Assembly: GCA_043815885.1 (NCBI GenBank)
Contig: JBDRIL010000005.1
Location: forward strand, 1 to 63,526
From: an archaeon
GTDB taxonomy: Archaea > Iainarchaeota > Iainarchaeia > Iainarchaeales > 1-14-0-10-31-34
Length of the DNA stretch: 63,526 nt
Direction: 5' to 3'
In this document: positions 1 to 63,526 of the stretch, in pieces
Layout: every line of letters starts with the position of its first letter
Numbering within the stretch: position 1 is the first letter of the stretch
Notes under the pieces: model-generated
The model's database searches: none
What the model was told of the DNA's origin: nothing
The model's input: the letters and a program-made list of their open reading frames with translations, nothing else
Position numbers and translations under genes: made by a program

Positions 1-1029
1 TGTAATGCTTTCTTTTCTGGAATTAACTTCGCCTATTTCTTCTGCATTAATTCCTTCTTTCTTCAACAACTTAATTATTCCTTCAACTTCTTTTTTCTCT
101 GTAATTAGTCCAAATCCCCAGCCCATGTTAAAGGTCTTAAACATTTCTTCTTCTGTAATCCTGCTGTCCATTTTTTCTGCTGTCTCCTGAATAAAGGAAA
201 AAACAGCTTGAGGCTTAAAATTAGTAAAATTAAATCCAATTCCTTTATTGAATGAAATGAATTTCTTGAATTTCAGGTATGCGTCTCCAGTAATATGAAT
301 TGCTCCTTTTATCCTGAATTCCTTCATTGCCTTTAATACTGGCTTTACATAAATCTTTGTTGGCTTAAGTACTTCCTCTAATATATTTCCTTTCAGTTCC
401 TCTGAATAAGCATCCTTTTCATAATATCCATTCCATTCCTTGAACAACACTCTTCTTGCAAGAGAGATTCCGTTTGAATGCAATCCATTACTTCTTAATC
501 CAATTACCTTGTCTCCCTTCTTCAATCCATCCCCTTTAATTATTTCTTTTTCCTTTACTGTCCCAATACAGGCAAAGTTAATGTGATATGCATTCTCTCC
601 TATCCCTGAAATCATTTCCCCCAAATCAGCTGTCTCGCCTCCTGCTACAGTGCATTCTGCTTCTTTTGCCCCTTTATTTATTCCTTCAATTAGTTCCTTT
701 AACACTTCTGCATTGCTTTTCTTTGCATCAATTATATTTACAAGTGAAACAGGTTTTGCTCCACTCCTTACAGCATCATTCACTACCATTGCCACTCCAT
801 CTATCCCGATTGAATCATGCTTTCCAGCCAATTGTGCTAGAAGCACTTTTGTTCCTACTCCATCAGCACAGAAACAGTAATAATCCTTTGAATCAGGAAA
901 AGGAAACAAGTTATTGAAAGGAGTTCTAATCACTTTCCCGGAAAACCCTTTCTCAAATAACCCAAATTTCTTTGCTTTCTCCCTCTCCTTCCTGTCCACT
1001 CCAGCCAAAGAATAATTTATTTCATTCAT
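1..1029 (-). CDS. purM: Phosphoribosylformylglycinamidine cyclo-ligase (AIR synthase, PurM), 3'-truncated by window edge
   Basis: Absent from the ORF track because there is no stop in the window. Hand translation from the ATG at 1029-1027 gives MNEINYSLAGVDRKEREKAKKFGLFEKGFSG...CADGVGTKVLLAQLAGKHDSIGIDGVAMVVNDAV...GLRSNGLHSNGISLARRVL. The DGVGTK and LHSNGxSL motifs are PurM hallmarks. The ATG overlaps the upstream gene's stop by 4 nt. Confidence 0.8.
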   Translation of the reverse strand, partial: MNEINYSLAGVDRKEREKAKKFGLFEKGFSGKVIRTPFNNLFPFPDSKDYYCFCADGVGTKVLLAQLAGKHDSIGIDGVAMVVNDAVRSGAKPVSLVNIIDAKKSNAEVLKELIEGINKGAKEAECTVAGGETADLGEMISGIGENAYHINFACIGTVKEKEIIKGDGLKKGDKVIGLRSNGLHSNGISLARRVLFKEWNGYYEKDAYSEELKGNILEEVLKPTKIYVKPVLKAMKEFRIKGAIHITGDAYLKFKKFISFNKGIGFNFTNFKPQAVFSFIQETAEKMDSRITEEEMFKTFNMGWGFGLITEKKEVEGIIKLLKKEGINAEEIGEVNSRKESIT

Positions 1030-1637
1030 TTTTTCTCATCCAATACATTTAATATTTCTCTTTCACTTATCTCTCCTTTCCTTAAAACCTTTTTATTTTT
1101 AACGTCAAATATGGTTGAAGGTTTTCTCTTTGGGATTATTCCGCAGTCCACTATAATATCTATTTTGCCTCCAAAGGCTTTTATTGCTTTTTTTCCCGAG
1201 TAAATAGGCTCTCCTCCTGATTTATTGCAGGAAGTACTGATTAAACCTTCCCCCAATCCTTTCACTAAATCAAATGCAATCCTGTGCTTCGGAATCCTGA
1301 AGCAGATGTTTCCTTTTCCTTTCTTTTTCCCTACAACCAGGTTAAGTGCTCCAGGCATAAACTTCTCCATTAATTTTTCTGCCTCCTTTGAAATCACTCC
1401 ATACTTTCTGGCCATTTCCTTTCCTGAAAAAAGAACTACAAAGTCCTTTTCCTTTTCTCTTCCCTTTAAAGAATAAATTTTCTCTATCTCTTTCCTTGAC
1501 TTAATGCTGCAACCCATTCCATAAGACGTTTCTGTTGGATAAATAATGCTGGCCCCTTTCTTCAGCATCCCGACAATTTCCAGCAAATGCTTCTTTGGAA
1601 TCCCTTTATTCTTCCCAACTTTAATTATCCTATTCAT
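1026..1637 (-). CDS. tsaC: L-threonylcarbamoyladenylate synthase, YrdC-domain only (TsaC/Sua5 family)
   Basis: 203 aa. IIYPTETSYGMGC...GALNLVV...RIPKHRIAFDL...ISTSCNKSGGEP...PSTIFD matches the YrdC/Sua5 fold motifs. Confidence 0.75.
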   Translation of the reverse strand: MNRIIKVGKNKGIPKKHLLEIVGMLKKGASIIYPTETSYGMGCSIKSRKEIEKIYSLKGREKEKDFVVLFSGKEMARKYGVISKEAEKLMEKFMPGALNLVVGKKKGKGNICFRIPKHRIAFDLVKGLGEGLISTSCNKSGGEPIYSGKKAIKAFGGKIDIIVDCGIIPKRKPSTIFDVKNKKVLRKGEISEREILNVLDEKK

Positions 1638-2143
1638 CTAATCATCCAGAATATTACCAACAGATTGTAGCATACATGTGCAATAATGTTTGGATAAATG
1701 GTTTGATTCTTTTTAAAGTAGTATGCAAGAATTAATCCTGCAACAAATGCCCCGATTACTTCAATCACTGAATTCCAGGAAAAATGAAATGCAGCAAAAA
1801 TAATTGAGGAAGGAACCACCCCAATCAAGTTAACCAGAAATCCCCTGAAGAATAATTCCTCTGCCAGGACTCTGATAATTAAGAGGTAAACCATTACATA
1901 AACCGGCAACCTGCTTATCGTTCCTTCAACATTCTGTAAGTCGTTTACGCTAAAAGCATTAGCCAATAAACTGATGACTACACTGACAATAAGAAGTAAC
2001 AGAATTAATTCAATTGAAAGAAGAATCAGTTTTTTTGCTCCAATAAACTTTAATCCCATGTGCTCTTTCAGATTCTTTCTTCTGAGATACAGATAAATTG
2101 CTGGTAATAAAAAAAACAAGGCATCCAAAGGAATAAACTTCAA
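1634..2143 (-). CDS. CPBP family intramembrane glutamic endopeptidase (CAAX protease-like)
   Basis: 169 aa and polytopic. Has the EELFFRG motif, FAAFHF and a C-terminal HxxxN (HVCYN), which are typical CPBP motifs. Confidence 0.7.
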   Translation of the reverse strand: MKFIPLDALFFLLPAIYLYLRRKNLKEHMGLKFIGAKKLILLSIELILLLLIVSVVISLLANAFSVNDLQNVEGTISRLPVYVMVYLLIIRVLAEELFFRGFLVNLIGVVPSSIIFAAFHFSWNSVIEVIGAFVAGLILAYYFKKNQTIYPNIIAHVCYNLLVIFWMIR

Positions 2144-2151
2144 TAACTCTA

Positions 2152-2346
2152 TTATTTTTTATCCCCTGTCTTCCATTCAGTGTAACCGCATTTACCGCAG
2201 ACAGCTCTTGACTTGTGTGTCGCCATGAATACTCCTGCACCGCATTTAGGACAGAACAACTTTTTTCTTTCCAATTTTCCTTCCTTTAACTCGTAGTACT
2301 CGCCTTTCTTCTTCTTTACTTTTTTCTTTTTCTCCTTTTTAGCCAT
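2152..2346 (-). CDS. rps27ae: Ribosomal protein eS31 (S27ae)
   Basis: 64 aa. Zinc ribbon CPKCG...CGKCG after a Lys-rich N-terminus. Lies in the conserved neighbourhood with eS24. Confidence 0.85.
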
Positions 2347-2357
2347 TACTTTTCACC

Positions 2358-2714
2358 TTACTTTTTCTTTTTTTCAAGCTTCTGTTTTTCTTTCAGCGCT
2401 TTTTTCTCTTCTCTCTTCTTCTTCCCTTTTTCTTTTTCTTCCTCGAAATTCTTTTCCAGCGTGTAAGAAAGCTCTACTTCCTTCATTTTTTCAATTGATT
2501 CATACACGCGGGCACTGCATTCCACTTCTTTTCTTCCATGCTTCTGGAGTATCCTTGCAATAACCACTGTTTCAGGCTTCTTCTCTAATGCTGCTGAAAT
2601 TTTTTCCCTTACAGCTTTAACGCTTGGGGTTATATTTATGTCAATTACCTTGAATTCTATTTCTTCCCTTAAAAGCAATGGATTGCTTTTCCTCTTAATT
2701 ATTTCAATCTTCAT
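2358..2714 (-). CDS. rps24e: Ribosomal protein eS24
   Basis: 118 aa. MKIEIIKRKSNPLLLREEIEFKV...HGRKEVECSARVY matches the S24e pattern. Has a K/E-rich C-terminal tail. Confidence 0.85.
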   Translation of the reverse strand: MKIEIIKRKSNPLLLREEIEFKVIDINITPSVKAVREKISAALEKKPETVVIARILQKHGRKEVECSARVYESIEKMKEVELSYTLEKNFEEEKEKGKKKREEKKALKEKQKLEKKKK

Positions 2715-2733
2715 ATTCTCCCCCTTAAAAAAT

Positions 2734-2928
2734 TCACCTGCTTAACCTTAATGCATGTTTTCCAATTGTCTTTATTCCCATCTTTTTTGCTATCTCTGAC
2801 TTCTCTGGATCCACAATTATTACGTATCCCCTCCAAAAGGTAGTGAATGCTGTTCCGTCGCACACAGGACACTTGTTTCCTTCCTCTATTACCTTCCTGC
2901 ATTCTCTACAGGCTTTTCCTTTAGTCAT
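2734..2928 (-). CDS. spt4: Transcription elongation factor Spt4 (RpoE'')
   Basis: 64 aa. Zinc ribbon CRECRK...CPVCDG followed by a WRGYVIIVDPEKSEIAKK motif. Sits directly downstream of Rpo7. Confidence 0.8.
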   Translation of the reverse strand: MTKGKACRECRKVIEEGNKCPVCDGTAFTTFWRGYVIIVDPEKSEIAKKMGIKTIGKHALRLSR

Positions 2929-3533
2929 TTCTTTTTTTCACCTTTTTTCTCTTCTTTTTTCTTTCCCTTTTCTTTTGCTTCCTTTTCCTTCTGCTTTAAA
3001 TCCATTGCAAGCCACTCGCTTTTTCCCAAACCAGTTTGTCTCATTGTTAAGCCTATCTTTGAGTTGGGGATATTTCCCTTTAATGAAACACTTACAATCT
3101 TTGCCAGTACAACGTCATCCAGATTCAGTTTCTTTCCTGACTCCTTTCCCACAAAACAGGGAGTCTTTGAGTCATAGTTAATGAAGTCATTCACTATCTG
3201 TGAAACATGAATCAATCCCTCTATTGGCCCTGTTCTGAGAAATGCCCCAAACTCAGTTATCTCTGTTACTGCTCCTTCTACAACTTCTTGTAATTCAGGT
3301 TTATACACTAATGCAGTGTATTCCGCGTCATAGTATGCAGATCCATCGCCTGGGATTACTCTTCCTTCTCCTGTCTTTGTAACATTAAGAATTGCAACTA
3401 TTAATCCAATGCTTTCATCCACTACTCCTTCATATTCTTCCTGAACAATATTTTTTATGGCTTCCTTTAACTTTTTCCCAAATTCTTTGGGTGGAACCCT
3501 TACAACATCCTTCAAAGAAATTATTGCGTACAT
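2925..3533 (-). CDS. rpoE: DNA-directed RNA polymerase subunit Rpo7 (E')
   Basis: 202 aa. N-terminal Rpb7-like domain plus an S1 domain (GAVTEITEFGAFLRTGPIEGLIHVSQI). K/E tail. Confidence 0.85.
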   Translation of the reverse strand: MYAIISLKDVVRVPPKEFGKKLKEAIKNIVQEEYEGVVDESIGLIVAILNVTKTGEGRVIPGDGSAYYDAEYTALVYKPELQEVVEGAVTEITEFGAFLRTGPIEGLIHVSQIVNDFINYDSKTPCFVGKESGKKLNLDDVVLAKIVSVSLKGNIPNSKIGLTMRQTGLGKSEWLAMDLKQKEKEAKEKGKKKEEKKGEKKK

Positions 3534-3548
3534 TCATTTCACCTTTTC

Positions 3549-3941
3549 TCATTCTATCTGAATGATTTTTTTTTGTCTTATAAAAATGACTCTCCCGCCT
3601 TTTTCCTTTATCTTCTTTTTTAACTCCTTGTCATTTGTTCCAATCATTACTCCTTTTCCACTCAACTCAATTAATTCTTCATCTGCATTGTTTTCCTTGC
3701 CTTCTTTTAATATCTTGCACTTATTAATTTTTATTAACTTTTCTGCAATCAACACTCCTTTCTCTTTTTTCTTTCCCTCTTTTTTCAGTTCATTCATTTC
3801 ATTTAATACTCTTCCTGCAATCAAAAAATCCACTTTTCCCAGCTTTCTTTTTATTTCCTCGAATACGTCCAGCTTTAATTCATTTACTGCCAGCAGCATG
3901 TTTGTATCAAGTGAGACTTTCGCCTTACATTGTTTCTCCAT
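3549..3941 (-). CDS. PIN-domain protein (Fcf1/Utp24-like) of the conserved aIF2gamma-Rpo7 cluster
   Basis: SLDTNMLL...GTNDKELKKKIKEKGGRVIFIR. The track ORF begins at a TTG (3950). The first ATG is at 3941. Overlaps the aIF2gamma stop. Confidence 0.65.
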   Translation of the reverse strand: MEKQCKAKVSLDTNMLLAVNELKLDVFEEIKRKLGKVDFLIAGRVLNEMNELKKEGKKKEKGVLIAEKLIKINKCKILKEGKENNADEELIELSGKGVMIGTNDKELKKKIKEKGGRVIFIRQKKIIQIE

Positions 3942-5124
3942 AAGCAACAAGCCTCCATCTAGTTCCCTCCTTCTTGCTTAAGGCGATTATCTGTCCTTTT
4001 TCTATTGCCAGTGGAATCCTTGTCACTGCCTCTATCTCGTTTCCCTTGATTGTCTTTATGTCTGCAATGGTTGCAGCAGTGCCAACACTTAGAACTATTG
4101 GTTCATTCAATTTAATGTTTTGTTCCTTTGCTTCAATGAATCTCTTGAAGTAAGTGATTTCTGCCTTCACAATAGTTGTTGGGTCTGGTACAGTTCCTTT
4201 CTTTCCTATTACCTGGCCTTTCATTTGGTCGTTCTTGCTTAGGTTTGGGTCAAGCAGGGTTTTTACTGCAATCAATCCTCCTGGATGGGCTTTCTTTATT
4301 TTTCCTTCTTCTGTGCTTATCTCTGTTATCTTTGTACTTATTTTTTTTCCATTGATTCCTGGAGACAACTCTACTTCTTCTTCTTCAGCAGCCACTCCCT
4401 GCATTACAGTTCCCCCCAAAACCCCTCCCTGGATTTTTTTTGCTTTTGTGCCTGGCTTGTTTATATCAAATGATCTCGCCACATACATCCTGAATGCATC
4501 TCCTTCATCCAGTTTTGGGCTTGGAATTGTTTCCTCTATTGCCTCTATCAATAAATCAAGGTTTGTTCCAAAGTGAGCCGCAGTCGGAATGATTCTTGCA
4601 TTCTCGTAACCGAATTCTTTCAGGAAACCCACTATCTGTTCATAATTCTCTATTGCTTTTTTTTTCTCCACTAAATCAATCTTGTTTTGTGCAACTATGA
4701 TGTTTTTGACTTTACTCACCTTTAAAGCCATTAAATGTTCTACTGTTCTTGGTTGAGGGCATGGTTCATTTGCCGCTATTACCAGAATCGCCCCGTTCAT
4801 TAATGCCGCTCCTGAAAGCATTGTAGTCATTAATGTTTCATGTCCTGGAGCATCAACAAAACTCACCTTCCTTAATTCCTTGCATTTTTTCTTGCATATA
4901 GGACAGATGCTTTTGGTGCAATACGCTTCTGCTCCCTTGCAGTGAGTGCACTTATAAAATGTTGCATCAGCATAGCCCAGCCTTATTGAAATCCCTCTCT
5001 TTAATTCCTCTGAATGCGTGTCAGTCCATTTTCCTGTCAAGCTGTAAGCCAGGCTCGTCTTACCGTGATCTACATGCCCGATTAATCCAATGTTCACTTC
5101 TGCCTGCTTTACTTCTTTCTTCAT
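3925..5124 (-). CDS. eif2g: Translation initiation factor aIF2 gamma subunit
   Basis: 399 aa. G1 motif GHVDHGKT, DAPGHE, NKID, and the Cys-rich zinc knuckle CTHC...CPIC typical of aIF2gamma. Confidence 0.95.
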   Translation of the reverse strand: MKKEVKQAEVNIGLIGHVDHGKTSLAYSLTGKWTDTHSEELKRGISIRLGYADATFYKCTHCKGAEAYCTKSICPICKKKCKELRKVSFVDAPGHETLMTTMLSGAALMNGAILVIAANEPCPQPRTVEHLMALKVSKVKNIIVAQNKIDLVEKKKAIENYEQIVGFLKEFGYENARIIPTAAHFGTNLDLLIEAIEETIPSPKLDEGDAFRMYVARSFDINKPGTKAKKIQGGVLGGTVMQGVAAEEEEVELSPGINGKKISTKITEISTEEGKIKKAHPGGLIAVKTLLDPNLSKNDQMKGQVIGKKGTVPDPTTIVKAEITYFKRFIEAKEQNIKLNEPIVLSVGTAATIADIKTIKGNEIEAVTRIPLAIEKGQIIALSKKEGTRWRLVAYGETM

Positions 5125-5125
5125 G

Positions 5126-5620
5126 TCACTTCCCTTTTACTTTTCCCTTTACTTTCTTTGCCTCTTCCCCCAAATCCTTTTTTCCAACCATTTCCAGTGA
5201 CTCTTTAACCATTTGTTCTTTTATTGATTCCTTTTCTGGCTCTTCTTTCTTCTCTTCTTTAGGAAACAATTCATCTAATTTCTTTTCTCCTTCAGTAATA
5301 ACAACTAAATTCAGCTGTTCTGTTTCATTGCTTACAGTATTCCCCCTAACGCTCTTTCTTTTTCTTCCACCCTTTCTTTTTATTTTAAATCCAATTCCTT
5401 TTCCGGAAAATATTTTTTTTCTTCCTATTCCGCTGATGCTTGAATGCATTGGAAAACCCTGTTTATCGCTTCCACCTTTTACTTTCGCAGTGTATCCCTC
5501 CATTCCAATTCCATCCAGTTTAACTTCTTCCCCAATCTTTTTGTTTAAGAATAATCCTGCTTCTTCGACCTTCTTTGAGTAAGCCTTTCCTGTTTTAGGA
5601 TTGCTTATTACAAGCTTCAT
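5126..5620 (-). CDS. rps6e: Ribosomal protein eS6
   Basis: 164 aa. MKLVISNPKTGKAY...GGSDKQGFPM...RKRKSVRGN. Has a K/E-rich tail. Confidence 0.85.
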   Translation of the reverse strand: MKLVISNPKTGKAYSKKVEEAGLFLNKKIGEEVKLDGIGMEGYTAKVKGGSDKQGFPMHSSISGIGRKKIFSGKGIGFKIKRKGGRKRKSVRGNTVSNETEQLNLVVITEGEKKLDELFPKEEKKEEPEKESIKEQMVKESLEMVGKKDLGEEAKKVKGKVKGK

Positions 5621-7362
5621 TCTTTTTCCCCCTTTTCTTTTCTTATTTCCTCCAGTAATTCTTTTTCGTCTTTTTTCAATACATCTGTTTCCTCTAATTT
5701 TTTGCAGTGAGCAGCCGAAACAAAGGTGGTTAATTCATCTTTTTCGTTTATGTTTCTTCCCACTACCCCCCCTTCGATTGAAACCGCTACTTCTTCTCCT
5801 TTCTTGGCTTCATTTATTGTCTTTCCTTCATGCTGTATTACCGCTACCTTTCCAATAGTCTTTCCTTTTTTCATTAACTTGACTCCTTGCATCAATCTTC
5901 CTTCCTCGATTTTTACTCCCACTATTGCTGGCTTGCTGTTCCTGAAAATACAGTTAGGCATAATCCTTATCCTTGCAGGAAATGTTACCCCTGCTAATGC
6001 TTTTTCTTTCTCTCTCTGCTTTGCTTCCTGAATCCATTCATTGTATTCTTCAATTAATTTGTAGACTACTTTTCCTTCAAATATCTTTACCTCTCTTTTT
6101 TTTGCTTCTTCCAGTGCTTCAGGATTAATATTCGTGTTAAATGCAATTATAACGCTTTTAATTGGATCCTTTTCTTTCAGGCAGGCTACTTCTATTATAT
6201 CCTTTCTTGTTATTTCTCCAACACTTGCTCTCCTTACCATTATTCCATCTTTTTCAAGCAGCTTTATGATTGCTTCAAGTGAACCCAATGCATCGGTCTT
6301 CAGTATTGGCCCCACATTATCTGATTTAATTTCAATATTATTTATTTCCTTCTCTATTTCCTCTCTTTCGTTTCCAGTCTCTATTGCCCTGAGCGGGGAT
6401 CCAGCCAATGCATTCTCCAGGTTTGGTGCAGCAATCTTTATTCCTGCAGCAGCATGCACTTCATTTACTGAATCAAATTTTTCCTGGGGGCTTCTGATTT
6501 CATCAAGCGGTTTCGGCAACAATAAAGCTCTTATCTTTGTTTCAATTGCTCCATGTTTTCCTCCCACCACTATTTCCTGCCCTTTCTTTATTGTTCCATC
6601 ATAAAGAATTACATCAATTGTTTTTCCTAAACCTTTTTCATCCTTTACCTCTAAAATTGTTCCCTTTGCAGGACCGCTTACCTCCATACTCAATCTCTTC
6701 TCCAAGTACTTCTGGCTTAAGCCAGCCAAAAACATCAATACCTCTGGAACACCTTCCCCTGACTTATTGCATACCGGAATAATCGGAATCTCTTTGGTTA
6801 AGTCCTTCACTCTATCAAATCTCTCTGCATTGAATTCTTTTTTATGCAGTTGTCCTACAAGTTCATACAGTTTTTTATCTAATTTCTCTATTGCTTCCTT
6901 TGTCTGATTTCCAAGATTTTCTGAGAAGGTTCCTTCTTTTGTATTCCATTCAACCAATTTATCTATCTTTGTTGCTGCAACAATGAACGGAACCTTGAAT
7001 GCCTTCAGGATCTCTATTCCCTCTATTGTCTGCTTTTCCAATCCCTTCTGTACATCCACAACCAATACAGCCAAGTCAGCTATACTTCCGCCTCTCCTCC
7101 TTAAATTAGTGAATGCCTCATGCCCAGGAGTATCAATGAATAGAAGTCCAGGAATCTCTAAACTGAATTTATATTTATTCAATAACTCTCCAGCCAATTC
7201 CTTTATTACTTCAGTGGGAACCTCTGTTGCTCCGATATGCTGCGTAATAGCTCCTGCTTCCTCGCTTACAATTGTTGTTCCTCTTATCTTGTCAAGGAAT
7301 GAAGTCTTTCCACTATCCACGTGCCCTAAAACAGTGATTATTGGTTTCCTTATCATTCTCAA
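5617..7362 (-). CDS. infB: Translation initiation factor aIF5B (IF2 homolog)
   Basis: 581 aa. RKPIITVLGHVDSGKTSFLDKIRGT, DTPGHEAF, ATKIDK. Confidence 0.9.
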   Translation of the reverse strand: MRMIRKPIITVLGHVDSGKTSFLDKIRGTTIVSEEAGAITQHIGATEVPTEVIKELAGELLNKYKFSLEIPGLLFIDTPGHEAFTNLRRRGGSIADLAVLVVDVQKGLEKQTIEGIEILKAFKVPFIVAATKIDKLVEWNTKEGTFSENLGNQTKEAIEKLDKKLYELVGQLHKKEFNAERFDRVKDLTKEIPIIPVCNKSGEGVPEVLMFLAGLSQKYLEKRLSMEVSGPAKGTILEVKDEKGLGKTIDVILYDGTIKKGQEIVVGGKHGAIETKIRALLLPKPLDEIRSPQEKFDSVNEVHAAAGIKIAAPNLENALAGSPLRAIETGNEREEIEKEINNIEIKSDNVGPILKTDALGSLEAIIKLLEKDGIMVRRASVGEITRKDIIEVACLKEKDPIKSVIIAFNTNINPEALEEAKKREVKIFEGKVVYKLIEEYNEWIQEAKQREKEKALAGVTFPARIRIMPNCIFRNSKPAIVGVKIEEGRLMQGVKLMKKGKTIGKVAVIQHEGKTINEAKKGEEVAVSIEGGVVGRNINEKDELTTFVSAAHCKKLEETDVLKKDEKELLEEIRKEKGEKE

Positions 7363-7866
7363 TCACTTAATGTTCTTGTGGATTCCATCATAAAGCTTTC
7401 CTGCTTCACTACTTAACCTAAAAAAAATCAATTGAATGATTCTTGCATTCCTTTTCAGTTCTATTCCTTTTTCGTTTGAAACAATTAACAATGATTCACT
7501 CTTTCCCTCGAATCCTGGATCCCACAAAGCAGTTTCCACTGTACAGCCCATCCTAAGTAAACTCGAACGGCTTCTTGCTATTGCCGCAATTTCTGCCGGA
7601 ATCTTTACTGTCTCATTGAATCTAACCTTATAGCATCCCTTCTTTAAATGAATTAAATCGTTTTCATTGAATTCCATTTCATTTGCTGAAGGAAAACTCC
7701 TTTCCTTGTTTTCAAAATCAATTACTCCCTTTCCATCCAATTCATACACTTTTTCCAACGATAAATCAATCCCTGACTGCTGCAGTTGTTTATCTAAATC
7801 AATGAATCCCTCAACCATTTTTTTTTCTTCAATTAATTTCCTTACTTCTTCGCTTGAGAGAATCAT
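7363..7866 (-). CDS. dut: dUTPase / dCTP deaminase family protein (archaeal Dut-like)
   Basis: 167 aa. QQSGIDLSL...ARSRSSLLRMG...ALWDPGFEGKSE...ARIIQLIF is the beta-barrel dCTP deaminase/dUTPase pattern. Confidence 0.65.
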   Translation of the reverse strand: MILSSEEVRKLIEEKKMVEGFIDLDKQLQQSGIDLSLEKVYELDGKGVIDFENKERSFPSANEMEFNENDLIHLKKGCYKVRFNETVKIPAEIAAIARSRSSLLRMGCTVETALWDPGFEGKSESLLIVSNEKGIELKRNARIIQLIFFRLSSEAGKLYDGIHKNIK

Positions 7867-7875
7867 TTTCCCGCC

Positions 7876-8439
7876 TCAGTGCATTACACTCCAATCCTTT
7901 CTCTCGTAATCATAAATTTCTTCTTTCTTAAACCAAATATTTATCTCTGTTTCAGCTTCTTCTTTAGTGCTGGAAGCATGAATAATGTTTCTTATTGCCC
8001 TCTTCTTCAAATCAGCCAATTCATATGACTCCACTGTAAAATCCCCCCTGATTGTCCCTATCTCGGCCTGCCTTGCCTCAGTATGCCCAACCAACTTTCT
8101 TCCAATCTCTATTGCATGGTATCCCTCAAAGACTATTGCTATGACCGGCCCTTCCAGCAAATATTCCTTTGTCCATTTCTTTACTCTTTCAGCAATCTCT
8201 TTGTCTGATTCTTTCAATTCAATTCCTTTTTCTTTTGCTGCCTTCCTTGTTTTTTCAGCCAACTTCTTTACCCATTCCCCAGTCATCCTGTACTGCTTTT
8301 CAGCCATTTCCTCTGTTGGTTCAACCATTTTCATTGCAGCAATCTTTAATCCCTTTTGCTCGAATCTCTTAATTATTTCTCCAGCCAATGCTCTTTGAAT
8401 TCCATCATGTTTAATCATTATAAATGTTCTTTCAATCAT
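7876..8439 (-). CDS. ndk: Nucleoside diphosphate kinase with ~35-aa internal insertion
   Basis: 187 aa. ERTFIMIKHDGIQRALAGEII, GTIRGDF, and the catalytic-His context NIIHAS. Confidence 0.85.
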   Translation of the reverse strand: MIERTFIMIKHDGIQRALAGEIIKRFEQKGLKIAAMKMVEPTEEMAEKQYRMTGEWVKKLAEKTRKAAKEKGIELKESDKEIAERVKKWTKEYLLEGPVIAIVFEGYHAIEIGRKLVGHTEARQAEIGTIRGDFTVESYELADLKKRAIRNIIHASSTKEEAETEINIWFKKEEIYDYERKDWSVMH

Positions 8440-8445
8440 TTTCCT

Positions 8446-8646
8446 TCACTTCTTTTTTTCTCCTTTCATTAATTGTTTCTGCTTTCTGCTTTCCTGAGTC
8501 CATTTCACATTCCTTGGATTCCTCTTTAACTTCAATAAATTCTTCTCGCACTTCTTTGAACAAAAGCTAAATATATTCCCTTCCTTTTTAACAAAAATCT
8601 TTCCGCTTCCTTTATCCATTACCTTTCCACAGAACGAACACTTCAC
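8446..8646 (-). CDS. rpl24e: Ribosomal protein eL24
   Basis: 66 aa. MKCSFCGK...FCSKKCEKN zinc motif. Confidence 0.85.
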   Translation of the reverse strand: MKCSFCGKVMDKGSGKIFVKKEGNIFSFCSKKCEKNLLKLKRNPRNVKWTQESRKQKQLMKGEKKK

Positions 8647-8658
8647 TGTAAATCACCT

Positions 8659-8865
8659 TTAAGCCTTGATTTCCTTTGCCTCTCTCTCGGTATTCAAGAG
8701 GATAATCAAATCTCCTTTCTTCAGGTTTCCTTTTACATTCCTTCTCTTTACTCTTCCTTTTTCCGGTCCTTCCAGTATCCTGCACAGTACCTGAATTATT
8801 TCCCCATGGACACCTGTCCTCTGGACCATTTCAACTACTTCAGCCGGAGTTCCTCTTTCATTCAT
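8659..8865 (-). CDS. rps28e: Ribosomal protein eS28
   Basis: 68 aa. [27 protein letters not shown]...[10 protein letters not shown]. Confidence 0.9.
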
Positions 8866-8878
8866 TTTTTCCCACCTT

Positions 8879-9244
8879 TCACTTCTTTAATGCAGTTAAT
8901 CTCTTTATTACTTCTTCTAATTCCTTTTTTGCGTTTCCTTCCTCTATTACTGCTATTGCTGCAGTGCCCACCTGGATTCCAGTTTTCTCGCCTAATTGTT
9001 CTTTTTTGTCTGCATACGTGTAAGGAATATTTTTTTCCTCGCAAAGCAATGGCAGATGCATTACTATTTCCTTTGGATTAACATCCTCTCCAATTACCAC
9101 TAGTTTTGCTTTTCCTCTCTCCACTGCCTTGGTTGTTTCATTAACCCCTATCTTTATTTTTCCGCTTTTAGCTATTTTTTCGATTAGGTCTAACTGTTTT
9201 TCCTTTAGTTCCTTTCCAACGCTAAATCGCACAAGTTCAGCCAT
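8879..9244 (-). CDS. rpl7ae: Ribosomal protein L7Ae (eL8), K-turn binding
   Basis: 121 aa. [43 protein letters not shown]. Confidence 0.9.
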
Positions 9245-9261
9245 TAAAGATCAACCTCCTT

Positions 9262-9284
9262 ACAGGTTTCCTAAGTCAACCTGT
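9262..9284 (-). promoter_or_regulatory. Perfect 7-bp hairpin (ACAGGTT-N9-AACCTGT) in the L7Ae 5' leader, abutting the Shine-Dalgarno sequence
   Basis: Seen directly. The mRNA sense reads ...GACGATGA-ACAGGTT-GACTTAGGA-AACCTGT-AAGGAGG-N10-ATG. Its function is speculative. Confidence 0.3.
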
Positions 9285-9360
9285 TCATCGTCATTGGCTA
9301 AAAAAAGCTATTAAAAAATACTATCAAAAAAGGTTTTTAAAGGCTATTATCCGAGGCAAA

Positions 9361-9756
9361 TCACATAATTCTGTCGCTTTGTTCCAGTATTCTCTCAATC
9401 TCTTCCTCTGAATGCTTTGTATTGTGCAATAAAACAATGCATTCCTCTATGTTTGCTCCATTCCTTCTTTCCTCTGTAATCATTCTTGCTGCTTCCATCA
9501 TTTCTTCTTCCTTTTTGTTTTTTGGTTCTTCTTTCTTAATATAAATCACCTTTGCCGGCCTGAAAGCATTTGCTTCTTCCTTCCAGCTCCTCCTCTTTTT
9601 CTTCATATGCATTGAATGCTCTTTCTCCAATTCATCCAGCCTGTCCGACACCTTTTTTTTTGCTCCAAAAAAAAACAACATAACCACTGCCACGCAAAAA
9701 GCTGCTACTATAAGTAGTTCCATAACAATAAAAAGCCCTTCTCCCAAACCATTCAT
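9361..9756 (-). CDS. Hypothetical membrane-anchored protein (single N-terminal TM, charged C-terminal domain)
   Basis: 131 aa. The hydrophobic segment LFIVMELLIVAAFCVAVVMLFFF is followed by a K/E-rich region. No recognisable family. Confidence 0.4.
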   Translation of the reverse strand: MNGLGEGLFIVMELLIVAAFCVAVVMLFFFGAKKKVSDRLDELEKEHSMHMKKKRRSWKEEANAFRPAKVIYIKKEEPKNKKEEEMMEAARMITEERRNGANIEECIVLLHNTKHSEEEIERILEQSDRIM

Positions 9757-9885
9757 TTACTTCACTCCTAATTATTAATTAACTTCATTAATTTAAATTT
9801 TTTCTTATTTCAAGCTTTTTTTAACATAAAACTTAAATACTATAACTACTAATATTAATTAATCGTTTTTTCAAGGAGGTTTTAG

Positions 9886-10302
9886 ATGAAACAATTCATT
9901 ATTACAGGAATCTTAATTGCTTTATTGGCTTTAACTGGTTGCTTTTCTACCCCCCCGGTTCCAACTAAAAATACTTGTGAAAGTTTTTCATACCTTATCC
10001 CAGTTGTTAGTCACAGAGTAGAAGATTCAACTATGAAACTGAAAATAAATAATGGCACTAGAGGAAAAATGGATGACATAGGTTTTACTGTTAATGGAAC
10101 AATCGGAGATTTAGAGGTAGAAGATTCCGGAACAAACAAGAACAAAGGGTCCCTTGAAGCTGGAGACAGTGTATCTTATGAACTGGATTTGGGAAAAAAT
10201 GTGCAACCAGGACAATCATACTATCTAAAAATAACTATGACTTACAATGATGGAGATGGATACCCTAGAACAAATTATTCAACATGCAGGGGAACAGCTT
10301 AG
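9886..10302 (+). CDS. Hypothetical secreted/lipoprotein-like protein
   Basis: 138 aa. Signal peptide ending in a lipobox-like LALTGC. AGGAGG lies 6 nt upstream of the ATG. An AT-rich TATA-like region lies at ~9829-9843. Confidence 0.45.
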   Translation: MKQFIITGILIALLALTGCFSTPPVPTKNTCESFSYLIPVVSHRVEDSTMKLKINNGTRGKMDDIGFTVNGTIGDLEVEDSGTNKNKGSLEAGDSVSYELDLGKNVQPGQSYYLKITMTYNDGDGYPRTNYSTCRGTA

Positions 10303-12003
10303 TTACTCATGCGTAAACCAGATATTTACTTTTCCTCTCTCAATTGAATCAATTACTCCATAACCTGTTTTCTCTAACTGAACAAAACTTCCTTTTTCCT
10401 TTTTTACTGCTTCTGCCTCTATTGACCCGTACTTTCTCTCTGTTGAAGGCATGAACAGCATTGCATCTGTTTCCTCCAGAATCCATGAAAGTATTGGCTT
10501 TCCCTTCAATTTCCCTGTACTCACGTACTCAGCAAACACCTGCATTGAATCCTTTCTTATTATTCTTGCATTGAATCCATGCCTTAACCTTACAATCTCT
10601 CCTTCCTTAACCCCGTCAATTTCTTTTTTTGATACAATGACTGTTTCAGTTCCTCCCTTTAATTCATACACCCTGCTTCCCTGTTCAGGGTAATCCGGAT
10701 GAATAAATCTCTCTATTTCCATTGCAGGAATGTATTGAACATCAAACCTTATTGGATCATCAATAAAAGTAAATCTTTCCGCGATTGGGTCAATATGCTT
10801 TTTATTCAATGCAATAAGATGTTTCCTTGTAATGGTTGTATCGTTTGTCTTTACTCCCACTTCCTTTAATGCTTCAATCAATGCCTTTGCATGAAAGCCT
10901 CTTCTCCTCAATGCCTTAATTGTTCCAAGCCTTGGGTCATCCCATCCAATGTATTTTCCTTCCTCTATTCCTTTCCTTGTTTCAGAGGTAGACAAAATAA
11001 TTCCCTCCAATGCAATCCTTCCGGTATGAATTGCATGAGGGTACGTCCATCCAAAATAGGAATAGAGATACTTCTGTTTTTCTGCATTCTGTGCATGTTC
11101 CTGTCCCCGAATTATAAGGGTAATATTCATTTCATGGTCATCTATTGCTGAAGCAAAGTTATAACTCGGCCACACATGATACTTGTCTCCTGTCCTTGGA
11201 TGAAATGGTTCATCCATTATTTTTGCAGCCCACCAATCTCTAAGTGAAGGGTCTGCTTCATTCAAATCAGTTTTAATTCTCAGTACAGCCTCTCCTTCCT
11301 TGAATTCATTTGAAATCATTTTCTCAAATCTCTTTGACTGTTCTTCTGCCTTTAATTCCCTGCACTCACAACCCTTTTTCTCATCAATCTTTTTCTTCCA
11401 TTCTCCTTTCTCGCACGAACACACATAAGCTTTATTCATTGACAGAATCTTTCTCATGTACTGATAATAGAGTTCTATTCTGTCAGAAGCAAAATACACT
11501 TCATCCACTTTTATTCCCAGCCAACCCAAATCCTCTAAGAATATTTTCTCAGGCTTTTCTATCGGCCTCTTTACCTTTGGATCAGTGTCATCAAATCTTA
11601 GAATGAATTTTCCTTTATATTTCCTACTATATTCATAACTCATTAATGCTGCTCTTGCATTCCCTAAATGAAACGGGCCATTAGGATTAGGAGCAAATCT
11701 AGTGTTAATCTCTCCTTCCTTTGCCCAATCCAATTCCCCTAATCCTTCCCTTGCAGGGGCAGGCTTAAGTTCAAAACTCCCTAAAAATTTATTGAACTCA
11801 CTTTCAATTTCTTTTCCATCCATTGAATTAACTCTCTCAATGATTTCATTGATTTCCTTTACTTCCTTGCTTAAATTTTTAGCTAAACCTTTATCCAAAG
11901 CCATCAGCTTTCCAATGACTGCCTTCATTGAAGCCTTTCCTTCATGCTCAAATGCATTCTTTACTGCATACTTGTAAGTCAATTCCTTCAATTTTTCGTC
12001 CAT
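10303..12003 (-). CDS. gltX: Glutamyl-tRNA synthetase (archaeal type)
   Basis: 566 aa. Class I HIGH motif (PNPNGPFHLGNARAAL) and an archaeal/eukaryal GluRS C-terminal domain. Confidence 0.9.
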   Translation of the reverse strand: MDEKLKELTYKYAVKNAFEHEGKASMKAVIGKLMALDKGLAKNLSKEVKEINEIIERVNSMDGKEIESEFNKFLGSFELKPAPAREGLGELDWAKEGEINTRFAPNPNGPFHLGNARAALMSYEYSRKYKGKFILRFDDTDPKVKRPIEKPEKIFLEDLGWLGIKVDEVYFASDRIELYYQYMRKILSMNKAYVCSCEKGEWKKKIDEKKGCECRELKAEEQSKRFEKMISNEFKEGEAVLRIKTDLNEADPSLRDWWAAKIMDEPFHPRTGDKYHVWPSYNFASAIDDHEMNITLIIRGQEHAQNAEKQKYLYSYFGWTYPHAIHTGRIALEGIILSTSETRKGIEEGKYIGWDDPRLGTIKALRRRGFHAKALIEALKEVGVKTNDTTITRKHLIALNKKHIDPIAERFTFIDDPIRFDVQYIPAMEIERFIHPDYPEQGSRVYELKGGTETVIVSKKEIDGVKEGEIVRLRHGFNARIIRKDSMQVFAEYVSTGKLKGKPILSWILEETDAMLFMPSTERKYGSIEAEAVKKEKGSFVQLEKTGYGVIDSIERGKVNIWFTHE

Positions 12004-12059
12004 TTCTCTCCCACCAATAACTGAATTATAATACTATTAAAAGAATTAGATTCAATCAA

Positions 12060-12824
12060 TTATAAACTTTTTCCTTTTTGCCAGCATTCATTGAAGTAAG
12101 AACCAAATAACTTCGCCATTGCTGGATTGTCCTGCCAGATAGTGAAATGATATTCCGGTTTATCCTTTCCAAAATCACTTATTCCAAGCAAAACCTTCTT
12201 TTCATCAATCAGGAATGCATTTATTCCATGCTCTAAATGCCTTGTCTTTATTCCTTTTGAATTAAATTGCTCGCTCAATCTTTTTGTTTCCTTTGAAACC
12301 TTTCCGATAAGTCTTACATTAATTCCTTTCTTTTTCACGTAATGCAGTGCTTCCCTTAACGCTTCATGTTCATTCCTTATTTCAGTGAAACCATCCACAC
12401 AATTCCTTGCCTTTACTACTTCCTGAGCCAGAATCTTTTCAAAATCCTCCCTGCTCTTAACCTTCATTACCCTTTCTTCACTTACTTCCTTTCCCTTTCC
12501 CAAAGAATACAGGAAGTTCTTCAACTCATTACTCTTTTCCTCTAATTCCTTTACCTCTCTCCTCTTTCCCTCAATCAATTCCCTTACAACATTTTCTGCT
12601 TCAACCGCCCTGTACTTCTTTGGCCTTCCCTGAATCTCAATAACCAGGTTCTTTCTCGCCAGCTTCTCCAGAATATCATAAACCCTTGTTTTCGGCACCT
12701 CTGCCATCCTTCCGATTTCCGGTGCCCCAGCTTCCCTGCTTCTAAACAATGCATTCAAGGTTTTAGCTTCATACTCAGTCAAGCCAAGCCTTCCAAAAAA
12801 CTCATTCACCTTAACTTCATCCAT
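12060..12824 (-). CDS. TrmB-family transcriptional regulator
   Basis: N-terminal wHTH LGLTEYEAKTLNALF...VPKTRVYDILEKLARKNLV plus a TrmB C-terminal domain. The track ORF starts at a TTG (12863). The ATG at 12824 (MDEVKV...) sits better behind the TATA-like TTTAAATA at ~12866-12876. Confidence 0.7.
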   Translation of the reverse strand: MDEVKVNEFFGRLGLTEYEAKTLNALFRSREAGAPEIGRMAEVPKTRVYDILEKLARKNLVIEIQGRPKKYRAVEAENVVRELIEGKRREVKELEEKSNELKNFLYSLGKGKEVSEERVMKVKSREDFEKILAQEVVKARNCVDGFTEIRNEHEALREALHYVKKKGINVRLIGKVSKETKRLSEQFNSKGIKTRHLEHGINAFLIDEKKVLLGISDFGKDKPEYHFTIWQDNPAMAKLFGSYFNECWQKGKSL

Positions 12825-12960
12825 CAAAAAAGCACTTCCCCCAATAACAAATTCTTCCAACAAATAGTATTTAAATTTACTCTTTTCAGTTAATTAATGA
12901 TGATTGCTGCCTTTTTAAGTAATTCAAATTATTCAGAAACATTTTTATACTTTGAAATCC

Positions 12961-12969
12961 TTTTATATA
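12961..12969 (+). promoter_or_regulatory. TATA-like box (TTTTATATA) ~12-20 nt upstream of the 12981 ATG (near-leaderless arrangement)
   Basis: Seen in the sequence. The spacing is consistent with an archaeal leaderless transcript. Confidence 0.3.
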
Positions 12970-12980
12970 ATTGATTAACA

Positions 12981-13250
12981 ATGCCTAAAAGAAGAATGCC
13001 TGAATCTATTGAATCTCTGAAAAACAGAATAATACGACATAGGGAAGGAATAGATCAAAAACTTAAAATATTGATACCTGAAGTAGAAAGACGAATAAAA
13101 AGAGCCGAGGAATCAAGGGGAGGTTCTTTGGAAGATTTAGCTTCTGGGAAATTACCGAGAAGAAGTTCCCCCAGAGCAAAAACAGGCTGGAGTAGAAACT
13201 ACGAAAAAGGATATGATGAAATATTCGGTAAAAACAGGAAAAAGAAATAA
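12981..13250 (+). CDS. Hypothetical small basic protein
   Basis: 89 aa and Arg/Lys-rich. No recognised motif. It is the only plus-strand ORF in its intergenic context. Confidence 0.35.
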   Translation: MPKRRMPESIESLKNRIIRHREGIDQKLKILIPEVERRIKRAEESRGGSLEDLASGKLPRRSSPRAKTGWSRNYEKGYDEIFGKNRKKK

Positions 13251-13260
13251 AAGCTAGAAT

Positions 13261-14067
13261 TCAGAATTTTATTGCAGCATAGCCCACTACATTCATTTTA
13301 TCTCCACTCGTCTCAGCAGAAGTGGAGTAATTCAATAATTTTCCTCGATGAATGCCTTTTTCTTTGCAGTAATACATTAATGCTTCTATTGCCCTGTGCC
13401 CGCAGATACTCATTTGTTCTCTTTCAACCAATTCATTGAATCCTTTGATATCCATTTCAGTAATCCTTTCGATTGCTCTTCCGTCTTTTTCCTTTGCTGT
13501 TTCTTCAGGCACAAAATGATTGAAGTCAGAGGAAGCAATCACTCCAATCTCTCTTCCTTCTTCTTTCTCTATTTCATAAATCGCTTTTCCCAGTTCTTCC
13601 AGCACACTTAAATCTTCTGTCATTAACGTAATTGGAACAATTTTTGCTTTTTCTCCGAAAAGAAACTGAATAAATGGAATCTGTACCTCCAATGAATGTT
13701 CCTGTAAATGTGCCTCTTCATCAAATGAAGCATTTTCCATTTTCTCTGTTATTTTTTTCCCTATTTTTCCATCTACTTTCATTTCCCCTAAAGGCGTTGA
13801 CCACTCTCCTTCAGGATAAACTGAAACCTCTTTTCCGAAACCAGTATGATTCGGTCCAATCAATATAAAGCAGTCCAGTTCCTTTAATGCAGAGTAAGAG
13901 TAAGCAGCAGTTCTTCCAGAATAAATATATCCTGCATGAGGAGCAATAATAGAATTAGTTTTCTCTTTTTCTTTTTTTACATTAGAAAAAAATTCTTTTA
14001 GTATTCCTTTTAATTGTGTTGGATTTGAGGGATAGAACGAACCTGCAACTGTTGCTTCCCTGCTCAT
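13261..14067 (-). CDS. MEMO1 family protein (AmmeMemoRadiSam system protein B-like)
   Basis: 268 aa. VAGSFYPSNP...IIAPHAGYIYSG...GPNHTG...EHSLEVQIPFIQ...SSDFNHF. Confidence 0.8.
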   Translation of the reverse strand: MSREATVAGSFYPSNPTQLKGILKEFFSNVKKEKEKTNSIIAPHAGYIYSGRTAAYSYSALKELDCFILIGPNHTGFGKEVSVYPEGEWSTPLGEMKVDGKIGKKITEKMENASFDEEAHLQEHSLEVQIPFIQFLFGEKAKIVPITLMTEDLSVLEELGKAIYEIEKEEGREIGVIASSDFNHFVPEETAKEKDGRAIERITEMDIKGFNELVEREQMSICGHRAIEALMYYCKEKGIHRGKLLNYSTSAETSGDKMNVVGYAAIKF

Positions 14068-14792
14068 CTCCTTTTTCTCCTTCCAGAACCCTTTCCTCTC
14101 TTTCCTTGGCCTCTGTTTCCTCTTCCTCTCTGTTCAGGGAATCTGCTTATTTCCTTTCTTTTTTCCTGCAATGATTCTTCCCTTACTTCCTTTAGCTGGT
14201 ACTCAAATTCCTCTACTTTTTTCGTGAATTCATCATCACTCTTTATTTCCTTTCTCTCCTTTAATACTTCCCTTGCAAGCAGCCAGTAAGCTAAAGCCAG
14301 GCTCTTTCTTCCCTTATTGTTTATCGGAACAATCAAATCAATGTTTCTTGTAGTATTGTTAGTACTGCATAATGCCACTATCGGAATCTTTAGTTTTACT
14401 GCTTCCTCTATTGACTGTCTGTCAGCATCAGGTTCAGTCACAATAAGCAGTTTTGCTTCAATGAATTCCTTTCCCTCCGGATTGGTGAAAGTGCCCGGAA
14501 CAAACCTTCCTGTAATCGCAGTTCCTCCAATGGAATCAGCGAATTCATTTACTGCACTCTTTCCGTATAATTTTCTTGAAACAACCACTATTCTTTCCTT
14601 TGGATACCTTGCAATGAATTTTGCGGAAAGAGCAATTCTTTCGTTTAAGGTCTTTATGTCCATTACCCTTAAGCCGTCACTTCTCCTCTTATAGATATAT
14701 CTCTTCATGTCGCATGTCTTAAACTTTGTCCCGATATGGGCGCCTGTCTTAAGATATTTTTCCACCGGTATAAGATTTTTTTCTTCATCCAT
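14064..14792 (-). CDS. rps2: Ribosomal protein uS2 with RG-rich C-terminal tail
   Basis: 242 aa. YLKTGAHIGTK...VVVSRK...PIVALCSTNN. The tail is EQRGRGNRGQGKRGKGSGRRKRR. Confidence 0.9.
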   Translation of the reverse strand: MDEEKNLIPVEKYLKTGAHIGTKFKTCDMKRYIYKRRSDGLRVMDIKTLNERIALSAKFIARYPKERIVVVSRKLYGKSAVNEFADSIGGTAITGRFVPGTFTNPEGKEFIEAKLLIVTEPDADRQSIEEAVKLKIPIVALCSTNNTTRNIDLIVPINNKGRKSLALAYWLLAREVLKERKEIKSDDEFTKKVEEFEYQLKEVREESLQEKRKEISRFPEQRGRGNRGQGKRGKGSGRRKRR

Positions 14793-14806
14793 TTAAAATC
14801 ACTTAA

Positions 14807-14998
14807 TTAAGCATATTTTATGATTTCATCTATTAAGTCAACTTGACTCAAAAGCATTCTCCTGCAACAATACCTTTCTATCTTCATGTCATCGAGTATT
14901 TTTTCTGCTTCCTCTCCTTTCTCCAATCTTTTAGCAAATTCTTCATAGTATCCAGAGATTACTTTTCCGCATGAAAAGCACCTTATTGGTATAAGCAT
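14807..14998 (-). CDS. rpoN: RNA polymerase subunit Rpo10 (N)
   Basis: 63 aa. [14 protein letters not shown]...[14 protein letters not shown]. Confidence 0.9.
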
Positions 14999-15009
14999 TC
15001 TTTTTCCTC

Positions 15010-15735
15010 CTATCTCTTTGACTTTTGTTTTTTCTTTCTTGCCTTCTTTCCTAAAGGCTTTTTTGGTTCAGTTCTTCTTGGATCATCAATCAAAAGCATT
15101 TTATCATACTTAATCATTTTCTGCTTCAGTTTTTCGTCATTAAAGTATTCTATTATGGATTTTGCTATTGCGCTTCTTGCGGCCACTGCCTGGCCCATAA
15201 AACCGCCCCCATTTGTACTGACACTTATATTCACTTCTTTCATTCTTTCCCCTGTCATTATCAGGGGCTCCCTGATAAATTCATTCAAGTACTTTGGCTG
15301 GATTAATTCAATACTTCTTTTATTTATCCTTATTTTCCCGTTTCCTGTTTTAATGGTCGCTCTTGCAACGGCTTCCTTCTTTTTTGCCTTAACATGAATT
15401 CCATACTTCTTACTCTTCTTTACCTTTTTTTTCTTCTTTTTTATTTTCCCTGTTTCCTCTGCCTCTTCTGTTTTCTCTTTCTCGTCTATTTTTGTTCCTT
15501 CGCTTTTCTCATCCGTCTTTTCTTCTTTTTCTTCAGTTTTTTCGTTTCCTGTTTCCTCTTTCTTTTCTTCAGTTTCTTTTTCCTTCTTTTCAATCTTTTT
15601 CTCTTTTATTCCTTTCTTTTCTTCAGTCTCTTTTTCTTCTTTTGCACCACTGTTTTCTCCCTGCTTCTCTTTTCTAAAAGCGGTGTTTTCCTCTTTTTTT
15701 ACTGTTTTCTTTTTTTCCTTCATTTTATTCACCAT
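15010..15735 (-). CDS. rps9: Ribosomal protein uS9 with ~110-aa K/E-rich N-terminal extension
   Basis: 241 aa. The core starts near [28 protein letters not shown] and ends in ...[12 protein letters not shown]. The extension carries ENTAFRK...SGAK and shared repeat modules. Confidence 0.85.
15437..15481 (-). repeat. Second shared module ([12 protein letters not shown]) in the uS9 extension, near-identical to the uS4 tail at 17831-17874
   Basis: tttttt-attttccctgtttccTctgCctcttctgttttctctttc here versus ttttt-attttccctgtttccCctgTctcttctgttttctctttc in uS4. Aligned by eye. Confidence 0.7.
15641..15692 (-). repeat. Degenerate copy of the in-frame palindromic-core repeat ([17 protein letters not shown]) in the uS9 extension
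   Basis: The plus strand reads tttgcaccactgttttctccctgcttctcttttctaaaagcggtgttttcc. It shares the AAAAGCGGTGTTTTC and GCaCCACTG(c)TTTT halves with the other copies. Confidence 0.7.
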
Positions 15736-16148
15736 TTTGCCCCAAGTGCTTTGCTTATGTCTCCCAAAAAAACGAAATTACTTTCTTCCCTCTTTCTTGC
15801 GATTTCAATTGAAGAAACATTTCCAGTTATTTCCTTTGGCTTTCCAATAAATACCTTTAATTTCTTTAAAGCATCTATTCCTCTTTTTCTCCTGTACGGA
15901 AGCATTCCTCTTACTGCTCTCTTTACTATTGCGTCCGGTTTCCTTGGATATTTAGGGCCAAAATGGGGGTTTCCCTTTCTTTGGAGATCCAGTCTTTTCT
16001 TGAATTTCTTTGAAACAAATTCCTTGCTTCCTATAATGACTGTTTTTTCTGCATTGATTACTTCAACCTTTTCTCCTTTCAATAATTTTTTAGCGATCTC
16101 TGAGGCCATTCTTCCCAGAATCAATTCCTCTGCATTCACTACAACCAT
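15729..16148 (-). CDS. rpl13: Ribosomal protein uL13
   Basis: 139 aa. VVNAEELILGRMASEIAKKLLKGEKVEVINAEK...RAVRGMLP. Confidence 0.9.
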   Translation of the reverse strand: MVVVNAEELILGRMASEIAKKLLKGEKVEVINAEKTVIIGSKEFVSKKFKKRLDLQRKGNPHFGPKYPRKPDAIVKRAVRGMLPYRRKRGIDALKKLKVFIGKPKEITGNVSSIEIARKREESNFVFLGDISKALGAKW

Positions 16149-16162
16149 TTTTTTCTCCTTCC

Positions 16163-16531
16163 CTACTTTAAAATAACTATTTCTTTTGCCTTTGTCTTCT
16201 TTTCAAGCAGTTCATTTAAGCTCATTGCATTCCCTTTTTTTTCTTTTATCTTCTTTAGAGCCTTTTCAGAGAATTCCAATGCAGCAACCTCTGCCTTTGA
16301 TTCAATACTGCCGGTACTTAATACTTTTCCTGGAACCAAAAGAATTTTTCCCTTGAATTTTTTACTCATTTTATCAATCTTCCACAGATTCACTGAAACC
16401 CTTGTCCTTCTTGATTTTTCTATTCTTTTCGCTACGTCTATCCACAACTTTTCCTTTCTCTTCTTTCCTTCTTTTTTCATCTTTGAAATAAATTTTTTTG
16501 TTTCCAGTTTTGTTGGGCCGGTTGCTTTCAT
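16163..16531 (-). CDS. rpl18e: Ribosomal protein eL18
   Basis: 122 aa. The L18e pattern is ...RTRVSVNLWKI...ILLVPGKVLSTG. Lies in the conserved position next to uL13. Confidence 0.8.
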   Translation of the reverse strand: MKATGPTKLETKKFISKMKKEGKKRKEKLWIDVAKRIEKSRRTRVSVNLWKIDKMSKKFKGKILLVPGKVLSTGSIESKAEVAALEFSEKALKKIKEKKGNAMSLNELLEKKTKAKEIVILK

Positions 16532-16582
16532 TGTTTTTCACCTTTTTTTTAGTGCCTTAATGCAAACCAATTGTATGTGGTT

Positions 16583-16666
16583 TGCGGGAGGGAGGATTTG
16601 AACCCCCGAAGGCACTAAGCCACAGGATCTTAAGTCCTGCCCCTTTGACCGCTTGGGTACCCCCGC
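16583..16666 (-). tRNA. tRNA-Leu (anticodon UAA), class II with long variable arm, no encoded CCA
   Basis: Minus-strand sequence: GCGGGGG-TA-CCCAAGCGGTCAAAGGG-G-CAGGA-CTTAAGA-TCCTG-TGGCTTAGTGCCTTC-GGGGG-TTCAAAT-CCTCC-CTCCCGC-A. The cloverleaf was folded by hand. The acceptor and T stems each have one G-U pair. Confidence 0.8.
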
Positions 16667-16676
16667 ATCAAAACAC

Positions 16677-17423
16677 TTAAACCTTATTTAATTCTTTCTT
16701 GAATTCAGCTGTTTTTTCCTCCAGTGTATTTACTGCCTGTTCAATTATTTCCTTTACTTCAAGTCCTCCAGTGGATTCTATCCTCATTATGAATGTATCT
16801 TTGCTGTAACTCAGTTCCAGGTTTCCTTCCTTGCATTCATCCTTGCATGCCCCGCATAAATCACATTTTGTTGGATCTTTCAATATGATTTTTTTTGCTT
16901 TTACTTCAAGTATATTCTTTGAGCATGCCTCAACGCATTTCTTGCACAGATTACATTCCTTCAGGTTATCTATTGAAGGCAATTCGTTGTAGCTGACTAA
17001 TGCCGGGCTCCACTTCGTGTGTTCTTTGCCTGTTCCAATTACTGCCTCCATTTCAAGCTTTATTTTTTGATTCTTTCCCAGCTTTACTATTGGAACCCTT
17101 TTGTCTACTACTTCTACCCCTACTGAACCCTTTAAGTCTCTTGAATAAATCATTCCTGGCCCTTCTTTTTCTAGGACAAGGTTTACTTTTTCTCCTTTTC
17201 CGTATTTCTTTGTCTCTGTTTTTATTGGTATCAGCCCCAGTCTATGGGCAAGCATTTCATCAAACATCACTGAACTGTTTTCATAGATGTTAACGTTCTC
17301 TATTGCGAGTACGGGGATACTGTTAGCCATTGTTCTTCTTAGCGCATTCATGAATGCAGTATTAACTCCTTTAATCAGAAATTTTGCGCTGTTTTCTTTT
17401 TTCTCTAATACTTTTATATCCAA
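16677..17423 (-). CDS. rpoD: RNA polymerase subunit Rpo3 (D) with 4Fe-4S-like Cys cluster domain
   Basis: 248 aa. ANSIPVLAIENVNIYENSSVMFDEMLAHRLGLIP plus CNLCKKCVEAC...CDLCGACKDEC. Confidence 0.85.
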   Translation of the reverse strand: MDIKVLEKKENSAKFLIKGVNTAFMNALRRTMANSIPVLAIENVNIYENSSVMFDEMLAHRLGLIPIKTETKKYGKGEKVNLVLEKEGPGMIYSRDLKGSVGVEVVDKRVPIVKLGKNQKIKLEMEAVIGTGKEHTKWSPALVSYNELPSIDNLKECNLCKKCVEACSKNILEVKAKKIILKDPTKCDLCGACKDECKEGNLELSYSKDTFIMRIESTGGLEVKEIIEQAVNTLEEKTAEFKKELNKV

Positions 17424-17435
17424 TTTATTTTCCCC

Positions 17436-17819
17436 CTATGTTTTTTTTCCTCTAAATCTCTTCTTCCTTCTACATCCATTGTGAGGGGCGGGTGTAACGT
17501 TTTCTATTGTCCTTATCCTGATGCCATTTCTTGTAAGTGAACGAATGGCTGCTTCTGCTCCCTGTCCTGGGCTCTTTGTTTTGATTCCTCCTTGAGCCCT
17601 TACCTTTACATCAACCTCTATTATTCCTTTATCTTTTGCCTTTCCAGCAATTATCTCTGCTGCCTTCATTGCAGCATAAGGGCTTCCTTCTTTGTGTTGT
17701 GCCTTTGTTACTGCTCCTCCACTGCTCGTTGCAATGGTTTCCTGCCCGGTTAAATCACTAAGCAAAATAATCGTGTTATTATGGGAAGCAAATATGTGTA
17801 TAATACATCTTTTATTCAT
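17436..17819 (-). CDS. rps11: Ribosomal protein uS11
   Basis: 127 aa. IIHIFASHNNTIILLSDLTG...PAPHNGCRRKKRFRG. Confidence 0.9.
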   Translation of the reverse strand: MNKRCIIHIFASHNNTIILLSDLTGQETIATSSGGAVTKAQHKEGSPYAAMKAAEIIAGKAKDKGIIEVDVKVRAQGGIKTKSPGQGAEAAIRSLTRNGIRIRTIENVTPAPHNGCRRKKRFRGKKT

Positions 17820-17825
17820 TTTTCA

Positions 17826-18503
17826 TCACTTTTTTATTTTCCCTGTTTCCCCTGTCTCTTCTGTTTTCTCTTTCTTTTCCTCTTCTTCATCCTCTTTTTC
17901 TTCTTTTGCATCACTGCTTTTTTCAGAAGCTTCAACTTTTGCGCCACTGCTTTTTCTAAAAGCGGTGTTTTCTTCTTTTTTTATTGTCTTCTTTTCTTTT
18001 AGTTCCAGTGGTTTTAATGGAATCTCTTTTCCGTAAAAGCCAATGTCTTTTTCCTCGTCAACCTTTACTATATATGACGGAACACTTACCTTTTTTCCAC
18101 TTATTGCAATGTGTCCGTGGGTAATGAATTGCCTTGCTTGTTTAACTGTATTAGCCAAACCTTTTCTCCATACAATTGTTTGAAGCCTTCTCTCTAATAA
18201 TTCTTCTGTCTTCAGACTCAGCACGTCATCAAGTGTTGCAGTCTTTTTAGCTAAACCTGTTCTCCTCAGACTTTCAAGCAATTCCTTTTCTTTCTTTGCT
18301 TTTTCTTCCATTGAGAGTGCAAGCAGCTTTCTTGCATTCTGTCTCTTTTTCCTGAGAAAGGTTTCACTTAACCATATCTCTTTCTTGTTCTTTAATCCAT
18401 AGGTTTCCGTTAACTTTTTTTCCGCTTCTATCCTGATTTTGTCCCATGGCTTTTTTGGTGTAAAAAACTTCTTTCCAATTTTTTTTGGGTCGCCCATTTT
18501 CAT
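17826..18503 (-). CDS. rps4: Ribosomal protein uS4 with ~60-aa K/E-rich C-terminal extension
   Basis: 225 aa. The S4 domain is RRLQTIVWRKGLANTVKQARQFITHGHIAISGKKV. The tail is [29 protein letters not shown]... Confidence 0.9.
   Translation of the reverse strand: MKMGDPKKIGKKFFTPKKPWDKIRIEAEKKLTETYGLKNKKEIWLSETFLRKKRQNARKLLALSMEEKAKKEKELLESLRRTGLAKKTATLDDVLSLKTEELLERRLQTIVWRKGLANTVKQARQFITHGHIAISGKKVSVPSYIVKVDEEKDIGFYGKEIPLKPLELKEKKTIKKEENTAFRKSSGAKVEASEKSSDAKEEKEDEEEEKKEKTEETGETGKIKK
17904..17973 (-). repeat. In-frame palindromic-core repeat, duplicated-core copy (ENTAFRKSSGAKVEASEKSSDAK) in the uS4 tail
   Basis: The plus strand reads ttttgcatcactgcttttttcagaagcttcaacttttgcgccactgctttttctaaaagcggtgttttc. 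Confidence 0.8.
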
Positions 18504-18511
18504 CTATCCTC

Positions 18512-19036
18512 TTACTTCTTTTTTTCTTCCTTTTTTGTCTCGATAGTTTTTTTGCCTGCACTCCTTGCGTCTTTCTTGATTACTCCTATGACTCCGCCTT
18601 TTCCTCTGTGTGTTGATTTAGTCTTTTGGCCTCTCACAGTCAAACCCCATCCAAGTCTTAGTCCTCGGTAGCTCTTTATTTTGCTCAGTCTTTGTAAGTC
18701 CTTTCTTTTGTTAAAGTCTAGTTCTCCCATTATGTAATGTTTATCCTTTCCGCTTTCAAATTCCTTTCTTGTATTCAAGCACCAGGAAGGGATTTCATGC
18801 TTTTCTGGGTTTAATACAATGTCCTCAAGCTTTTTATCCATTTCTTCCGGTATTTCTCCCAGCCTTGCGTTTTCATCTGTTTTTGTTAGATTGAAGAAGG
18901 TTTTAGCCATTATATTTGCTGTCCTGTGGTTTATTCCTTTTAAAGCCATTAATGCTCTCCCCACACCCAGTTTTCCATCTAAGTCCTTTCCTGCGATCCT
19001 AACTATAAGCCTTTTTTCCGTCTCCATTTCAATCAC
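18512..19036 (-). CDS. rps13: Ribosomal protein uS13
   Basis: 174 aa. RIAGKDLDGKLGVGRALMALKGINHRTA...YRGLRLGWGLTVRGQKTKS. Confidence 0.9.
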   Translation of the reverse strand: MIEMETEKRLIVRIAGKDLDGKLGVGRALMALKGINHRTANIMAKTFFNLTKTDENARLGEIPEEMDKKLEDIVLNPEKHEIPSWCLNTRKEFESGKDKHYIMGELDFNKRKDLQRLSKIKSYRGLRLGWGLTVRGQKTKSTHRGKGGVIGVIKKDARSAGKKTIETKKEEKKK

Positions 19037-19263
19037 TTTCCTTCCTTCTTCAATAAATCAATGATTTTTTCTTCCTTCATTCCTTTTTTTATCTCTATTT
19101 TTTTTTCTGTTGGAAACAAGTGAACTATATTGCATTTCCTTTTCTTCACTCTCTCCCCCATTACAGTAGCAAAATTTTTTTCTGTCCCTATGACTACACA
19201 TTTCTTTCCCGCTTCTCTTCCCTTCTTTTTAATGCATATCCTTCCTGTTTCTATTACATCCAT
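19033..19263 (-). CDS. rpl14e: Ribosomal protein eL14
   Basis: 76 aa. KOW-like GRICIKKKGREAGKKCVVI. Lies in the conserved position near cmk and eL34. Confidence 0.8.
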   Translation of the reverse strand: MDVIETGRICIKKKGREAGKKCVVIGTEKNFATVMGERVKKRKCNIVHLFPTEKKIEIKKGMKEEKIIDLLKKEGK

Positions 19264-19270
19264 TTATTTA

Positions 19271-19756
19271 TCACTTCTTTATTTTTTCAATGTACTTTTT
19301 TATTATTTTTACTGCGCTCTCTCTGTCAAGCTTGTCTACATTCAGCACCAAATCATAGTCCTTTAAATCAAGCAGATTCACTCCATAGTATTTCAGATAA
19401 TCGTCCCTGATTTCTTTATCCATTGCCTCAATCCTTTCTATTGCTTGATCCATTTCTACTCCTTCTTTTTCAGAGATCCTTCTTGCCCTCATCTTCTTTC
19501 CTGAAAGCAGGAAAACCTTTGCTTCTGCATTCTCAAGCATTAATCCACTCAATACGTGCTCTATTATTGTTTCTTCTTTTTCTCCTTCCCTCATTATTTC
19601 TTCCTTCCTTTTCTCGCTTCTTTCCTCTTCACTCTCTCCACTGATTCTTTTCTCTATTTCTTCTTCTCCAATATACTTCATTCCTGTTTCCAGAGCAAGA
19701 AGTTTACTTAATTCCCTTGTTTCTGTTCCCTTGTATCCTCCAATCGTTACAATCAC
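19271..19756 (-). CDS. Archaeal cytidylate kinase-like protein with degenerate P-loop and E-rich insertion
   Basis: 161 aa. The syntenic position (eL34-cmk-eL14) and the C-terminal pattern DLKDYDLVLNVDKL fit archaeal Cmk. The N-terminus reads MIVTIGGYKGTETRE instead of GxxGxGK[ST]. Confidence 0.55.
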   Translation of the reverse strand: MIVTIGGYKGTETRELSKLLALETGMKYIGEEEIEKRISGESEEERSEKRKEEIMREGEKEETIIEHVLSGLMLENAEAKVFLLSGKKMRARRISEKEGVEMDQAIERIEAMDKEIRDDYLKYYGVNLLDLKDYDLVLNVDKLDRESAVKIIKKYIEKIKK

Positions 19757-19761
19757 TTTAG

Positions 19762-20100
19762 CTACAACCCCTTTTCAATTACTTCCACGTAATTCCTTAA
19801 AATCAATTCCACTTCTGTTAACTTCTTTATCTTCTGGTTTACCTTCGCTGCCTCTTCCATTGCATTTGTCCTGCATTGATTGCATAAAACCCCTGCAAAT
19901 AAAGCTGTAGGACGCCTCTCTGTTTTGCTCAGTCTCCTCACTTCACTTGGCTTTTTTCCGTGAGGAACTCCATGCAATTGCTTCCTGCATACCGCACAAT
20001 GATGTTTTCCACTCTTCTTTTCTTCCCTTCTCTCAACTGTTTTTCCTCCAGGAGTTCTCCTGAACTTTTTTTTCTTGTATCTTTCGCTTCTCTTTACCAT
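19762..20100 (-). CDS. rpl34e: Ribosomal protein eL34
   Basis: 112 aa. RRTPGGKTV...CAVCRKQLHGVP...CNQCR zinc motif. Confidence 0.85.
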   Translation of the reverse strand: MVKRSERYKKKKFRRTPGGKTVERREEKKSGKHHCAVCRKQLHGVPHGKKPSEVRRLSKTERRPTALFAGVLCNQCRTNAMEEAAKVNQKIKKLTEVELILRNYVEVIEKGL

Positions 20101-20107
20101 TTAAATA

Positions 20108-20575
20108 TCACTTTTTCCTTATCTTTTCCATTAATTTCATTCCACCATTCAATGCAAGGCTAGTAACCAATGCAATCAAAATATACCATACAAGATAAGG
20201 CGCAAAAGTCCAGTTTATTACTGGAATCGTAAAGCTTCCAACAGGAAAAGTCGCGCCCTGATACTGCCTTACAACAAGAAAGAATATTGATCCAAATATT
20301 GCAAGTGAAACCACCATATACTTCATGCTTTCACTCATCATCTTGCTTGTTGCCTGCATCATTTCCTGCTGTACTTCATTTAATTCATTTTTTGATTTCT
20401 CGTCTGTCTGCTTCATTAATTCCTTCATCCTTGCCTGTTTTTCCTTCATTTCCTGCTGCAGTTGTTTCTGTCTTTCCCTCGGCATTAATTTTTTCTGGAG
20501 CACGATTGAAATTAATGTAATCATTATAGCGATAAGCGCTATATCCATTGCCGGATTAATCAATCCAAAACTCAT
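20108..20575 (-). CDS. DUF106 / EMC3-TMCO1-like membrane protein (archaeal Oxa1-superfamily insertase candidate)
   Basis: 155 aa. TM1, then a coiled-coil rich in Q/K/E/M (RQKQLQQEMKEKQARMKELMKQ), then 2 TMs. Lies in the conserved position downstream of secY. Confidence 0.65.
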   Translation of the reverse strand: MSFGLINPAMDIALIAIMITLISIVLQKKLMPRERQKQLQQEMKEKQARMKELMKQTDEKSKNELNEVQQEMMQATSKMMSESMKYMVVSLAIFGSIFFLVVRQYQGATFPVGSFTIPVINWTFAPYLVWYILIALVTSLALNGGMKLMEKIRKK

Positions 20576-20580
20576 TTCAT

Positions 20581-21993
20581 TCAGCCTCCAAACAATCTCC
20601 TGATTAATGGATGTGTTTCCATTAACTGCTGTTTCGCTAATTCTTCATACAGCCTATAAACAATTCCCACTGTCAGCAATATTCCTGTTCCGCTTCCAAG
20701 TGCTCCTGTTAAGTCAGCAAATCCTGCCAGGAATCCAACAAACGCTGAACCAAGAATCGCTATCGGGGGAATATACCTGTCAAGAATTCCCCTGATTATC
20801 CTTGGGTCTCTCCTGAATCCAGGGATATACATTCCTGAACGGCTCAATTGATTTGATACTGCCTCAGGGCCCTGTCCTCCCATTTCAACCCAAAACTTTC
20901 CAAAAACAATACACACTGCAATCAAAATAACCAAGTAAATCATTGCATGAATTATTTGTCCTCCCAATGGAAGTGCTGCAACATCATTCCAGTACGTGAG
21001 GAACTGCAGTTGAGTAAAGTAATCAATCATTTGCCCAAAGATAGATAAAGAAAAACCTCTAATCAACAGTGTTTCAATAAGCCTGTACGGAACACTTGTA
21101 AAGCTTGCCAGTGCCTTGAAAAGATAACTCACTATAGGAATCTGTGCAGTAAAGCTGGCCCACAATTTTATGTTTGCAAACAACGCTACAGCAAGAATCA
21201 CTGGAATGTTTGAAACATACAATAACTTAACCGGAAACCTTCCTCCAGTGCCTCTTCTTCCCATTGTAATGGGAATATTTACATGCATTCCTTCAGCATA
21301 AACAACCACAAAGAAAACTATCAGGGTTGCAATAATTGGAAGCAGTAAAATAAACTGTATTCCTGTTGCAAATGATTCAATGAATCTAGGAATTATTCCA
21401 ATCCATCCAATGGTTGGAGAAAAACCAAGCAGCCCCCAGAAAATGGTTTGTGCTACTCCTCCTGCAATAAACAATCCAATCCCTGAACCTATTCCATACT
21501 TTGAAACCAATTCATCCATGTAAAGCAATAAAATTGAACCCAATGCTACCTGCATTACAACCCAAACAAACATTCCAGGCATTGGAGTCAGCATTCCCGA
21601 TACAACATAAACTATTGCCTCAAAAACACACAGAATTATTGCAAACAATTTCTGCAATCCGGTAAACCTTGCCTTGTCCCTCGGATTAGTTAAATCAATG
21701 TCAATCAGTTTTCCTCCAACAAGCAATTGAAGTATTATTGAAGCCAGAACGATTGGACCTATCCCCACAGTAATAATTGTTCCAATATTGCTTGCAAGAA
21801 TTACCTGTATGTTTTCCAGTGCTCCTGCTGCACTTGCCTCTAAACCAATTAACTCTATCTGTCCCATTACAAAGAATAACAATAGAATTATCCCTGACCA
21901 AAACAACTTCTTTTTTAGCGGAGGCTGTACTTCTGGAACCTTTATTTCCGGAAGCTTAGTGTAAACTGGTTCCAGTAAATCAAGTATGCTCAT
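20581..21993 (-). CDS. secY: Preprotein translocase subunit SecY
   Basis: 470 aa with 10 predicted TMs. ...GIGPIVLASIILQLL...GSGIGLFIAGGV...LLYVSNIPVILA. Confidence 0.95.
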   Translation of the reverse strand: MSILDLLEPVYTKLPEIKVPEVQPPLKKKLFWSGIILLLFFVMGQIELIGLEASAAGALENIQVILASNIGTIITVGIGPIVLASIILQLLVGGKLIDIDLTNPRDKARFTGLQKLFAIILCVFEAIVYVVSGMLTPMPGMFVWVVMQVALGSILLLYMDELVSKYGIGSGIGLFIAGGVAQTIFWGLLGFSPTIGWIGIIPRFIESFATGIQFILLLPIIATLIVFFVVVYAEGMHVNIPITMGRRGTGGRFPVKLLYVSNIPVILAVALFANIKLWASFTAQIPIVSYLFKALASFTSVPYRLIETLLIRGFSLSIFGQMIDYFTQLQFLTYWNDVAALPLGGQIIHAMIYLVILIAVCIVFGKFWVEMGGQGPEAVSNQLSRSGMYIPGFRRDPRIIRGILDRYIPPIAILGSAFVGFLAGFADLTGALGSGTGILLTVGIVYRLYEELAKQQLMETHPLIRRLFGG

Positions 21994-22403
21994 TCTATTT
22001 TTCCTCCTTTTTCCTCTATTTCTTTTCTTGCCTTCTTACTTGCCTTTATTCCTTTCAACTCAATAGCGAAATCTATTTTTCCTCTCCCAAGTACTTTGCT
22101 GAATCCAGCATTCTTTCCTTCTATTATTATTTTTTCTCCCTCTTTTACTGCCTGCTTTTTCTCTAACAGTAAAGGAATTAATCCGTTTAACTCATTTAAA
22201 TTTATGGCTTCTTCTCTTTCCTTTGCCTTTAACCTCTTCTTGATTCCAAATTCCATCCAGTACTTTGAATAAGTGTGCTTATGGCTTCCTGCCTTCCCTC
22301 TTCCTCCCCTGCATCCAGCCCCTCTTCTATTCTTGGTGTTCCCCTTTCCATGGCTTCTATTTCCCCTTAACTTATTTGTTTTCTTTCTTCTTCTTTCAGG
22401 CAC
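21990..22403 (-). CDS. rpl15: Ribosomal protein uL15
   Basis: 137 aa. KLRGNRSHGKGNTKNRRGAGCRGGRGKAGSHKH. Confidence 0.85.
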   Translation of the reverse strand: MPERRRKKTNKLRGNRSHGKGNTKNRRGAGCRGGRGKAGSHKHTYSKYWMEFGIKKRLKAKEREEAINLNELNGLIPLLLEKKQAVKEGEKIIIEGKNAGFSKVLGRGKIDFAIELKGIKASKKARKEIEEKGGKIE

Positions 22404-22865
22404 TTAAATCATCCTCAGAATCAATTCATTTATTTTTTCTCCCCTGTATCCCAAAACTCCTCCAATTGAGTATGGTTTCTTTATTCCCCTTCTTTCAAAA
22501 CCTTTCTTTGGCGGATGCAATCTAAAAACCTTCTTTATTCCTATTTCCTCCAGCACTTTCTTTCCTTCCATTAATGCCTTTGCTACTTCCTTGAATGACT
22601 TGTACTTTGATTTCTTCAATTGTTCTGCAGTAACCCTTTTATCCCCAGTCATTCTTCCCCTCTTTTCCAATAGCTTTTCCACTGTTTCTTCTTTTATTTC
22701 TCCATACGTTACGTAATCCCTTGCCTTTTCCACCATTCCCTTGATTTCCTTTTTTTCAGGAAACAAAACTAAATGGTTTACTCTAGTCAGATTCAGCATA
22801 TTCATACAGTCAAGTACTTCCTTTCTAACTCCAATGCTTCCCCTAATCCTGATTATTGCAAGCAT
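22404..22865 (-). CDS. rpl30: Ribosomal protein uL30
   Basis: 153 aa. MLAIIRIRGSIGVRKEVLDCMNMLNLTRVNH. Confidence 0.85.
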   Translation of the reverse strand: MLAIIRIRGSIGVRKEVLDCMNMLNLTRVNHLVLFPEKKEIKGMVEKARDYVTYGEIKEETVEKLLEKRGRMTGDKRVTAEQLKKSKYKSFKEVAKALMEGKKVLEEIGIKKVFRLHPPKKGFERRGIKKPYSIGGVLGYRGEKINELILRMI

Positions 22866-23558
22866 TCAGTATCCCTTTCCGTCAGCTTCCTCGCATTTCT
22901 TCATTATCTCTTCAGAGATCTTTGTACTAGTTGTTTTGGACAAGGCATCAATTGTTGCCTTAATGAAATTTAATTTCGTGTCTGTCGCGCCACTTGTCTT
23001 ACTCCAGACATCCTTTATTCCAACGAACTCCAATACCTCTCTTATATTTTTTCCCACAACCAATCCAGTTCCTTTTGGTGCAGGCATCAGGGTTACCTTT
23101 ACTGAAGCACTCTTTCCCTCCACCTTGAATGGAATTGAATGCCTTTCCTTGCAGGTGCACTCCCAACTACCACAACCTTTCCTTACTTTAATCAGATTCA
23201 TTTTTGCTTTATTTGTTGCCTTTCTCACTGCAGGCCATTTCTCTTTGTCCTTTGACATGCCAATTCCTAAGTATTCTTTTCCGTCTCCAACCAATACAGA
23301 CACCCTGAAGGAAAACATTCTTCCCGCTCTCCTTACCTTTGTCGTCTTCTTGAAGTCAACAACTTTTTCCTGCAGTTCACTAAACAAGTAATCAATTATC
23401 TGTGGTTCAGTAACCGGCAGATTCATTGAAAGCAGTTTTCCGTAGGAATCAATTTCTCCTCTCTGAATCATTCTTCCTACTTCTGTTTTCGGAATCCATT
23501 CCTCTTTCGCCTCTTCCTTTCTTCTTTCTTTTTTTATTTCTTCTCTATCTTTATTCAT
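22866..23558 (-). CDS. rps5: Ribosomal protein uS5
   Basis: 230 aa. VRRAGRMFSFRVSVLVGDGKEYLGIGMSK...APKGTGLVVG. Confidence 0.9.
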   Translation of the reverse strand: MNKDREEIKKERRKEEAKEEWIPKTEVGRMIQRGEIDSYGKLLSMNLPVTEPQIIDYLFSELQEKVVDFKKTTKVRRAGRMFSFRVSVLVGDGKEYLGIGMSKDKEKWPAVRKATNKAKMNLIKVRKGCGSWECTCKERHSIPFKVEGKSASVKVTLMPAPKGTGLVVGKNIREVLEFVGIKDVWSKTSGATDTKLNFIKATIDALSKTTSTKISEEIMKKCEEADGKGY

Positions 23559-24139
23559 TTTCTTTCACCAATTGCTTTTACTTTCTTCAGGGTTTCCTCA
23601 AAATGCTCTGCAATCTTTCCTTCAATCCCTTCCTTTACATAAGCCGGAAACCTCTTCTTCTTTTCTTCCTCGCTCAATGAAGAAAGATATTTCTGGATTT
23701 CCTTTCCACTGACTCTTTCCTGGGAAGGAAACGCTTTTTCATCAAACGGAATGCTTATCCCTGCATCAACCACCCCTTTCAATACAGCAAAAACCACTGA
23801 ACCATGCACTGGAGTCAGCCTTCCAATATCCAGTACTGCTTCACTTACATTTTTTTTCTTTGCCCTTAATCCGCACAACATTCCTGTAAGATATGCTGCA
23901 GGAATGTTTCCCTTGTGCATTTTCCATCCAAGCTTCTTCAGTTCCTTTGAATGCCCGCTCACCAAAACCTTGTCTCCTGAAGAAGAGTATTCAATTATCT
24001 GTGTTAAAACATTGTTGTTTGATTTCCTTACAACCAATCTAGGTTTCTTTGATTTAAGTAATCCGAGTCTTTTGCTGTAGTCAGTCTTTCCTTTCATTCT
24101 CCTCTTGAACTTCATCTTAAATGTACTGGTCTTACTCAT
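23555..24139 (-). CDS. rpl18: Ribosomal protein uL18
   Basis: 194 aa. RRMKGKTDYSKRLGLLKSKKPRLVVRKSNNNVLTQII. Confidence 0.85.
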   Translation of the reverse strand: MSKTSTFKMKFKRRMKGKTDYSKRLGLLKSKKPRLVVRKSNNNVLTQIIEYSSSGDKVLVSGHSKELKKLGWKMHKGNIPAAYLTGMLCGLRAKKKNVSEAVLDIGRLTPVHGSVVFAVLKGVVDAGISIPFDEKAFPSQERVSGKEIQKYLSSLSEEEKKKRFPAYVKEGIEGKIAEHFEETLKKVKAIGERK

Positions 24140-24579
24140 TTCTTTGCACCTTTCGCCATTTCTTCAACGTATTTTTTTCCCTTGAAGTAATTTCCTTTAA
24201 TCATTTTATAGATTTTTCCATACATTCCTTTTCCCTTCACTAATTTCTTTTCCTTTAATTCCTTCAATGTTCTTCTCTGGCTTCTGACTTTTTTAATCCA
24301 TTCCATTTTTTTCTTGGCTCTTGCCTTCCCAGAGCCCTTCCTCTTTCCATAGCCTCTTTTTCTTCCCTTCCTCTTTTTTTCCTTTAACTTTCTTGCCCTG
24401 CTTCTGCTGTGTTCTGCTTTCTTTCTCTTCTTGATTATTCCTTCCTTGATTAAGTTCCTTACATCATCCTTTGTAATGCTTTCCTTTATTCTGGGGGTTT
24501 TGTCTGGATCCATCCATACCCTGCTTTCTCCTACCTTGAGAATTCCTGCTGCAATCTTTTTTATTTTATTCAACTGCAC
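24136..24579 (-). CDS. rpl19e: Ribosomal protein eL19
   Basis: 147 aa. KKIAAGILKVGESRVWMDPDK...RKGRKRGYGKRKG. Confidence 0.85.
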   Translation of the reverse strand: MQLNKIKKIAAGILKVGESRVWMDPDKTPRIKESITKDDVRNLIKEGIIKKRKKAEHSRSRARKLKEKKRKGRKRGYGKRKGSGKARAKKKMEWIKKVRSQRRTLKELKEKKLVKGKGMYGKIYKMIKGNYFKGKKYVEEMAKGAKK

Positions 24580-24594
24580 TTTTTTTTCCTCTCC

Positions 24595-25122
24595 TTAATT
24601 CAATACCCTTAACCCCATTTCTTTTGCTTTTCTGACCATTATTTTTTTATTCTTTTTTCCCACTTTTCCGCCAATCCTTACAACAAAGCCTTTCTTCACT
24701 TCCGCCAATTCCTTTACATTCTGTACCCTTACTTCATTCATTCCGCTTGGATGAACAAACCTTATCTTCTTTCTCGTCCTATACCCGCTTTTTGGAATGG
24801 CTCCGTCCTCTTTTTTTCTCTTTATATCTATCCCTCTTGGTTTTCTCCACTTATTCCATTTCTCTTTCTTCTTCCTTCTAAGCCACTTCTTTCCAAACCT
24901 TCCCCTAAAGGAAGGCTTCTTCTTCTCTTTAATCATTTCCTGAGCCAAAACAGCTTCCTTGTTTTTTTCAATTCTCTTTGCCTTTGGTTTCTTTTTCTCC
25001 TTCTTTTCTTCTTTTGCGCCACTGCTTTTTTCAATGGCTTCAGCTTTTGCGCCACTGCTTTTTTTAAAAGCGGTGTTTTCCTTTACAGTAGTTTTCTTCT
25101 CTGTTTTGTCCTTTTCCTTCAT
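24595..25122 (-). CDS. rpl32e: Ribosomal protein eL32 with ~60-aa N-terminal extension
   Basis: 175 aa. The core is WRKPRGIDIKRKK...PKSGYRTRKKIRFVHPSG. The extension is VKENTAFKKSSGAKAEAIEKSSGAKEEKK. Confidence 0.85.
   Translation of the reverse strand: MKEKDKTEKKTTVKENTAFKKSSGAKAEAIEKSSGAKEEKKEKKKPKAKRIEKNKEAVLAQEMIKEKKKPSFRGRFGKKWLRRKKKEKWNKWRKPRGIDIKRKKEDGAIPKSGYRTRKKIRFVHPSGMNEVRVQNVKELAEVKKGFVVRIGGKVGKKNKKIMVRKAKEMGLRVLN
25012..25080 (-). repeat. In-frame palindromic-core repeat, duplicated-core copy, in the eL32 N-terminal extension
   Basis: The plus strand reads cttttgcgccactgcttttttcaatggcttcagcttttgcgccactgctttttttaaaagcggtgttttc. Its reverse complement matches 63325-63392 with only ~3 mismatches, aligned by eye. 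Confidence 0.85.
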
Positions 25123-25658
25123 TCTTTCACCATTTTACTCACACGGTATATTCCGTCCTGAAATACTCTTCTGTCTTTTCCCTTTACTTTTGTTGAGGTC
25201 TCTATGTTTGCAGCTGTTTGTCCTACCTCTTCTTTTATTCTTCCTCTTACATAGACTTCCTTTCCTTTTACTTCAACAGTACTCTTTCCAACTATTGTTG
25301 CCTTCCTTGGATTCTTTTCTCCTGCAAAGTTATTTATTTCAAGAAATCCTTCTTTCACTGCCAAATTTATTGGAAAGTGTGAATAAACAACCATTAACTT
25401 GTACTCGAATCCATTCTTTAATCCTGTAATTAAATTCATTACATGACTCCGGACCGCATTCATTACTGATTTAGTTTTTCGGGAATATTTCTTCGTATTT
25501 AGAATCAGGTTTCCGTCTTTTTTTTCAAACCTAATTTCCCTTGCCTTGAATTCCCTCTCTGTTTCTTCCTTTCCATTGCTGAACTTGACTCTGCTTCCTT
25601 CTACACTGAATTCAATTCCCTCAGGGATTTCAATAATGATGCTTTCTTCTTTCTTCAT
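25119..25658 (-). CDS. rpl6: Ribosomal protein uL6
   Basis: The track ORF (to 25847) overlaps uS8. The ATG at 25658 (MKKEESIIIEIPEGIEFSVEG...) gives a 179-aa uL6 of normal length, 9 nt after the uS8 stop. Confidence 0.85.
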   Translation of the reverse strand: MKKEESIIIEIPEGIEFSVEGSRVKFSNGKEETEREFKAREIRFEKKDGNLILNTKKYSRKTKSVMNAVRSHVMNLITGLKNGFEYKLMVVYSHFPINLAVKEGFLEINNFAGEKNPRKATIVGKSTVEVKGKEVYVRGRIKEEVGQTAANIETSTKVKGKDRRVFQDGIYRVSKMVKE

Positions 25659-25666
25659 TTTTTCAC

Positions 25667-26059
25667 CTAATAAACGTAAGCCAACAACCTTCCGCCCAAA
25701 CCATCCTTCTTTGCTTCCCTGTGGCTCTTGATTCCTTTTGGGGTTGAAACAATCAATATCCCTATGTCTCTTGAGGGGAGATACCTCTTCTCGTATTTCT
25801 CGAAGTCCTTTTTCTTTACTGCATGCCTTGGCTTGATTGAATTGCATTCATTTATTTTTCCATCCAGCTTTACCTTGAATATTCCATTCCTTCCATCATT
25901 GATGTGCTCGTGTGAAACAATGTAGCCGTTTTCCTGCATTACCCTAAGTATTTCCCCCATAAGCTTTGGGGCTGGCTTAAAAGTACATTCCTTCTTTGAA
26001 GCCATTTCATGGTTTTTTATGTTTGCCAGCGCATCTGAAACCGGATCAACTAAACTCAT
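25667..26059 (-). CDS. rps8: Ribosomal protein uS8
   Basis: 130 aa. [14 protein letters not shown]...[10 protein letters not shown]...GGRLLAYVY. Confidence 0.9.
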
Positions 26060-26072
26060 TCATAACACTTCC

Positions 26073-26207
26073 TTAATTGTATTTCTTGAACCCGATCTTT
26101 GGGGCAATTTCCTTAAAGCATCTCCTGCAAATATTCATTCTGTATTTTCTGATTAATCCGCTGCTTGCCTTACAGACAATGCACACATCCTTTCTTCTGT
26201 CTCTCAT
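26073..26207 (-). CDS. rps14: Ribosomal protein uS14 (short zinc-binding type)
   Basis: Not in the track (44 aa). Hand translation gives MRDRRKDVCIVCKASSGLIRKYRMNICRRCFKEIAPKIGFKKYN*, with CxxC...CxxC. The start overlaps the uL5 stop as ATGA. Confidence 0.8.
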   Translation of the reverse strand: MRDRRKDVCIVCKASSGLIRKYRMNICRRCFKEIAPKIGFKKYN

Positions 26208-26719
26208 GATACTTCTACTCCAAATTCTTTCTTTATAAACTCTATTGCTTCTTCCTTTGTCACCCTATGCTTTTTGCCGACCTTTTTTTGTCTTTCCTTT
26301 CTCCTCTTCAATCTGTATCCTTTTCTCTCCAAACTCACTAATACATCAAAACCCCTTATCCCCAGCTTTGCGTCATACTTTACTCCAGGCAAATCAATGT
26401 ATTCCTTTATCCCAAAGCCAAAGTTTCCATTGTTATCAAAATTCTTATGGCTCAGACTATTGTCTTTTGCACTTAAAGCTCTCTTCAATACCTCTACAGC
26501 CTTATCTTTTCTCAGAGTAACCTTTGCTCCAATAGTTAGACCTTCCCTTATACCCCAGGTGGGGGCCCTCACTTTACATTTTGTTTGGATTGTCTTCCTT
26601 TCAGTGATCTTTTCAAGTATCAGTTGAGCGTTATTTAATTCCTCTCCAGTCTGTCCCACACCCATGTTTAGAACAAGCTTCTCTATTCTTATCTTTCTCA
26701 TGGGGTTTTCGTCATTCAT
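26204..26719 (-). CDS. rpl5: Ribosomal protein uL5
   Basis: 171 aa. NPMRKIRIEKLVLNMGVG...FGFGIKEYIDLPG. Confidence 0.9.
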   Translation of the reverse strand: MNDENPMRKIRIEKLVLNMGVGQTGEELNNAQLILEKITERKTIQTKCKVRAPTWGIREGLTIGAKVTLRKDKAVEVLKRALSAKDNSLSHKNFDNNGNFGFGIKEYIDLPGVKYDAKLGIRGFDVLVSLERKGYRLKRRKERQKKVGKKHRVTKEEAIEFIKKEFGVEVS

Positions 26720-27447
26720 TCTTTCTCTTCACCTATCCCTATTTCCGATTTTTTTTCTCCCATAACAAAGACATTCCTTGCAGTTGTCTTGAATTTCTTT
26801 TTCTTCAATTCAAGCTCCACTAATTTTTCTCGCGTGATTGTTCCTTCACTTATTTCAGTTATTTTGGCAATACTTCCTACATGGGTTCCCCCAGAAATAA
26901 ATGCAAGATTTCCTTTCTTCAAAGAAATTGCTGAGAGAATCTTTCCTGAAGGCAATTCAATCTTTATTGTGTCTCCAACCTTGATCTCAATTTTTTCTTC
27001 CAGGAAACTTCTTCCATCATTGGTACTTAACTGCTGCCTGCCTTTCTTTATTTTTCTTTTCCCAGTCACCTTGCACAATTTTGTTAGGGGCCCTTTCTTT
27101 TTGAGTTCATCCACCTTCAGCCTTCCCTTCTCGTCAAATAAAAGCACAAAATGCTTTTTCATTTCTTTAATACTAATTAAATCAAACATTCCTACAGGAA
27201 ACCTTATTTCCTTTCTTACCCTGCCATCAACCATGACCTTTCCATCCCTTATTATTCTTTTGGCTTCCCTTAAATTGCTTGCATAACCCAATAAATCTCT
27301 TAAAACAAATCCTAATGGGATGGAGTATCCTTTGCTGTGCGGCCCAGGCAAACATTTTATTGTAAATGTTTTTTCTTTCCTGTTTAATCTTCTGGTCTTA
27401 CTTGAAGCAATCCTTTTCTCGCTCTTCTTTCCTCCTTTCTTGCCCAT
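26716..27447 (-). CDS. rps4e: Ribosomal protein eS4
   Basis: 243 aa. LPGPHSKGYSIPLGFVLRDLLGYA...REAKRIIRDGKVMVDGRVRK. Confidence 0.9.
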   Translation of the reverse strand: MGKKGGKKSEKRIASSKTRRLNRKEKTFTIKCLPGPHSKGYSIPLGFVLRDLLGYASNLREAKRIIRDGKVMVDGRVRKEIRFPVGMFDLISIKEMKKHFVLLFDEKGRLKVDELKKKGPLTKLCKVTGKRKIKKGRQQLSTNDGRSFLEEKIEIKVGDTIKIELPSGKILSAISLKKGNLAFISGGTHVGSIAKITEISEGTITREKLVELELKKKKFKTTARNVFVMGEKKSEIGIGEEKE

Positions 27448-27989
27448 TAACTTTCCTCCTTCTTTTCTTTCCCCGTTTTTTCTTCCGTCTTATTTTCTGG
27501 TTTCTTTTTTTCTTCAGCCTTTTTCTCTTCATTTTCTTCTTTTGCGCCACTGCTTTTTTCAAAAGCGGTGTTTTCTCTTTTTTCTTCACTCTTCTCTTTG
27601 CTTTTTCCTTTCCCCTCTGCTTCTTCTTTCGCTTTCAGCTTGATTTTTTTTCTCTTAAACCTTTTATCGTCCTTCAACTCCAAATCAGTTATCATGAGAT
27701 TTGATGCCTTGAATGGAACAAGTATCTCTGTTCCGTCAGCCTTTTTTCGGACCATTTTTTCAATGAAAATAACTCCCTTCTTATAATCGACCTTTGTCAC
27801 TTTCCCGCTCTTTTTCTTTTTCTTTCCCCTCATTATCTTTACAGTGTCACCGCTCCTTACAGCCAGACTTCTCTGATTCAATTCTTTCTTCAAACCCTTG
27901 CTTAAGTGAGCTTTAAGCAAACCTCTTTTTTCATGCAGTGAACTTTCATACAGCTTTTTTCTCTGCTTTGATGGTTTTTTGCTCTTCAT
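27447..27989 (-). CDS. rpl24: Ribosomal protein uL24 with ~60-aa K/E-rich C-terminal extension
   Basis: 180 aa. The KOW domain is VRSGDTVKIMRGKKKKKSGKVTKVD. The tail is ...RENTAFEKSSGAKEENEEKKAEEKKKPENKTEEK. Confidence 0.85.
   Translation of the reverse strand: MKSKKPSKQRKKLYESSLHEKRGLLKAHLSKGLKKELNQRSLAVRSGDTVKIMRGKKKKKSGKVTKVDYKKGVIFIEKMVRKKADGTEILVPFKASNLMITDLELKDDKRFKRKKIKLKAKEEAEGKGKSKEKSEEKRENTAFEKSSGAKEENEEKKAEEKKKPENKTEEKTGKEKKEES
27539..27576 (-). repeat. In-frame palindromic-core repeat (single core) in the uL24 tail
   Basis: The plus strand reads cttttgcgccactgcttttttcaaaagcggtgttttctc. Confidence 0.8.
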
Positions 27990-28001
27990 TTTAATTTTCT
28001 C

Positions 28002-28400
28002 CTAAACAATAACAGAAGAAATTCCCGCTATCTTTGGCCATCTCTCTCCCACTTCCTTTGCAATAACCCCTTTTATTTCCGAACCCTTTGGAACTCCTTT
28101 GTCATCCACCAGCACTATTGCATTATCTTCAAACTTTACTCTTCTCCCATCAGCTCTTCTGTACTCCTTCTTAACTCTAACGATTATTCCTCTTTCAACC
28201 TTCTTTCTTATCTCTGGTTTTCCTTTCTTTACCACTACATTCACCATGTCTGCAATTCCTGCTTTTGGATGCATTCTCTTTTTTCCCTTGAATCCAAACA
28301 CACTTATTATCTCCACTATCTTTGCTCCGCTGTTGTCTGCACAGACACACTGTGATTTCTGGCTTAAAGATTTTACTGGGAAAGCGCTCAATGCCTTCAT
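28002..28400 (-). CDS. rpl14: Ribosomal protein uL14
   Basis: 132 aa. CADNSGAKIVEIISV...AIVLVDDKGVPKGSEIKGVIAKE. Confidence 0.9.
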   Translation of the reverse strand: MKALSAFPVKSLSQKSQCVCADNSGAKIVEIISVFGFKGKKRMHPKAGIADMVNVVVKKGKPEIRKKVERGIIVRVKKEYRRADGRRVKFEDNAIVLVDDKGVPKGSEIKGVIAKEVGERWPKIAGISSVIV

Positions 28401-28687
28401 TTTCTTTCAACCTCTGTCACTACAAAACTCTTTGTTTTGCTTATCTTTCTGGTTTCTCCTATTGTAACCATATCGTTTTCTTTTGCATTCATGCAAGGAG
28501 GGTTATGTGCCTTAATCCTTGACTTTACCTTCTTGTATCTCTCGTACTTGGGGACCTTTCTGATGATTTTTCTTTCCACTGTAACCATCGTGTTTCCTTT
28601 TGCATTAATTACCCTGGCCTTGAATACATTGCCCCTCACTTTTAGGTTTCCGTGAACAGGGCAGTTCTTGTCCTTGCATTCAACCAT
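28397..28687 (-). CDS. rps17: Ribosomal protein uS17
   Basis: 96 aa. CPVHGNLKVRGNVFKARVI...YKKVKSRIKAHNPPC...GETRKISKTKSFVV. Confidence 0.85.
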   Translation of the reverse strand: MVECKDKNCPVHGNLKVRGNVFKARVINAKGNTMVTVERKIIRKVPKYERYKKVKSRIKAHNPPCMNAKENDMVTIGETRKISKTKSFVVTEVERK

Positions 28688-28985
28688 TTTTTTTCCTCCT
28701 GAAAAACAACTTTATTCTTTCTTCTGGTTTTCCAACCAGATTTCTTCCCTCAACACTTATTTTTTTTCCTCCAACAAGAAACTCTAAGTCCGCTTCCTTT
28801 TTCGGAAGAATTTTTTCCTCTCCTTCCTTCTCTTCAATCACCAATGTGTTTTTTGTTTCCTTTATCACTTTTCCTCTCATCCCTTCCTTGTTCTTGTCAC
28901 ATGATTTTATTGCCTTTACCTTTAATCCATTCAATTCATGCGCAATAATGTTCTCCTTATTTATCAAGTATTTTTTATACATCAA
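28680..28985 (-). CDS. rnp1: RNase P protein component 1 (Rpp29/Pop4)
   Basis: 101 aa. HELNGLKVKAI...GKVIKETKNTLVIE...GKPEERIK. Lies in the conserved position between SUI1 and uS17. Confidence 0.75.
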   Translation of the reverse strand: MMYKKYLINKENIIAHELNGLKVKAIKSCDKNKEGMRGKVIKETKNTLVIEEKEGEEKILPKKEADLEFLVGGKKISVEGRNLVGKPEERIKLFFRRKKNG

Positions 28986-29277
28986 TTAATTCCTCTTTGT
29001 ATCCCTGCATTAAGAGTATTTCCTTAATGTTTTTCTTGTGGTTTCCTTGGAGTTCTATTTCGTTTCCTTTTACCGTGCCTCCACAGGCAAGCTTTTTCTT
29101 CAATATCTTTTCTAATTCCTTTGCTCTTTCATGGCTCTCCAATCCGCTGATGCTTGTCACCAGTTTTCCAAATCTTCTTCTTCCCACTCTCACCTTTATC
29201 TGTTCTGCTTCCTTTGCCATTTCTCCGCAACTACACAGCTCTTTTGGAAGCCCGCAAACCGGACACACCTCATTCAT
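28975..29277 (-). CDS. sui1: Translation initiation factor aIF1 (SUI1)
   Basis: 100 aa. N-terminal CPVCG...CSC, then IKVRVGRRRFGKLVTSISGL...KLACGGTVKGNEIELQGNH. Confidence 0.85.
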   Translation of the reverse strand: MNEVCPVCGLPKELCSCGEMAKEAEQIKVRVGRRRFGKLVTSISGLESHERAKELEKILKKKLACGGTVKGNEIELQGNHKKNIKEILLMQGYKEELIDV

Positions 29278-29504
29278 TTTTCTTCTTTCACCTCTCCTTT
29301 AGTTTTTTCTTTTTCATTAATAATGGTTAATATTCTTGCAATCGTTTTCCTCATTTTCTTTATCTTTCCAGGATTCTCTGATCTAGTGCCTGAAGAGATC
29401 AATGCCTTTTCTTTGGCTAGATCTGCCTTTATCCCAATAATCTTTTCACTTAACTCTTCCGCAGCCATCCCCCTCATGTCTTTCACGTTCAACTTTACGG
29501 CCAT
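29274..29504 (-). CDS. rpl29: Ribosomal protein uL29
   Basis: 76 aa. MRGMAAEELSEKIIGIKADLAKEKA...IKKMRKTIARILT. Confidence 0.8.
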   Translation of the reverse strand: MAVKLNVKDMRGMAAEELSEKIIGIKADLAKEKALISSGTRSENPGKIKKMRKTIARILTIINEKEKTKGEVKEEK

Positions 29505-29510
29505 TATTCA

Positions 29511-30485
29511 TCACTTTTTTTCTTTTCCTTTCTCCTTAGCCTTTTCTGCTATCTCTTTCTTTTCCTTTTTTTCTTCCGTCTTATTTTCTGGTTTCTCTTT
29601 TTCCCTTTTTTCTTCAGCCTTTTCTTCTTTTTTGCTACTGCTTTTCTCAGGGACAGTTTTTTCTTCTTTTGCGTCACCGCTTTTTCCAACAGCGGTGTCT
29701 TCCTTTTTTTCGTTTGTCTTTTCTTTTTTCTTTTCCTTCTCATTTTTTTCTTTCTTATCCTCAGTTTTTTCTTCTTTAGCTTCTTCCTTTTTCTCTTTCT
29801 TTTCTTCTTTTCCTTCTGCTTTTTCCTCGATTTCTTCTTTTCCTTTCTCCTGCGTTTCTTCTGCTTCTTCCACTTTTTCTTCCTTTTTCAGGAATTCCTC
29901 TATTTTAAACTTATCCGGAAAGAGTGTTCCTGGCTTAACTATCTTTACTTTTATTCCTATGATTCCAAACTTCGCGTTTGCAGGGGAAATCCCGTAATCA
30001 ACCAATCTTGCTTGATCGCCCACCTTCTTCATATATCCTTCAGCTATCCTTTGCTTTCTTTTTCTGCTTCCCTTTCCTCCCAGTGCTCCTGAAAGCAATA
30101 GTTCTGTTCCTACTGCTCCTGCCCTCATGATGTCTTTGATTGCTCTGTATGCAACACTCCTCCAGCTGAATCCTCTCTCAATCAATTTTGATATCTTGTC
30201 AGCCATTGCTTGTGCGTCAAGTTCAGGCACTTCTATTTCCTTTATCTCTATTTGAGGGTTATCTATCTTGAATCTTTCTTCAATTTCTTTTGTAAGGCTC
30301 CTGATGTTTGTTCCTCCCTTTCCTATCGCTAAACCAGGCCTGGTTACATTAACTATTATTCTTGTCACAAGTGGGGTCTTTACTGTTTCAAGTTTTGTAA
30401 ATCCTGCCTTCCCTAACTCTTTCCTCAAATACGTCTCTAGTTCTGCTTTCTTTATTCCCTGAGTGATAAAGTTTCTTTCAATCAA
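29511..30485 (-). CDS. rps3: Ribosomal protein uS3 with ~128-aa K/E-rich C-terminal extension
   Basis: 324 aa. The KH domain is VNVTRPGLAIGKGGTNIRSL, with LSGALGGKGSRKRK. The extension starts at ~aa 197 (nt 29511-29897) and includes EDTAVGKSGDAKEEK and KPENKTEEK. Confidence 0.9.
   Translation of the reverse strand: MIERNFITQGIKKAELETYLRKELGKAGFTKLETVKTPLVTRIIVNVTRPGLAIGKGGTNIRSLTKEIEERFKIDNPQIEIKEIEVPELDAQAMADKISKLIERGFSWRSVAYRAIKDIMRAGAVGTELLLSGALGGKGSRKRKQRIAEGYMKKVGDQARLVDYGISPANAKFGIIGIKVKIVKPGTLFPDKFKIEEFLKKEEKVEEAEETQEKGKEEIEEKAEGKEEKKEKKEEAKEEKTEDKKEKNEKEKKKEKTNEKKEDTAVGKSGDAKEEKTVPEKSSSKKEEKAEEKREKEKPENKTEEKKEKKEIAEKAKEKGKEKK
29667..29700 (-). repeat. Diverged in-frame palindromic-core repeat (EDTAVGKSGDAK) in the uS3 tail
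   Basis: The plus strand reads cttttgcgtcaccgctttttccaacagcggtgtcttcc. The inverted repeat CACCGCT/AGCGGTG is perfect. Confidence 0.7.
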
Positions 30486-30956
30486 TTATTTTCCCTCCGC
30501 TACCACTATCTCCAAATGAGTTGATTTCCTCTTCCTTCTCTTTCCTGAAATATGCCCTTTTGATTGGTGGGAAACCCTTGAAAAACCCTTGGAAGCAAAA
30601 AAATGTATTATCAGCAAATTCTCTGAATTTAGTCCCTTGTAGTCTGCATTGGCTTTAGCGCTTTCAAGCAATTTCAGCATGATCTTTGCAGTATTTTTTG
30701 GATATCTTCCTGACTTAGTGAATGAAATACTCCTTCCTTTCCTGTGTGCAACCTTTTTATTGTATCTCCTTAATGGAAGGAATTCCTTTTTATCAATCAC
30801 GTTCTGAAAAAATTTTTCTGCCCTGCTTACTTTCATTCCCTTTAATTCCCTTGCAAATTCAGTGGAATACTTCAATGAACACCTTGCATTTGACAGAATT
30901 GCCTTTGCAATCTTTTTCTCATCCTTTATTTCGTAATTGTATTTTCTCTTTACCAT
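30486..30956 (-). CDS. rpl22: Ribosomal protein uL22
   Basis: The track ORF (to 31025) overlaps uS19 by 59 nt. The ATG at 30956 (MVKRKYNYEIKD...) gives a 156-aa protein. It has ...ARCSLKYSTEFAREL and GKRRKRKSTHLEIVV. Confidence 0.85.
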   Translation of the reverse strand: MVKRKYNYEIKDEKKIAKAILSNARCSLKYSTEFARELKGMKVSRAEKFFQNVIDKKEFLPLRRYNKKVAHRKGRSISFTKSGRYPKNTAKIMLKLLESAKANADYKGLNSENLLIIHFFASKGFSRVSHQSKGHISGKRRKRKSTHLEIVVAEGK

Positions 30957-30966
30957 TAATTCACCT

Positions 30967-31371
30967 TTACTTTCTTGCAGTGATTGCAGTACTGCTTCTT
31001 GTTGCACCGATTCCTGCCTTTCCATGCATTAATCTCTTTCTTGTAAGTACTAATTCCCCTAAATAATGCCCGAGCATTTCTGGTTCTATTTCCCTTATCT
31101 CAAAACTGTTTCCCCTGTATATTGCAAACTTTAATCCAATCATTGCAGGCATTATAATTGTATCCCTTTTGTGGGTTCTTATCGCTTTAGGGTGTTTTCC
31201 TTCCGTCAATTCCTTTTTTGCTTTAGCTACCTTCTTCATTAATTGTTTATTGAATCCTTTCTTCAAGCTCTTTTTTGCCCTTGAAGTAAGCAGCCCAGCA
31301 AACTCTTCCAGACTCATTTCATTTAATTCATTTATTGTTTTTCCCCGGTAAGTAAACTCTTTTCTAGCCAT
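30967..31371 (-). CDS. rps19: Ribosomal protein uS19
   Basis: 134 aa. IRTHKRDTIIMPAMIGLKFAIYRGNSF...GHYLGELVLTRK. Confidence 0.9.
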   Translation of the reverse strand: MARKEFTYRGKTINELNEMSLEEFAGLLTSRAKKSLKKGFNKQLMKKVAKAKKELTEGKHPKAIRTHKRDTIIMPAMIGLKFAIYRGNSFEIREIEPEMLGHYLGELVLTRKRLMHGKAGIGATRSSTAITARK

Positions 31372-31380
31372 TTATTTCAT

Positions 31381-32106
31381 TCACCCTTTCTTCTTTCTTC
31401 CCGTCCTCTTTGAAGCAATTGCTCCAACCTTTCTTCCTGGAGGCGCGTGCCTTGAAACAGACTTGCTCTTTCCTGGATGATGCTGGCTCCCTCCAAACGG
31501 ATGGCTTGGAGGATTCATTGCTACGCCCCTGACTATTGGATAAGGCCTGCTTAAAGACTTCATTAAATGAAATGCTTTTCCTGCCTTAACCAATGGTTTC
31601 TCTTTTCTTCCTCCTCCTGCAGCATTCCCGATTGTTGCCCTGCATTCAGGCAATAAAGCAATTGTTTTCCCTGAAGGCAGTTTCAAGTAAATTCTTCCCT
31701 TTTCCTTTGACCCAACCAATGCATAAGATCCAGCACTCCTGATAAACTTCCCTCCGTCTCCAGGAATCAATTCAATGTTAAAGACAGGGCATCCTTCTGG
31801 GAGTTCTCTAACAGGAAGCACATTCCCTATATCTATTCCTGCCTTTTTTCCATACTCCAGTTCCTGCCCCTCAACCAATCCTTCTGCAGCGATAACTATT
31901 TCCTTCTTCTTATTCTCAAATAAGACCTCTGCCAATACTGCTGTCTTGCCTCTGTCATTCAGTACTCTGATGATTTGTCCTTTAATGACTCCTTCTTTTT
32001 GTTCATCATCATAGGAAATATAATTTACATCAAATGCAGCATTCTGTGTTGCCTTAAAGGTCGGAGAACCTTTTCCCCTTCTCTGGCTCTTCAATCTTTT
32101 TCCCAT
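31381..32106 (-). CDS. rpl2: Ribosomal protein uL2
   Basis: 241 aa. GRIYLKLPSGK...VRGVAMNPPSHPFGGSQHHPGKS. Confidence 0.95.
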   Translation of the reverse strand: MGKRLKSQRRGKGSPTFKATQNAAFDVNYISYDDEQKEGVIKGQIIRVLNDRGKTAVLAEVLFENKKKEIVIAAEGLVEGQELEYGKKAGIDIGNVLPVRELPEGCPVFNIELIPGDGGKFIRSAGSYALVGSKEKGRIYLKLPSGKTIALLPECRATIGNAAGGGRKEKPLVKAGKAFHLMKSLSRPYPIVRGVAMNPPSHPFGGSQHHPGKSKSVSRHAPPGRKVGAIASKRTGRKKKG

Positions 32107-32385
32107 TTACAATACACCCAATTTAATTGCAATATCCCCTGCCTTGAATCCCTTGCTTATCTTTACTATTGCTTTTTTTCTTCCCTTCATGTCCTTTATT
32201 ACCCTTACACTATCCACTTTTGCTTTATACAATCTCTCAACAGATTCCTTTATCTCTTTCTTTGTTGCCTTCTTGTTCACAATAAAACAAATCTTGTTCT
32301 CTGCCTCAATCATGTTCACTGCCTTCTCCGAAATCAATGGATAAAGCACTACTTCATAATCTTTCAGGCTTACTTCTTTTTTCAT
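32107..32385 (-). CDS. rpl23: Ribosomal protein uL23
   Basis: 92 aa. YPLISEKAVNMIEAENKICFIVNKKATKKEIKESVERLY. Confidence 0.85.
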   Translation of the reverse strand: MKKEVSLKDYEVVLYPLISEKAVNMIEAENKICFIVNKKATKKEIKESVERLYKAKVDSVRVIKDMKGRKKAIVKISKGFKAGDIAIKLGVL

Positions 32386-33188
32386 TTTCTCTCTCCTAAT
32401 GCACTTATCGCTGACTCAGTCCATAAGGTAAGCCTTCCTGCCTTTGTTCCAGGAGCAAGCAGTTCTGCATTCAGGTTCTTTTCTTGCACAACATCAATTC
32501 CCTCTATATTCCTTGCAGCCCTGAATACTGAATTCTCTTTTCCTGTAACAATTAAGATACTCTTTCTCCGCTTATACTTTCTTCCCCTTCTCTTTCCCTT
32601 TCCTGCCCTGATTTTTCTCTTCTCCTTTGCTTTCTCGACATCATCCCATAAACTCAGTTTCTTTAATACTCCTGCGACTTCCTTTGTCTTCTTCAATGAA
32701 GCAAACTTTTCTTCCACGACCAAAGGCAATTCAATTCCTTCATTTATTCTGTGCCCTCTTCCCTTCACTAATTCCTTTCTTGTTGTTGCAGCAATCGCTG
32801 AATCCAATGCCTTTCTTTTTTCCTTTTTATTGATTTTTTCCTTTAATTTTTTTTCAACTTGAGGCGGATGAGCTTTTGGGCCCTTCACTGCCCCTGATAT
32901 TCCTGCAACTCTTCCATACAACAATTCCCTTCTGTCCTTTGTTCTTGGCCTTCTTGCCCTTCCTACATTAATTGTTCTCCTGAATTGCGGTTTTTTTCTG
33001 CATCCAACATATTCAGCAGTAGTATTCCTTCCTGCACGAGGGTTGGGAGACTTTGGCTGTCTTCTTGCTGACTGAATTGAAAGAACTGCTCTCTTAATTA
33101 AATCCGGATGAAATGCTGTATCAAATACTGGAGGAAGTTCAACTTCCTTCAATCTCTTCCCTTCCATTGAAAGAACCGCTGCCTTCAC
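32382..33188 (-). CDS. rpl4: Ribosomal protein uL4
   Basis: 268 aa. ...RRQPKSPNPRAGRNTTAEYVGCRKKPQ...GRVAGISGAVKGP. Confidence 0.85.
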   Translation of the reverse strand: MKAAVLSMEGKRLKEVELPPVFDTAFHPDLIKRAVLSIQSARRQPKSPNPRAGRNTTAEYVGCRKKPQFRRTINVGRARRPRTKDRRELLYGRVAGISGAVKGPKAHPPQVEKKLKEKINKKEKRKALDSAIAATTRKELVKGRGHRINEGIELPLVVEEKFASLKKTKEVAGVLKKLSLWDDVEKAKEKRKIRAGKGKRRGRKYKRRKSILIVTGKENSVFRAARNIEGIDVVQEKNLNAELLAPGTKAGRLTLWTESAISALGERK

Positions 33189-34189
33189 TTTGCTTCAACC
33201 CCTGCTTTTGTTCCAACAAAACTTATATCCATTAAATTGGATTTCTTTTCCTCTGTTTTCCTTATGGGTTCCCTTAATGCAATGCATCTCTTTACTATTC
33301 CAGGAGTCGAACCACTCAAAACCAAAAAATCATTCTTTATTATTCCATAATAAGGAAAGCCTCCTTTTGGATTGACGGAATCAGGTTTATTGCCCAGCAT
33401 TATTACTCTCTTATTGTATTCAGTTCTGTTATGATAACCCATTTGCCCTGGCCTTGCAACTGTCCACATTACTGTTGACGGGGTCCAGGGGCCAATACTT
33501 CCAACAATCCTTCTCTTCTTTGCTTTGGGCCTGTGCATCTTTACTCCAAACCTCTTGATTACTCCCTGAAATCCCTTTCCCTTTGTTACTGCTTTCACGT
33601 CAACAAATTGCTTTTCCTTGAATACCTCTTCCAGCTTCAATTCCTTTCCAAGTTTATCCTTTGAAAATGCAAACTGTCCTTCAACCTTCCCGCTCAAATG
33701 AATTTCACTTACCTCCGGCTTCTTTTTTCCTATTCCAGTTGAGTGAGGCTGTGTATGAACCAACAACCTTATTTCACTTGTTTCCCCCAATGAATTCTCT
33801 ATTTCCTTTAAATCGTGCTTGCTCTTCTTTCTTCCAATTGATTTAATTCTCTTCTTTAAATGCTTTTCAGTTTTTTCAGTCAACACTTCTTTCAGTGTCT
33901 TTAATCCAGAAGTAGTTTTCTCATAAGCCCTTACTCCAAATACCTTCAATGGAGGGCATTCAATTATAGTGCATGGAACAGACAACTCGCTTCCATACGT
34001 GACAGAAGCAGAATGTGCATTCTTTCCAATTACGTGAGTCATTCCTGCCTTATATCCAAAAAAATTAAGCGGTTTCACTTCTTCTGTTTTAGTTTCAGGC
34101 ATTGAGCTGAAGCTAGGCGTTTCTCTCTTTGCCCTTTTTCTCGGGTAATAGGCAAGAGAACCACTCCTCGGCTTATGCTTTTTTCCCAT
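33185..34189 (-). CDS. rpl3: Ribosomal protein uL3
   Basis: 334 aa. KPRSGSLAYYPRKRA...FGYKAGMTHV...TKGKGFQGVIKRFG...GQMGYHNRTE. Confidence 0.9.
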   Translation of the reverse strand: MGKKHKPRSGSLAYYPRKRAKRETPSFSSMPETKTEEVKPLNFFGYKAGMTHVIGKNAHSASVTYGSELSVPCTIIECPPLKVFGVRAYEKTTSGLKTLKEVLTEKTEKHLKKRIKSIGRKKSKHDLKEIENSLGETSEIRLLVHTQPHSTGIGKKKPEVSEIHLSGKVEGQFAFSKDKLGKELKLEEVFKEKQFVDVKAVTKGKGFQGVIKRFGVKMHRPKAKKRRIVGSIGPWTPSTVMWTVARPGQMGYHNRTEYNKRVIMLGNKPDSVNPKGGFPYYGIIKNDFLVLSGSTPGIVKRCIALREPIRKTEEKKSNLMDISFVGTKAGVEAK

Positions 34190-34396
34190 TTAACACTTTC
34201 ACCAAGCTAAGCTATGAATGCAAAAAAAACTATTCCAAAAAAGCTTCAAAACAAGCTTTCTTGACAGCATTTATGTTTTTTTGGGCTTCCCCAAAAACAC
34301 AGTTTACTGCCACAAACAGTAATAATATTATTGAAGAAAAAACCTATTTAAATGCTTCGCTCAAGCATTTTGAACATTTTTTCCATTACGGGAGAA

Positions 34397-34410
34397 AAAT
34401 ATTTAAATAG
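34397..34410 (+). promoter_or_regulatory. TATA-like box (AAATATTTAAATAG) ~21 nt upstream of the 34431 ATG
   Basis: Seen directly. A second TTTAAATG-type box lies at ~34344-34352, which could serve either divergent direction. Confidence 0.35.
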
Positions 34411-34430
34411 GATAGGACTAGCTTATACCT

Positions 34431-34979
34431 ATGGGTTTTATTGGTTCAATAATGAAGTACAAGTTCTCGATATTCATAGTTTTTGTTCTTCAATTCATTA
34501 GTTTAATTTTTTCAAGAGCAAAACTCTTGGGAGAAAAAGAATTATTTATTGGCCCAATGTTATCAACTATTTTTTTCATTTTAATTCTTGTTTACTTTGT
34601 TTACTTAGGATGGAGAGCAGTAAAAAAATCTAATTATACTTTAAAGGATGCAGGAATGGTTGGATTAGGTGTTGGCATAACCAGCAGCATAATTCTTGGA
34701 ATAGTTTTGATAATAATAGCATTTATTTTATCCTTTGGATTAGTCGAATTAGGACAAAGCCTTGGATTCATCTTTGGGGAGGCAGCCTCTCAGTCAGGTC
34801 AACAACTCACTGGTCAATCAGGAGGAGCTATTGGAGGCGCAGTTGGGGCTTTCTTCGGGGTGCTGTTCTTAATAGTCGCAGTCATTACTGCAATCCTAAA
34901 CATAATAGTTTACGCAATAATTGGATTCATCTTTTCCTTTTTAGGCGGATTCTTAGCAAATAAATTAGGAAGGAAATAA
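34431..34979 (+). CDS. Hypothetical polytopic membrane protein, Gly-rich loop
   Basis: 182 aa with ~4-5 hydrophobic segments and a GQSGGAIGGAVGAFFG segment. No family recognised. Confidence 0.4.
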   Translation: MGFIGSIMKYKFSIFIVFVLQFISLIFSRAKLLGEKELFIGPMLSTIFFILILVYFVYLGWRAVKKSNYTLKDAGMVGLGVGITSSIILGIVLIIIAFILSFGLVELGQSLGFIFGEAASQSGQQLTGQSGGAIGGAVGAFFGVLFLIVAVITAILNIIVYAIIGFIFSFLGGFLANKLGRK

Positions 34980-35018
34980 CTTTGCAAAAATAAAAAAAAA
35001 GAAAATCAGTGAAGGAAT

Positions 35019-37904
35019 TTACTTCCTTCTGATGACATAGAATAATATTGCCACTACTATTATGAGTAAAACGAATGCAATCATTCCCTGCCCTAAAAAC
35101 AGGAATGCTGTCGGAATTAATGGAGTTGCTGGTTCAAAGGAAACTGGTGCAGAGTAAGATTTTCCATCAACATTGAATTCAATTGTTCCTCCCTGTTCCT
35201 CTGTTACGTCCTTGTCTGGAGTTACTTTCAAGGCAATGACTTCTTCCTTTCCTGCTTCCACTTCAATCCTGTCTTCTCCTTCCACGTTCCATTCCTCTGG
35301 AATCCCGCTTAAAGAAATCTCTCCTTCCACTGTTTCAGCTGAATCATTTGTTATCCTTACAATTACTTCATATGTATTTCCTGTTTCTGATTTAATTACT
35401 TCTACTTCAATTGAAGGAGCCGCTTCCTTTCCAACAATCAGAGTCATTCTCTTTTCATCTTCTGCCTCATCTGTTTCTGCTATGACTCTTCCATTGAATT
35501 CTCCCTTTCCTTCAGGGGTTACGCTCAGATAAACTTTTTCTGTTTCATTTCCTTCAATTGAAACACTCTTTTCCTGTACTTCCCATCCTGATGGAAATCC
35601 ATCCAAGTAAACCCTTACACTCAGTGTATAGCTTGAATTATTTCTTACCTCAAAAACCAATTCACTCTTTCCTTCAATCATTTTTTTGGAAGGATAGCCA
35701 ACTATTTCGATATCCTTTTCTTTTTCGCTTGGGATAATTTTCGTAGTTTTTGAAGGGATATTGCATCCACTTACTTCCACATCGTAAAGCAAGTAAGTCT
35801 CTTTGTTTTCCTTCAAAGTAACTTCAACTGTCTTGGTTCCAAAGTAATCTGCAGGAATTTCAATTACTCCAGGACTCACTTCCAAGTACTTTCCGCTCAA
35901 CCTTATTTCTGCCTTTTTATCAAAAGGATTATCCACTGTAAAGGAAATAACTGTCTTTTCTTTCACTGTTTTTTCGCTTGGAACACTTAATTCAAAGTTA
36001 CTGCAAGTGCTTTCCTCTCCTTCAACATAAACCATAAAACTTTCTGTCCCTATTTGACTGAAACTGCAGCTCTCTCCCCCGCTGAAATGGCCTTTTACTT
36101 TAATGTATCCTGTCCCACTCTCATCCTTATCTGTTCCAAATGCCTTTACCTTTATTTTCAAATCAGCAGTTCCATTTGAATAAACTGTCTTATCCCATTC
36201 ATATTCCTCTACATCAAAGTCAGCATCATTGTCATATGCTTCAACGTCATCAATATAGAAGGTCTGCTTTGTATTGTTTTCTAATTCAAATGTCTTGTAT
36301 TCAGTAGTTCCTTCTTCCAGTGTAACTGATTCAGTGTTTATTTCAATATCCTTGCACATTGCCTCTTCTTCCACGTCCTCTATATTTACATAGAAGTAAT
36401 CACTGACAATATCTGAATAATCGCATTGCTTTCCTCCGCTGAAATGCCCTTTTAAATTCACTGAAGCCCTTGCTCTTACGTCCTCACTAACTGAATAACT
36501 CTTTACATTTAATTCAATGAATCCGTCATCCCTTGAATTAATGTAAGTGCTTTTATCCTCTACATTTATATTGAATGAACTGCTTGTTTCTTTTGGTGAA
36601 ACTCCTTCCAAGTAAAATCTTTCAAGTGAATTATTGTATACAATGAATTTAACTGTCTTGCTTGAACTTTCATCAAGGTAAACTGAATTAACCCTTACAT
36701 CCAGTTCATCACATTCGCTTTCTTCCCCTAAATCATTCACATGGACATCAAAGTATTCAGTGTAAGTGCAATCACTTCCATCAGTAAAGTGTCCTTCCAC
36801 TGTTGCCTTTGCCCTAAAAACTCGGTCATTGCTTACCTCTTCTGTTTCCACTCTCACTCTGTAGGTTCCGCTTGAATCAGGGCTAATGTAGTGATCGTAA
36901 TATGTTTCCTCTACATCTATTTCGCTGTCCAATTCAACTGCTTCAACTGAATCAATCCAGAAACCGCTTTCCCCACTATTCTCAATCGTGAAGTTATAGT
37001 AAGCTGTTTCTTCTTCATCCATGTATACATCGTTTGCATTAACCTCTACATCACTGCAACTTGTTTCTGGTTCTGTGTCCCTTACATATACAGTGAAATT
37101 CTTTGTTGAAATTTCAGAGAAATCGCATTCCTTTCCGTTCTGGAAATGCCCCCTTAAATCAAGGTATCCTTCTCCCTGCCTGTCATTTGAAACTTCTTCT
37201 GTTCTAATGCTTACTTCCAGACTTGCGCTTCCGTTTTCTGGAATTGAGTAATCATAGTCATATGCCTCAATATCCATGAAGCTGTAGTAAGAAACATCAT
37301 CTGCTTCAAATTCATCTATATAGAATCTGCTGTCTGAATGATTCTCTACACTAAAGGTTCTGTTATCAGTTGTATCCTCATCCAGATAAACTGTTCTGGG
37401 GTAAATCACTATATCAGAACAGTCTCCAGTTCCCCCATTCAAAATATTCACATAAGCAGAGTATTCTGAGGGAATCCATTCTTCTCCTTCAACCCTTGCA
37501 AAAACCCCTACATGGTATTCATCAGGGCCTCCTCTCACTTCAAAAACATTATTCCACTCAAATTCCTCTGATTCATACAAATAAAGGTACTTTGACTCAA
37601 TTGGTGAAGTATCCACTAAACCAACACCATTTCCATAAAGAGCGTATACTTCAGCATAAGCTTCTACAAGCACATAGGCGTCCTCAGGAATTGATTCATA
37701 GTAATCCCCGTACTCCAGATAAATGTCTGCCCTTACATCAACATAGTCATCCACTTCTGCATCCACGCTTGGGGCATAGGAATGCTCGTAATCGCTTCTG
37801 ACTTCAACATTACTTATTTCAAGATTATAAGGCTCGACTGCATGAGCAAAGCTTAAGAAAATCAATCCAAGAAACACAACACAAAACCATTTAATTCCAT
37901 TCAA
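35019..37904 (-). CDS. Large cell-surface protein: signal peptide, four ~115-121-aa Cys-bracketed repeats, C-terminal beta-sandwich-like domains, TM anchor
   Basis: 961 aa. TTG start with GGTGA 6 nt upstream. Signal FLSFAHA/VEP. The C-terminus is a hydrophobic anchor plus RRK. PSGWEV / PEEWNVEG segments resemble NEW3/CARDB-type archaeal surface domains. Confidence 0.6.
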   Translation of the reverse strand: MNGIKWFCVVFLGLIFLSFAHAVEPYNLEISNVEVRSDYEHSYAPSVDAEVDDYVDVRADIYLEYGDYYESIPEDAYVLVEAYAEVYALYGNGVGLVDTSPIESKYLYLYESEEFEWNNVFEVRGGPDEYHVGVFARVEGEEWIPSEYSAYVNILNGGTGDCSDIVIYPRTVYLDEDTTDNRTFSVENHSDSRFYIDEFEADDVSYYSFMDIEAYDYDYSIPENGSASLEVSIRTEEVSNDRQGEGYLDLRGHFQNGKECDFSEISTKNFTVYVRDTEPETSCSDVEVNANDVYMDEEETAYYNFTIENSGESGFWIDSVEAVELDSEIDVEETYYDHYISPDSSGTYRVRVETEEVSNDRVFRAKATVEGHFTDGSDCTYTEYFDVHVNDLGEESECDELDVRVNSVYLDESSSKTVKFIVYNNSLERFYLEGVSPKETSSSFNINVEDKSTYINSRDDGFIELNVKSYSVSEDVRARASVNLKGHFSGGKQCDYSDIVSDYFYVNIEDVEEEAMCKDIEINTESVTLEEGTTEYKTFELENNTKQTFYIDDVEAYDNDADFDVEEYEWDKTVYSNGTADLKIKVKAFGTDKDESGTGYIKVKGHFSGGESCSFSQIGTESFMVYVEGEESTCSNFELSVPSEKTVKEKTVISFTVDNPFDKKAEIRLSGKYLEVSPGVIEIPADYFGTKTVEVTLKENKETYLLYDVEVSGCNIPSKTTKIIPSEKEKDIEIVGYPSKKMIEGKSELVFEVRNNSSYTLSVRVYLDGFPSGWEVQEKSVSIEGNETEKVYLSVTPEGKGEFNGRVIAETDEAEDEKRMTLIVGKEAAPSIEVEVIKSETGNTYEVIVRITNDSAETVEGEISLSGIPEEWNVEGEDRIEVEAGKEEVIALKVTPDKDVTEEQGGTIEFNVDGKSYSAPVSFEPATPLIPTAFLFLGQGMIAFVLLIIVVAILFYVIRRK
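36006..37421 (-). repeat. Four tandem protein-level repeats (aa 162-282, 283-397, 398-516, 517-633)
   Basis: Each unit follows C-x-(D/E)...VY(L/M)DE...F.(V/I)EN...F(Y/W)ID.VEA...(R/K)GHF.(N/D/G)G..C.(F/Y)(S/T)...F.V.V. Aligned by eye. The similarity is at protein level only. Confidence 0.7.
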
Positions 37905-37934
37905 TCCATATCACCTTTTTTTATTTTTTCAAAA

Positions 37935-38477
37935 TTAAGAGTAATAATCGTCATAGTAACTGTAATCATTGTTGTAATATTCGTCATATTCATCGTATTC
38001 GTAATAATAATCCTCTTCCTCTGCTGGAAGCTCATAAGGATTGCTGTAACCAGTAACATAGTCTTTGTGATACCAGTAATCAGCTAAAGCATAATAGTCA
38101 GTATAATAGGGGTAATAATAAGGAGAATAATAGTAGTAAGGATAGTAAGAGTAAGGCTCATATGAATAGGGATAGTAAGGATAATAGCATTTAGTGTGAA
38201 TGCATGGATTGTCTGAGTAATAGTAATCTCCATAATAGTTGCCATAGGAATTGTAGTAGTAAGGCTCGTAATCGCTGTAATAGTATGAATCGTAGTAATA
38301 ATCCCTATCGTAATTCCCTATTTCAATGTAATACTCTCCATCTCCAATAGAAATATAGGAATCAGCGCTAACACTCTGGCTGAGTAATATAAAGCCAAAG
38401 CTGATTAGAATAAGCGATAATACACTCTTTGGAAAATAAATTTTTCCCCCCACCTTATCACTCCGAAGTAGTAACAA
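37935..38477 (-). CDS. Secreted, extremely Tyr-rich low-complexity protein
   Basis: 180 aa from TTG 38477. A likelier start is the GTG at 38453, ~27 nt downstream of the TATATATAA box at ~38480-38488. Signal-like SLILISFGFILLSQSVSA. The mature part has ~57 Tyr in ~142 residues by hand count, plus D/E/P/S/N. Confidence 0.5.
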   Translation of the reverse strand: MLLLRSDKVGGKIYFPKSVLSLILISFGFILLSQSVSADSYISIGDGEYYIEIGNYDRDYYYDSYYYSDYEPYYYNSYGNYYGDYYYSDNPCIHTKCYYPYYPYSYEPYSYYPYYYYSPYYYPYYTDYYALADYWYHKDYVTGYSNPYELPAEEEDYYYEYDEYDEYYNNDYSYYDDYYS

Positions 38478-38549
38478 TTATATATAAGTGGTGTATTGAG
38501 TCCTTTTAAATATATCGCTTTTTAGAGTTAACAAGTTAATTTAGCCTTT

Positions 38550-40532
38550 TTAGGCAATAGAGCCCTCTATTTTTTCGTATGCAATCTCTTTAATTTTAGT
38601 AGTATCTTTTCCTACCTCGATAGTGAATTTCTGCCCATTAATTGTTTTTGTTTTAGCATCCAACTTATATTTTCCAGTAGGAACAATAACTTTAACAATT
38701 TCTTTTGGGATTTCCTTGTAATCAATTAAACTGATTTTCTCTTCTTCGAATGACTCCTCTATAAGTATTTCCTTTGTTTCAAAGTTCTGCATAAAGCTTT
38801 CAGTTCCAGCCTTAATCTTAGCGTAATGCTTCTTTTCCTTCTCCTTTTTCGCTGGATTAGTGTATTTCACTGCTTTTACACTAATTAATTCATAAGTGCT
38901 TAAATCATCTGGATTGCTTCCAGTAAGCATTAATTCTACTGCATTTCCTCCTTCTGAAGGAGCTCCGGAATAATCACTCAAACTTGAAGCAATATGGTTT
39001 TCGCTCACTAAACCCAGATTATAGTTATTCCAGCTCTTCATTACAGAATTTATTGTTGGACGGTAATTTCCATACACATAAGAACATCCATCATAGTATC
39101 CTATAATTTGTCCATCTTGTCCACTCTCTCCCACCAAACTTCCCCACCAACTTTCAGCCTGGCTCAGATCATTGGCACAGTTAGGCGTTCCAGGCCTGTC
39201 TCCAAGAGATGATTCCACATACTCATCCCTTAACCTTGGAAACTGGTGCTGGAATTCATGGTCAAATACATAAGGCCAGTAAGTTTCATTGGAACCTGTT
39301 ACAGAAACATAAGAACTTCCACCTAAATAAGCACAGGATCTAAAAGATATATCGCAAAGATTTACTCTGTAAGTATTAGCTAACCCCTGGCAGTAAGTAT
39401 AACTTTCAGCATTCCTGCAGTCAGTGCAGTAATCCACTGGATAATCAGGGGTAAATATCTGGTCGACATACCAGAAATTGAATTTATTTGTATTGTTTTC
39501 ATAGACATCCATTTCCAATAAACCAGGTCCACTGGAAGGAAGGTTTCCATAGTAATCAACTGCCTTCTCTGCGTTATCCAAAAACTCGTTCTTTGAACTA
39601 TAAGCCAATCCAATGAAAATCACATTCACTCTATCCCCAGCAGCATTATTTGTTCCAGGGAACAATTCCTTGCACATTCCATGGTCAACACAAACACCAT
39701 TAACGCAGGTATTTGAAGTACAATCAGAATTCACATCACATCCTTGTCCTGTCTGGCATGGAGGACAAATACTTCCTCCACAATCAACATCTGTTTCCCC
39801 TGGGTCTTGATAGTTATTGTTGCATGTTCCATAGGGATTTGTTGTAAAAGAATAATAGGCACTATCAATGCAATCAGTCTGTGTAGAATCAATACAACTT
39901 CTTACTTTGTATTCATAAGAAGTACCCCCAGAAAGACTATATTGTGTTACATAGTGCTGTGTATTACCTCCATAGTAAGGGGTTGGACTCCAGTTGTCTA
40001 TCTGTATTTCATTATAAGAAGCTGTTTGGTTTGTCTCCCAATAGGCAGTAACATAATCAACTCCAACTTCATTTACTTCTGGCCCGTAGGTAATGCTTAA
40101 ACTTTCATTGCAGTCAGCAATACACTCCCCCCATAAACCATTCTCGCAGTACTGTATGCCTGGTCCACACCAAATAGTACAATCCCTTGATAAATCTTCA
40201 TCAATTAATCCATCACAGTCATTGTCTTCTCCATCACATATTTCCTGTGAAGGAATACAATTATAGCTTTCATTTTTATCCTTCCTGCTTTCACAGTCTG
40301 GATCCCCTAAAGTGCTTCCATCAGAGCAATAACCTTTCTTCCAATAAAAATCACAGTAGCCATCTCCGTCATTATCTATATGGTCATCACATTCAATTGG
40401 AGTATTATCTTTCCCAGTTCCTCTTCCAGGCGCCCCAACTGGAGCCCCAAAAGGAGAAATAAACTGAATTATTCCAATAATTATTATTGCAATAACCAGT
40501 ATTAAAAATAAACCAAGTAAATTCTTATTCAT
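38550..40532 (-). CDS. Secreted multidomain protein: Cys-rich DxDxDG/DNDCDG modules, FN3-like segment, M64-like zinc metallopeptidase domain
   Basis: 660 aa with an N-terminal TM/signal. Modules are HIDNDGDGYCD and CDGEDNDCDGLIDED. The catalytic-type motif HEFQHQFPRLRDEY (HExxH at nt 39246-39260) and the preceding VNVIFIGLAYSS...NFWYVD resemble the peptidase M64 layout. Confidence 0.55.
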   Translation of the reverse strand: MNKNLLGLFLILVIAIIIIGIIQFISPFGAPVGAPGRGTGKDNTPIECDDHIDNDGDGYCDFYWKKGYCSDGSTLGDPDCESRKDKNESYNCIPSQEICDGEDNDCDGLIDEDLSRDCTIWCGPGIQYCENGLWGECIADCNESLSITYGPEVNEVGVDYVTAYWETNQTASYNEIQIDNWSPTPYYGGNTQHYVTQYSLSGGTSYEYKVRSCIDSTQTDCIDSAYYSFTTNPYGTCNNNYQDPGETDVDCGGSICPPCQTGQGCDVNSDCTSNTCVNGVCVDHGMCKELFPGTNNAAGDRVNVIFIGLAYSSKNEFLDNAEKAVDYYGNLPSSGPGLLEMDVYENNTNKFNFWYVDQIFTPDYPVDYCTDCRNAESYTYCQGLANTYRVNLCDISFRSCAYLGGSSYVSVTGSNETYWPYVFDHEFQHQFPRLRDEYVESSLGDRPGTPNCANDLSQAESWWGSLVGESGQDGQIIGYYDGCSYVYGNYRPTINSVMKSWNNYNLGLVSENHIASSLSDYSGAPSEGGNAVELMLTGSNPDDLSTYELISVKAVKYTNPAKKEKEKKHYAKIKAGTESFMQNFETKEILIEESFEEEKISLIDYKEIPKEIVKVIVPTGKYKLDAKTKTINGQKFTIEVGKDTTKIKEIAYEKIEGSIA

Positions 40533-40565
40533 CTAATACTTTTAGAATTAAGTATTATATAAGCT

Positions 40566-41996
40566 TTATCCCTTTACCACTCCAAGAGGAACCACTCTTG
40601 CAATCTTTTTTGCTATTCCGCTTACCTCAAGTGACTTAACTACTTCATCTACGTCCTTGTATGCTTCAGGCATTTCTTCAGCCAGAGTAGCATAGGATGC
40701 TGCTTTCACTAATTTTCCTTCCTTCATTAGGTCTTCCTGTACCTGCTTTCCTTTCTTTCTTCTCATTGCTTCATGCCTGCTCATTACTCTTCCTGCTCCA
40801 TGAGCAATGCTTCCAAACGTCTCCTCCAATCCTTTTTCTGTTCCAACCACTATCCATGAAGCTGTTCCCATTGAACCAGGAATTATTGCCGGATGCCCGC
40901 TTTCAGCATATGCCTTTGGGTTTTCCTTTCTTCCTGCAGGAAAAGCCCTTGTAGCTCCCTTTCTATGAACCAATAACTTCTTTCTCTTTCCTTCTACATT
41001 ATGTTCCTCTATTTTTGCAATATTATGCGCTACATCATACAATAACTCTAAATTCATTTCTTCCGCACTTCTCCCCATTATCTTGCTGAATCCATCCCTA
41101 ACCCAATGCATTATCATCTGCCTGTTTGCAAAGGCAAAGTTCACTGCACAATACATCGCTTCCAGATAATCCTTTCCTTCCTTTGAATTAATTGGAGCAC
41201 AACACAATTGCGGGTCAGGAACTCTTATCCCATACTTATTCATTGCATTCTTCATTACTCCAAGATAATCAGAAGCTATTTGATGTCCAAATCCTCTGCT
41301 TCCAGTATGAACCATTAAAACGATTTGCCCTTTACTTAAACCAAATTTTTCTGCCACTCTTTCATCAAATAACTGTTCAACCAACTGTATTTCGAGAAAA
41401 TGATTCCCTGAACCAAGCGAACCCAATTGAGGCATTCCCCTCTGAATTGCCTTCTCACTCACTTTCTCTCTATTCGCTAACTCAATTCGTCCATTTTCCT
41501 CCATGTGCTCCAAATCCTTGCTCCATCCAAATCCTTCCTTTACAGCCCATTTAGCTCCTTCCTGCATTACTTCATTCAATTGATTTTTGTTGGCCCGGAA
41601 TTGTCCTTTACTGCCTAAACCACTTGGGACATCAACAAACAATTTCTCTATTATTTCCCTTACCTTTGGCTTTACTTCCTTTAACTCCAGATTAGTCTTA
41701 ATCAATCTCACTCCGCAATTGATATCAAAACCAATTCCTCCAGGGCTAACCACTCCTTTTTCATAATCAATTCCCGCCACGCCTCCTATTGGGAAACCGT
41801 AGCCGATATGGGCATCCGGAAGCGCTATAGAATATTTTTGTATTCCTGGAAGATAAGCAACATTCTTTATCTGATTAATTGCACCTGATTCTATTCTTTC
41901 CACTATTTTTTCTGTCCCATAAACTCTTCCTGGAACAAGCATTCCGCCTTCTTTTGGGATTTCCCATGTGCCTTCAGAAACCTTTTTGAATTCCAT
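40566..41996 (-). CDS. rtcB: tRNA-splicing / RNA 3'-phosphate ligase RtcB
   Basis: 476 aa. PDAHIGYGFPIGGV...GFDINCGVR...GSGNHFLEIQ...HTGSRGFGHQ...HGAGR. Confidence 0.95.
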   Translation of the reverse strand: MEFKKVSEGTWEIPKEGGMLVPGRVYGTEKIVERIESGAINQIKNVAYLPGIQKYSIALPDAHIGYGFPIGGVAGIDYEKGVVSPGGIGFDINCGVRLIKTNLELKEVKPKVREIIEKLFVDVPSGLGSKGQFRANKNQLNEVMQEGAKWAVKEGFGWSKDLEHMEENGRIELANREKVSEKAIQRGMPQLGSLGSGNHFLEIQLVEQLFDERVAEKFGLSKGQIVLMVHTGSRGFGHQIASDYLGVMKNAMNKYGIRVPDPQLCCAPINSKEGKDYLEAMYCAVNFAFANRQMIMHWVRDGFSKIMGRSAEEMNLELLYDVAHNIAKIEEHNVEGKRKKLLVHRKGATRAFPAGRKENPKAYAESGHPAIIPGSMGTASWIVVGTEKGLEETFGSIAHGAGRVMSRHEAMRRKKGKQVQEDLMKEGKLVKAASYATLAEEMPEAYKDVDEVVKSLEVSGIAKKIARVVPLGVVKG

Positions 41997-42041
41997 ATTA
42001 ATTCATCCTATAATTAATTCAATGAATAAAATTAAATCTTT

Positions 42042-42461
42042 TTATATATCACACAAAACCAGCGCATTCCATTTTCCTTCGTGAAACCAAACCCTGAAAT
42101 CGTGCCTTGTAATTGCCTTTACATTTGTTTTCACTTCATGCTTCTTTGAATCAATTTTTTCTCCCCTGCACTCAATCTTCAAATAACCTTCTCTTAATTC
42201 CTTTACTTCAAACTCTGAAAAAACCATTTCCCTTGTCTCAATCTGAAACAATAATTCCTCCAGGAATTTAAACAATACTTCCTCAAACTTTTCCTCTTCA
42301 ATTTTCACTTCCAATTCAATTTTTTCCCCTGCATTTACTCCCCTTAAATCAATTATTGCATTGCACAAAGCCCTCCCTGAATTCACTATTAATCCTTCTT
42401 TCGTTTTCCCGAATGCCTGAAACAATAAATCAGCTGTATGCTCCAAATAAACGAATTCCAT
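42042..42461 (-). CDS. Archease (RtcB activator)
   Basis: 139 aa. MEFVYLEHTADLLFQAFGKT...VKAITRHDFRV. Adjacent to rtcB. Confidence 0.85.
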   Translation of the reverse strand: MEFVYLEHTADLLFQAFGKTKEGLIVNSGRALCNAIIDLRGVNAGEKIELEVKIEEEKFEEVLFKFLEELLFQIETREMVFSEFEVKELREGYLKIECRGEKIDSKKHEVKTNVKAITRHDFRVWFHEGKWNALVLCDI

Positions 42462-42571
42462 GCTTTTAATAATGTAAACAATAATTGTAATAAATCATTT
42501 GTTTTCCTAACAAGGAAAATTATTTAATCAGCACATACATTTTTATAGAAGAAAAGCGATTAGGTAATAGA

Positions 42572-43966
42572 ATGCAAAAAAAATTATTCATTTCATTAAT
42601 TCTCTTAATTATATTAGTCTCGCCTTTAGCTCTTGCTGATGGAGGCCTCTGGATTAGAGACATAGACAGATGGAACCTCTATGACCAGCAACTGCAGCTC
42701 GCATCAATTGATTATAAGGACGGATACCAAAACATGCTTATCCAGATTAATATTGATGACGAAGTCCATGGAGATACAGCGGTATGGATTTTTCCTGTTC
42801 CCGCGCCCCCGGAAAAAGTTGCAATAGATGTAACTAAAGGCTATCCAATATTTGAAGGAAGAAACATCAAAGAAAGACTCACTTCAACTGTTTCTGGAAT
42901 GAGTTTTCTTTATGCATTTTATTCAACCTTTCCTTTCTCACTAGTTTTAATTCCTCTCTTTACTACTATGGGGTCATCAGGAACCTATGCGTCATCTCGT
43001 TTTAATGAAGAATATAATATGCTTTTCCACACCATGGATGGAGGAGTAACAGTCCACGAAGTAATTGAAAAAATGGGAATTACAACTGAATTAATCACTA
43101 CAATTGATGCAACCTCTCTCTCCAATTACCTCACTTCAAAAGGATTGGACTTGCCTGAAAGCTCCAAAGAAATAATGAATGAATACATTGGAAAGGATTA
43201 CTCTTTTGTTGTATCCTACATTAATGATATCGATAAATTCAAGAGATGGAGCACCAACACTGCAGCGCCTTCTTATTATGGTTATAATGACTCTGGAAGG
43301 TTATGGAGAGGAAACATAATGAGTGTTTCTTTACGCTTTCCTACAGACAAGGTATTCTATCCTTTAAGGCTCACCAGTGTTTACGGAAGCAAGAGCATTC
43401 CAATGGAAATAAATGTTGCAGGCCATGTAAGCCCTGAACTTTATCCTGAAATAAAGACTGGTTCAGAGATTACATACAATGAAAACACTAGTTCAAGTAG
43501 TTATTATGAAGGCTATAAAACATTCACTAAAATAAAGCTCAATGCTCCTTCAAAATACTTTGTGAAAGATTTATGGATTTCAGGCATGACTCCAATAAAT
43601 GTTGGATGGGCTGACTTTCTGATTAACTTTCCATGGCTTTGGGGAATCATTCTTTATGCATTGCTTTCCTGTATTTCAAGTCTTGCTGCAGGGCTATTTG
43701 CCTTCAAGGAAGACTTCCAAAAGATTGGAAGAAACAAACTGTTCTTTTTCGGTTTATTCAATTTCCTCACAATAGTGGCATTTTCTGTTGCAACATGGCA
43801 ATTAAAAACCAAGACTCTTGACCCAAAAATAAAAGCAGATTTAAAAAAGAAAGGAGTAGAAGTTTCAGTCAAAGACAACAGAAAGTTTGTATTTGTTGGA
43901 TTATTTATAGTGATATTCCTTTGCCTGACATTCTTTTCAATGGCCTTGCTTGGAGCCTTATTGTAA
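42572..43966 (+). CDS. Hypothetical secreted/membrane protein (DUF2330-like N-terminal pattern; C-terminal TM bundle)
   Basis: 464 aa. Signal peptide ...PLALA/DGG. DGGLW...QLASIDYKDGYQNMLIQINI...TAVWIFPVPAPPEKV resembles the DUF2330 N-terminal signature, recalled from memory and not verified. Has 3-4 C-terminal TMs. Confidence 0.4.
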   Translation: MQKKLFISLILLIILVSPLALADGGLWIRDIDRWNLYDQQLQLASIDYKDGYQNMLIQINIDDEVHGDTAVWIFPVPAPPEKVAIDVTKGYPIFEGRNIKERLTSTVSGMSFLYAFYSTFPFSLVLIPLFTTMGSSGTYASSRFNEEYNMLFHTMDGGVTVHEVIEKMGITTELITTIDATSLSNYLTSKGLDLPESSKEIMNEYIGKDYSFVVSYINDIDKFKRWSTNTAAPSYYGYNDSGRLWRGNIMSVSLRFPTDKVFYPLRLTSVYGSKSIPMEINVAGHVSPELYPEIKTGSEITYNENTSSSSYYEGYKTFTKIKLNAPSKYFVKDLWISGMTPINVGWADFLINFPWLWGIILYALLSCISSLAAGLFAFKEDFQKIGRNKLFFFGLFNFLTIVAFSVATWQLKTKTLDPKIKADLKKKGVEVSVKDNRKFVFVGLFIVIFLCLTFFSMALLGALL

Positions 43967-43980
43967 AATAGAATTAGTTT

Positions 43981-44289
43981 TTATTCCTTTAATTCAATTT
44001 CAACGTGAACATTTTCTGGAATCTCTACTCGCATTATCCTTCTCAAAGTCCTTTCATCTGCTTCAATATCAATCAGTCTTTTATGGATTCGCATCTGCCA
44101 TTTTTCATATGATTCTGTGCCTCCGCCACTCATTCCCTTTCTTGTAGGTATAATCAGTTTTTTTGTTGGAAGAGGAATTTTTCCGGAATGCTTTACTCCG
44201 GTTCTTCCGGCTATTTCCAGTATTCTTTCACATATTTCATCCAGTAGCTTAAAATCAGGGCTTGTAAGTTTAATTCTTGCTTTACGCAT
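43981..44289 (-). CDS. rps10: Ribosomal protein uS10
   Basis: 102 aa. KARIKLTSPDFKLLDEICERI...GKIPLPTKKL...HKRLIDI. Confidence 0.9.
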   Translation of the reverse strand: MRKARIKLTSPDFKLLDEICERILEIAGRTGVKHSGKIPLPTKKLIIPTRKGMSGGGTESYEKWQMRIHKRLIDIEADERTLRRIMRVEIPENVHVEIELKE

Positions 44290-44332
44290 TCTTCATTCCT
44301 CTGAAAAAATAAAATAAAAAAAAGAAAGGGCA

Positions 44333-45601
44333 TTACTTTCTTGGTGTCACGCTTATAATCATTCCTGCTGCCACTGTCTGCCCCATGTCCCTTATCGCAA
44401 ACCTTCCTAATTGAGGGAACTTCTTGTATTCTTCCGCTACACATGGCTTCATTGGAACTACCTTGATTATTGCTGCATCCCCTGTCTTCAAGAACTTTGG
44501 ATTCTTTTCTTTTTCTGCTCCTGTTTTTGGATCCAGTGTCTTCTGTAGCTCTGTTACCTGCATTGAAAGCTGTGCTGTATGCAAGTGAAATACTGGAGTG
44601 TAATTCACTGGTATTGCAGTAGGATGATTCAGTACAACTATCTGTGCTATAAAGTCTTTCACTACTGTAGGAGGGTCCTTTGTATGTCCTGCAACGTCTC
44701 CTCTTGCAACATCTGTTTTTGAAATGCCTCTTACATTGAATCCAATGTTGTCTCCTGGCCTTGCTTCCTTTAATTGTTCGTGATGCATTTCAACTGTCTT
44801 GACTTCTCCTTCTTTTCCAACAGGCTCAAACCTTATCTTGTCTCCGGGTTTAATTATTCCTGTTTCAACCCTTCCAACAGGAACTGTTCCAACACCTTTA
44901 ATGTTGTATACGTCCTGTATTGGAAGCCTCAATGGTTTGTCGATTGGAGGTTCCGGGGCTATCAGTGTATCAAGTAAATCCAACATTACTGATTCCTTAT
45001 ACCAAGACATGTTCTCTGACTTCTTTGCGACATTGTCTCCTAACCAAGCACTTATTGGAACAAACTTTAATGCGTCTCCCTTGAATCCTATTCTAGTCAA
45101 TAGTTTTGTCAGTTCCTGCTTTAATTCAGTGAATCTCTTTTCCTCGAATTTTATTTCATCCATTTTGTTTATTGCTACAATCATCTGCTTTAATCCCATT
45201 ACCTGAGCTAAAAACGCGTGTTCCTTTGTTTGTGGCTGGATTCCTTCCTTTGCACTTACAACCAGTACTGCTGCATCAGCCTGGGAAGTTCCAGTAATCA
45301 TATTCTTAACAAAGTCTCTGTGGCCTGGTGCATCAATAATAGTAAAAGAATTCTTTTTTGCAACAAATTTCCTGTAAGCAACATCAATTGTTACTCCTCT
45401 TTCTCTTTCCTCTTTCAAGTTATCCATTACATAAGCAAAAGCAAAGGTTCCTTTTCCCTTTGATTCAGCTTCCTGTTTTAATTTCCTGTAATCCTGTTCA
45501 CTCAATGCTCCTGTATCATAAAGAAGTCTTCCGACTAAGGTTGACTTTCCATGGTCAACATGGCCAATGAACACCAAGTTAATGTGTGGCTTTTCTGCCA
45601 T
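44333..45601 (-). CDS. tuf: Elongation factor aEF-1 alpha
   Basis: 422 aa. [30 protein letters not shown]. Confidence 0.95.
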
Positions 45602-45674
45602 GAACTCTACACCTCCAAAATAACCTTTTACAAAAAAGTTTAACTAAAATTACACAATATTCTCTACACCAAAA

Positions 45675-45696
45675 CTATTAAAATAGTATTATATTT
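45675..45696 (-). promoter_or_regulatory. Candidate TATA region (AAATATAATACTATTTTAATAG, minus sense) upstream of aEF-1alpha; GGAGGTG SD at 45610-45616
   Basis: Seen in the 119-nt spacer between the EF-2 stop and the EF-1alpha start. The assignment is tentative. Confidence 0.3.
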
Positions 45697-45720
45697 ACGT
45701 TCATTGCCTGAATTTTAGTT

Positions 45721-47913
45721 TTACTCTAAGAAATATTGAGCGCTCTTTGGTTCTGGTTCCATGCCTTTTCTTTTCCTGATTTCTGCAATGGTTAATTTCT
45801 GTAATTCTCTTGGAAGATATTCATATCCAGAATATTCAGCTGTCCATACAGCTCTTCCTTGTGTTGCGCCTCTTATTGCTGCACTGAATCCAATTAATTC
45901 CTTTACCGGAGCCTTTCCTACAATTATTGTTTGGTCTCCTTCCTGCCTCATTTCAGTTATCTGTGTTCTTCTTGCTCCAAGTTCTTTACTCACTGCGCCC
46001 ATGTAATCCTGTGGAACTAAAATTGAAAGAATCTGTTTTGGTTCCATTAATAATGCATCTGATGAAAGCATGCATGCATAAATTCCTCTGGTGACTGCTG
46101 GAAGCACTTGTGCTGGGCCCCTGTGAATTGCGTCTTCATGCAGTTTTGCATCATCCAATACTACTTTTACTCCCTGTACTTTTTCTTTAGCCAAAGGACC
46201 TTCATTCATTGCATCAAAGAATGCCTGCATAACCAACTCCCTTATTTCAAATAATGCAACTATCCCTCTTGTTGCATTAATGAGAATATTATTGTTCTTT
46301 ATTGCCCAAGCCTTTTTTGCTTCATCTCTCTCGAATCCCGCATCAATCAATTTATTCACTATCTCTTTATCCTTATCCCTTATCTTTCCGTCATGTTTTA
46401 ATTCAACCAATTTACTGAATTGTTCTTCCGGAATTGCTTCAACATGAATATAGAATTTATTGTGTTTATTCGGGCTTTTACATTCATATTTTGGGGAGGT
46501 CTTCATAATGGCTTCATGGTAAACTACAATTGGCGATCCAACCGTAATAGGCAGTTTATGGTCATGTTCAATTCTGTACTGTGTTACCTCCAAGTGAAGT
46601 TCTCCCATTCCACTCAATAAATGTTCTCCTGTTTCCTGATTTATTTCTGCCCTGATATTCGGATCCTCTTTTGTTATCTGCCTGATTGTTTCAATTAGTT
46701 TAGGCAAATCCTTTGTCTGTTTTGCTTCAACTGAAACAGTCATTACTGGTTCAGCAGTACTCATGAATGCCTCAAATTCTTTCATTTCTTTGGAGGAAAT
46801 AGTTTCTCCTGCATACACTTCCTTTAATCCAACCAATGCAGCAATATTTCCTGCTGGAACTTCCGCTACAGGAACCCTGTCCGGACCCATGTAAAGACAG
46901 ACCTGCTGGATTTGCACTTCCTTTTGTTTTCCCATTAATCTTACCTTTGTTCCCTTCCTTACCCTTCCTGAATAGATTCTTCCTGTTGCAATATCCCCTG
47001 CATGAGGGTCAACAGTTACATCCACTACCATCATTGAAAGAGGCCCTTCAGCATTGCATTCAAGCATTGCCTTTCCTTCTTCACTCTCGAGTTCCCCTCC
47101 CCACACCTTTGGAGTCCTGTACTTCTGCGCTGTTAATGGATTAGGCAAATGCATTACAATCATTTCCACTAATGCTTCATGCAAGGGAGACTTTTCAGAC
47201 AATGTTTTTTGATCTTTATTTCGGCAAAATTCATATACGTCCTTGAATGAAATTCCTGTTTTCTTCATGTGGGGAACACTTACAGCCCAGTTATAGTAAG
47301 CAGAACCAAATGAAACAGAACCATTCTCTACATTCACTTTCCACTCGTTCTTGTATTTCTCTGGAGCATTCTTTTCAATCAATCCATTCACTTTAGTAAT
47401 GGTCTTCACAAACCTTTCCTGCATCTGTTCTGCATTCAACTGTAATTCATTAACCAGTCTATCAACCTTATTGATAAAAAGAGCAGGCTTAACATTTTCC
47501 TTTAATGCCTGCCTTATAACTGTCTCGGTTTGAGGCATTACTCCTTCAACTGAATCAACCACCAAAACAACTCCATCCACTGCCCTCATTGCTCGAATTA
47601 CTTCTCCTCCAAAATCAATATGCCCAGGGGTATCAATAATGTTAATCAAATACTCCTTTCCATTGCATTCCTGTACCATTGAAACATTTGCAGAATTAAT
47701 TGTAATTCCTCTCTGCTGTTCCAATTCATAGAAATCCATAAACAACTGCTTTCCGGCTAATTCCTTTGAAATCATTCCAGAAGCAGCAATCAAGTTATCA
47801 GTCAAAGTAGTCTTTCCGTGGTCAATATGGGCAACGATTCCAATATTCCTAATGTTTTCTCTTTTATTCATGTATTGTTCTGCTTTCTTTGCCACGTCTT
47901 CTCTTCTAACCAT
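45721..47913 (-). CDS. fusA: Elongation factor aEF-2
   Basis: 730 aa. [29 protein letters not shown], and the diphthamide-site context [11 protein letters not shown]. Confidence 0.95.
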
Positions 47914-47934
47914 TTTATCTTTCCCCTAATTAGT

Positions 47935-48546
47935 TTACCTTGAACTCTGTGCAATTCTCTCTACTTCATCCTTTCTTTTAATTGAGAAACTGTTTGCATC
48001 ATCCTTTGATGCAAGGATTAATTCCTTTGCCAGTGCTTCTGATGCAGTTACTTTTTTATTGAAAGAAGAAGAAAACGCAGCCAAAGCAATATTCTTTAAA
48101 CTCTCATCTATTCTTTTTAGTGGAGCAATATCTACTGCAATACTGTACGCAATTCCTCCCTTCTTTATTCTTGTAGTGTCTTCCCTTGGAGCGGAATTCT
48201 CTATTGCCCTAACCAATACCTGCACTGGATTCTGTTTTGTTTCTTTTTCCACTATCTCAAACGCTTTTTCAATTATATTTATTGCCTGGAGCTTCTTTCC
48301 ACAACTTCCCCTTCCTCTGATGTATTTCCCGCTTAACTTTCTCTTTCCTTGCCCTGACCTCATTACCTTGTTAACCAGTCTTTCAACAATACTCATGCTT
48401 CCCTTTGAAAACCTCTTCCTTGTCAGTTTTCCGAATGAATGAGGAATCAATTTTGATTCAAGGCTTAAATGATTAGCCAAAGTTATATCATTAATCTTTA
48501 CCCCTTCTACAGTCCATTTGCCGAAGAGCTTGAATTCCTCACTCAT
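47935..48546 (-). CDS. rps7: Ribosomal protein uS7
   Basis: 203 aa. ...ERLVNKVMRSGQGKRK...NPVQVLVRAIENSAPRED. Confidence 0.9.
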   Translation of the reverse strand: MSEEFKLFGKWTVEGVKINDITLANHLSLESKLIPHSFGKLTRKRFSKGSMSIVERLVNKVMRSGQGKRKLSGKYIRGRGSCGKKLQAINIIEKAFEIVEKETKQNPVQVLVRAIENSAPREDTTRIKKGGIAYSIAVDIAPLKRIDESLKNIALAAFSSSFNKKVTASEALAKELILASKDDANSFSIKRKDEVERIAQSSR

Positions 48547-48978
48547 TTACCTCTTCACCTTCTCTATTTTTCCTCTTCTAAGCATTTCAAGTGACTGGTT
48601 ATTCACTTTAATTATCTTGAATTTCACTCCCCACAAATCTCCTGGGGCTCCGCCTTTCCTTCCCCCAGCTCCTTCAATCAATACTTCATCGTGTTCATCA
48701 ATATATTTTATTGCTCCGTCGAATGGCGCTAAAGCAGTCAACTGCTTTCCATTCTTAATGAGCTGGATCCTACAACACTTTCTGATTCCGCTGTTTGGCT
48801 GTCTTGCTGTCACTCCTCTCTTCTCCAAAACAATTCCTCTTCCTTGGGGTGACCCCTCCAGAATATCCTTTCTTCCTCTCTTTCGTATAAGTATTCTTTT
48901 CCTTTCTTTTCTTTTTTTCTTTTTCCATTTCTTTCTCTTTTTTTCCAGACTCTTAGCTGAGAATTCTCCTGAAGCCAT
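48547..48978 (-). CDS. rps12: Ribosomal protein uS12
   Basis: 143 aa. [43 protein letters not shown]. Confidence 0.9.
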
Positions 48979-48984
48979 TCCCTT

Positions 48985-49394
48985 TCACCTTATCCTTATT
49001 TCATTAACATTATAATGTCTCTGCATTAATTCCTTTATCTTCTTCAGCTTATTTGTTTCATTCATTATCTTTCTCTTGTTCTCTGAATCCAGTTTCAATA
49101 AAACATTCTTTTTTCCCGCTTCTTCTCCTAACTCAATTTCATTGAATTCTATTCCCCTGAAAACATTTTTAATGAATCTCTTTGGATCGGCACTGTAAGC
49201 AAATACATCAATGTCTTTCCTGATTTTATTTCTTAACTTCTTTATATTTGAACCATTCCTTCCAATCACATTTCCTATATCTGATTCCTTGACCATGAAC
49301 GTTACCCTGTTTCCCTTTATAATGCAGTCCACTGCATCCACTCCTGAAAAGGAATTCAGTGCATTGATTAAGAGAATTTCTTCATTGCCTAACT

Positions 49395-49398
<4 letters not shown>
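48985..49398 (-). CDS. nusA: Archaeal NusA-like transcription factor (two KH domains)
   Basis: 137 aa. GNVIGRNGSNIKKL KH signature. Lies in the conserved position between eL30 and uS12. Confidence 0.8.
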
Positions 49399-53541
<4,143 letters not shown>

Positions 53542-53555
53542 TTATTTCTTCTCCT

Positions 53556-55370
53556 TTAAGCTCTCTCCTTTAAAATTAATTTTGGATAGATTCCCAGAGT
53601 CTTTAATTCATCCAGTAACAGCTTGAATCCATAGGACATCTCCACAGGATAAATAGCAGAGCCATTACACAAAGAACACGTCCTTCTATTCCTAACTTGA
53701 TCGTCTATTGCAATCACTCCGCATTTCTCACACACTAATTCGATTACCCTGTCTGAATCAGCAATGAATTTTTCCTGTAACAGCATTGCAGCTCCATGCC
53801 CTACAAGTGTCTCTCCTTCCATTTCTCCAAACCTTAATCCGCCCTCTTTTTCCTTTCCCTCTGTCGGCTGTCTTGTCAGGATTTGTACTGGTCCTCTGCT
53901 CCTGCTCTGAATCTTGTGTGCAACCATGTGGAACAATCTCCTGTAACTAACCACTCCAATAAATACCTCGCTTTCAATCCTCTCTCCAGTTATCCCGTCA
54001 TAAAGTACTTCCTTTCCATCACCCCTGAAACTTCTCTTGCCCAATAAATTCATTAATTCTCCAACAGGAACTGAACTGAATGGAGTTCCATCAATCTCTG
54101 TTCCATTCATTGAAGCAACCTTTCCAGCAAGCATTTCAATTAAATGCCCAATAGTCATTCTTGAAGGAATGGAATGAGGATTAAGAATTAAATCAGGCTT
54201 TATTCCTTCAGCAGTAAAAGGCATGTCTTCTTCCGGGACAATTGCTCCAACCACTCCCTTCTGCCCGTGTTTACTGGAAAACTTGTCTCCCAGTTCAGGA
54301 ATCATTTCACTCCTAATCTTTACCTTCACTAATTTATTTCCATCAGAATCTTCAGTAACCATTATTCTATCCACTTTTCCTGGTTTTCCTTTTCTTACAA
54401 TTGTACTGCTTTCCCTTCTCTTTTCCTCTATAACCCCAAATTCACTCATTTCTTCTAGGAACCTTGGAGGAGAGGTTCTCCCAATAATTACGTCCTTTTC
54501 TGTTGCAAATTCCTCTATCTCAATCAATCCATCTTCCCCTAACTTCTTATAGAATTCTTCCCCCAGATAACCGACTGTTTCCTCTTTTGGAATCTCAAAC
54601 TTGTCAATCTGTCCTCCAGGATACCTGTTTTCAGCAGATTCATAGTTTCTAAAGTAAGCGCTCCTTCCCAGGCCCCTTTCAATTGCACCTCTATTCAATA
54701 CCACTGCATCCAGTATATTGAATCCATAGTAAGGCATTATTGCAACCACGAAATTCTGGTCTTGGGGCCTTTTATTCAATGCAATCAAATCATGTGTTTT
54801 TGTCTTCACCAGGCTCTTTTGGGGGTAGTAAAGCAAATGCCCTTCTGTATCAGTCCTTAAATTATAATTAGAGCCACTGATTCCCAATGCCTGCTTGAAC
54901 ATCTTTGCTCCATGCAATGCCTTTCCAGCCATATTGTGTTCAAGGTAAGGAATAAGCGAAGAAATCACGCTCAATATTCCAGCAGGATCAATCTCCATGT
55001 GAGTGTGTTCTTTTGTTAATTCTTCCTCTTTAACTGCAATAAATGCATTCTCTTCTTCCTCTGCATCCATGTATTCAATTATTCCCTCTCTCAGTAAGTC
55101 ATTCCATCTGAGTTTTCCTTCCTCTAATTGCTTGACGTGTTCCTCTCTCAGCTTCAATTTCCCGTTCTCTACAACCAGCAAAGGCCTTTGCACTCTTCCA
55201 GCATCAGTGTTGATATACACTTCCTCTGTATCAGAGTGATGAGCTATATTTACCTGATGATTAATTCTTCCCTTTCTCCTTAACTGAATCAATTGTTTGG
55301 TTAAATTATTTGCATCCTTATGAAATCCAATCAGTCTTCCATTAATGTATACCTTTGCCTGTCTAGCCAT
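53556..55370 (-). CDS. rpoB1: RNA polymerase subunit Rpo2C (B')
   Basis: 604 aa. GDKFSSKHGQKGV, LNPHSIPSRMTIG, FGEMEGETLVGHGAA, and a C-terminal zinc ribbon CEKCG...CSLC. Confidence 0.95.
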   Translation of the reverse strand: MARQAKVYINGRLIGFHKDANNLTKQLIQLRRKGRINHQVNIAHHSDTEEVYINTDAGRVQRPLLVVENGKLKLREEHVKQLEEGKLRWNDLLREGIIEYMDAEEEENAFIAVKEEELTKEHTHMEIDPAGILSVISSLIPYLEHNMAGKALHGAKMFKQALGISGSNYNLRTDTEGHLLYYPQKSLVKTKTHDLIALNKRPQDQNFVVAIMPYYGFNILDAVVLNRGAIERGLGRSAYFRNYESAENRYPGGQIDKFEIPKEETVGYLGEEFYKKLGEDGLIEIEEFATEKDVIIGRTSPPRFLEEMSEFGVIEEKRRESSTIVRKGKPGKVDRIMVTEDSDGNKLVKVKIRSEMIPELGDKFSSKHGQKGVVGAIVPEEDMPFTAEGIKPDLILNPHSIPSRMTIGHLIEMLAGKVASMNGTEIDGTPFSSVPVGELMNLLGKRSFRGDGKEVLYDGITGERIESEVFIGVVSYRRLFHMVAHKIQSRSRGPVQILTRQPTEGKEKEGGLRFGEMEGETLVGHGAAMLLQEKFIADSDRVIELVCEKCGVIAIDDQVRNRRTCSLCNGSAIYPVEMSYGFKLLLDELKTLGIYPKLILKERA

Positions 55371-55383
55371 TTTTTTTCCTTCC

Positions 55384-58374
55384 CTATAATTTCTTTAATT
55401 TGACGCCCATTTCATCCAGAATCTTTTCTATCGGCGCTTCCTCTGCATCCACTGTCACTTCAGCCAATAATGATAAGTTTTTCACTAACCCGCAGTTTCC
55501 TGTAAGGAAACCATTTGCAAAAAAATTGTGGTGTTCCTGAATTGTTGTAATATCCCTCACATTACTGCATTCAACTTCTTTTATTGATTCAATTGTCTCC
55601 CAAACTAAGCCATTATCTGATATTACATTTTCCCTTATCCATTCATTAAATCTAGGAAAATCTTTTTCAGACACTCTAACATTGTTCTTTCCTTTTTTTG
55701 CATTCTTTTTAATCCAATTATTTAAATCATGTTCTCTTATCTCGTAATCCAAGGAATTCATTATTTCTGCTCTTGTTTTTCCGCTTGAGTACAACTTTAA
55801 TGCTGTTTTTTGAAGCATTGATCTTTTTTTAACTAAGGTCTCTTTGCTTAATAAGTATTCAAATGCAAGCCTTGCTAAACTTTTCCTTTGATTGCAGTAA
55901 CTAAAACCAATAACTCCATACAGTTTAATTAGATTGTCTAGCTTGGATGAAATCAATCCTTTAATTTTTCTTGTTTCTGTCCCATTTTTTCTCTTAATTC
56001 CGTCAACTATTCTTATCGAAGACATCCCAATTTCAAATCCATTAAGCAATTCTTTAACCTCTTCTGCGAAGTTTACTGCATTGCCTTCTAGCTCTTTACG
56101 TTTATTTAGTGAAAAAGAGGGTTGCAGGAAAATTTTATCATTTCTTTTGTCCGTTTTTGGGGTTGTCATTTCGCTTCCAAAATAAGCCGAAAGAAATTCT
56201 TTTTGAATTATTTTTCTTTCTTTTTTTATCCACTCAGGGATCCTTGTTTCTTTTAAAGCTTTATCTCCCGTAGGAGCGCCAAGAACTTTCAACAAAACCC
56301 ACAGAGGTTTTGAATAGCAATCTTTCCTTGTTGTTATTCCTTTTATTATTCTACCGTCGTCTAATACTGATATTTTTTCTCTTGAATCGATTTTTGAGAC
56401 ATTAAATCCAAGTAGCCTGATGTCTTTTTCTATTTCTTCTAAGTCCCCTTCTGTTCCACTCAAAACAACGGAAACATTTGACTTGAATTTTTTCATGCTT
56501 AGAGTGAGACTGCCGTCTCCAAATATGTGGCCAACCAATCTTGTTAATGCAAGGATTCTCTCATCACTGCTTTTTAAGGGTAACAGTTTTCTCTTTTTCA
56601 GTTCTTCAATAATGTAATTAAAATTGCTTTTTTCTGGGCAGTTTTTTCTTATTTTTTCTTCATCCACCAGAATAGTTTCTTTTGCCTCTTGGAAAAGAAT
56701 CGGTTTTATTGGCAGCACGGCAACCCTGTCCCCTGTTTTTAATTTCTCTAAATTAATTTTTCCTTTTTCTGAATAAAATGGATGGTCAATTGTTGCAATT
56801 AATTTTCTGTTTGTTTCCTTTGTTGTTATTTCAACCGTCTTTTTGTTCGGTTTTAGTTTTAAGTATCTGCCAACATTACTTATTGCTTCTTTTTTGTTTT
56901 TCTCCCAGTCTATTGAGAGTATTTTTTTATTGGTCCATTTACCCTCATAATCTTTTATGCTTATTCCAGTGTAGTCATCCAATAACATTTCTGTTTCAGG
57001 TGCAACACATTGAGGGCCATCAGGGGTTTCCACTGCATCAAGCCTTCCCCAATGAGTTCCATGCACGTCCCTTGCCTCATACAATTCCCTGTTTTTATCC
57101 AATGGACTCTTTACCTTTCTCAAATCAGTTAATGGTGCAAGGTAATTCACTCTCTCCATGAATTTACTTACTCCAGTAGCTCTTCCAATCCAGTTCCCTG
57201 TACTCATTGCAAACCTGATTCTTTCACTCACTGCCCCAGGCCTTACAACAGTACTGATATTCAGTTTCCTTCTCCTTGTAATGGTTCTGTCTATCTGAAA
57301 CTTCAAGTCCTTTATAAAGTACTTGAATGAATACCTGAATAAGTGCTCCATTAGTTTTCCACTCAATTCCAGTCTCTTATTACTGTAATGATCTTTATCG
57401 TCTTCATTCCTCAATCCATGAGCCAATTCAGTTGCCTTTGTAGCCATCATGCTCAAGTAATAAGCTTTAGCTAATCTATCCTTTGCACTCTGCCCAATAT
57501 GAGGCAACAAGAAAGCATCAATCACTTCTTGGGCCCTTCTCAGCCTGTACTCTATTACCTGTCCTGGCGCCACATACTTTCCAATCCTGTCCAGTGCATC
57601 TTCCTGTTTTTTTATATCAAGCATCTCCAGATTCAGTAAAACGTCATTCATTACCTCTTTTTCTTCCTCTGGAAATGCTCCAATCAATTCCTTTTCTGAA
57701 ACCAATCCAAGTGCCTTCAATAAAACAAACAATCTCAATTTCCTTGGAGAAGAAGGAAATGTTACAAACAATACTCCATCCACATTCCTTGTAATCCTCA
57801 CTCTTCCCTTGAATGCCCCTTTAGTGGAAATAACCTCAGCAATCACTCTCTCCTGAGGCTGTTTCGAAACCAGCACCCTGTCAGAAGCCAGTACTTCCTG
57901 AGTCATTAAAGCTTTCTCTGAACCATTAATAATAAAGTATCCCCCAAAGTCTTCTGGATCCTCTCCCATTTCAATTAATTCTTCATCCGATTTTCCTGCC
58001 AGCCAGCATCTATTGGATTTAAGCATTATAGGCATTTCTCCAATATATGTCTTCTTTATGTCCTGTTCAACGTCTCTCCTCAATAACTTCATTGTAAGAT
58101 AGAGCGGCCCAGAATAAGTTCTGTTCCTTGTTCTTGATTCCATTGGATAAAAATTAGTTCTGGGGCTTCCATCAGCCTCAACAATTTTTGGCTTGTGCAC
58201 CTCAATATTCTCCACTTCAATTCTTACTTCTTCTATCTTTGGGATTATCAGCTTGTTTTCTTCAACTATTTCATCCAGTTTCTGGTCAATGAATTGATTG
58301 AAGGAATCAATTTCCTGTTGTGCAATATTCTTGTCCCTAAAATACAGATTAATTAAAGGCCATCCATTAATCAT
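55384..58374 (-). CDS. rpoB2: RNA polymerase subunit Rpo2N (B'') interrupted by a 505-aa intein (455-aa N-extein + 36-aa C-extein)
   Basis: 996 aa. Extein sequence ...HWGRLDAVETPDGPQ | intein | CGLVKNLSLLAEV... restores the invariant Rpb2/beta motif. Confidence 0.9.
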   Translation of the reverse strand: MINGWPLINLYFRDKNIAQQEIDSFNQFIDQKLDEIVEENKLIIPKIEEVRIEVENIEVHKPKIVEADGSPRTNFYPMESRTRNRTYSGPLYLTMKLLRRDVEQDIKKTYIGEMPIMLKSNRCWLAGKSDEELIEMGEDPEDFGGYFIINGSEKALMTQEVLASDRVLVSKQPQERVIAEVISTKGAFKGRVRITRNVDGVLFVTFPSSPRKLRLFVLLKALGLVSEKELIGAFPEEEKEVMNDVLLNLEMLDIKKQEDALDRIGKYVAPGQVIEYRLRRAQEVIDAFLLPHIGQSAKDRLAKAYYLSMMATKATELAHGLRNEDDKDHYSNKRLELSGKLMEHLFRYSFKYFIKDLKFQIDRTITRRRKLNISTVVRPGAVSERIRFAMSTGNWIGRATGVSKFMERVNYLAPLTDLRKVKSPLDKNRELYEARDVHGTHWGRLDAVETPDGPQCVAPETEMLLDDYTGISIKDYEGKWTNKKILSIDWEKNKKEAISNVGRYLKLKPNKKTVEITTKETNRKLIATIDHPFYSEKGKINLEKLKTGDRVAVLPIKPILFQEAKETILVDEEKIRKNCPEKSNFNYIIEELKKRKLLPLKSSDERILALTRLVGHIFGDGSLTLSMKKFKSNVSVVLSGTEGDLEEIEKDIRLLGFNVSKIDSREKISVLDDGRIIKGITTRKDCYSKPLWVLLKVLGAPTGDKALKETRIPEWIKKERKIIQKEFLSAYFGSEMTTPKTDKRNDKIFLQPSFSLNKRKELEGNAVNFAEEVKELLNGFEIGMSSIRIVDGIKRKNGTETRKIKGLISSKLDNLIKLYGVIGFSYCNQRKSLARLAFEYLLSKETLVKKRSMLQKTALKLYSSGKTRAEIMNSLDYEIREHDLNNWIKKNAKKGKNNVRVSEKDFPRFNEWIRENVISDNGLVWETIESIKEVECSNVRDITTIQEHHNFFANGFLTGNCGLVKNLSLLAEVTVDAEEAPIEKILDEMGVKLKKL
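55495..57009 (-). mobile_element. Intein with LAGLIDADG homing-endonuclease domain in rpoB''
   Basis: Cys1 (TGT at 57009-57007) begins CVAPETEMLL. Block B is ATIDHPF (TxxH). The LAGLIDADG motifs are LVGHIFGDGSL (~56509-56541) and FLSAYFGSEMT. The C-terminus is HNFFANGFLTGN, followed by a +1 Cys (TGC at 55494-55492). 1515 nt = 505 codons, in frame. Confidence 0.85.
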
Positions 58375-58385
58375 TCTTTCACTCC

Positions 58386-58655
58386 TTAAATTACCACTCT
58401 ATAGGCAATGCTCTTTCCAGCAGTAAGGCTATTCCTTGTAACCTTGATTAAGTCCCCTTTCTTTGCTCCAATCTCTTCTATCACTGGATCAGTCTTAAGA
58501 ATCTGAGGAAACTTTTCCTTTTTCAGGCCAAACTTCTTAATGATTTCTTCAGCCTCTTTCTCAGGAATTATTTCATGCGGTGGAACAAGAACATGATTCA
58601 AAAGGGATTCATTTTTTTTACTTACCAAAGGCAATTCCTCCAAATGGGAAACCAA
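58386..58655 (-). CDS. rpoH: RNA polymerase subunit Rpo5 (H)
   Basis: 89 aa. NHVLVPPHEIIPEKEAEEIIKKFG...KTDPVIEEIGAKKGDLIKVTRNSLTAGKSIAYRVV. Confidence 0.85.
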   Translation of the reverse strand: MVSHLEELPLVSKKNESLLNHVLVPPHEIIPEKEAEEIIKKFGLKKEKFPQILKTDPVIEEIGAKKGDLIKVTRNSLTAGKSIAYRVVI

Positions 58656-58805
58656 TTCCTAAGCCTAGCGGAAGCTGAACTCAACAAATTCGTTCAGAAA
58701 GGATTCAATTCTCTCAACCACTACACCTTAGCCCAAAAATCGGTAAAGTCATCTCTCCAAAGCTAACTAACAATTTATCCACAGAAAAGGATTTAAAGAT
58801 TTGCT

Positions 58806-59384
58806 TTACATCGTTAGCTTCTCTTTCTTCCTCTTCTCTGAAACCATCTTGAAAATCAGTTCCTGTGTCTTTTCTGGTTCAGGAACAGCCACCAAATTTC
58901 CCTCTGCGCCCATTCTTCCGCCCCTGTAAGAATACTGCCCTGCAAGAGACTGAATATACAGTGACCCAAAACCAAAGACACTCTCAAGAAAAGTCCTTGA
59001 AATAATTACATCAGAAATCCTCTCAAAAGGAATAGAACTAATCCTGTATCCAACAAACCCTCTCATGTAAAGAATCCTTTTATTCGTAATCCAGTAATTC
59101 TGCTTCTCGTACTTCATTGAAGTAAAAATCCAAGCCAGAACAAGAGCCAGAATAATTGCAAAGAAAAATATCAATCCCATTCCTCCAATAGCAGATGTTC
59201 CAGAACCAGCAAATATGCCTGCTCCAATAAACATTGATATAAAAAAGCAGAAGAAAATCAATCCAACAAAGTTTCCAATAAACCAGTAGCTCTTCAGATT
59301 CGAGACAGGCTTTATCTCCTCCACTATCTTCTCCCCTTCCTGGAGATTAAACAGATTCCCTCTATTCATTTTAACCAATAACAT
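58806..59384 (-). CDS. Membrane protein with bacterial-type PH domain (YdbS/YdbT, DUF304-like)
   Basis: 192 aa with two TMs. Then WITNKRILYMRGFVGYRISSIPFERISDVIISRTFLESVFGFGSLYIQS. Confidence 0.6.
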   Translation of the reverse strand: MLLVKMNRGNLFNLQEGEKIVEEIKPVSNLKSYWFIGNFVGLIFFCFFISMFIGAGIFAGSGTSAIGGMGLIFFFAIILALVLAWIFTSMKYEKQNYWITNKRILYMRGFVGYRISSIPFERISDVIISRTFLESVFGFGSLYIQSLAGQYSYRGGRMGAEGNLVAVPEPEKTQELIFKMVSEKRKKEKLTM

Positions 59385-59430
59385 TCCTTCCAGAAATTCC
59401 TTTTAACCTTATCTCTTCCCACTCATTTCT

Positions 59431-59442
59431 GTTAAGCATAAC
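59431..59442 (+). promoter_or_regulatory. Imperfect palindrome GTTAAGCATAAC abutting a TATA-like ACATTTTTAAG upstream of ribK (candidate operator)
   Basis: 10 of 12 positions are self-complementary. Lies ~32 nt upstream of the 59474 ATG. Speculative. Confidence 0.2.
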
Positions 59443-59473
59443 ATTTTTAAGTAGATTCTTCCCTTCTTCTTAT

Positions 59474-60136
59474 ATGCTTGATGAAAAGAATCTCTCCCTT
59501 TTAATTTACCTTGCAAAGAAAACCTCTCTCACCAATTCCCTGAAAACCTCTACCTCAAGAATTGCTTCCGATTTAGCTCTTTCACAGCAATCCATTTCAA
59601 GAAAATTAAACTCCCTAACCAGACAAAAATTAATCAATTCTTTTGTTGCTCCTTCTGGCTACACAATCTCCCTCTCCAGAAAAGGAATTGTTCTCCTGAA
59701 AGAAAGGCATTCTGAATTGGATTCCCTCTTTAAAGGAAAAAAACCCCTGGAAAAAAAACTGCTCGGAACAGTAAAAAAGGGAGTTGGAGACGGAAAATAT
59801 TATACTTCCCTCACCCTCTACAAAAAACAATTCCAGGAAAAGCTTGGAATGGATGTTTTTCCCGGAACCCTTAACCTTAAAGTGGATGAAATTGAACTGG
59901 ATTCCTTTCTCTCACAGGCAAGATTCATTCCTATTGATGGCTTCCCAACCAAAGAAAGAAATTTCGGTTCAGGAAAAGCAGTAAAGGTAAAGGTAAACGG
60001 AAAACTTCCTTCAGCCATATTCTTTCCTGAAAGAAGCATTTACGGAAAGGAGATAATTGAATTAATCTCTTCCATTCAACTCAAAAAATCCCTTGGCTTA
60101 AAAGAGGGAGGCAAGCTCTCCCTTACTTTGGATTGA
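59474..60136 (+). CDS. ribK: wHTH-fused CTP-dependent riboflavin kinase (RbkR-like regulator/kinase)
   Basis: 220 aa. N-terminal wHTH (TSRIASDLALSQQSISRKLNSL), then the archaeal riboflavin kinase pattern KLGMDVFPGTLNLKVDE...GKAVKVKVNG...AIFFPERS. Confidence 0.75.
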   Translation: MLDEKNLSLLIYLAKKTSLTNSLKTSTSRIASDLALSQQSISRKLNSLTRQKLINSFVAPSGYTISLSRKGIVLLKERHSELDSLFKGKKPLEKKLLGTVKKGVGDGKYYTSLTLYKKQFQEKLGMDVFPGTLNLKVDEIELDSFLSQARFIPIDGFPTKERNFGSGKAVKVKVNGKLPSAIFFPERSIYGKEIIELISSIQLKKSLGLKEGGKLSLTLD

Positions 60137-60607
<471 letters not shown>

Positions 60608-60628
60608 TTATATAAAGGAGGAAATAAA

Positions 60629-61033
60629 ATGAAGTTAGGAATGGTTGTATCAGAGTTCCATTACGATATAACTTCTTTAATGGAACAAAGAGCATTGGAA
60701 CACGCTAAATTCCTTGGCGCAACAGTTTTTGAAACAATAAAGGTTCCAGGCTGTTATGACATGCCTCTGGCAGTAAAAAAACTTTTGGAGGAAAAAGACA
60801 TAGAAGGAGTAGTAACCATTGGAACAGTGATTAAAGGCGCTACCTCTCATGACGAGGTCGTTGCTTCCCAGACCGCCAGAAAATTAATGGATTTATCCAT
60901 TGACTACAACAAACCTGTTTCCCTTGGAATCTCTGGCCCAAATATCAGCAGACCTCAGGCCCAAGAAAGAGTCAATGAATATGCTGAAAGAGCAGTTGAA
61001 TCAGTAGTAAAAATGATCAAGAGAGGAAAGTAA
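60629..61033 (+). CDS. ribH: 6,7-dimethyl-8-ribityllumazine synthase
   Basis: 134 aa. [10 protein letters not shown]...[15 protein letters not shown]...[18 protein letters not shown]...GISGPN. GGAGG lies upstream. Confidence 0.8.
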
Positions 61034-61041
61034 ACTTTCCT

Positions 61042-61221
61042 CTACTTAAATGTAACAAAGTAGATGTCCCCAAAAATGTAAAGGAAAAACACAATAACTG
61101 TAGGGACAGCAAAGAAGGTTTCCTTCACTAAATATATTCCTTGGATGTGAAAAAAGGCCAGGCCTACATAAACAACTCCAATTATTGTGAGAGCAGTTAC
61201 TGCTCTTTTAATTAACCCCAT
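61042..61221 (-). CDS. Small hydrophobic membrane protein (59 aa), paralog of 61590-61793
   Basis: Not in the track. Hand translation gives MGLIKRAVTALTIIGVVYVGLAFFHIQGIYLVKETFFAVPTVIVFFLYIFGDIYFVTFK*. Shares MGxIxR...GxxY(I/V)G...QGIY...FF with the 67-aa ORF. Confidence 0.45.
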   Translation of the reverse strand: MGLIKRAVTALTIIGVVYVGLAFFHIQGIYLVKETFFAVPTVIVFFLYIFGDIYFVTFK

Positions 61222-61227
61222 TTTCCT

Positions 61228-61593
61228 CTACCCCATCATAAAGAAATTAAATGCAATTATCATTATCACGAACTGGATTTCTGAAAGCAATGGCAGCTTA
61301 TCCTTTAATCCCTCTACCTGTTCCGCGAATGCAAATATAATCATTTTTGAAATATAGTAAATGAACAGGAATCCCCCTGCCAATATCGCTATGTCTATGC
61401 TATTATAGAAATCCAATATGAACCAAACAGTAACAGAAAAAATAATGAAGAATTTAATTGACTTCCATCCAGGAAAGAAATACCAGCAAATCATAAAGAA
61501 TATGAATGTCCAGAGTATATTGCTCATTATAATGTTAATTACCCAACCGACATCAAAATTCATTATTGCCTGCAAAAACTCAAACGAAATCAT
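61228..61593 (-). CDS. Hypothetical 4-TM membrane protein, paralog of 61805-62167
   Basis: 121 aa. Shares DV(S/G)W.I...M.N.LW.FIF...PG.K...FAE.V.GL...LP...QF with its paralog. Confidence 0.5.
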   Translation of the reverse strand: MISFEFLQAIMNFDVGWVINIIMSNILWTFIFFMICWYFFPGWKSIKFFIIFSVTVWFILDFYNSIDIAILAGGFLFIYYISKMIIFAFAEQVEGLKDKLPLLSEIQFVIMIIAFNFFMMG

Positions 61594-61793
61594 TTCTTAT
61601 TCCCCTTTTTCTCCAATGGATATAATGACATTAAAGAAAACATCAGTACAAACAAGAAAGTGTTAAATACTGCCAATGAACTAAAGAAACCTTCTCCAAA
61701 TATATAAATTCCCTGCGAGTCAAGCATGATGACTCCTATGTAAAGCCCTGCAGTAATCAATGCTGAATTTGTTACTCGGCTTATTACTCCCAT
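61590..61793 (-). CDS. Small hydrophobic membrane protein (67 aa)
   Basis: Two predicted TMs. Has a 4-nt overlap with the downstream 121-aa gene. Confidence 0.5.
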   Translation of the reverse strand: MGVISRVTNSALITAGLYIGVIMLDSQGIYIFGEGFFSSLAVFNTFLFVLMFSLMSLYPLEKKGNKK

Positions 61794-61804
61794 TTTTTTC
61801 TCCT

Positions 61805-62167
61805 CTACACCAAAAACATGTTAAAGATAAATAACACTACAATGAATTGCATTACAGTAATGAAAGGCAAGTAATTCTCCAATCCCTTCACGTTCTCAGC
61901 AAACACCAATACAGCTACCCTTGAAACATAGTTCACAAAGAAAAATAATCCAACCAAGTACAACCATCCAACAGAGGCAGTCCAATCAACTACAATAAGT
62001 ACAGTGCATGCAACAATAAAGAAATAAATGACTCTTTTCTTTCCTGGGGCAAAAAGGAATGCAAGAAGAATAAATATGAATACCCAAAGCAAATTATCCA
62101 TGAACGCATGGATAAACCAACTGACATCTAAGCCGACTATGGCGCTGAGTAGGTCTATGCTGAACAT
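61805..62167 (-). CDS. Hypothetical 4-TM membrane protein
   Basis: 120 aa. First gene of the duplicated two-gene cassette. Confidence 0.5.
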   Translation of the reverse strand: MFSIDLLSAIVGLDVSWFIHAFMDNLLWVFIFILLAFLFAPGKKRVIYFFIVACTVLIVVDWTASVGWLYLVGLFFFVNYVSRVAVLVFAENVKGLENYLPFITVMQFIVVLFIFNMFLV

Positions 62168-62239
62168 AGCATATACATATTATGTAGAAGCTAGTATTTA
62201 ATGTTAACTTTTTAACTAAAAAACGTTAATTTTAGCCTT

Positions 62240-63016
62240 TTACAGCACAAAAGCCATCACTAGATAGATGGCTGCAAAGATAAAGCAAAACAAGGAAAAA
62301 TTGATTCTTCTGGCTGCCCTTATAAATAAATCCATTGAAATCAATCCAATCACTGCAGCAATTATTATTGAAATAATTAAATTCAATTCAAATTCTATTG
62401 TTTCGACCAACCCAAATCCAATCTCTGCAATTAATACTGATGGAATGGATAGCAGGAAACTCAACCTGAATGCCTTTTCCGGAGTAAATCCTTCAAAAAG
62501 CATTACTGAAGTTGTTACTCCGCTTCTGCTTATCCCTGGCAGTACACTGAACCCCTGCCCCAACCCTAAAAACAATGCATTCCTTTTATTCATTTCTCCT
62601 TCTCTCCCGCTTTTTGCCTTCAGCTGAATCACTCCAGTTACAATCAGGAATAATGCTATTGCAATCATTAATGCAAAACCGCTCTCTAAAATATTCGTTA
62701 AAAGCAGATAGGAGGGAATTGCCGTAATCGCACTTGCTATTACTGCTATCCCTAGAAAATTCCTCAGCTTCTTTTCCTTTAATTCAATTAATTCCTTCAA
62801 TTCTTTCCTGAAATAAATTACTGCCGCAATAAGCGTTCCAATATGCAGGAATATAGAGTAACTCAGTGCCTTTCCCATTGGAATATTAAACAATGCCAAT
62901 GCTGCTATCGTTACCTGTCCCTGGCTGCTTATTGGAAGCCATTCAGTTATTCCTTGAATTAAGCCTAAAATTATTGCCTGAATTAAGTCCATTGGAATAT
63001 TAAAAGCAAAAAACAA
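62240..63016 (-). CDS. uppP: Undecaprenyl-diphosphate phosphatase (UppP/BacA family)
   Basis: 258 aa. GLIQGITEWLPISSQGQ...GLGQGFSVLPGISRSG. Confidence 0.85.
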   Translation of the reverse strand: MFFAFNIPMDLIQAIILGLIQGITEWLPISSQGQVTIAALALFNIPMGKALSYSIFLHIGTLIAAVIYFRKELKELIELKEKKLRNFLGIAVIASAITAIPSYLLLTNILESGFALMIAIALFLIVTGVIQLKAKSGREGEMNKRNALFLGLGQGFSVLPGISRSGVTTSVMLFEGFTPEKAFRLSFLLSIPSVLIAEIGFGLVETIEFELNLIISIIIAAVIGLISMDLFIRAARRINFSLFCFIFAAIYLVMAFVL

Positions 63017-63084
63017 TTAAAAAACAGTTTCTATTCAAAAAATAAAACTTAATAATAAGTTCGTCCTATTTTTATTGGATTCAA

Positions 63085-63526
63085 ATGAAACACGCTTTAG
63101 TATTGATTTCCCTGCTGTTTTTTTCTTTGAATGCATTTGCTGAGACAGATTTTGCCTACAAAGGACTTCCAGGATTCAATAACCTGACTTCTTTCATTAC
63201 TCTCCAGCTTGCAGGGAACTGGATCATTCAAATAATTTTAGTAATAGCTGCAATAATTGCAGTATTATTCTTTTTATTCAAGAAAGGGATAATCCGAAAA
63301 ATCGGAGAGGAAAGAGTGATGGGAGACACCGCTTTTGGAAAAAGCAGTGGCGCAAAAGCTGAAGCCATTGAAAAAAGCAGTGGCGCAAAAGAAGAAGAAA
63401 TTGAAGAAGAACTCCCTGAACTATCTGAAGAATCAGAGGAAGAACTCCCGGAAGAAGTTCCTGAAGAACCCGCAGAGAAAGAACCGGAAATAGAAAAGCC
63501 TTTTAAGGAAAAAGCTCCAATAGATA
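63085..63526 (+). CDS. Hypothetical membrane protein (signal/TM + TM, acidic tail), 3'-truncated; carries the in-frame repeat
   Basis: Not in the track (no stop). From the ATG at 63085: MKHALVLISLLFFSLNAFAETDFAYKGLPGF...IILVIAAIIAVLFFLF...MGDTAFGKSSGAKAEAIEKSSGAKEEEIEEELPE... Confidence 0.5.
   Translation, partial: MKHALVLISLLFFSLNAFAETDFAYKGLPGFNNLTSFITLQLAGNWIIQIILVIAAIIAVLFFLFKKGIIRKIGEERVMGDTAFGKSSGAKAEAIEKSSGAKEEEIEEELPELSEESEEELPEEVPEEPAEKEPEIEKPFKEKAPID
63325..63392 (+). repeat. In-frame palindromic-core repeat (duplicated core) in a non-ribosomal membrane protein
   Basis: gacaccgcttttggaaaaagcagtggcgcaaaagctgaagccattgaaaaaagcagtggcgcaaaag. It is nearly identical to the reverse complement of 25012-25080. 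Confidence 0.85.

Follow-up and report, generated by a model that had tools for sequence, protein, structure and literature searches.

A 33-nt palindromic, hairpin-forming DNA repeat is present in frame in the genes of five ribosomal proteins and of one membrane protein within a 63,526-nt stretch of an archaeal genome (contig JBDRIL010000005.1), hereafter the window. We think it probable that this is a short non-autonomous element, REP-sized and similar in kind to the Rickettsia palindromic elements (RPEs), that spreads as DNA, and the peptide xNTAFxKSSGAK that it encodes would then, with comparable likelihood, be a by-product of its translation. The pattern known from Rickettsia as 'selfish DNA inside genes' would thus occur in a DPANN archaeon. 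The likeness rests on intergenic and tRNA-adjacent copies of the repeat in other archaea, one of which is only a distant relative.

Copies of the repeat in the window

All five copies in the preliminary description, which placed them in ribosomal protein genes only, are real and lie on the minus (gene-sense) strand, and Pfam confirms their hosts as uS9, uS4, eL32, uL24 and uS3. A sixth copy, in a non-ribosomal open reading frame (ORF) at 63.3 kb, had been missed. A 37-nt consensus with at most three mismatches matches the window four times, at 17936-17972 (uS4), 25044-25080 (eL32), 27539-27575 (uL24) and, on the plus strand, 63322-63358, against 0.00 matches expected from 100 shuffles. An nhmmer profile built from 13 copies also recovers uS3 (29665-29701, E 4e-11), uS9 (15638-15689, E 1e-6) and three units reduced to the right arm (17902-17930, 25010-25034 and 63368-63392), and finds no further copies in the whole window.

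The uS4 gene (17826-18503, minus strand), whose product has a K/E tail from about residue 170, carries a full palindromic core with loop AGA in the C-terminal tail (17935-17972, minus; nhmmer score 48.8, E 9.5e-14), followed 33 nt downstream by a right-arm-only tandem unit encoding EKSSDAKEE (17902-17930, minus). In eL32 (24595-25122, minus; Pfam domain at residues 76-175), the full copy is in the N-terminal extension (25043-25080, minus; ENTAFKKSSGAK, loop AAA), again with a right-arm-only tandem unit (25010-25034, minus; EKSSGAKEE). The uL24 gene (27447-27989, minus; Pfam domain at residues 3-111) has its full copy (27538-27575, minus; ENTAFEKSSGAK, loop GAA) in a C-terminal tail of ~65 residues that is absent from the orthologue at the syntenic locus L033. 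The uS3 gene (29511-30485, minus) encodes KH and S3_C domains at residues 15-182 and a K/E tail of ~135 residues; its C-terminal copy (29665-29701, minus; EDTAVGKSGDAK) has diverged by four substitutions, one of which converts a C.A mismatch into a C-G pair while another breaks the T-run. The copy in the ~115-residue N-extension of uS9 (gene 15010-15735, minus; Pfam S9 domain at residues 118-241) is degenerate (15638-15689, minus; E 1.2e-6), a ~16-nt insertion interrupting its right arm. Finally, the sixth copy (63324-63392, plus), a core plus one tandem unit (GDTAFGKSSGAKAEAIEKSSGAKEEE), is in an ORF (MKHALVLISLLFFSLNAFA...; 63085-63526, plus) that encodes a signal peptide and a transmembrane helix and runs off the end of the window. 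Its similarity to the eL32 copy extends beyond the core, with 71-81 nt at 93-97% identity (71 nt at 97%). Every copy in the window keeps its host ORF open, and all those in ribosomal proteins lie outside the folded domains defined by Pfam.

The tails share further, non-palindromic modules. One at the end of uS4 (17829-17875, minus; EKTEETGETGKIKK) is 96% identical over 47 nt to a segment of the uS9 N-extension (15436-15482, minus), and the KKPENKTEEK module of the uL24 tail (27476-27512, minus) is 97% identical over 37 nt to its partner in the uS3 tail (29567-29603, minus), being downstream of the palindrome in both genes. Such colinear modules, common to the tails at 93-97% identity, argue for copying between genes. 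The unit exchanged between tails often exceeds the palindrome in size.

Sequence and structure of the core

The core reads AACACCGCTTTT-RRA-AAAAGCAGTGGCGCAAAA in uS4, eL32 and uL24 and is present in a diverged form in uS3 and uS9; it can also be written (AA)CACCGCTTTT-RRA-AAAAGCAGTGGCGCAAAA. The intact copies and the one in uS3 have a loop of 3 nt (RRA), rather than the 3-5 nt initially proposed. On the T-rich strand, the core has the shape of a transcription terminator, with a 10-bp hairpin bracketed by T-runs, whereas the sense strand offers only T4. A G-U pair on the antisense strand had been pointed out earlier; its claimed significance comes down to an energy difference (-11.1 kcal/mol antisense versus -7.7 kcal/mol sense).

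Only about a dozen loci are known, from less than a full genome. The independent copies number 17, of which 10 are coding and seven untranslated. Variation is almost confined to unpaired bases, namely the first two of the core and the first two of the loop, which are always A or G; 14 of the 17 copies have an unchanged stem and GGCGCAAAA. Eight of the 10 coding copies have exactly the same nine codons, including the rare ACC and GGC. Given the peptide and the codon usage of the window (ACC 13%, GGC 8%), the probability of these nine codons is 1.25e-5 per copy. The substitutions that do occur are mostly non-synonymous (N/D/G, R/K/E/G), with almost no synonymous ones. Conservation is at the level of the DNA.

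The preliminary description had the same orientation and reading frame in every copy, and this holds for all 10 coding copies, although four to five frames out of six are open. Of note, the exclusive use of one of the two open sense frames goes beyond what tolerance alone explains. The edges of the repeat unit are sharp where the flanks are complex, as in an asparagine-synthase-like (AsnB-like) gene (...ATCCAAGG|CACCGC) and beside a tRNA fragment (...GATTCG|AACACCGC...GCGCAAAAG|AGGAATG). No target-site duplications were found at the copies.

Copies in other genomes

A search for further copies, including intergenic ones, found them in unrelated proteins and in non-coding DNA. Untranslated copies occur between convergent genes, 27 nt (L021) and 15-22 nt (L020) from the stop codons, and next to tRNA genes (L001, L003, L012 and L016), those in L012, L016 and L003 being ~40 nt downstream of tRNA-Arg and tRNA-Gln. 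Altogether, untranslated copies are 15-41 nt from gene and tRNA ends, and in such spacers they may serve as terminators. We also found tandem arrays of the unit beside tRNA fragments. The tRNA-adjacent copies of the MAG CAZMCX01 are identical to the uL24 copy over the core (33/33 nt), while the RtcB encoded on the same contig is only 47% identical to that of the window; this comparison suggests that the element has spread, apparently, between distantly related archaea. In the AsnB-like enzyme, the copy is inside a decayed domain and constitutes an internal insertion relative to eight homologues. Unit number is polymorphic, as a 98% identical AsnB-like protein from another assembly has exactly one 11-residue (33-nt) unit fewer. 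Ribosomal protein genes are not the only hosts of the element.

Copies recur together with their flanks in two JGI contigs of metagenome Ga0180007, which presumably represents the same sample as the window: the eL32 copy with 100% identity over 1512 nt (L022) and the uL24 copy with 99.6% over 2274 nt (L025). The sole indel between the two strains over 2.3 kb falls in the uL24 tail. A strain-level pair of filled and empty sites was not found for any ribosomal-protein copy. No transposase, integrase or HUH-type gene was found in the window or adjoining any copy examined, and the viral, phage and plasmid collections searched contained no copy.

We compared four syntenic loci from other Diapherotrites genera (L030 to L033), and the distribution of the repeat among orthologous tails is patchy. 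The operon and its K/E tails are present in L032 and L033 without a window-type palindrome, while L030 and L031 have a palindrome subfamily of their own in tails, spacers and a tRNA intron. Palindromes with a T-run and an A-run number 18 in L030, 10 in L031, eight in the window, one in L032 and three in L033 (shuffles, at most 1.6). In L030 and L031, they fill intergenic spacers and enlarge the tRNA-Leu intron, which is 132 and 96 nt long, respectively, as against 48 nt in L032, 43 nt in L033 and none in the window. Their hosts include, as in the window, the eL32 N-extension and the uS4 and uL24 C-tails, but the peptide and even the left-arm frame differ (KPAFEKSRVAK, KPLFSEKSRLPK, QPFLEKKVATQ). 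By similarity of the eL32 core, the window groups with L033, and L030 and L031 with L032. The occurrence of this subfamily in the same host tails could mean that the palindromes are functional there, or that old insertions have evolved in concert, instead of invading repeatedly.

Alternative explanations

The hairpin might instead be a cis-acting nucleic-acid signal kept by selection in each ribosomal protein gene, which we consider unlikely. One possible role is to stop antisense transcription, or insulate against it, in the highly expressed cluster of ribosomal protein genes; another, on the sense strand, is that of a weak internal terminator, an attenuator or a processing site tuning the downstream genes of the operon. 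Internal terminators do tune ribosomal-protein and RNA-polymerase operons in Methanococcus maripaludis (PMC10450193), stems are conserved while loops vary, and in a scan for antisense terminator-like sites (hairpin plus T-run) the three intact copies in ribosomal-protein tails rank first, third and fourth. The related palindromes of L030 and L031, which occupy the same tails with altered peptides, also fit a signal. However, T-runs abound in any case on the antisense strand of K/E-coding DNA, and the sense strand has no more than T4. Right-arm-only units, incapable of forming a hairpin, have been amplified too. The repeat is also present in a membrane-protein tail, the AsnB-like enzyme and tRNA-fragment arrays, where no operon logic applies, and is lacking in L032 and L033 despite the same operon and tails.

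A functional short linear motif is improbable. TAFxKSSGAK, carried on flexible tails, would dock a common partner, like the conserved C-terminal peptide of P-stalk proteins, and recent spread or homogenisation by gene conversion would account for the identical codons. The single frame and orientation of the coding copies are in keeping with this, as are the tandem amplification of the motif-bearing unit and its presence in all five long K/E segments of ribosomal proteins (at least 38 residues) as well as in the acidic tail of the 63-kb ORF. Nevertheless, seven of the 17 copies are untranslated yet identical in sequence, the bias toward non-synonymous changes is the opposite of what purifying selection on a peptide would leave, relatives keep the palindrome and change the peptide, and the sister genomes L032 and L033 lack the motif.

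There is also a slim chance that nothing was inserted into coding DNA. Purine-rich spacers cannot hold stop codons and may already have borne the lineage's terminator palindrome, so that lost stop codons or gained upstream starts would have turned them into tails. Indeed, the A-rich flanks of intergenic copies would read as K/E tails (L020: NKKKKNTAFRKSSGAKQKEKKEIKK), a K/E-like stretch upstream of uS9 in L031 is annotated as a 197-nt spacer, and such palindromes crowd the spacers of L030 and L031. Against such exonisation, independent events should have sampled both open sense frames and only one is seen, the AsnB-like copy is internal to its gene, uL24 and eS4 have no spacer between them in any of the four syntenic loci, and the tails share colinear modules.

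Assembly collapse, chimeras, oligonucleotide contamination or convergent low complexity have a negligible chance of explaining the data, even though the tails are of low complexity, repeats can mislead assemblers and nine bases (AAGCAGTGG) match what we take to be a common cDNA-synthesis oligonucleotide, since shuffling yields no matches, the GC-rich core is not of low complexity, every host ORF stays open and copies in unique flanks are recovered in three independent assemblies.

Proposed mode of spread and comparison with known repeats

A mobile DNA repeat is the reading that we retain. The untranslated copies, presence/absence differences, codon identity and recovery of copies in independent assemblies support the DNA-level process (mobile mini-element, gene conversion or recombination), as opposed to convergent low complexity, that had been put forward initially. 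Within a genome, and apparently also from one archaeon to a distant relative, the element would propagate at the DNA level, be it by transposition or by homology-driven copying, presumably mobilised by an enzyme acting in trans. In coding DNA, it would persist where the A-rich strand is sense, thereby avoiding a long T-run and a Phe/Leu-rich peptide, where the frame is open and where the insertion falls in a K/E-rich disordered tail, in a loop or in a decayed domain; selection would remove insertions in the other orientation or frames. Copies in K/E tails would then be passed from tail to tail along with neighbouring modules in a homology-driven shuffling, and the 3-nt-periodic GAA/AAG homology of the flanks would keep the frame during exchange. 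Growth would occur by slippage of the 33-nt (11-codon) right-arm unit.

RPEs, proposed earlier as the closest precedent, are bacterial elements of ~150 bp in ten families (Ogata et al. 2000, as summarised in PMC10969869). Like RPEs, the present repeat is palindromic, occurs in frame in many unrelated genes as well as in non-coding DNA, lengthens the host protein by a conserved peptide but does not destroy it, and belongs to a small-genome, host-dependent lineage. The precedent fails as to size, the core being REP-sized at 33 nt (11-12 codons), and no relationship in sequence is to be expected. Unlike RPEs, the repeat is also archaeal and terminator-shaped. It is found for the most part in disordered, K/E-rich tails, where it grows in tandem steps of 33 nt and moves along with adjacent tail modules.

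REPs and REPINs are bacterial and are mobilised by RAYT (Y1/HUH) transposases. REPs are almost wholly extragenic, are present in hundreds of copies, have a conserved GTAG at their start and are associated with a RAYT gene; we know of no RAYT-like gene reported in Archaea. Shared features are imperfect palindromes of 20-40 nt without target-site duplication, untranslated copies that closely follow genes or separate convergent ones, genome-specific variants (here in L030 and L031) and tandem or clustered copies. In contrast, more than half of the copies known here are coding, no RAYT-like gene was seen, and the window-type sequence is common to distantly related organisms. SPRITEs are likewise dispersed and likewise consist of a terminator-like hairpin and a T-run, but they are bacterial and intergenic, whereas ribosomes read the present element on the opposite strand.

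Archaeal MITEs, non-autonomous repeats as well, are found in Sulfolobus, Halobacterium and DPANN genomes, the latter being among the most MITE-dense of Archaea; they measure 50-800 bp and have both terminal inverted repeats and target-site duplications; ~89% of the archaeal ones are intergenic (PMC10969869, PMC11602168). At 33 nt and without target-site duplication, the unit described here is too short for MITE finders to report.

Copies of the element in the ribosomal-protein cluster

The cluster lies on the minus strand of an archaeal contig with a G+C content of 37.5%. The best relatives of its uS4 belong to 'Candidatus Diapherotrites' MAGs and share only 69-70% identity over the core domain, and the databases therefore hold no close relative of this organism. 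Searching the window with the 37-nt consensus GAAAACACCGCTTTT-NNN-AAAAGCAGTGGCGCAAAAG and allowing up to three mismatches, we found four matches, with 0.00 expected from shuffles. Three are on the minus strand, in the uS4 tail (17936-17972), the eL32 extension (25044-25080) and the uL24 tail (27539-27575), and the fourth is on the plus strand in a non-ribosomal ORF (63322-63358). A profile search added a diverged copy in the uS3 tail (29665-29701), an interrupted one in the uS9 extension (15638-15689) and three units reduced to the right arm; over the 63.5 kb it revealed no copies beyond these six cores and three right-arm-only units. The five ribosomal copies listed in the preliminary description were thus all recovered, three by consensus and two by profile, and Pfam confirmed the identity of their host genes, but that list had overlooked the sixth copy, on the plus strand.

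Every copy lies outside the folded domains of its host. The sixth host starts at 63085, has a signal peptide and one transmembrane (TM) helix, and continues past the end of the window; its copy is 97% identical to that of eL32 over 71 nt. Read in the host frame, all six copies give (E/D/G)(N/D)TA(F/V)xK..GAK. The element is present in each of the five long lysine/glutamate-rich (K/E) segments of ribosomal proteins (at least 38 aa) and in the acidic tail of the sixth host, and seven further K/E-rich segments of 25-44 aa are without it.

Conservation of the core at the DNA level

The window and public contigs together supplied 17 independent copies of the 33-nt core for comparison. The core comprises a 10-bp stem with one mismatch. 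Its variation, always between A and G, falls mainly on the first two positions and on the two leading bases of the loop; the stem and the trailing GGCGCAAAA are invariant in 14 of the 17 copies. Ten copies are coding, in at least eight different proteins whose ORFs all remain open, and seven are untranslated. With the codon usage of the window, the probability that one copy encodes T-A-F and K-S-S-G-A-K by exactly the observed codons is 1.25e-5, a low value because ACC represents 13% of Thr codons and GGC 8% of Gly codons. Those identical codons occur in eight of the ten coding copies. Differences among coding copies are mostly non-synonymous (N/D/G; R/K/E/G), with only two synonymous changes, which is the reverse of the pattern that selection on the peptide would leave. 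The shared codons and the untranslated copies bear out the initial proposal that conservation operates on DNA.

As also anticipated, the mismatch becomes a G.U pair on the antisense strand, and folding gives -11.1 kcal/mol for that strand (z = -4.3 for the uL24 copy), as against -7.7 kcal/mol for the sense RNA hairpin with its C.A mismatch. The strand antisense to the host genes reads TTTTGCGCC-ACTGCTTTT-YYT-AAAAGCGGTG-TTTTC..., in other words a hairpin of ten pairs, four of them G-C, followed by the T-run TTTTC(T/C)(T/C)..., as expected of a terminator with a G+C-containing hairpin and a T-run. Of the terminator-like sites in the cluster, the three intact copies in ribosomal-protein tails take first, third and fourth place, and the sense strand of coding copies has T4 only. 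A passage of PMC8716108 describes U-tracts as the main termination signal in Archaea.

The ten independent coding copies are all read in one frame, although others are available: besides this one, sense frame +1 (KTPLLEKAVAQK) and two antisense frames contain no stop codon, and sense frame +2 is open with a GGA loop only. That none has the opposite orientation is understandable, as this would give T5-6 runs in the mRNA and Phe/Leu-rich codons. For the single sense frame, a better explanation is that the coding copies descend from one another, flanks included. Self-BLAST of the window revealed other shared segments, between the end of uS4 (17829-17875) and the uS9 extension (15436-15482; 47 nt at 96%), between uS4 and the left part of uS9 (44 nt at 93%), and between uL24 (27476-27512) and uS3 (29567-29603; 37 nt at 97%, encoding KKPENKTEEK). 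The first and last of these modules are not themselves palindromic, and all three are colinear with the palindrome; whole tails are therefore colinear, that of uS4 with the uS9 extension and that of uL24 with that of uS3. Given flanks with a GAA/AAG period, recombination or template switching between them would leave the frame intact.

Copies outside the window

Two collections were searched, 185,579 species-representative genomes with a back-translated pattern and JGI/ENA metagenome contigs with a hairpin pattern, retaining matches with the full GGCGCAAAA extension. This census consists of one exact-pattern scan per collection, from which diverged copies elsewhere escape. Palindromes of Vibrio, gut and soil contigs that fitted the hairpin pattern had no GGCGCAAAA and were set aside as chance matches. 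At the protein level, the 40-aa motif peptide gave no match in a database of 5.8 billion proteins, probably owing to composition filtering.

The metagenome Ga0180007 is presumably the window's own sample. Two of its contigs reproduce the eL32 copy (L022, 100%) and the uL24 copy (L025, 99.6%); over 2274 nt, the strain of L025 differs from that of the window by one mismatch and a single 9-nt indel (REK) at 27503-27511, in the K/E tail of uL24. Elsewhere on its contigs, four loci hold another six copies, of which a 33-nt search classes five as window-type. We provisionally assigned these loci (L017, L021, L024 and L026) to the genome of the window on the basis of the common sample, a similar G+C content (36-38.5%) and a common unit type. 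In L024, the core and three 33-nt units are in the C-tail of a 108-aa membrane protein; judging from its sequence, the adjoining gene likely encodes PCNA. The two copies of L026 are in the K/E tail of a protein that, judging only from gene order, is probably uL10/P0, and that is encoded immediately upstream of the aP1 stalk gene. In L021, convergent genes flank an untranslated copy, with their stop codons 27 and 22 nt away.

The last locus, L017, has two cores, the second of them decayed, and two units within the N-terminal domain of an asparagine-synthase-like (AsnB-like) protein (1794-3245). In an alignment with eight homologues, the element occupies a gap in the glutaminase domain. The protein has no catalytic Cys1 (MSS... 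instead of MCS...), and neither do its two nearest homologues have an N-terminal Cys (MSS/MGS, not MCS; among P0121-P0123), suggesting that the domain is probably inactive and decaying. A protein of an ENA assembly that is 98% identical to this host has exactly one 11-aa unit fewer. In complex flanks the ends of the units are sharp (...ATCCAAGG/CACCGC..., ...GATTCG/AACACCGC... and ...GCGCAAAAG/AGGAATG, with slashes at the junctions), and no target-site duplications are visible in the flanks of the copies.

In a second metagenome (Ga0315289, L020), an untranslated copy is located between convergent genes in a housekeeping context, 27 and 15 nt from their stops. In the MAG CAZMCX01 (L001 and L003) and matching metagenome contigs (L012 and L016), the core is found beside tRNA genes: it follows intact tRNA-Arg(TCT) and tRNA-Gln(TTG) at a distance of about 40 nt, with the T-rich strand in the tRNA sense. 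The seven untranslated copies are 15-41 nt from gene or tRNA ends. The preliminary description had asked for any intergenic copies to be recorded, and untranslated copies turned up in L020, L021 and the CAZMCX01-type contigs. As they adjoin gene and tRNA ends, a role of the untranslated copies in 3'-end formation is plausible from their position.

The core also abuts orphan 3' fragments of tRNA-Gln or tRNA-Arg exactly at the T-loop (GCGGTG/TTCGAATCTCCGTCGGAC and GCGGTG/TTCGGGTCCCACCGAGGTCGTAC; L003:1-240, L012:860-1111, L016:2417-2595 and L001:5850-5906). Arrays of 93-nt tandem units, also with two other perfect hairpins, are present downstream of the intact tRNAs, and the CAZMCX01-type contigs break at these arrays. 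The tRNA-fragment arrays could reflect integrase-type (att-site) duplication or microhomology slippage at GG(A/T)GTT. Elsewhere on L003 (6448-6504, minus strand) we noted a candidate C/D-box sRNA in which all four boxes (C, D', C' and D) are clear; it matched several archaeal sR families below the gathering threshold, with a best E value of 3e-4.

As for a mobilising gene, Pfam scans of the ORFs of the window and of the neighbours of untranslated copies identified housekeeping genes only, and neither the window nor the fetched loci have a RAYT (Y1 HUH transposase) gene. A viral or plasmid origin was rejected, as three patterns had no exact match in IMG/VR and BLAST searches of phage and plasmid collections gave no match.

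Related palindromes in other Diapherotrites

We examined four syntenic ribosomal-protein loci of other Diapherotrites genera for palindromes of the form stem-T4-7-loop-A4-7-stem. L030 has 18 (shuffle mean 0.75), L031 has 10 (0.25) and the window 8 (1.55), as against 1 in L032 (0.6) and 3 in L033 (0.2). By eL32-core similarity, the window groups with L033 and L030/L031 with L032, and carriers and non-carriers are therefore interleaved. The orthologous tails, whose comparison had been suggested at the outset, differ in content: in L032 and L033, eL32, uS4 and uS9 bear K/E-rich tails, none with such an element, and in L033 uL24 is altogether tailless, whereas L030 and L031 have related palindromes of their own. 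No strain-level empty site was found for a ribosomal-protein copy.

The subfamily of L030, GAAAAACC(T/A)GCTTTTGAGAAAAGCC(A/G)GGTTGCCAAAACCAAAGA, is present in its eL32 N-extension and uS4 C-tail, in copies that differ at 2 of 44 nt, and its uL24 tail harbours three more palindromes. The uS4 tail of L031 has a related copy with the left arm in a different frame (KPLFSEKSRLPK), and its eL32 a decayed one. In both loci, the same kind of palindrome, itself followed by (T)TGCC/ACC and AAAA, comes directly after stop codons in spacers. Between L030 and L031, orthologous spacer palindromes show paired differences, such as C-G versus A-T in the EMC3-eL34 spacer; these are examples read off alignments in which the stem columns are displaced by bulges and by T-runs of unequal length.

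Introns are affected as well. The tRNA-Leu(TAA) intron measures 132 nt in L030, 96 nt in L031, 48 nt in L032 and 43 nt in L033, and the two long ones are filled with T-run/A-run palindromes; the tRNA-Leu of the window is intronless. This gene lies between rpoD and eL18 (L030:11823-12040, L031:8531-8712, L032:11609-11742, L033:11836-11964; window 16582-16667). The intron follows position 37/38 in the four relatives, and ARAGORN misses all four.

A related tail motif is found in only two of 29 inspected uS4 homologues besides that of the window. Nearly all Diapherotrites uS4 proteins (P0002-P0120) have K/E-rich C-tails, 40-130 aa long, for which no mutual alignment is possible. Many of these proteins have a short KK(E/A)FEE(A/V)xP motif just past the core domain, and the uS4 palindromes of the window and L031 are at about that position.

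Nature and origin of the element

To our knowledge, palindromic 'selfish DNA' within coding genes is essentially limited to one textbook case, the Rickettsia palindromic elements (RPEs). In the literature searched, we found no link between RPE-like elements and Archaea besides a general MITE review and an unrelated paper on giant-virus RNA hairpins. Like RPEs, the element described here is a palindrome found in frame in unrelated genes whose ORFs stay open. However, RPEs are about 100-150 bp long and encode 30-50 aa, whereas the core has 33 nt and encodes 11-12 aa, and together with tandem units it spans about 70-135 nt at most, which does not match RPE length. Sequence homology with RPEs is not expected, the host being a DPANN archaeon. 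With REP/REPIN sequences it shares an imperfect palindrome of 20-40 nt and the absence of target-site duplication. REP sequences are mainly extragenic, near gene 3' ends, number tens to hundreds per genome and go with a RAYT gene that is itself flanked by REPs. Of our 17 copies, seven are untranslated and close to gene or tRNA ends and ten are coding, and we count six in the 63.5-kb window and six at the other Ga0180007 loci. It differs from MITEs, which have terminal inverted repeats and a target-site duplication, as its sole inverted repeat is the hairpin itself and no duplication is present; MITEs range from 50 to 800 bp, above the 33-nt unit (PMC11602168). The hairpin and T-run recall the terminator-like pneumococcal SPRITE. 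By analogy, the element thus resembles Rickettsia RPEs in behaviour, bacterial REPs in size and form, and SPRITE in shape.

Other assignments were discarded. The tandem arrays consist of 33-nt or 93-nt units, and the sequence between units is identical, with no unique spacers, unlike a CRISPR array. Rfam 15 and ARAGORN matched genuine tRNAs only and nothing at the copies, which speaks against a known RNA family or tRNA-like fold, and the hairpin could not be reconciled with tRNA numbering, whether read as an anticodon arm or as a split-tRNA leader.

The most economical account, towards which we lean, is that of a small palindromic repeat, non-autonomous and copied at the DNA level, which spacers, introns, disordered tails and decayed domains would accommodate. 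Copies would then be reshuffled between K/E tails and grow by slippage, and the encoded peptide would be a by-product. The terminator-like antisense strand is also compatible with a selected RNA or DNA signal, for instance an antisense insulator or an internal operon attenuator such as that described in M. maripaludis (PMC10450193); we regard this as rather unlikely.

It is tempting to speculate that the 33-nt module moves horizontally among distantly related DPANN archaea via an undescribed archaeal hairpin-recognising enzyme. It would actively build ribosomal-protein extensions, seeding and homogenising the K/E tails of uS3, uS4, uS9, uL24, eL32 and probably the stalk base, with TAFxKSSGAK retained as a docking site on the ribosome surface and on membrane-protein tails. 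Taken as a whole, this scenario appears improbable; if true, the translation machinery would owe a functional short linear motif to mobile DNA. A functional docking peptide as such would account for the common reading of all coding copies, but the scarcity of synonymous relative to non-synonymous changes and the seven untranslated copies do not fit a conserved peptide motif, and we hold this explanation to be quite doubtful. Equally doubtful is the exonisation of spacers. Finally, an artefact is very unlikely, since the eL32 and uL24 copies, for which a check against assembly chimeras had been advised at the outset, recur in L022 and L025.

With the repeat copied as DNA, a much smaller, terminator-shaped sequence would act like RPEs in a DPANN archaeon, and within ribosomal proteins. 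This offers a concrete DNA mechanism for the building and exchange of the long, fast-evolving K/E extensions of DPANN ribosomal proteins, and implies that one sequence, read on opposite strands, can serve as a spacer or terminator element and as a protein tail. The cores of L003 and uL24 are identical at 33 of 33 positions, although the RtcB proteins of L003 and the window share only 47% identity, which points to an unrecognised route of very short DNA between archaeal lineages. As the unit is shorter than what standard MITE finders report, similar repeats may be widely overlooked.

Other features of the loci

A purine-rich stretch upstream of uS9 in L031 (9616-9811) is annotated as a 197-nt spacer, whereas the ORF of the window and that of L030 include the same region. 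Purine-only sequence cannot hold stop codons, which makes the boundary between spacer and N-terminal extension ambiguous in this lineage. In the window, the longest uL6 ORF (25119-25847) begins 180 nt within the 3' end of uS8, and its true start is probably the internal MKKEES... codon. The gene of the tRNA ligase RtcB adjoins that of its activator archease (40566-42461, minus strand). A riboflavin-related cluster (59474-61033) comprises a CTP-dependent riboflavin kinase gene followed by two tandem lumazine-synthase-family genes, one with a weak match (52.9 bits) and the other with a strong one (128 bits). Two neighbouring paralogous genes encode 120-aa multi-TM proteins (61228-61593 and 61805-62167), with a gene for a 67-aa TM protein in between.

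Follow-up and report, generated by a model that had tools for sequence, protein, structure and literature searches.

A hairpin-forming repeat translated in ribosomal and membrane proteins of an archaeon

The 63,526-nt stretch of archaeal DNA analyzed here (the window) ends in a partial gene for a membrane protein, and a segment within the tail of that gene is nearly identical, in reverse complement, to part of the gene for ribosomal protein eL32. This raises the question of what the shared segment is, and how two unrelated genes on opposite strands came to carry it. An earlier note on this DNA had counted, by eye, about three mismatches over a 68-nt segment. Local alignment of the two copies bears this out, with 69 of 71 nucleotides identical; the two mismatches are adjacent bases (GG versus AA) and both lie within the loop of a hairpin. 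The pair is also recovered in a repeat search of the window, as an 81-nt match at 93% identity. The block that had been described as common to the two loci is exact over 52 nt, with no third occurrence within the window and no match in 100 dinucleotide-preserving shuffles. The roughly eight differences that had been ascribed to the uS4 copy are consistent with the 86% identity across 86 nt found for it in the repeat search. Ordinary K/E-rich tails, compared with each other within the window, are just 60-80% identical, and the 97% identity of the membrane/eL32 pair is therefore far above the compositional background. The concern that the identity might be no higher than expected for coding sequence of this composition can thus be set aside.

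The repeat and its copies in the window

The window is a housekeeping region that encodes ribosomal proteins, RNA polymerase, EF-2, EF-1alpha, aIF2 and RtcB. Those homologues of its eL32 for which a taxon is given are assigned to 'Candidatus Diapherotrites' or just to 'archaeon', and the organism is accordingly one of the DPANN archaea. Six of its genes contain the repeat: those for uS9, uS4, eL32, uL24 and uS3, and the membrane-protein gene (Table 1). The host genes were identified through Pfam, the membrane protein having no significant Pfam family. All six copies are intragenic, in the sense orientation and in frame, reading xTAFxKSSGAK; in the membrane protein, the copy encodes DTAFGKSSGAKAEAIEKSSGAK and is located in the tail that follows the transmembrane (TM) helix. 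The 19-nt core AAAAGCAGTGGCGCAAAAG has ten matches in the window at three or fewer mismatches, versus 0.05 expected.

Table 1. Features of the window related to the repeat
Feature	Positions	Strand	Description
Host membrane gene	63085..63526	+	Truncated by the contig end
Membrane-gene copy	63326..63396	+	Full unit at about 63322-63358, then its 3' half once more (33-nt period) up to 63391
Membrane-copy hairpin	63327-63349	+	CACCGCTTTT-GGA-AAAAGCAGTG
eL32 copy	25006..25076	-	N-terminal K/E-rich extension; unit 25044-25080, second half-unit 25011-25034
uS4 copy	17903..17972	-	C-terminal tail; unit 17936-17972, diverged half-unit 17903-17930 (KSSDAK)
Second shared block, end of uS4 tail	17829..17875	-	96% identical (47 nt) to 15436-15482 in the uS9 extension
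uL24 copy	27539..27575	-	C-terminal tail; single unit
uS3 copy, decayed	29627..29702	-	C-terminal tail; unit 29666-29701 with 4 substitutions (EDTAVGKSGDAK), remnant half-unit 29627-29645
uS9 copy	15639..15689	-	N-terminal extension; insertion of about 15 nt splits the two arms

The dispersed repeat has the form CACCGCTTTT-NNA-AAAAGCAGTG-GCGCAAAAG, and an ungapped comparison of all copies, together with a profile search, defines the unit as GAAAACACCGCTTTT-NN-AAAAAGCAGTGGCGCAAAAG, with a core of 31-37 nt. Its 10-nt arms, CACCGCTTTT and AAAAGCAGTG, form an imperfect hairpin with a 3-nt loop (NNA) and one C.A position, and the GCGCAAAAG tail follows directly 3' of the hairpin. Free variation is confined to two bases of the loop (AG, AA, GA or GG), and these are exactly the two bases at which the membrane-gene and eL32 copies differ. 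The 3' half can recur, together with a 14-nt linker, head to tail with a period of 33 nt, giving 2.2 tandem copies in the membrane gene (TRF, period 33, 63335-63405) and 3.6 in a copy outside the window (L034). The element ends in ...GAAAA|CACCGC on one side and GGCGCAAAAG on the other.

The two strands differ in predicted folding. The RNA of the T-rich strand is the more stable, at -11.1 kcal/mol (z about -3) compared with -7.7 kcal/mol (z -0.5 to -1.5) for the A-rich, mRNA-sense strand, because the C.A position becomes a G.U pair on the T-rich strand. The T-rich strand thus has the form of a terminator-like stem-loop, with 10 base pairs including the one G.U pair, followed by a U-run. Rfam contains no match to the element, tRNAs alone being scored, and neither the element nor the tRNA-linked unit described below has a match in phage or plasmid collections or in IMG/VR. 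A search for transposases, integrases and other mobility genes found none among the approximately 50 window proteins or beside non-coding copies elsewhere (L001, L003, L031 and L032), and no target-site duplication is visible at any copy junction examined, the flanks being low-complexity purine runs.

Copies of the repeat also mark places where assemblies end. The eL32 copy is present again in two further assemblies (L033 and L045), and the membrane-gene copy is known from the present contig only. Contig JAHISD010000130.1 of the metagenome-assembled genome (MAG) GCA_018818325.1 matches the window eL32 gene and starts 25 nt before the eL32 copy. In that MAG, eL32 is called as a protein of 113 aa, from Met63 (window 24595-25122; L045 1-511), since the contig starts at the repeat, inside the N-terminal extension. 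Four contigs (L001, L029, L033 and L045) begin or end at a copy. The presence of repeat copies in ribosomal-protein genes means that MAGs of this lineage break there. In the window itself, the upstream ATG from which the eL32 and uS9 extensions would be translated is a putative start.

Two long open reading frames on the forward strand, 15394-16176 (260 aa) and 29131-29997 (288 aa), overlap in antisense the K/E-rich tails of uS9/uL13 and uS3, and were rejected as genes; they are by-products of stop-free low-complexity sequence. Elsewhere in the window, the gene at 55384-58374, for the N-terminal part of RNA polymerase subunit B (Rpb2 domains 1-3), contains an intein with Intein_splicing and HINT matches.

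The membrane-gene locus and the mosaic tails

The membrane protein is small; its N-terminus resembles a signal peptide, it has a single TM helix, and its tail is acidic and rich in E and P. A protein search identifies two orthologues, P0002 (156 aa, encoded by L038) and P0003 (161 aa, encoded by L037), at about 81% protein identity. On either side of the repeat, the window gene is collinear with both orthologous genes, in the 60 nt nearest the promoter, in the TM region and in the acidic tail, and the flanking DNA of the orthologues differs by about 10-15%. Mis-assembly, which the earlier note had named as a possible source of the match, does not account for it, since the gene aligns in order with these independent orthologues both before and after the repeat. 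Upstream of the membrane gene, just the promoter region of about 60 nt is conserved between the window and L037/L038; the neighboring gene on that side encodes undecaprenyl-diphosphatase (BacA) in the window (62240-63084), a DUF2207 protein in L037 (492-2572) and probably a DUF2207 protein in L038 as well (3-1747).

Comparison with related genomes that lack the insert had been proposed, and the two orthologues provide it, as neither has a full copy at the membrane-gene site. L037 reads GGCACCGCTTTTGGAGAAGAAAAAACAGAGG, which preserves the left arm CACCGCTTTTGGA and a GG loop, the right arm being lost or decayed, and L038 reads TCTCCCTCTTTCGGAGAAGAAAAAATAGAGG, with a left arm more decayed than that of L037. 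The window gene, with two pristine units, exceeds both by a net 39 nt. Its copy differs from the eL32 copy in the loop only, and the GG of this loop is that of L037; the right-hand 52 nt equal the eL32 copy, and the sequence of unit and linker also matches the copy in P0004, a second TM protein. The claim of a recent transfer or conversion is therefore supported, in the form of gene conversion or re-insertion, since the orthologues keep only a decayed left-arm remnant and the window copy is longer. The simplest reading of these sequences is that an old copy in the membrane gene would have been overwritten from the loop rightwards, with another AEAIE-type copy (that of eL32 or P0004) as the probable template. 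The change at this locus cannot be rooted, being either a gain in the window or a loss in both orthologues. A parallel case is provided by P0004, whose relatives end in ...LNKPKK(D/A)E without the tail, or bear a single EKSSGAK.

The tails of the ribosomal proteins also share sequence beyond the repeat. The second block common to the uS4 tail and the uS9 extension (Table 1) reads KEKTEE..GKIKK, and the same tail and extension have in common the unit with its upstream flank. Likewise, the uL24 and uS3 tails both contain KPENKTEEK 3' of their copies (about 27470-27500 and 29575-29605). The occurrence of common blocks in different tails shows that segments are exchanged between tails, which is the behavior that conversion requires.

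Copies in other archaeal DNA

Pattern scans of genome and metagenome collections found the 31-34 nt core in further contexts, and the family is present in several independent metagenomes and MAGs. Retrieval was by exact match only, and the apparent invariance of the outside copies is therefore inflated, in part an ascertainment effect. Coding copies outside the window, all in the same frame, occur in three contigs (L030, L034 and L036). In L034, the copy forms the tail of the 108-aa TM protein P0004, which is also found in MAG GCA_018818325.1; in L036, two copies lie in a K/E-rich tail that resembles the tail of the stalk protein and has no Pfam hit; and in L030, the copy lies in the interior of a degenerate amidotransferase domain of an asparagine (Asn)-synthase-like enzyme. 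The L030 segment (1988-2120) comprises two full units and two half-units inside that domain, with no K/E-rich flanks. The Asn-synthase-like protein starts MSSIIG, with Ser rather than Cys at position 2.

Untranslated copies are found in two settings. In L031 and L032, they lie between convergent genes, 30-40 nt past a stop codon and surrounded by in-frame stops, and both are flagged as a stem-loop followed by a T-run, that is, as predicted terminator-like structures. In L003, L028 and L029, they lie 3' of tRNA-Gln and tRNA-Arg genes, on the T-rich strand, and are identical to the uL24 copy save one flanking base. These tRNA-linked copies are part of 93-nt tandem units that include the last 20-22 nt of the tRNA, starting exactly from the T-loop. 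The earlier claim that the element extends beyond ribosomal proteins thus holds, for the tails of TM proteins, the Asn-synthase-like enzyme, the L036 tail and non-coding archaeal DNA. The name given in the note, 'ribosomal-tail repeat', is too narrow, since the element is a repeat of nucleic acid that forms a hairpin and also has terminator-like copies outside translated sequence.

The 93-nt units (L028 870-1111, L029 2417-2595 and L003 1-200) lie 3' of tRNA-Arg(TCT) and tRNA-Gln(TTG), and each consists, in order, of the tRNA 3' end (20-22 nt), a trailer of 42 nt that forms two small hairpins, and the element. In L028, the intact tRNA-Arg is followed by two 3' fragments, one of tRNA-Gln and the other a variant of the tRNA-Arg 3' end. 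The arrays look like att-site scars or the products of recombination between elements at different tRNA loci. A reading of the element plus tRNA 3' end as a tRNA-like or split tRNA was rejected: ARAGORN and Rfam detect the intact tRNAs alone, and there is no 5' acceptor partner. A CRISPR array was rejected as well, because the 62-nt 'spacers' of the tRNA-linked arrays are mutually identical; the tandem units are contiguous, with a period of 33 nt.

Some of the organisms involved are distant from that of the window. The organism of L003 has an RtcB that is 47% identical to that of the window and an element core that is 100% identical. The L031 copy, also 100% identical in its core, shares a 74.6-kb contig with an eL32 gene whose product is 60% identical to that of the window, and the uS3, uL24, eL32, uS4 and uS9 of the L031 organism contain no copy. 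Exact identity over 31-34 nt at such distances implies horizontal spread or strong constraint at the nucleotide level. Most genome-contig matches to a degenerate pattern were chance matches in bacteria (L002, L007, L009, L013, L014, L016, L017, L019, L020, L022 and L023) and were rejected. Among the degenerate-pattern matches are a repeated coding context in Bacteroidota (...CACCGCTTTTTGAAAAAGCTGTGG...) and, in Pasteurellaceae (Avibacterium), hairpins 3' of genes that resemble uptake-signal terminators.

A sister family is found in an organism (L042) whose eL32 is 52% identical to that of the window. Its eL32 extension and uS4 tail contain AAACC(T/A)GCTTTTGAGAAAAGCC(A/G)GGTTGCCAAAAC, which reads KPAFEKS(Q/R)VAK; these copies differ very little from one another and are about 60% identical to the window unit. 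They have the same inner stem as the window unit, GCTTTT/AAAAGC, and a different outer stem that still pairs. Hairpins of the form Nx-CTTTT(T)-NNN-(A)AAAAG-Nx' are numerous in the ribosomal operon of this organism, which contains about 15 different ones, with 43 matches in a scan (each loop length counted) versus 2.4 in shuffles, and these are located in intergenic spacers, in the uL24 tail and in a tRNA-Leu gene. That gene, tRNA-Leu(TAA) (L042 18699-18914), has a 122-nt intron with four CTTTTT-NNN-AAAAAG hairpins, and three more lie 3' of the gene; the intron is 37 nt in L043 (about 18728-18850) and is absent from the window tRNA-Leu (16582-16667). In a sister genome (L046), the orthologous intergenic hairpin has a compensatory change from C-G to A-T, the eL32 copy has lost the hairpin, and the uS4 copy keeps the C.A position as in the window family. 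On this sequence comparison, the hairpin appears to be under constraint in non-coding DNA and to decay freely within coding sequence. The idea that stem mismatches are systematically C.A, as a sign of the transcribed orientation, was rejected: it is true of the window family, which represents one event, and fails among the independent L042 hairpins. L043 (contig Ga0315289_10000331) has an intergenic family of its own, ATTTCAAGC-NNN-GCTTGAAAT, at 854-876, 1005-1027, 6818-6838 and 18910-18955, which suggests that small palindromic repeats, each specific to a lineage, occur commonly in this clade.

Competing explanations and known systems

Is the conserved entity a peptide or a nucleic acid? Relative to the consensus, the variant copies have 22 nonsynonymous changes and 4 synonymous ones (15% synonymous), where neutral change would be expected to give 19-33%. 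R, K, E and G all occur at the loop codon, and it is precisely the inner stem GCTTTT/AAAAGC that encodes the conserved residues A-F..K-S. The motif is missing from orthologues of the membrane protein, of P0004 and of eL32. A search with P0004 against 1.84 billion representative proteins found no wider protein family with the unit, and a profile of the peptide motif found nothing at E<=10 in a set of 5.8 billion proteins, the motif being too short and composition-biased for HMMER. A short linear motif or protein repeat is expected to be conserved in amino acids above nucleotides and to occur in translated form only, and neither is the case here. Thus, judged by the decay pattern, the loop codon, the inner-stem residues, the untranslated copies and the absence of a wider protein family, the element is a nucleic-acid repeat and not a protein motif.

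The ten coding sites, located in five ribosomal proteins, two membrane proteins, the Asn-synthase-like enzyme and the L036 tail, nevertheless all use one frame. A second sense frame is open (K-T-P-L-L-x-K-A-V-A-Q-K), and the third contains a stop with all but one of the four loop variants. If insertion were random between the two open frames, the use of one frame at all ten sites would have a probability of about 0.001. We infer that in-phase recombination between GAA/AAA-periodic tails, which fits better than random insertion, accounts for the uniform frame, and a preference for the less hydrophobic frame possibly contributes as well.

Taken together, we favor, with a probability of roughly 60%, a REP/RPE-like, terminator-like hairpin repeat that is translated as a passenger in disordered segments and homogenized by gene conversion. 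In related archaea, the repeat resides in the terminator-like orientation, just 3' of protein and tRNA genes. In the present genome, it would have entered coding DNA in the opposite, A-rich orientation, which has no stop in two of the three frames and may be tolerated in disordered K/E-rich tails and loops, where it would be translated as xTAFxKSSGAK, a passenger peptide probably with no function of its own. The copies within the genome would be kept, or made, near-identical by gene conversion, a non-reciprocal recombination among copies and among entire tails, rather than by transposition, and the copy in the membrane gene would be the product of conversion acting on an older, half-decayed copy. 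Several observations count against this explanation. Mobility genes and target-site duplications were not found at the places examined above, and the uniform frame could instead reflect selection on the peptide. Repeats of 35-70 nt are short for homologous recombination, and the Asn-synthase-like copy has no K/E-rich flanks to guide conversion. Also, archaeal termination needs no hairpin, and the terminator function proposed here is a predicted one.

The coding copies, too, may be a nucleic-acid signal selected by the host, with identity kept by selection and the tail peptides as by-products. Candidates for such a signal include a terminator of antisense transcription in highly expressed genes, a hairpin bound by an RNA- or DNA-binding protein, and an uptake or recombination signal. 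The identity of the core across lineages with 47-60% protein identity is in line with this, as are the hairpins kept with different outer stems and one compensatory change in the sister family, and the over-representation of hairpins in the L042 ribosomal operon (43 versus 2.4 in shuffles). However, the copies in uS3, uS9, L037, L038 and the L046 eL32 gene are visibly decaying, close relatives manage without a copy at the same site, the independent L042 hairpins have no G.U-type mismatch asymmetry, and Rfam has no matching family. The uS4, eL32 and uL24 copies are the top terminator-like matches on the antisense strand, but this ranking weighs little since that strand is T-rich throughout, and all such matches are expected from its T-richness. 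On balance, we regard a host-selected signal as unlikely. A broader version is also unlikely: that the K/E-rich ribosomal tails of the clade are partly built of horizontally spreading translated hairpins, the core being a selected nucleic-acid signal (a terminator, antisense silencer, uptake signal or recombination signal) whose 31-34 nt would be exchanged across lineages down to 47% RtcB identity, and whose movement would be recorded by the partial-tRNA arrays. If instead xTAFxKSSGAK were a functional short linear motif of ribosomal and membrane tails, for example a docking or modification site, with nucleotide identity as a secondary effect, then the use of the same frame and sense orientation at ten of ten independent coding sites, with a second frame open, would be explained, and the recurrence of a looser motif, [TP]-A-F-x-K-S-x-x-A-K, in the L042 eL32 and uS4 tails would fit. 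Yet the same bases are also found untranslated with in-frame stops around them, changes fall on amino acids over synonymous sites (22 to 4) with x spanning R, K, E and G, the residues A-F..K-S coincide with the inner stem, and orthologues without the motif and the lack of a wider family in the 1.84 billion proteins all speak against it, so that a functional peptide is very unlikely. Chance likeness of low-complexity sequence encoding K, E, A and S, or an artefact of assembly that joined or collapsed two loci, could be suspected because the repeat is just 130 nt from the contig end and family copies break other assemblies (L001, L029, L033 and L045). This explanation is essentially refuted by the shuffles (no match), the 60-80% background identity of tails, the collinearity of both flanks of the membrane-gene copy with two orthologous genes, and the family members in several independent metagenomes and MAGs.

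The repeat presents a concrete, datable case in which hairpin DNA of non-coding origin has been incorporated into essential proteins of an archaeon with a reduced genome, and one in which short dispersed repeats are seen homogenized between unrelated genes. It also cautions that a peptide common to several proteins should not be taken for a functional motif. In addition, an identity of 34 nt across deeply diverged DPANN lineages points to an unrecognized signal or route of horizontal spread.

How does the element compare with known repeats? Miniature inverted-repeat elements (MITEs) are 70-300 bp long, with terminal inverted repeats and a target-site duplication; the present element, in contrast, is too short, has no terminal repeats of that kind, and shows no duplication at its junctions. 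The uptake sequences of Pasteurellaceae and Neisseria (USS/DUS) are short, over-represented sequences that often occur as inverted pairs forming terminators, are found in genes in preferred frames, are common to related species, and arise in situ by point mutation, not by insertion. The element is similar in being short, terminator-like, tolerated in genes and common to related species. However, its copies are net insertions relative to orthologues, its density is low (six loci in 63.5 kb), and no uptake system is linked to it.

Terminator-like mobile repeats are known in bacteria, such as the SPRITE of S. pneumoniae (PMC10969869). Like SPRITE and intrinsic terminators, the element in its T-rich orientation comprises a 10-bp stem-loop and a T-run, 30-40 nt past stop codons and after tRNA genes. 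The in-gene copies are opposite in orientation and unable to terminate the host transcript: terminator structures are predicted for L031, L032 and the antisense strands of the uS4, eL32 and uL24 copies, and for none of the copies on the host sense strand.

REP elements and BIMEs are imperfect palindromes of 20-40 nt, described from bacterial genomes, that are located mostly 3' of genes between convergent or unidirectional open reading frames, are occasionally translated, and have a stem with a G.T pair on the transcribed strand (PMC3733652, PMC2817692). The element shares with them a stem-loop from an imperfect palindrome of 20-40 nt, the G.T-type pair, the downstream placement and the occasional translation. 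It differs in having at its ends no GTAG or CGTC tetranucleotide, the tag conserved at one end of REP elements, and no RAYT (Y1/HUH) transposase, the gene for which is flanked by REPs where the two are associated, is found among the approximately 50 window proteins or the neighbors of the L001, L003, L031 and L032 copies. Also, REP elements are mostly extragenic and number more than 100 per genome, whereas all six window loci are intragenic; the extragenic copies of the element are in other organisms.

Rickettsia palindromic elements (RPEs) have been described as 'selfish DNA in protein-coding genes': they are palindromic, inserted in frame in unrelated genes, translated, and also found in non-coding DNA (PMC10969869). 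They are bacterial, about 100-150 bp long, and fall into defined Rickettsia families, RPE-1 to RPE-10 (PMC10969869). The present element is likewise a palindromic, dispersed repeat that is in frame, translated into an extra peptide compatible with protein function, and present in non-coding copies. It is shorter (31-37 nt plus optional 33-nt reiterations) and archaeal (DPANN, Diapherotrites-like), a separation made by length and host, and it resides mainly in disordered K/E-rich tails, with untranslated copies that are terminator-like. The bacterial REP elements and the Rickettsia palindromic elements are the closest analogues of the element, which belongs to neither family.
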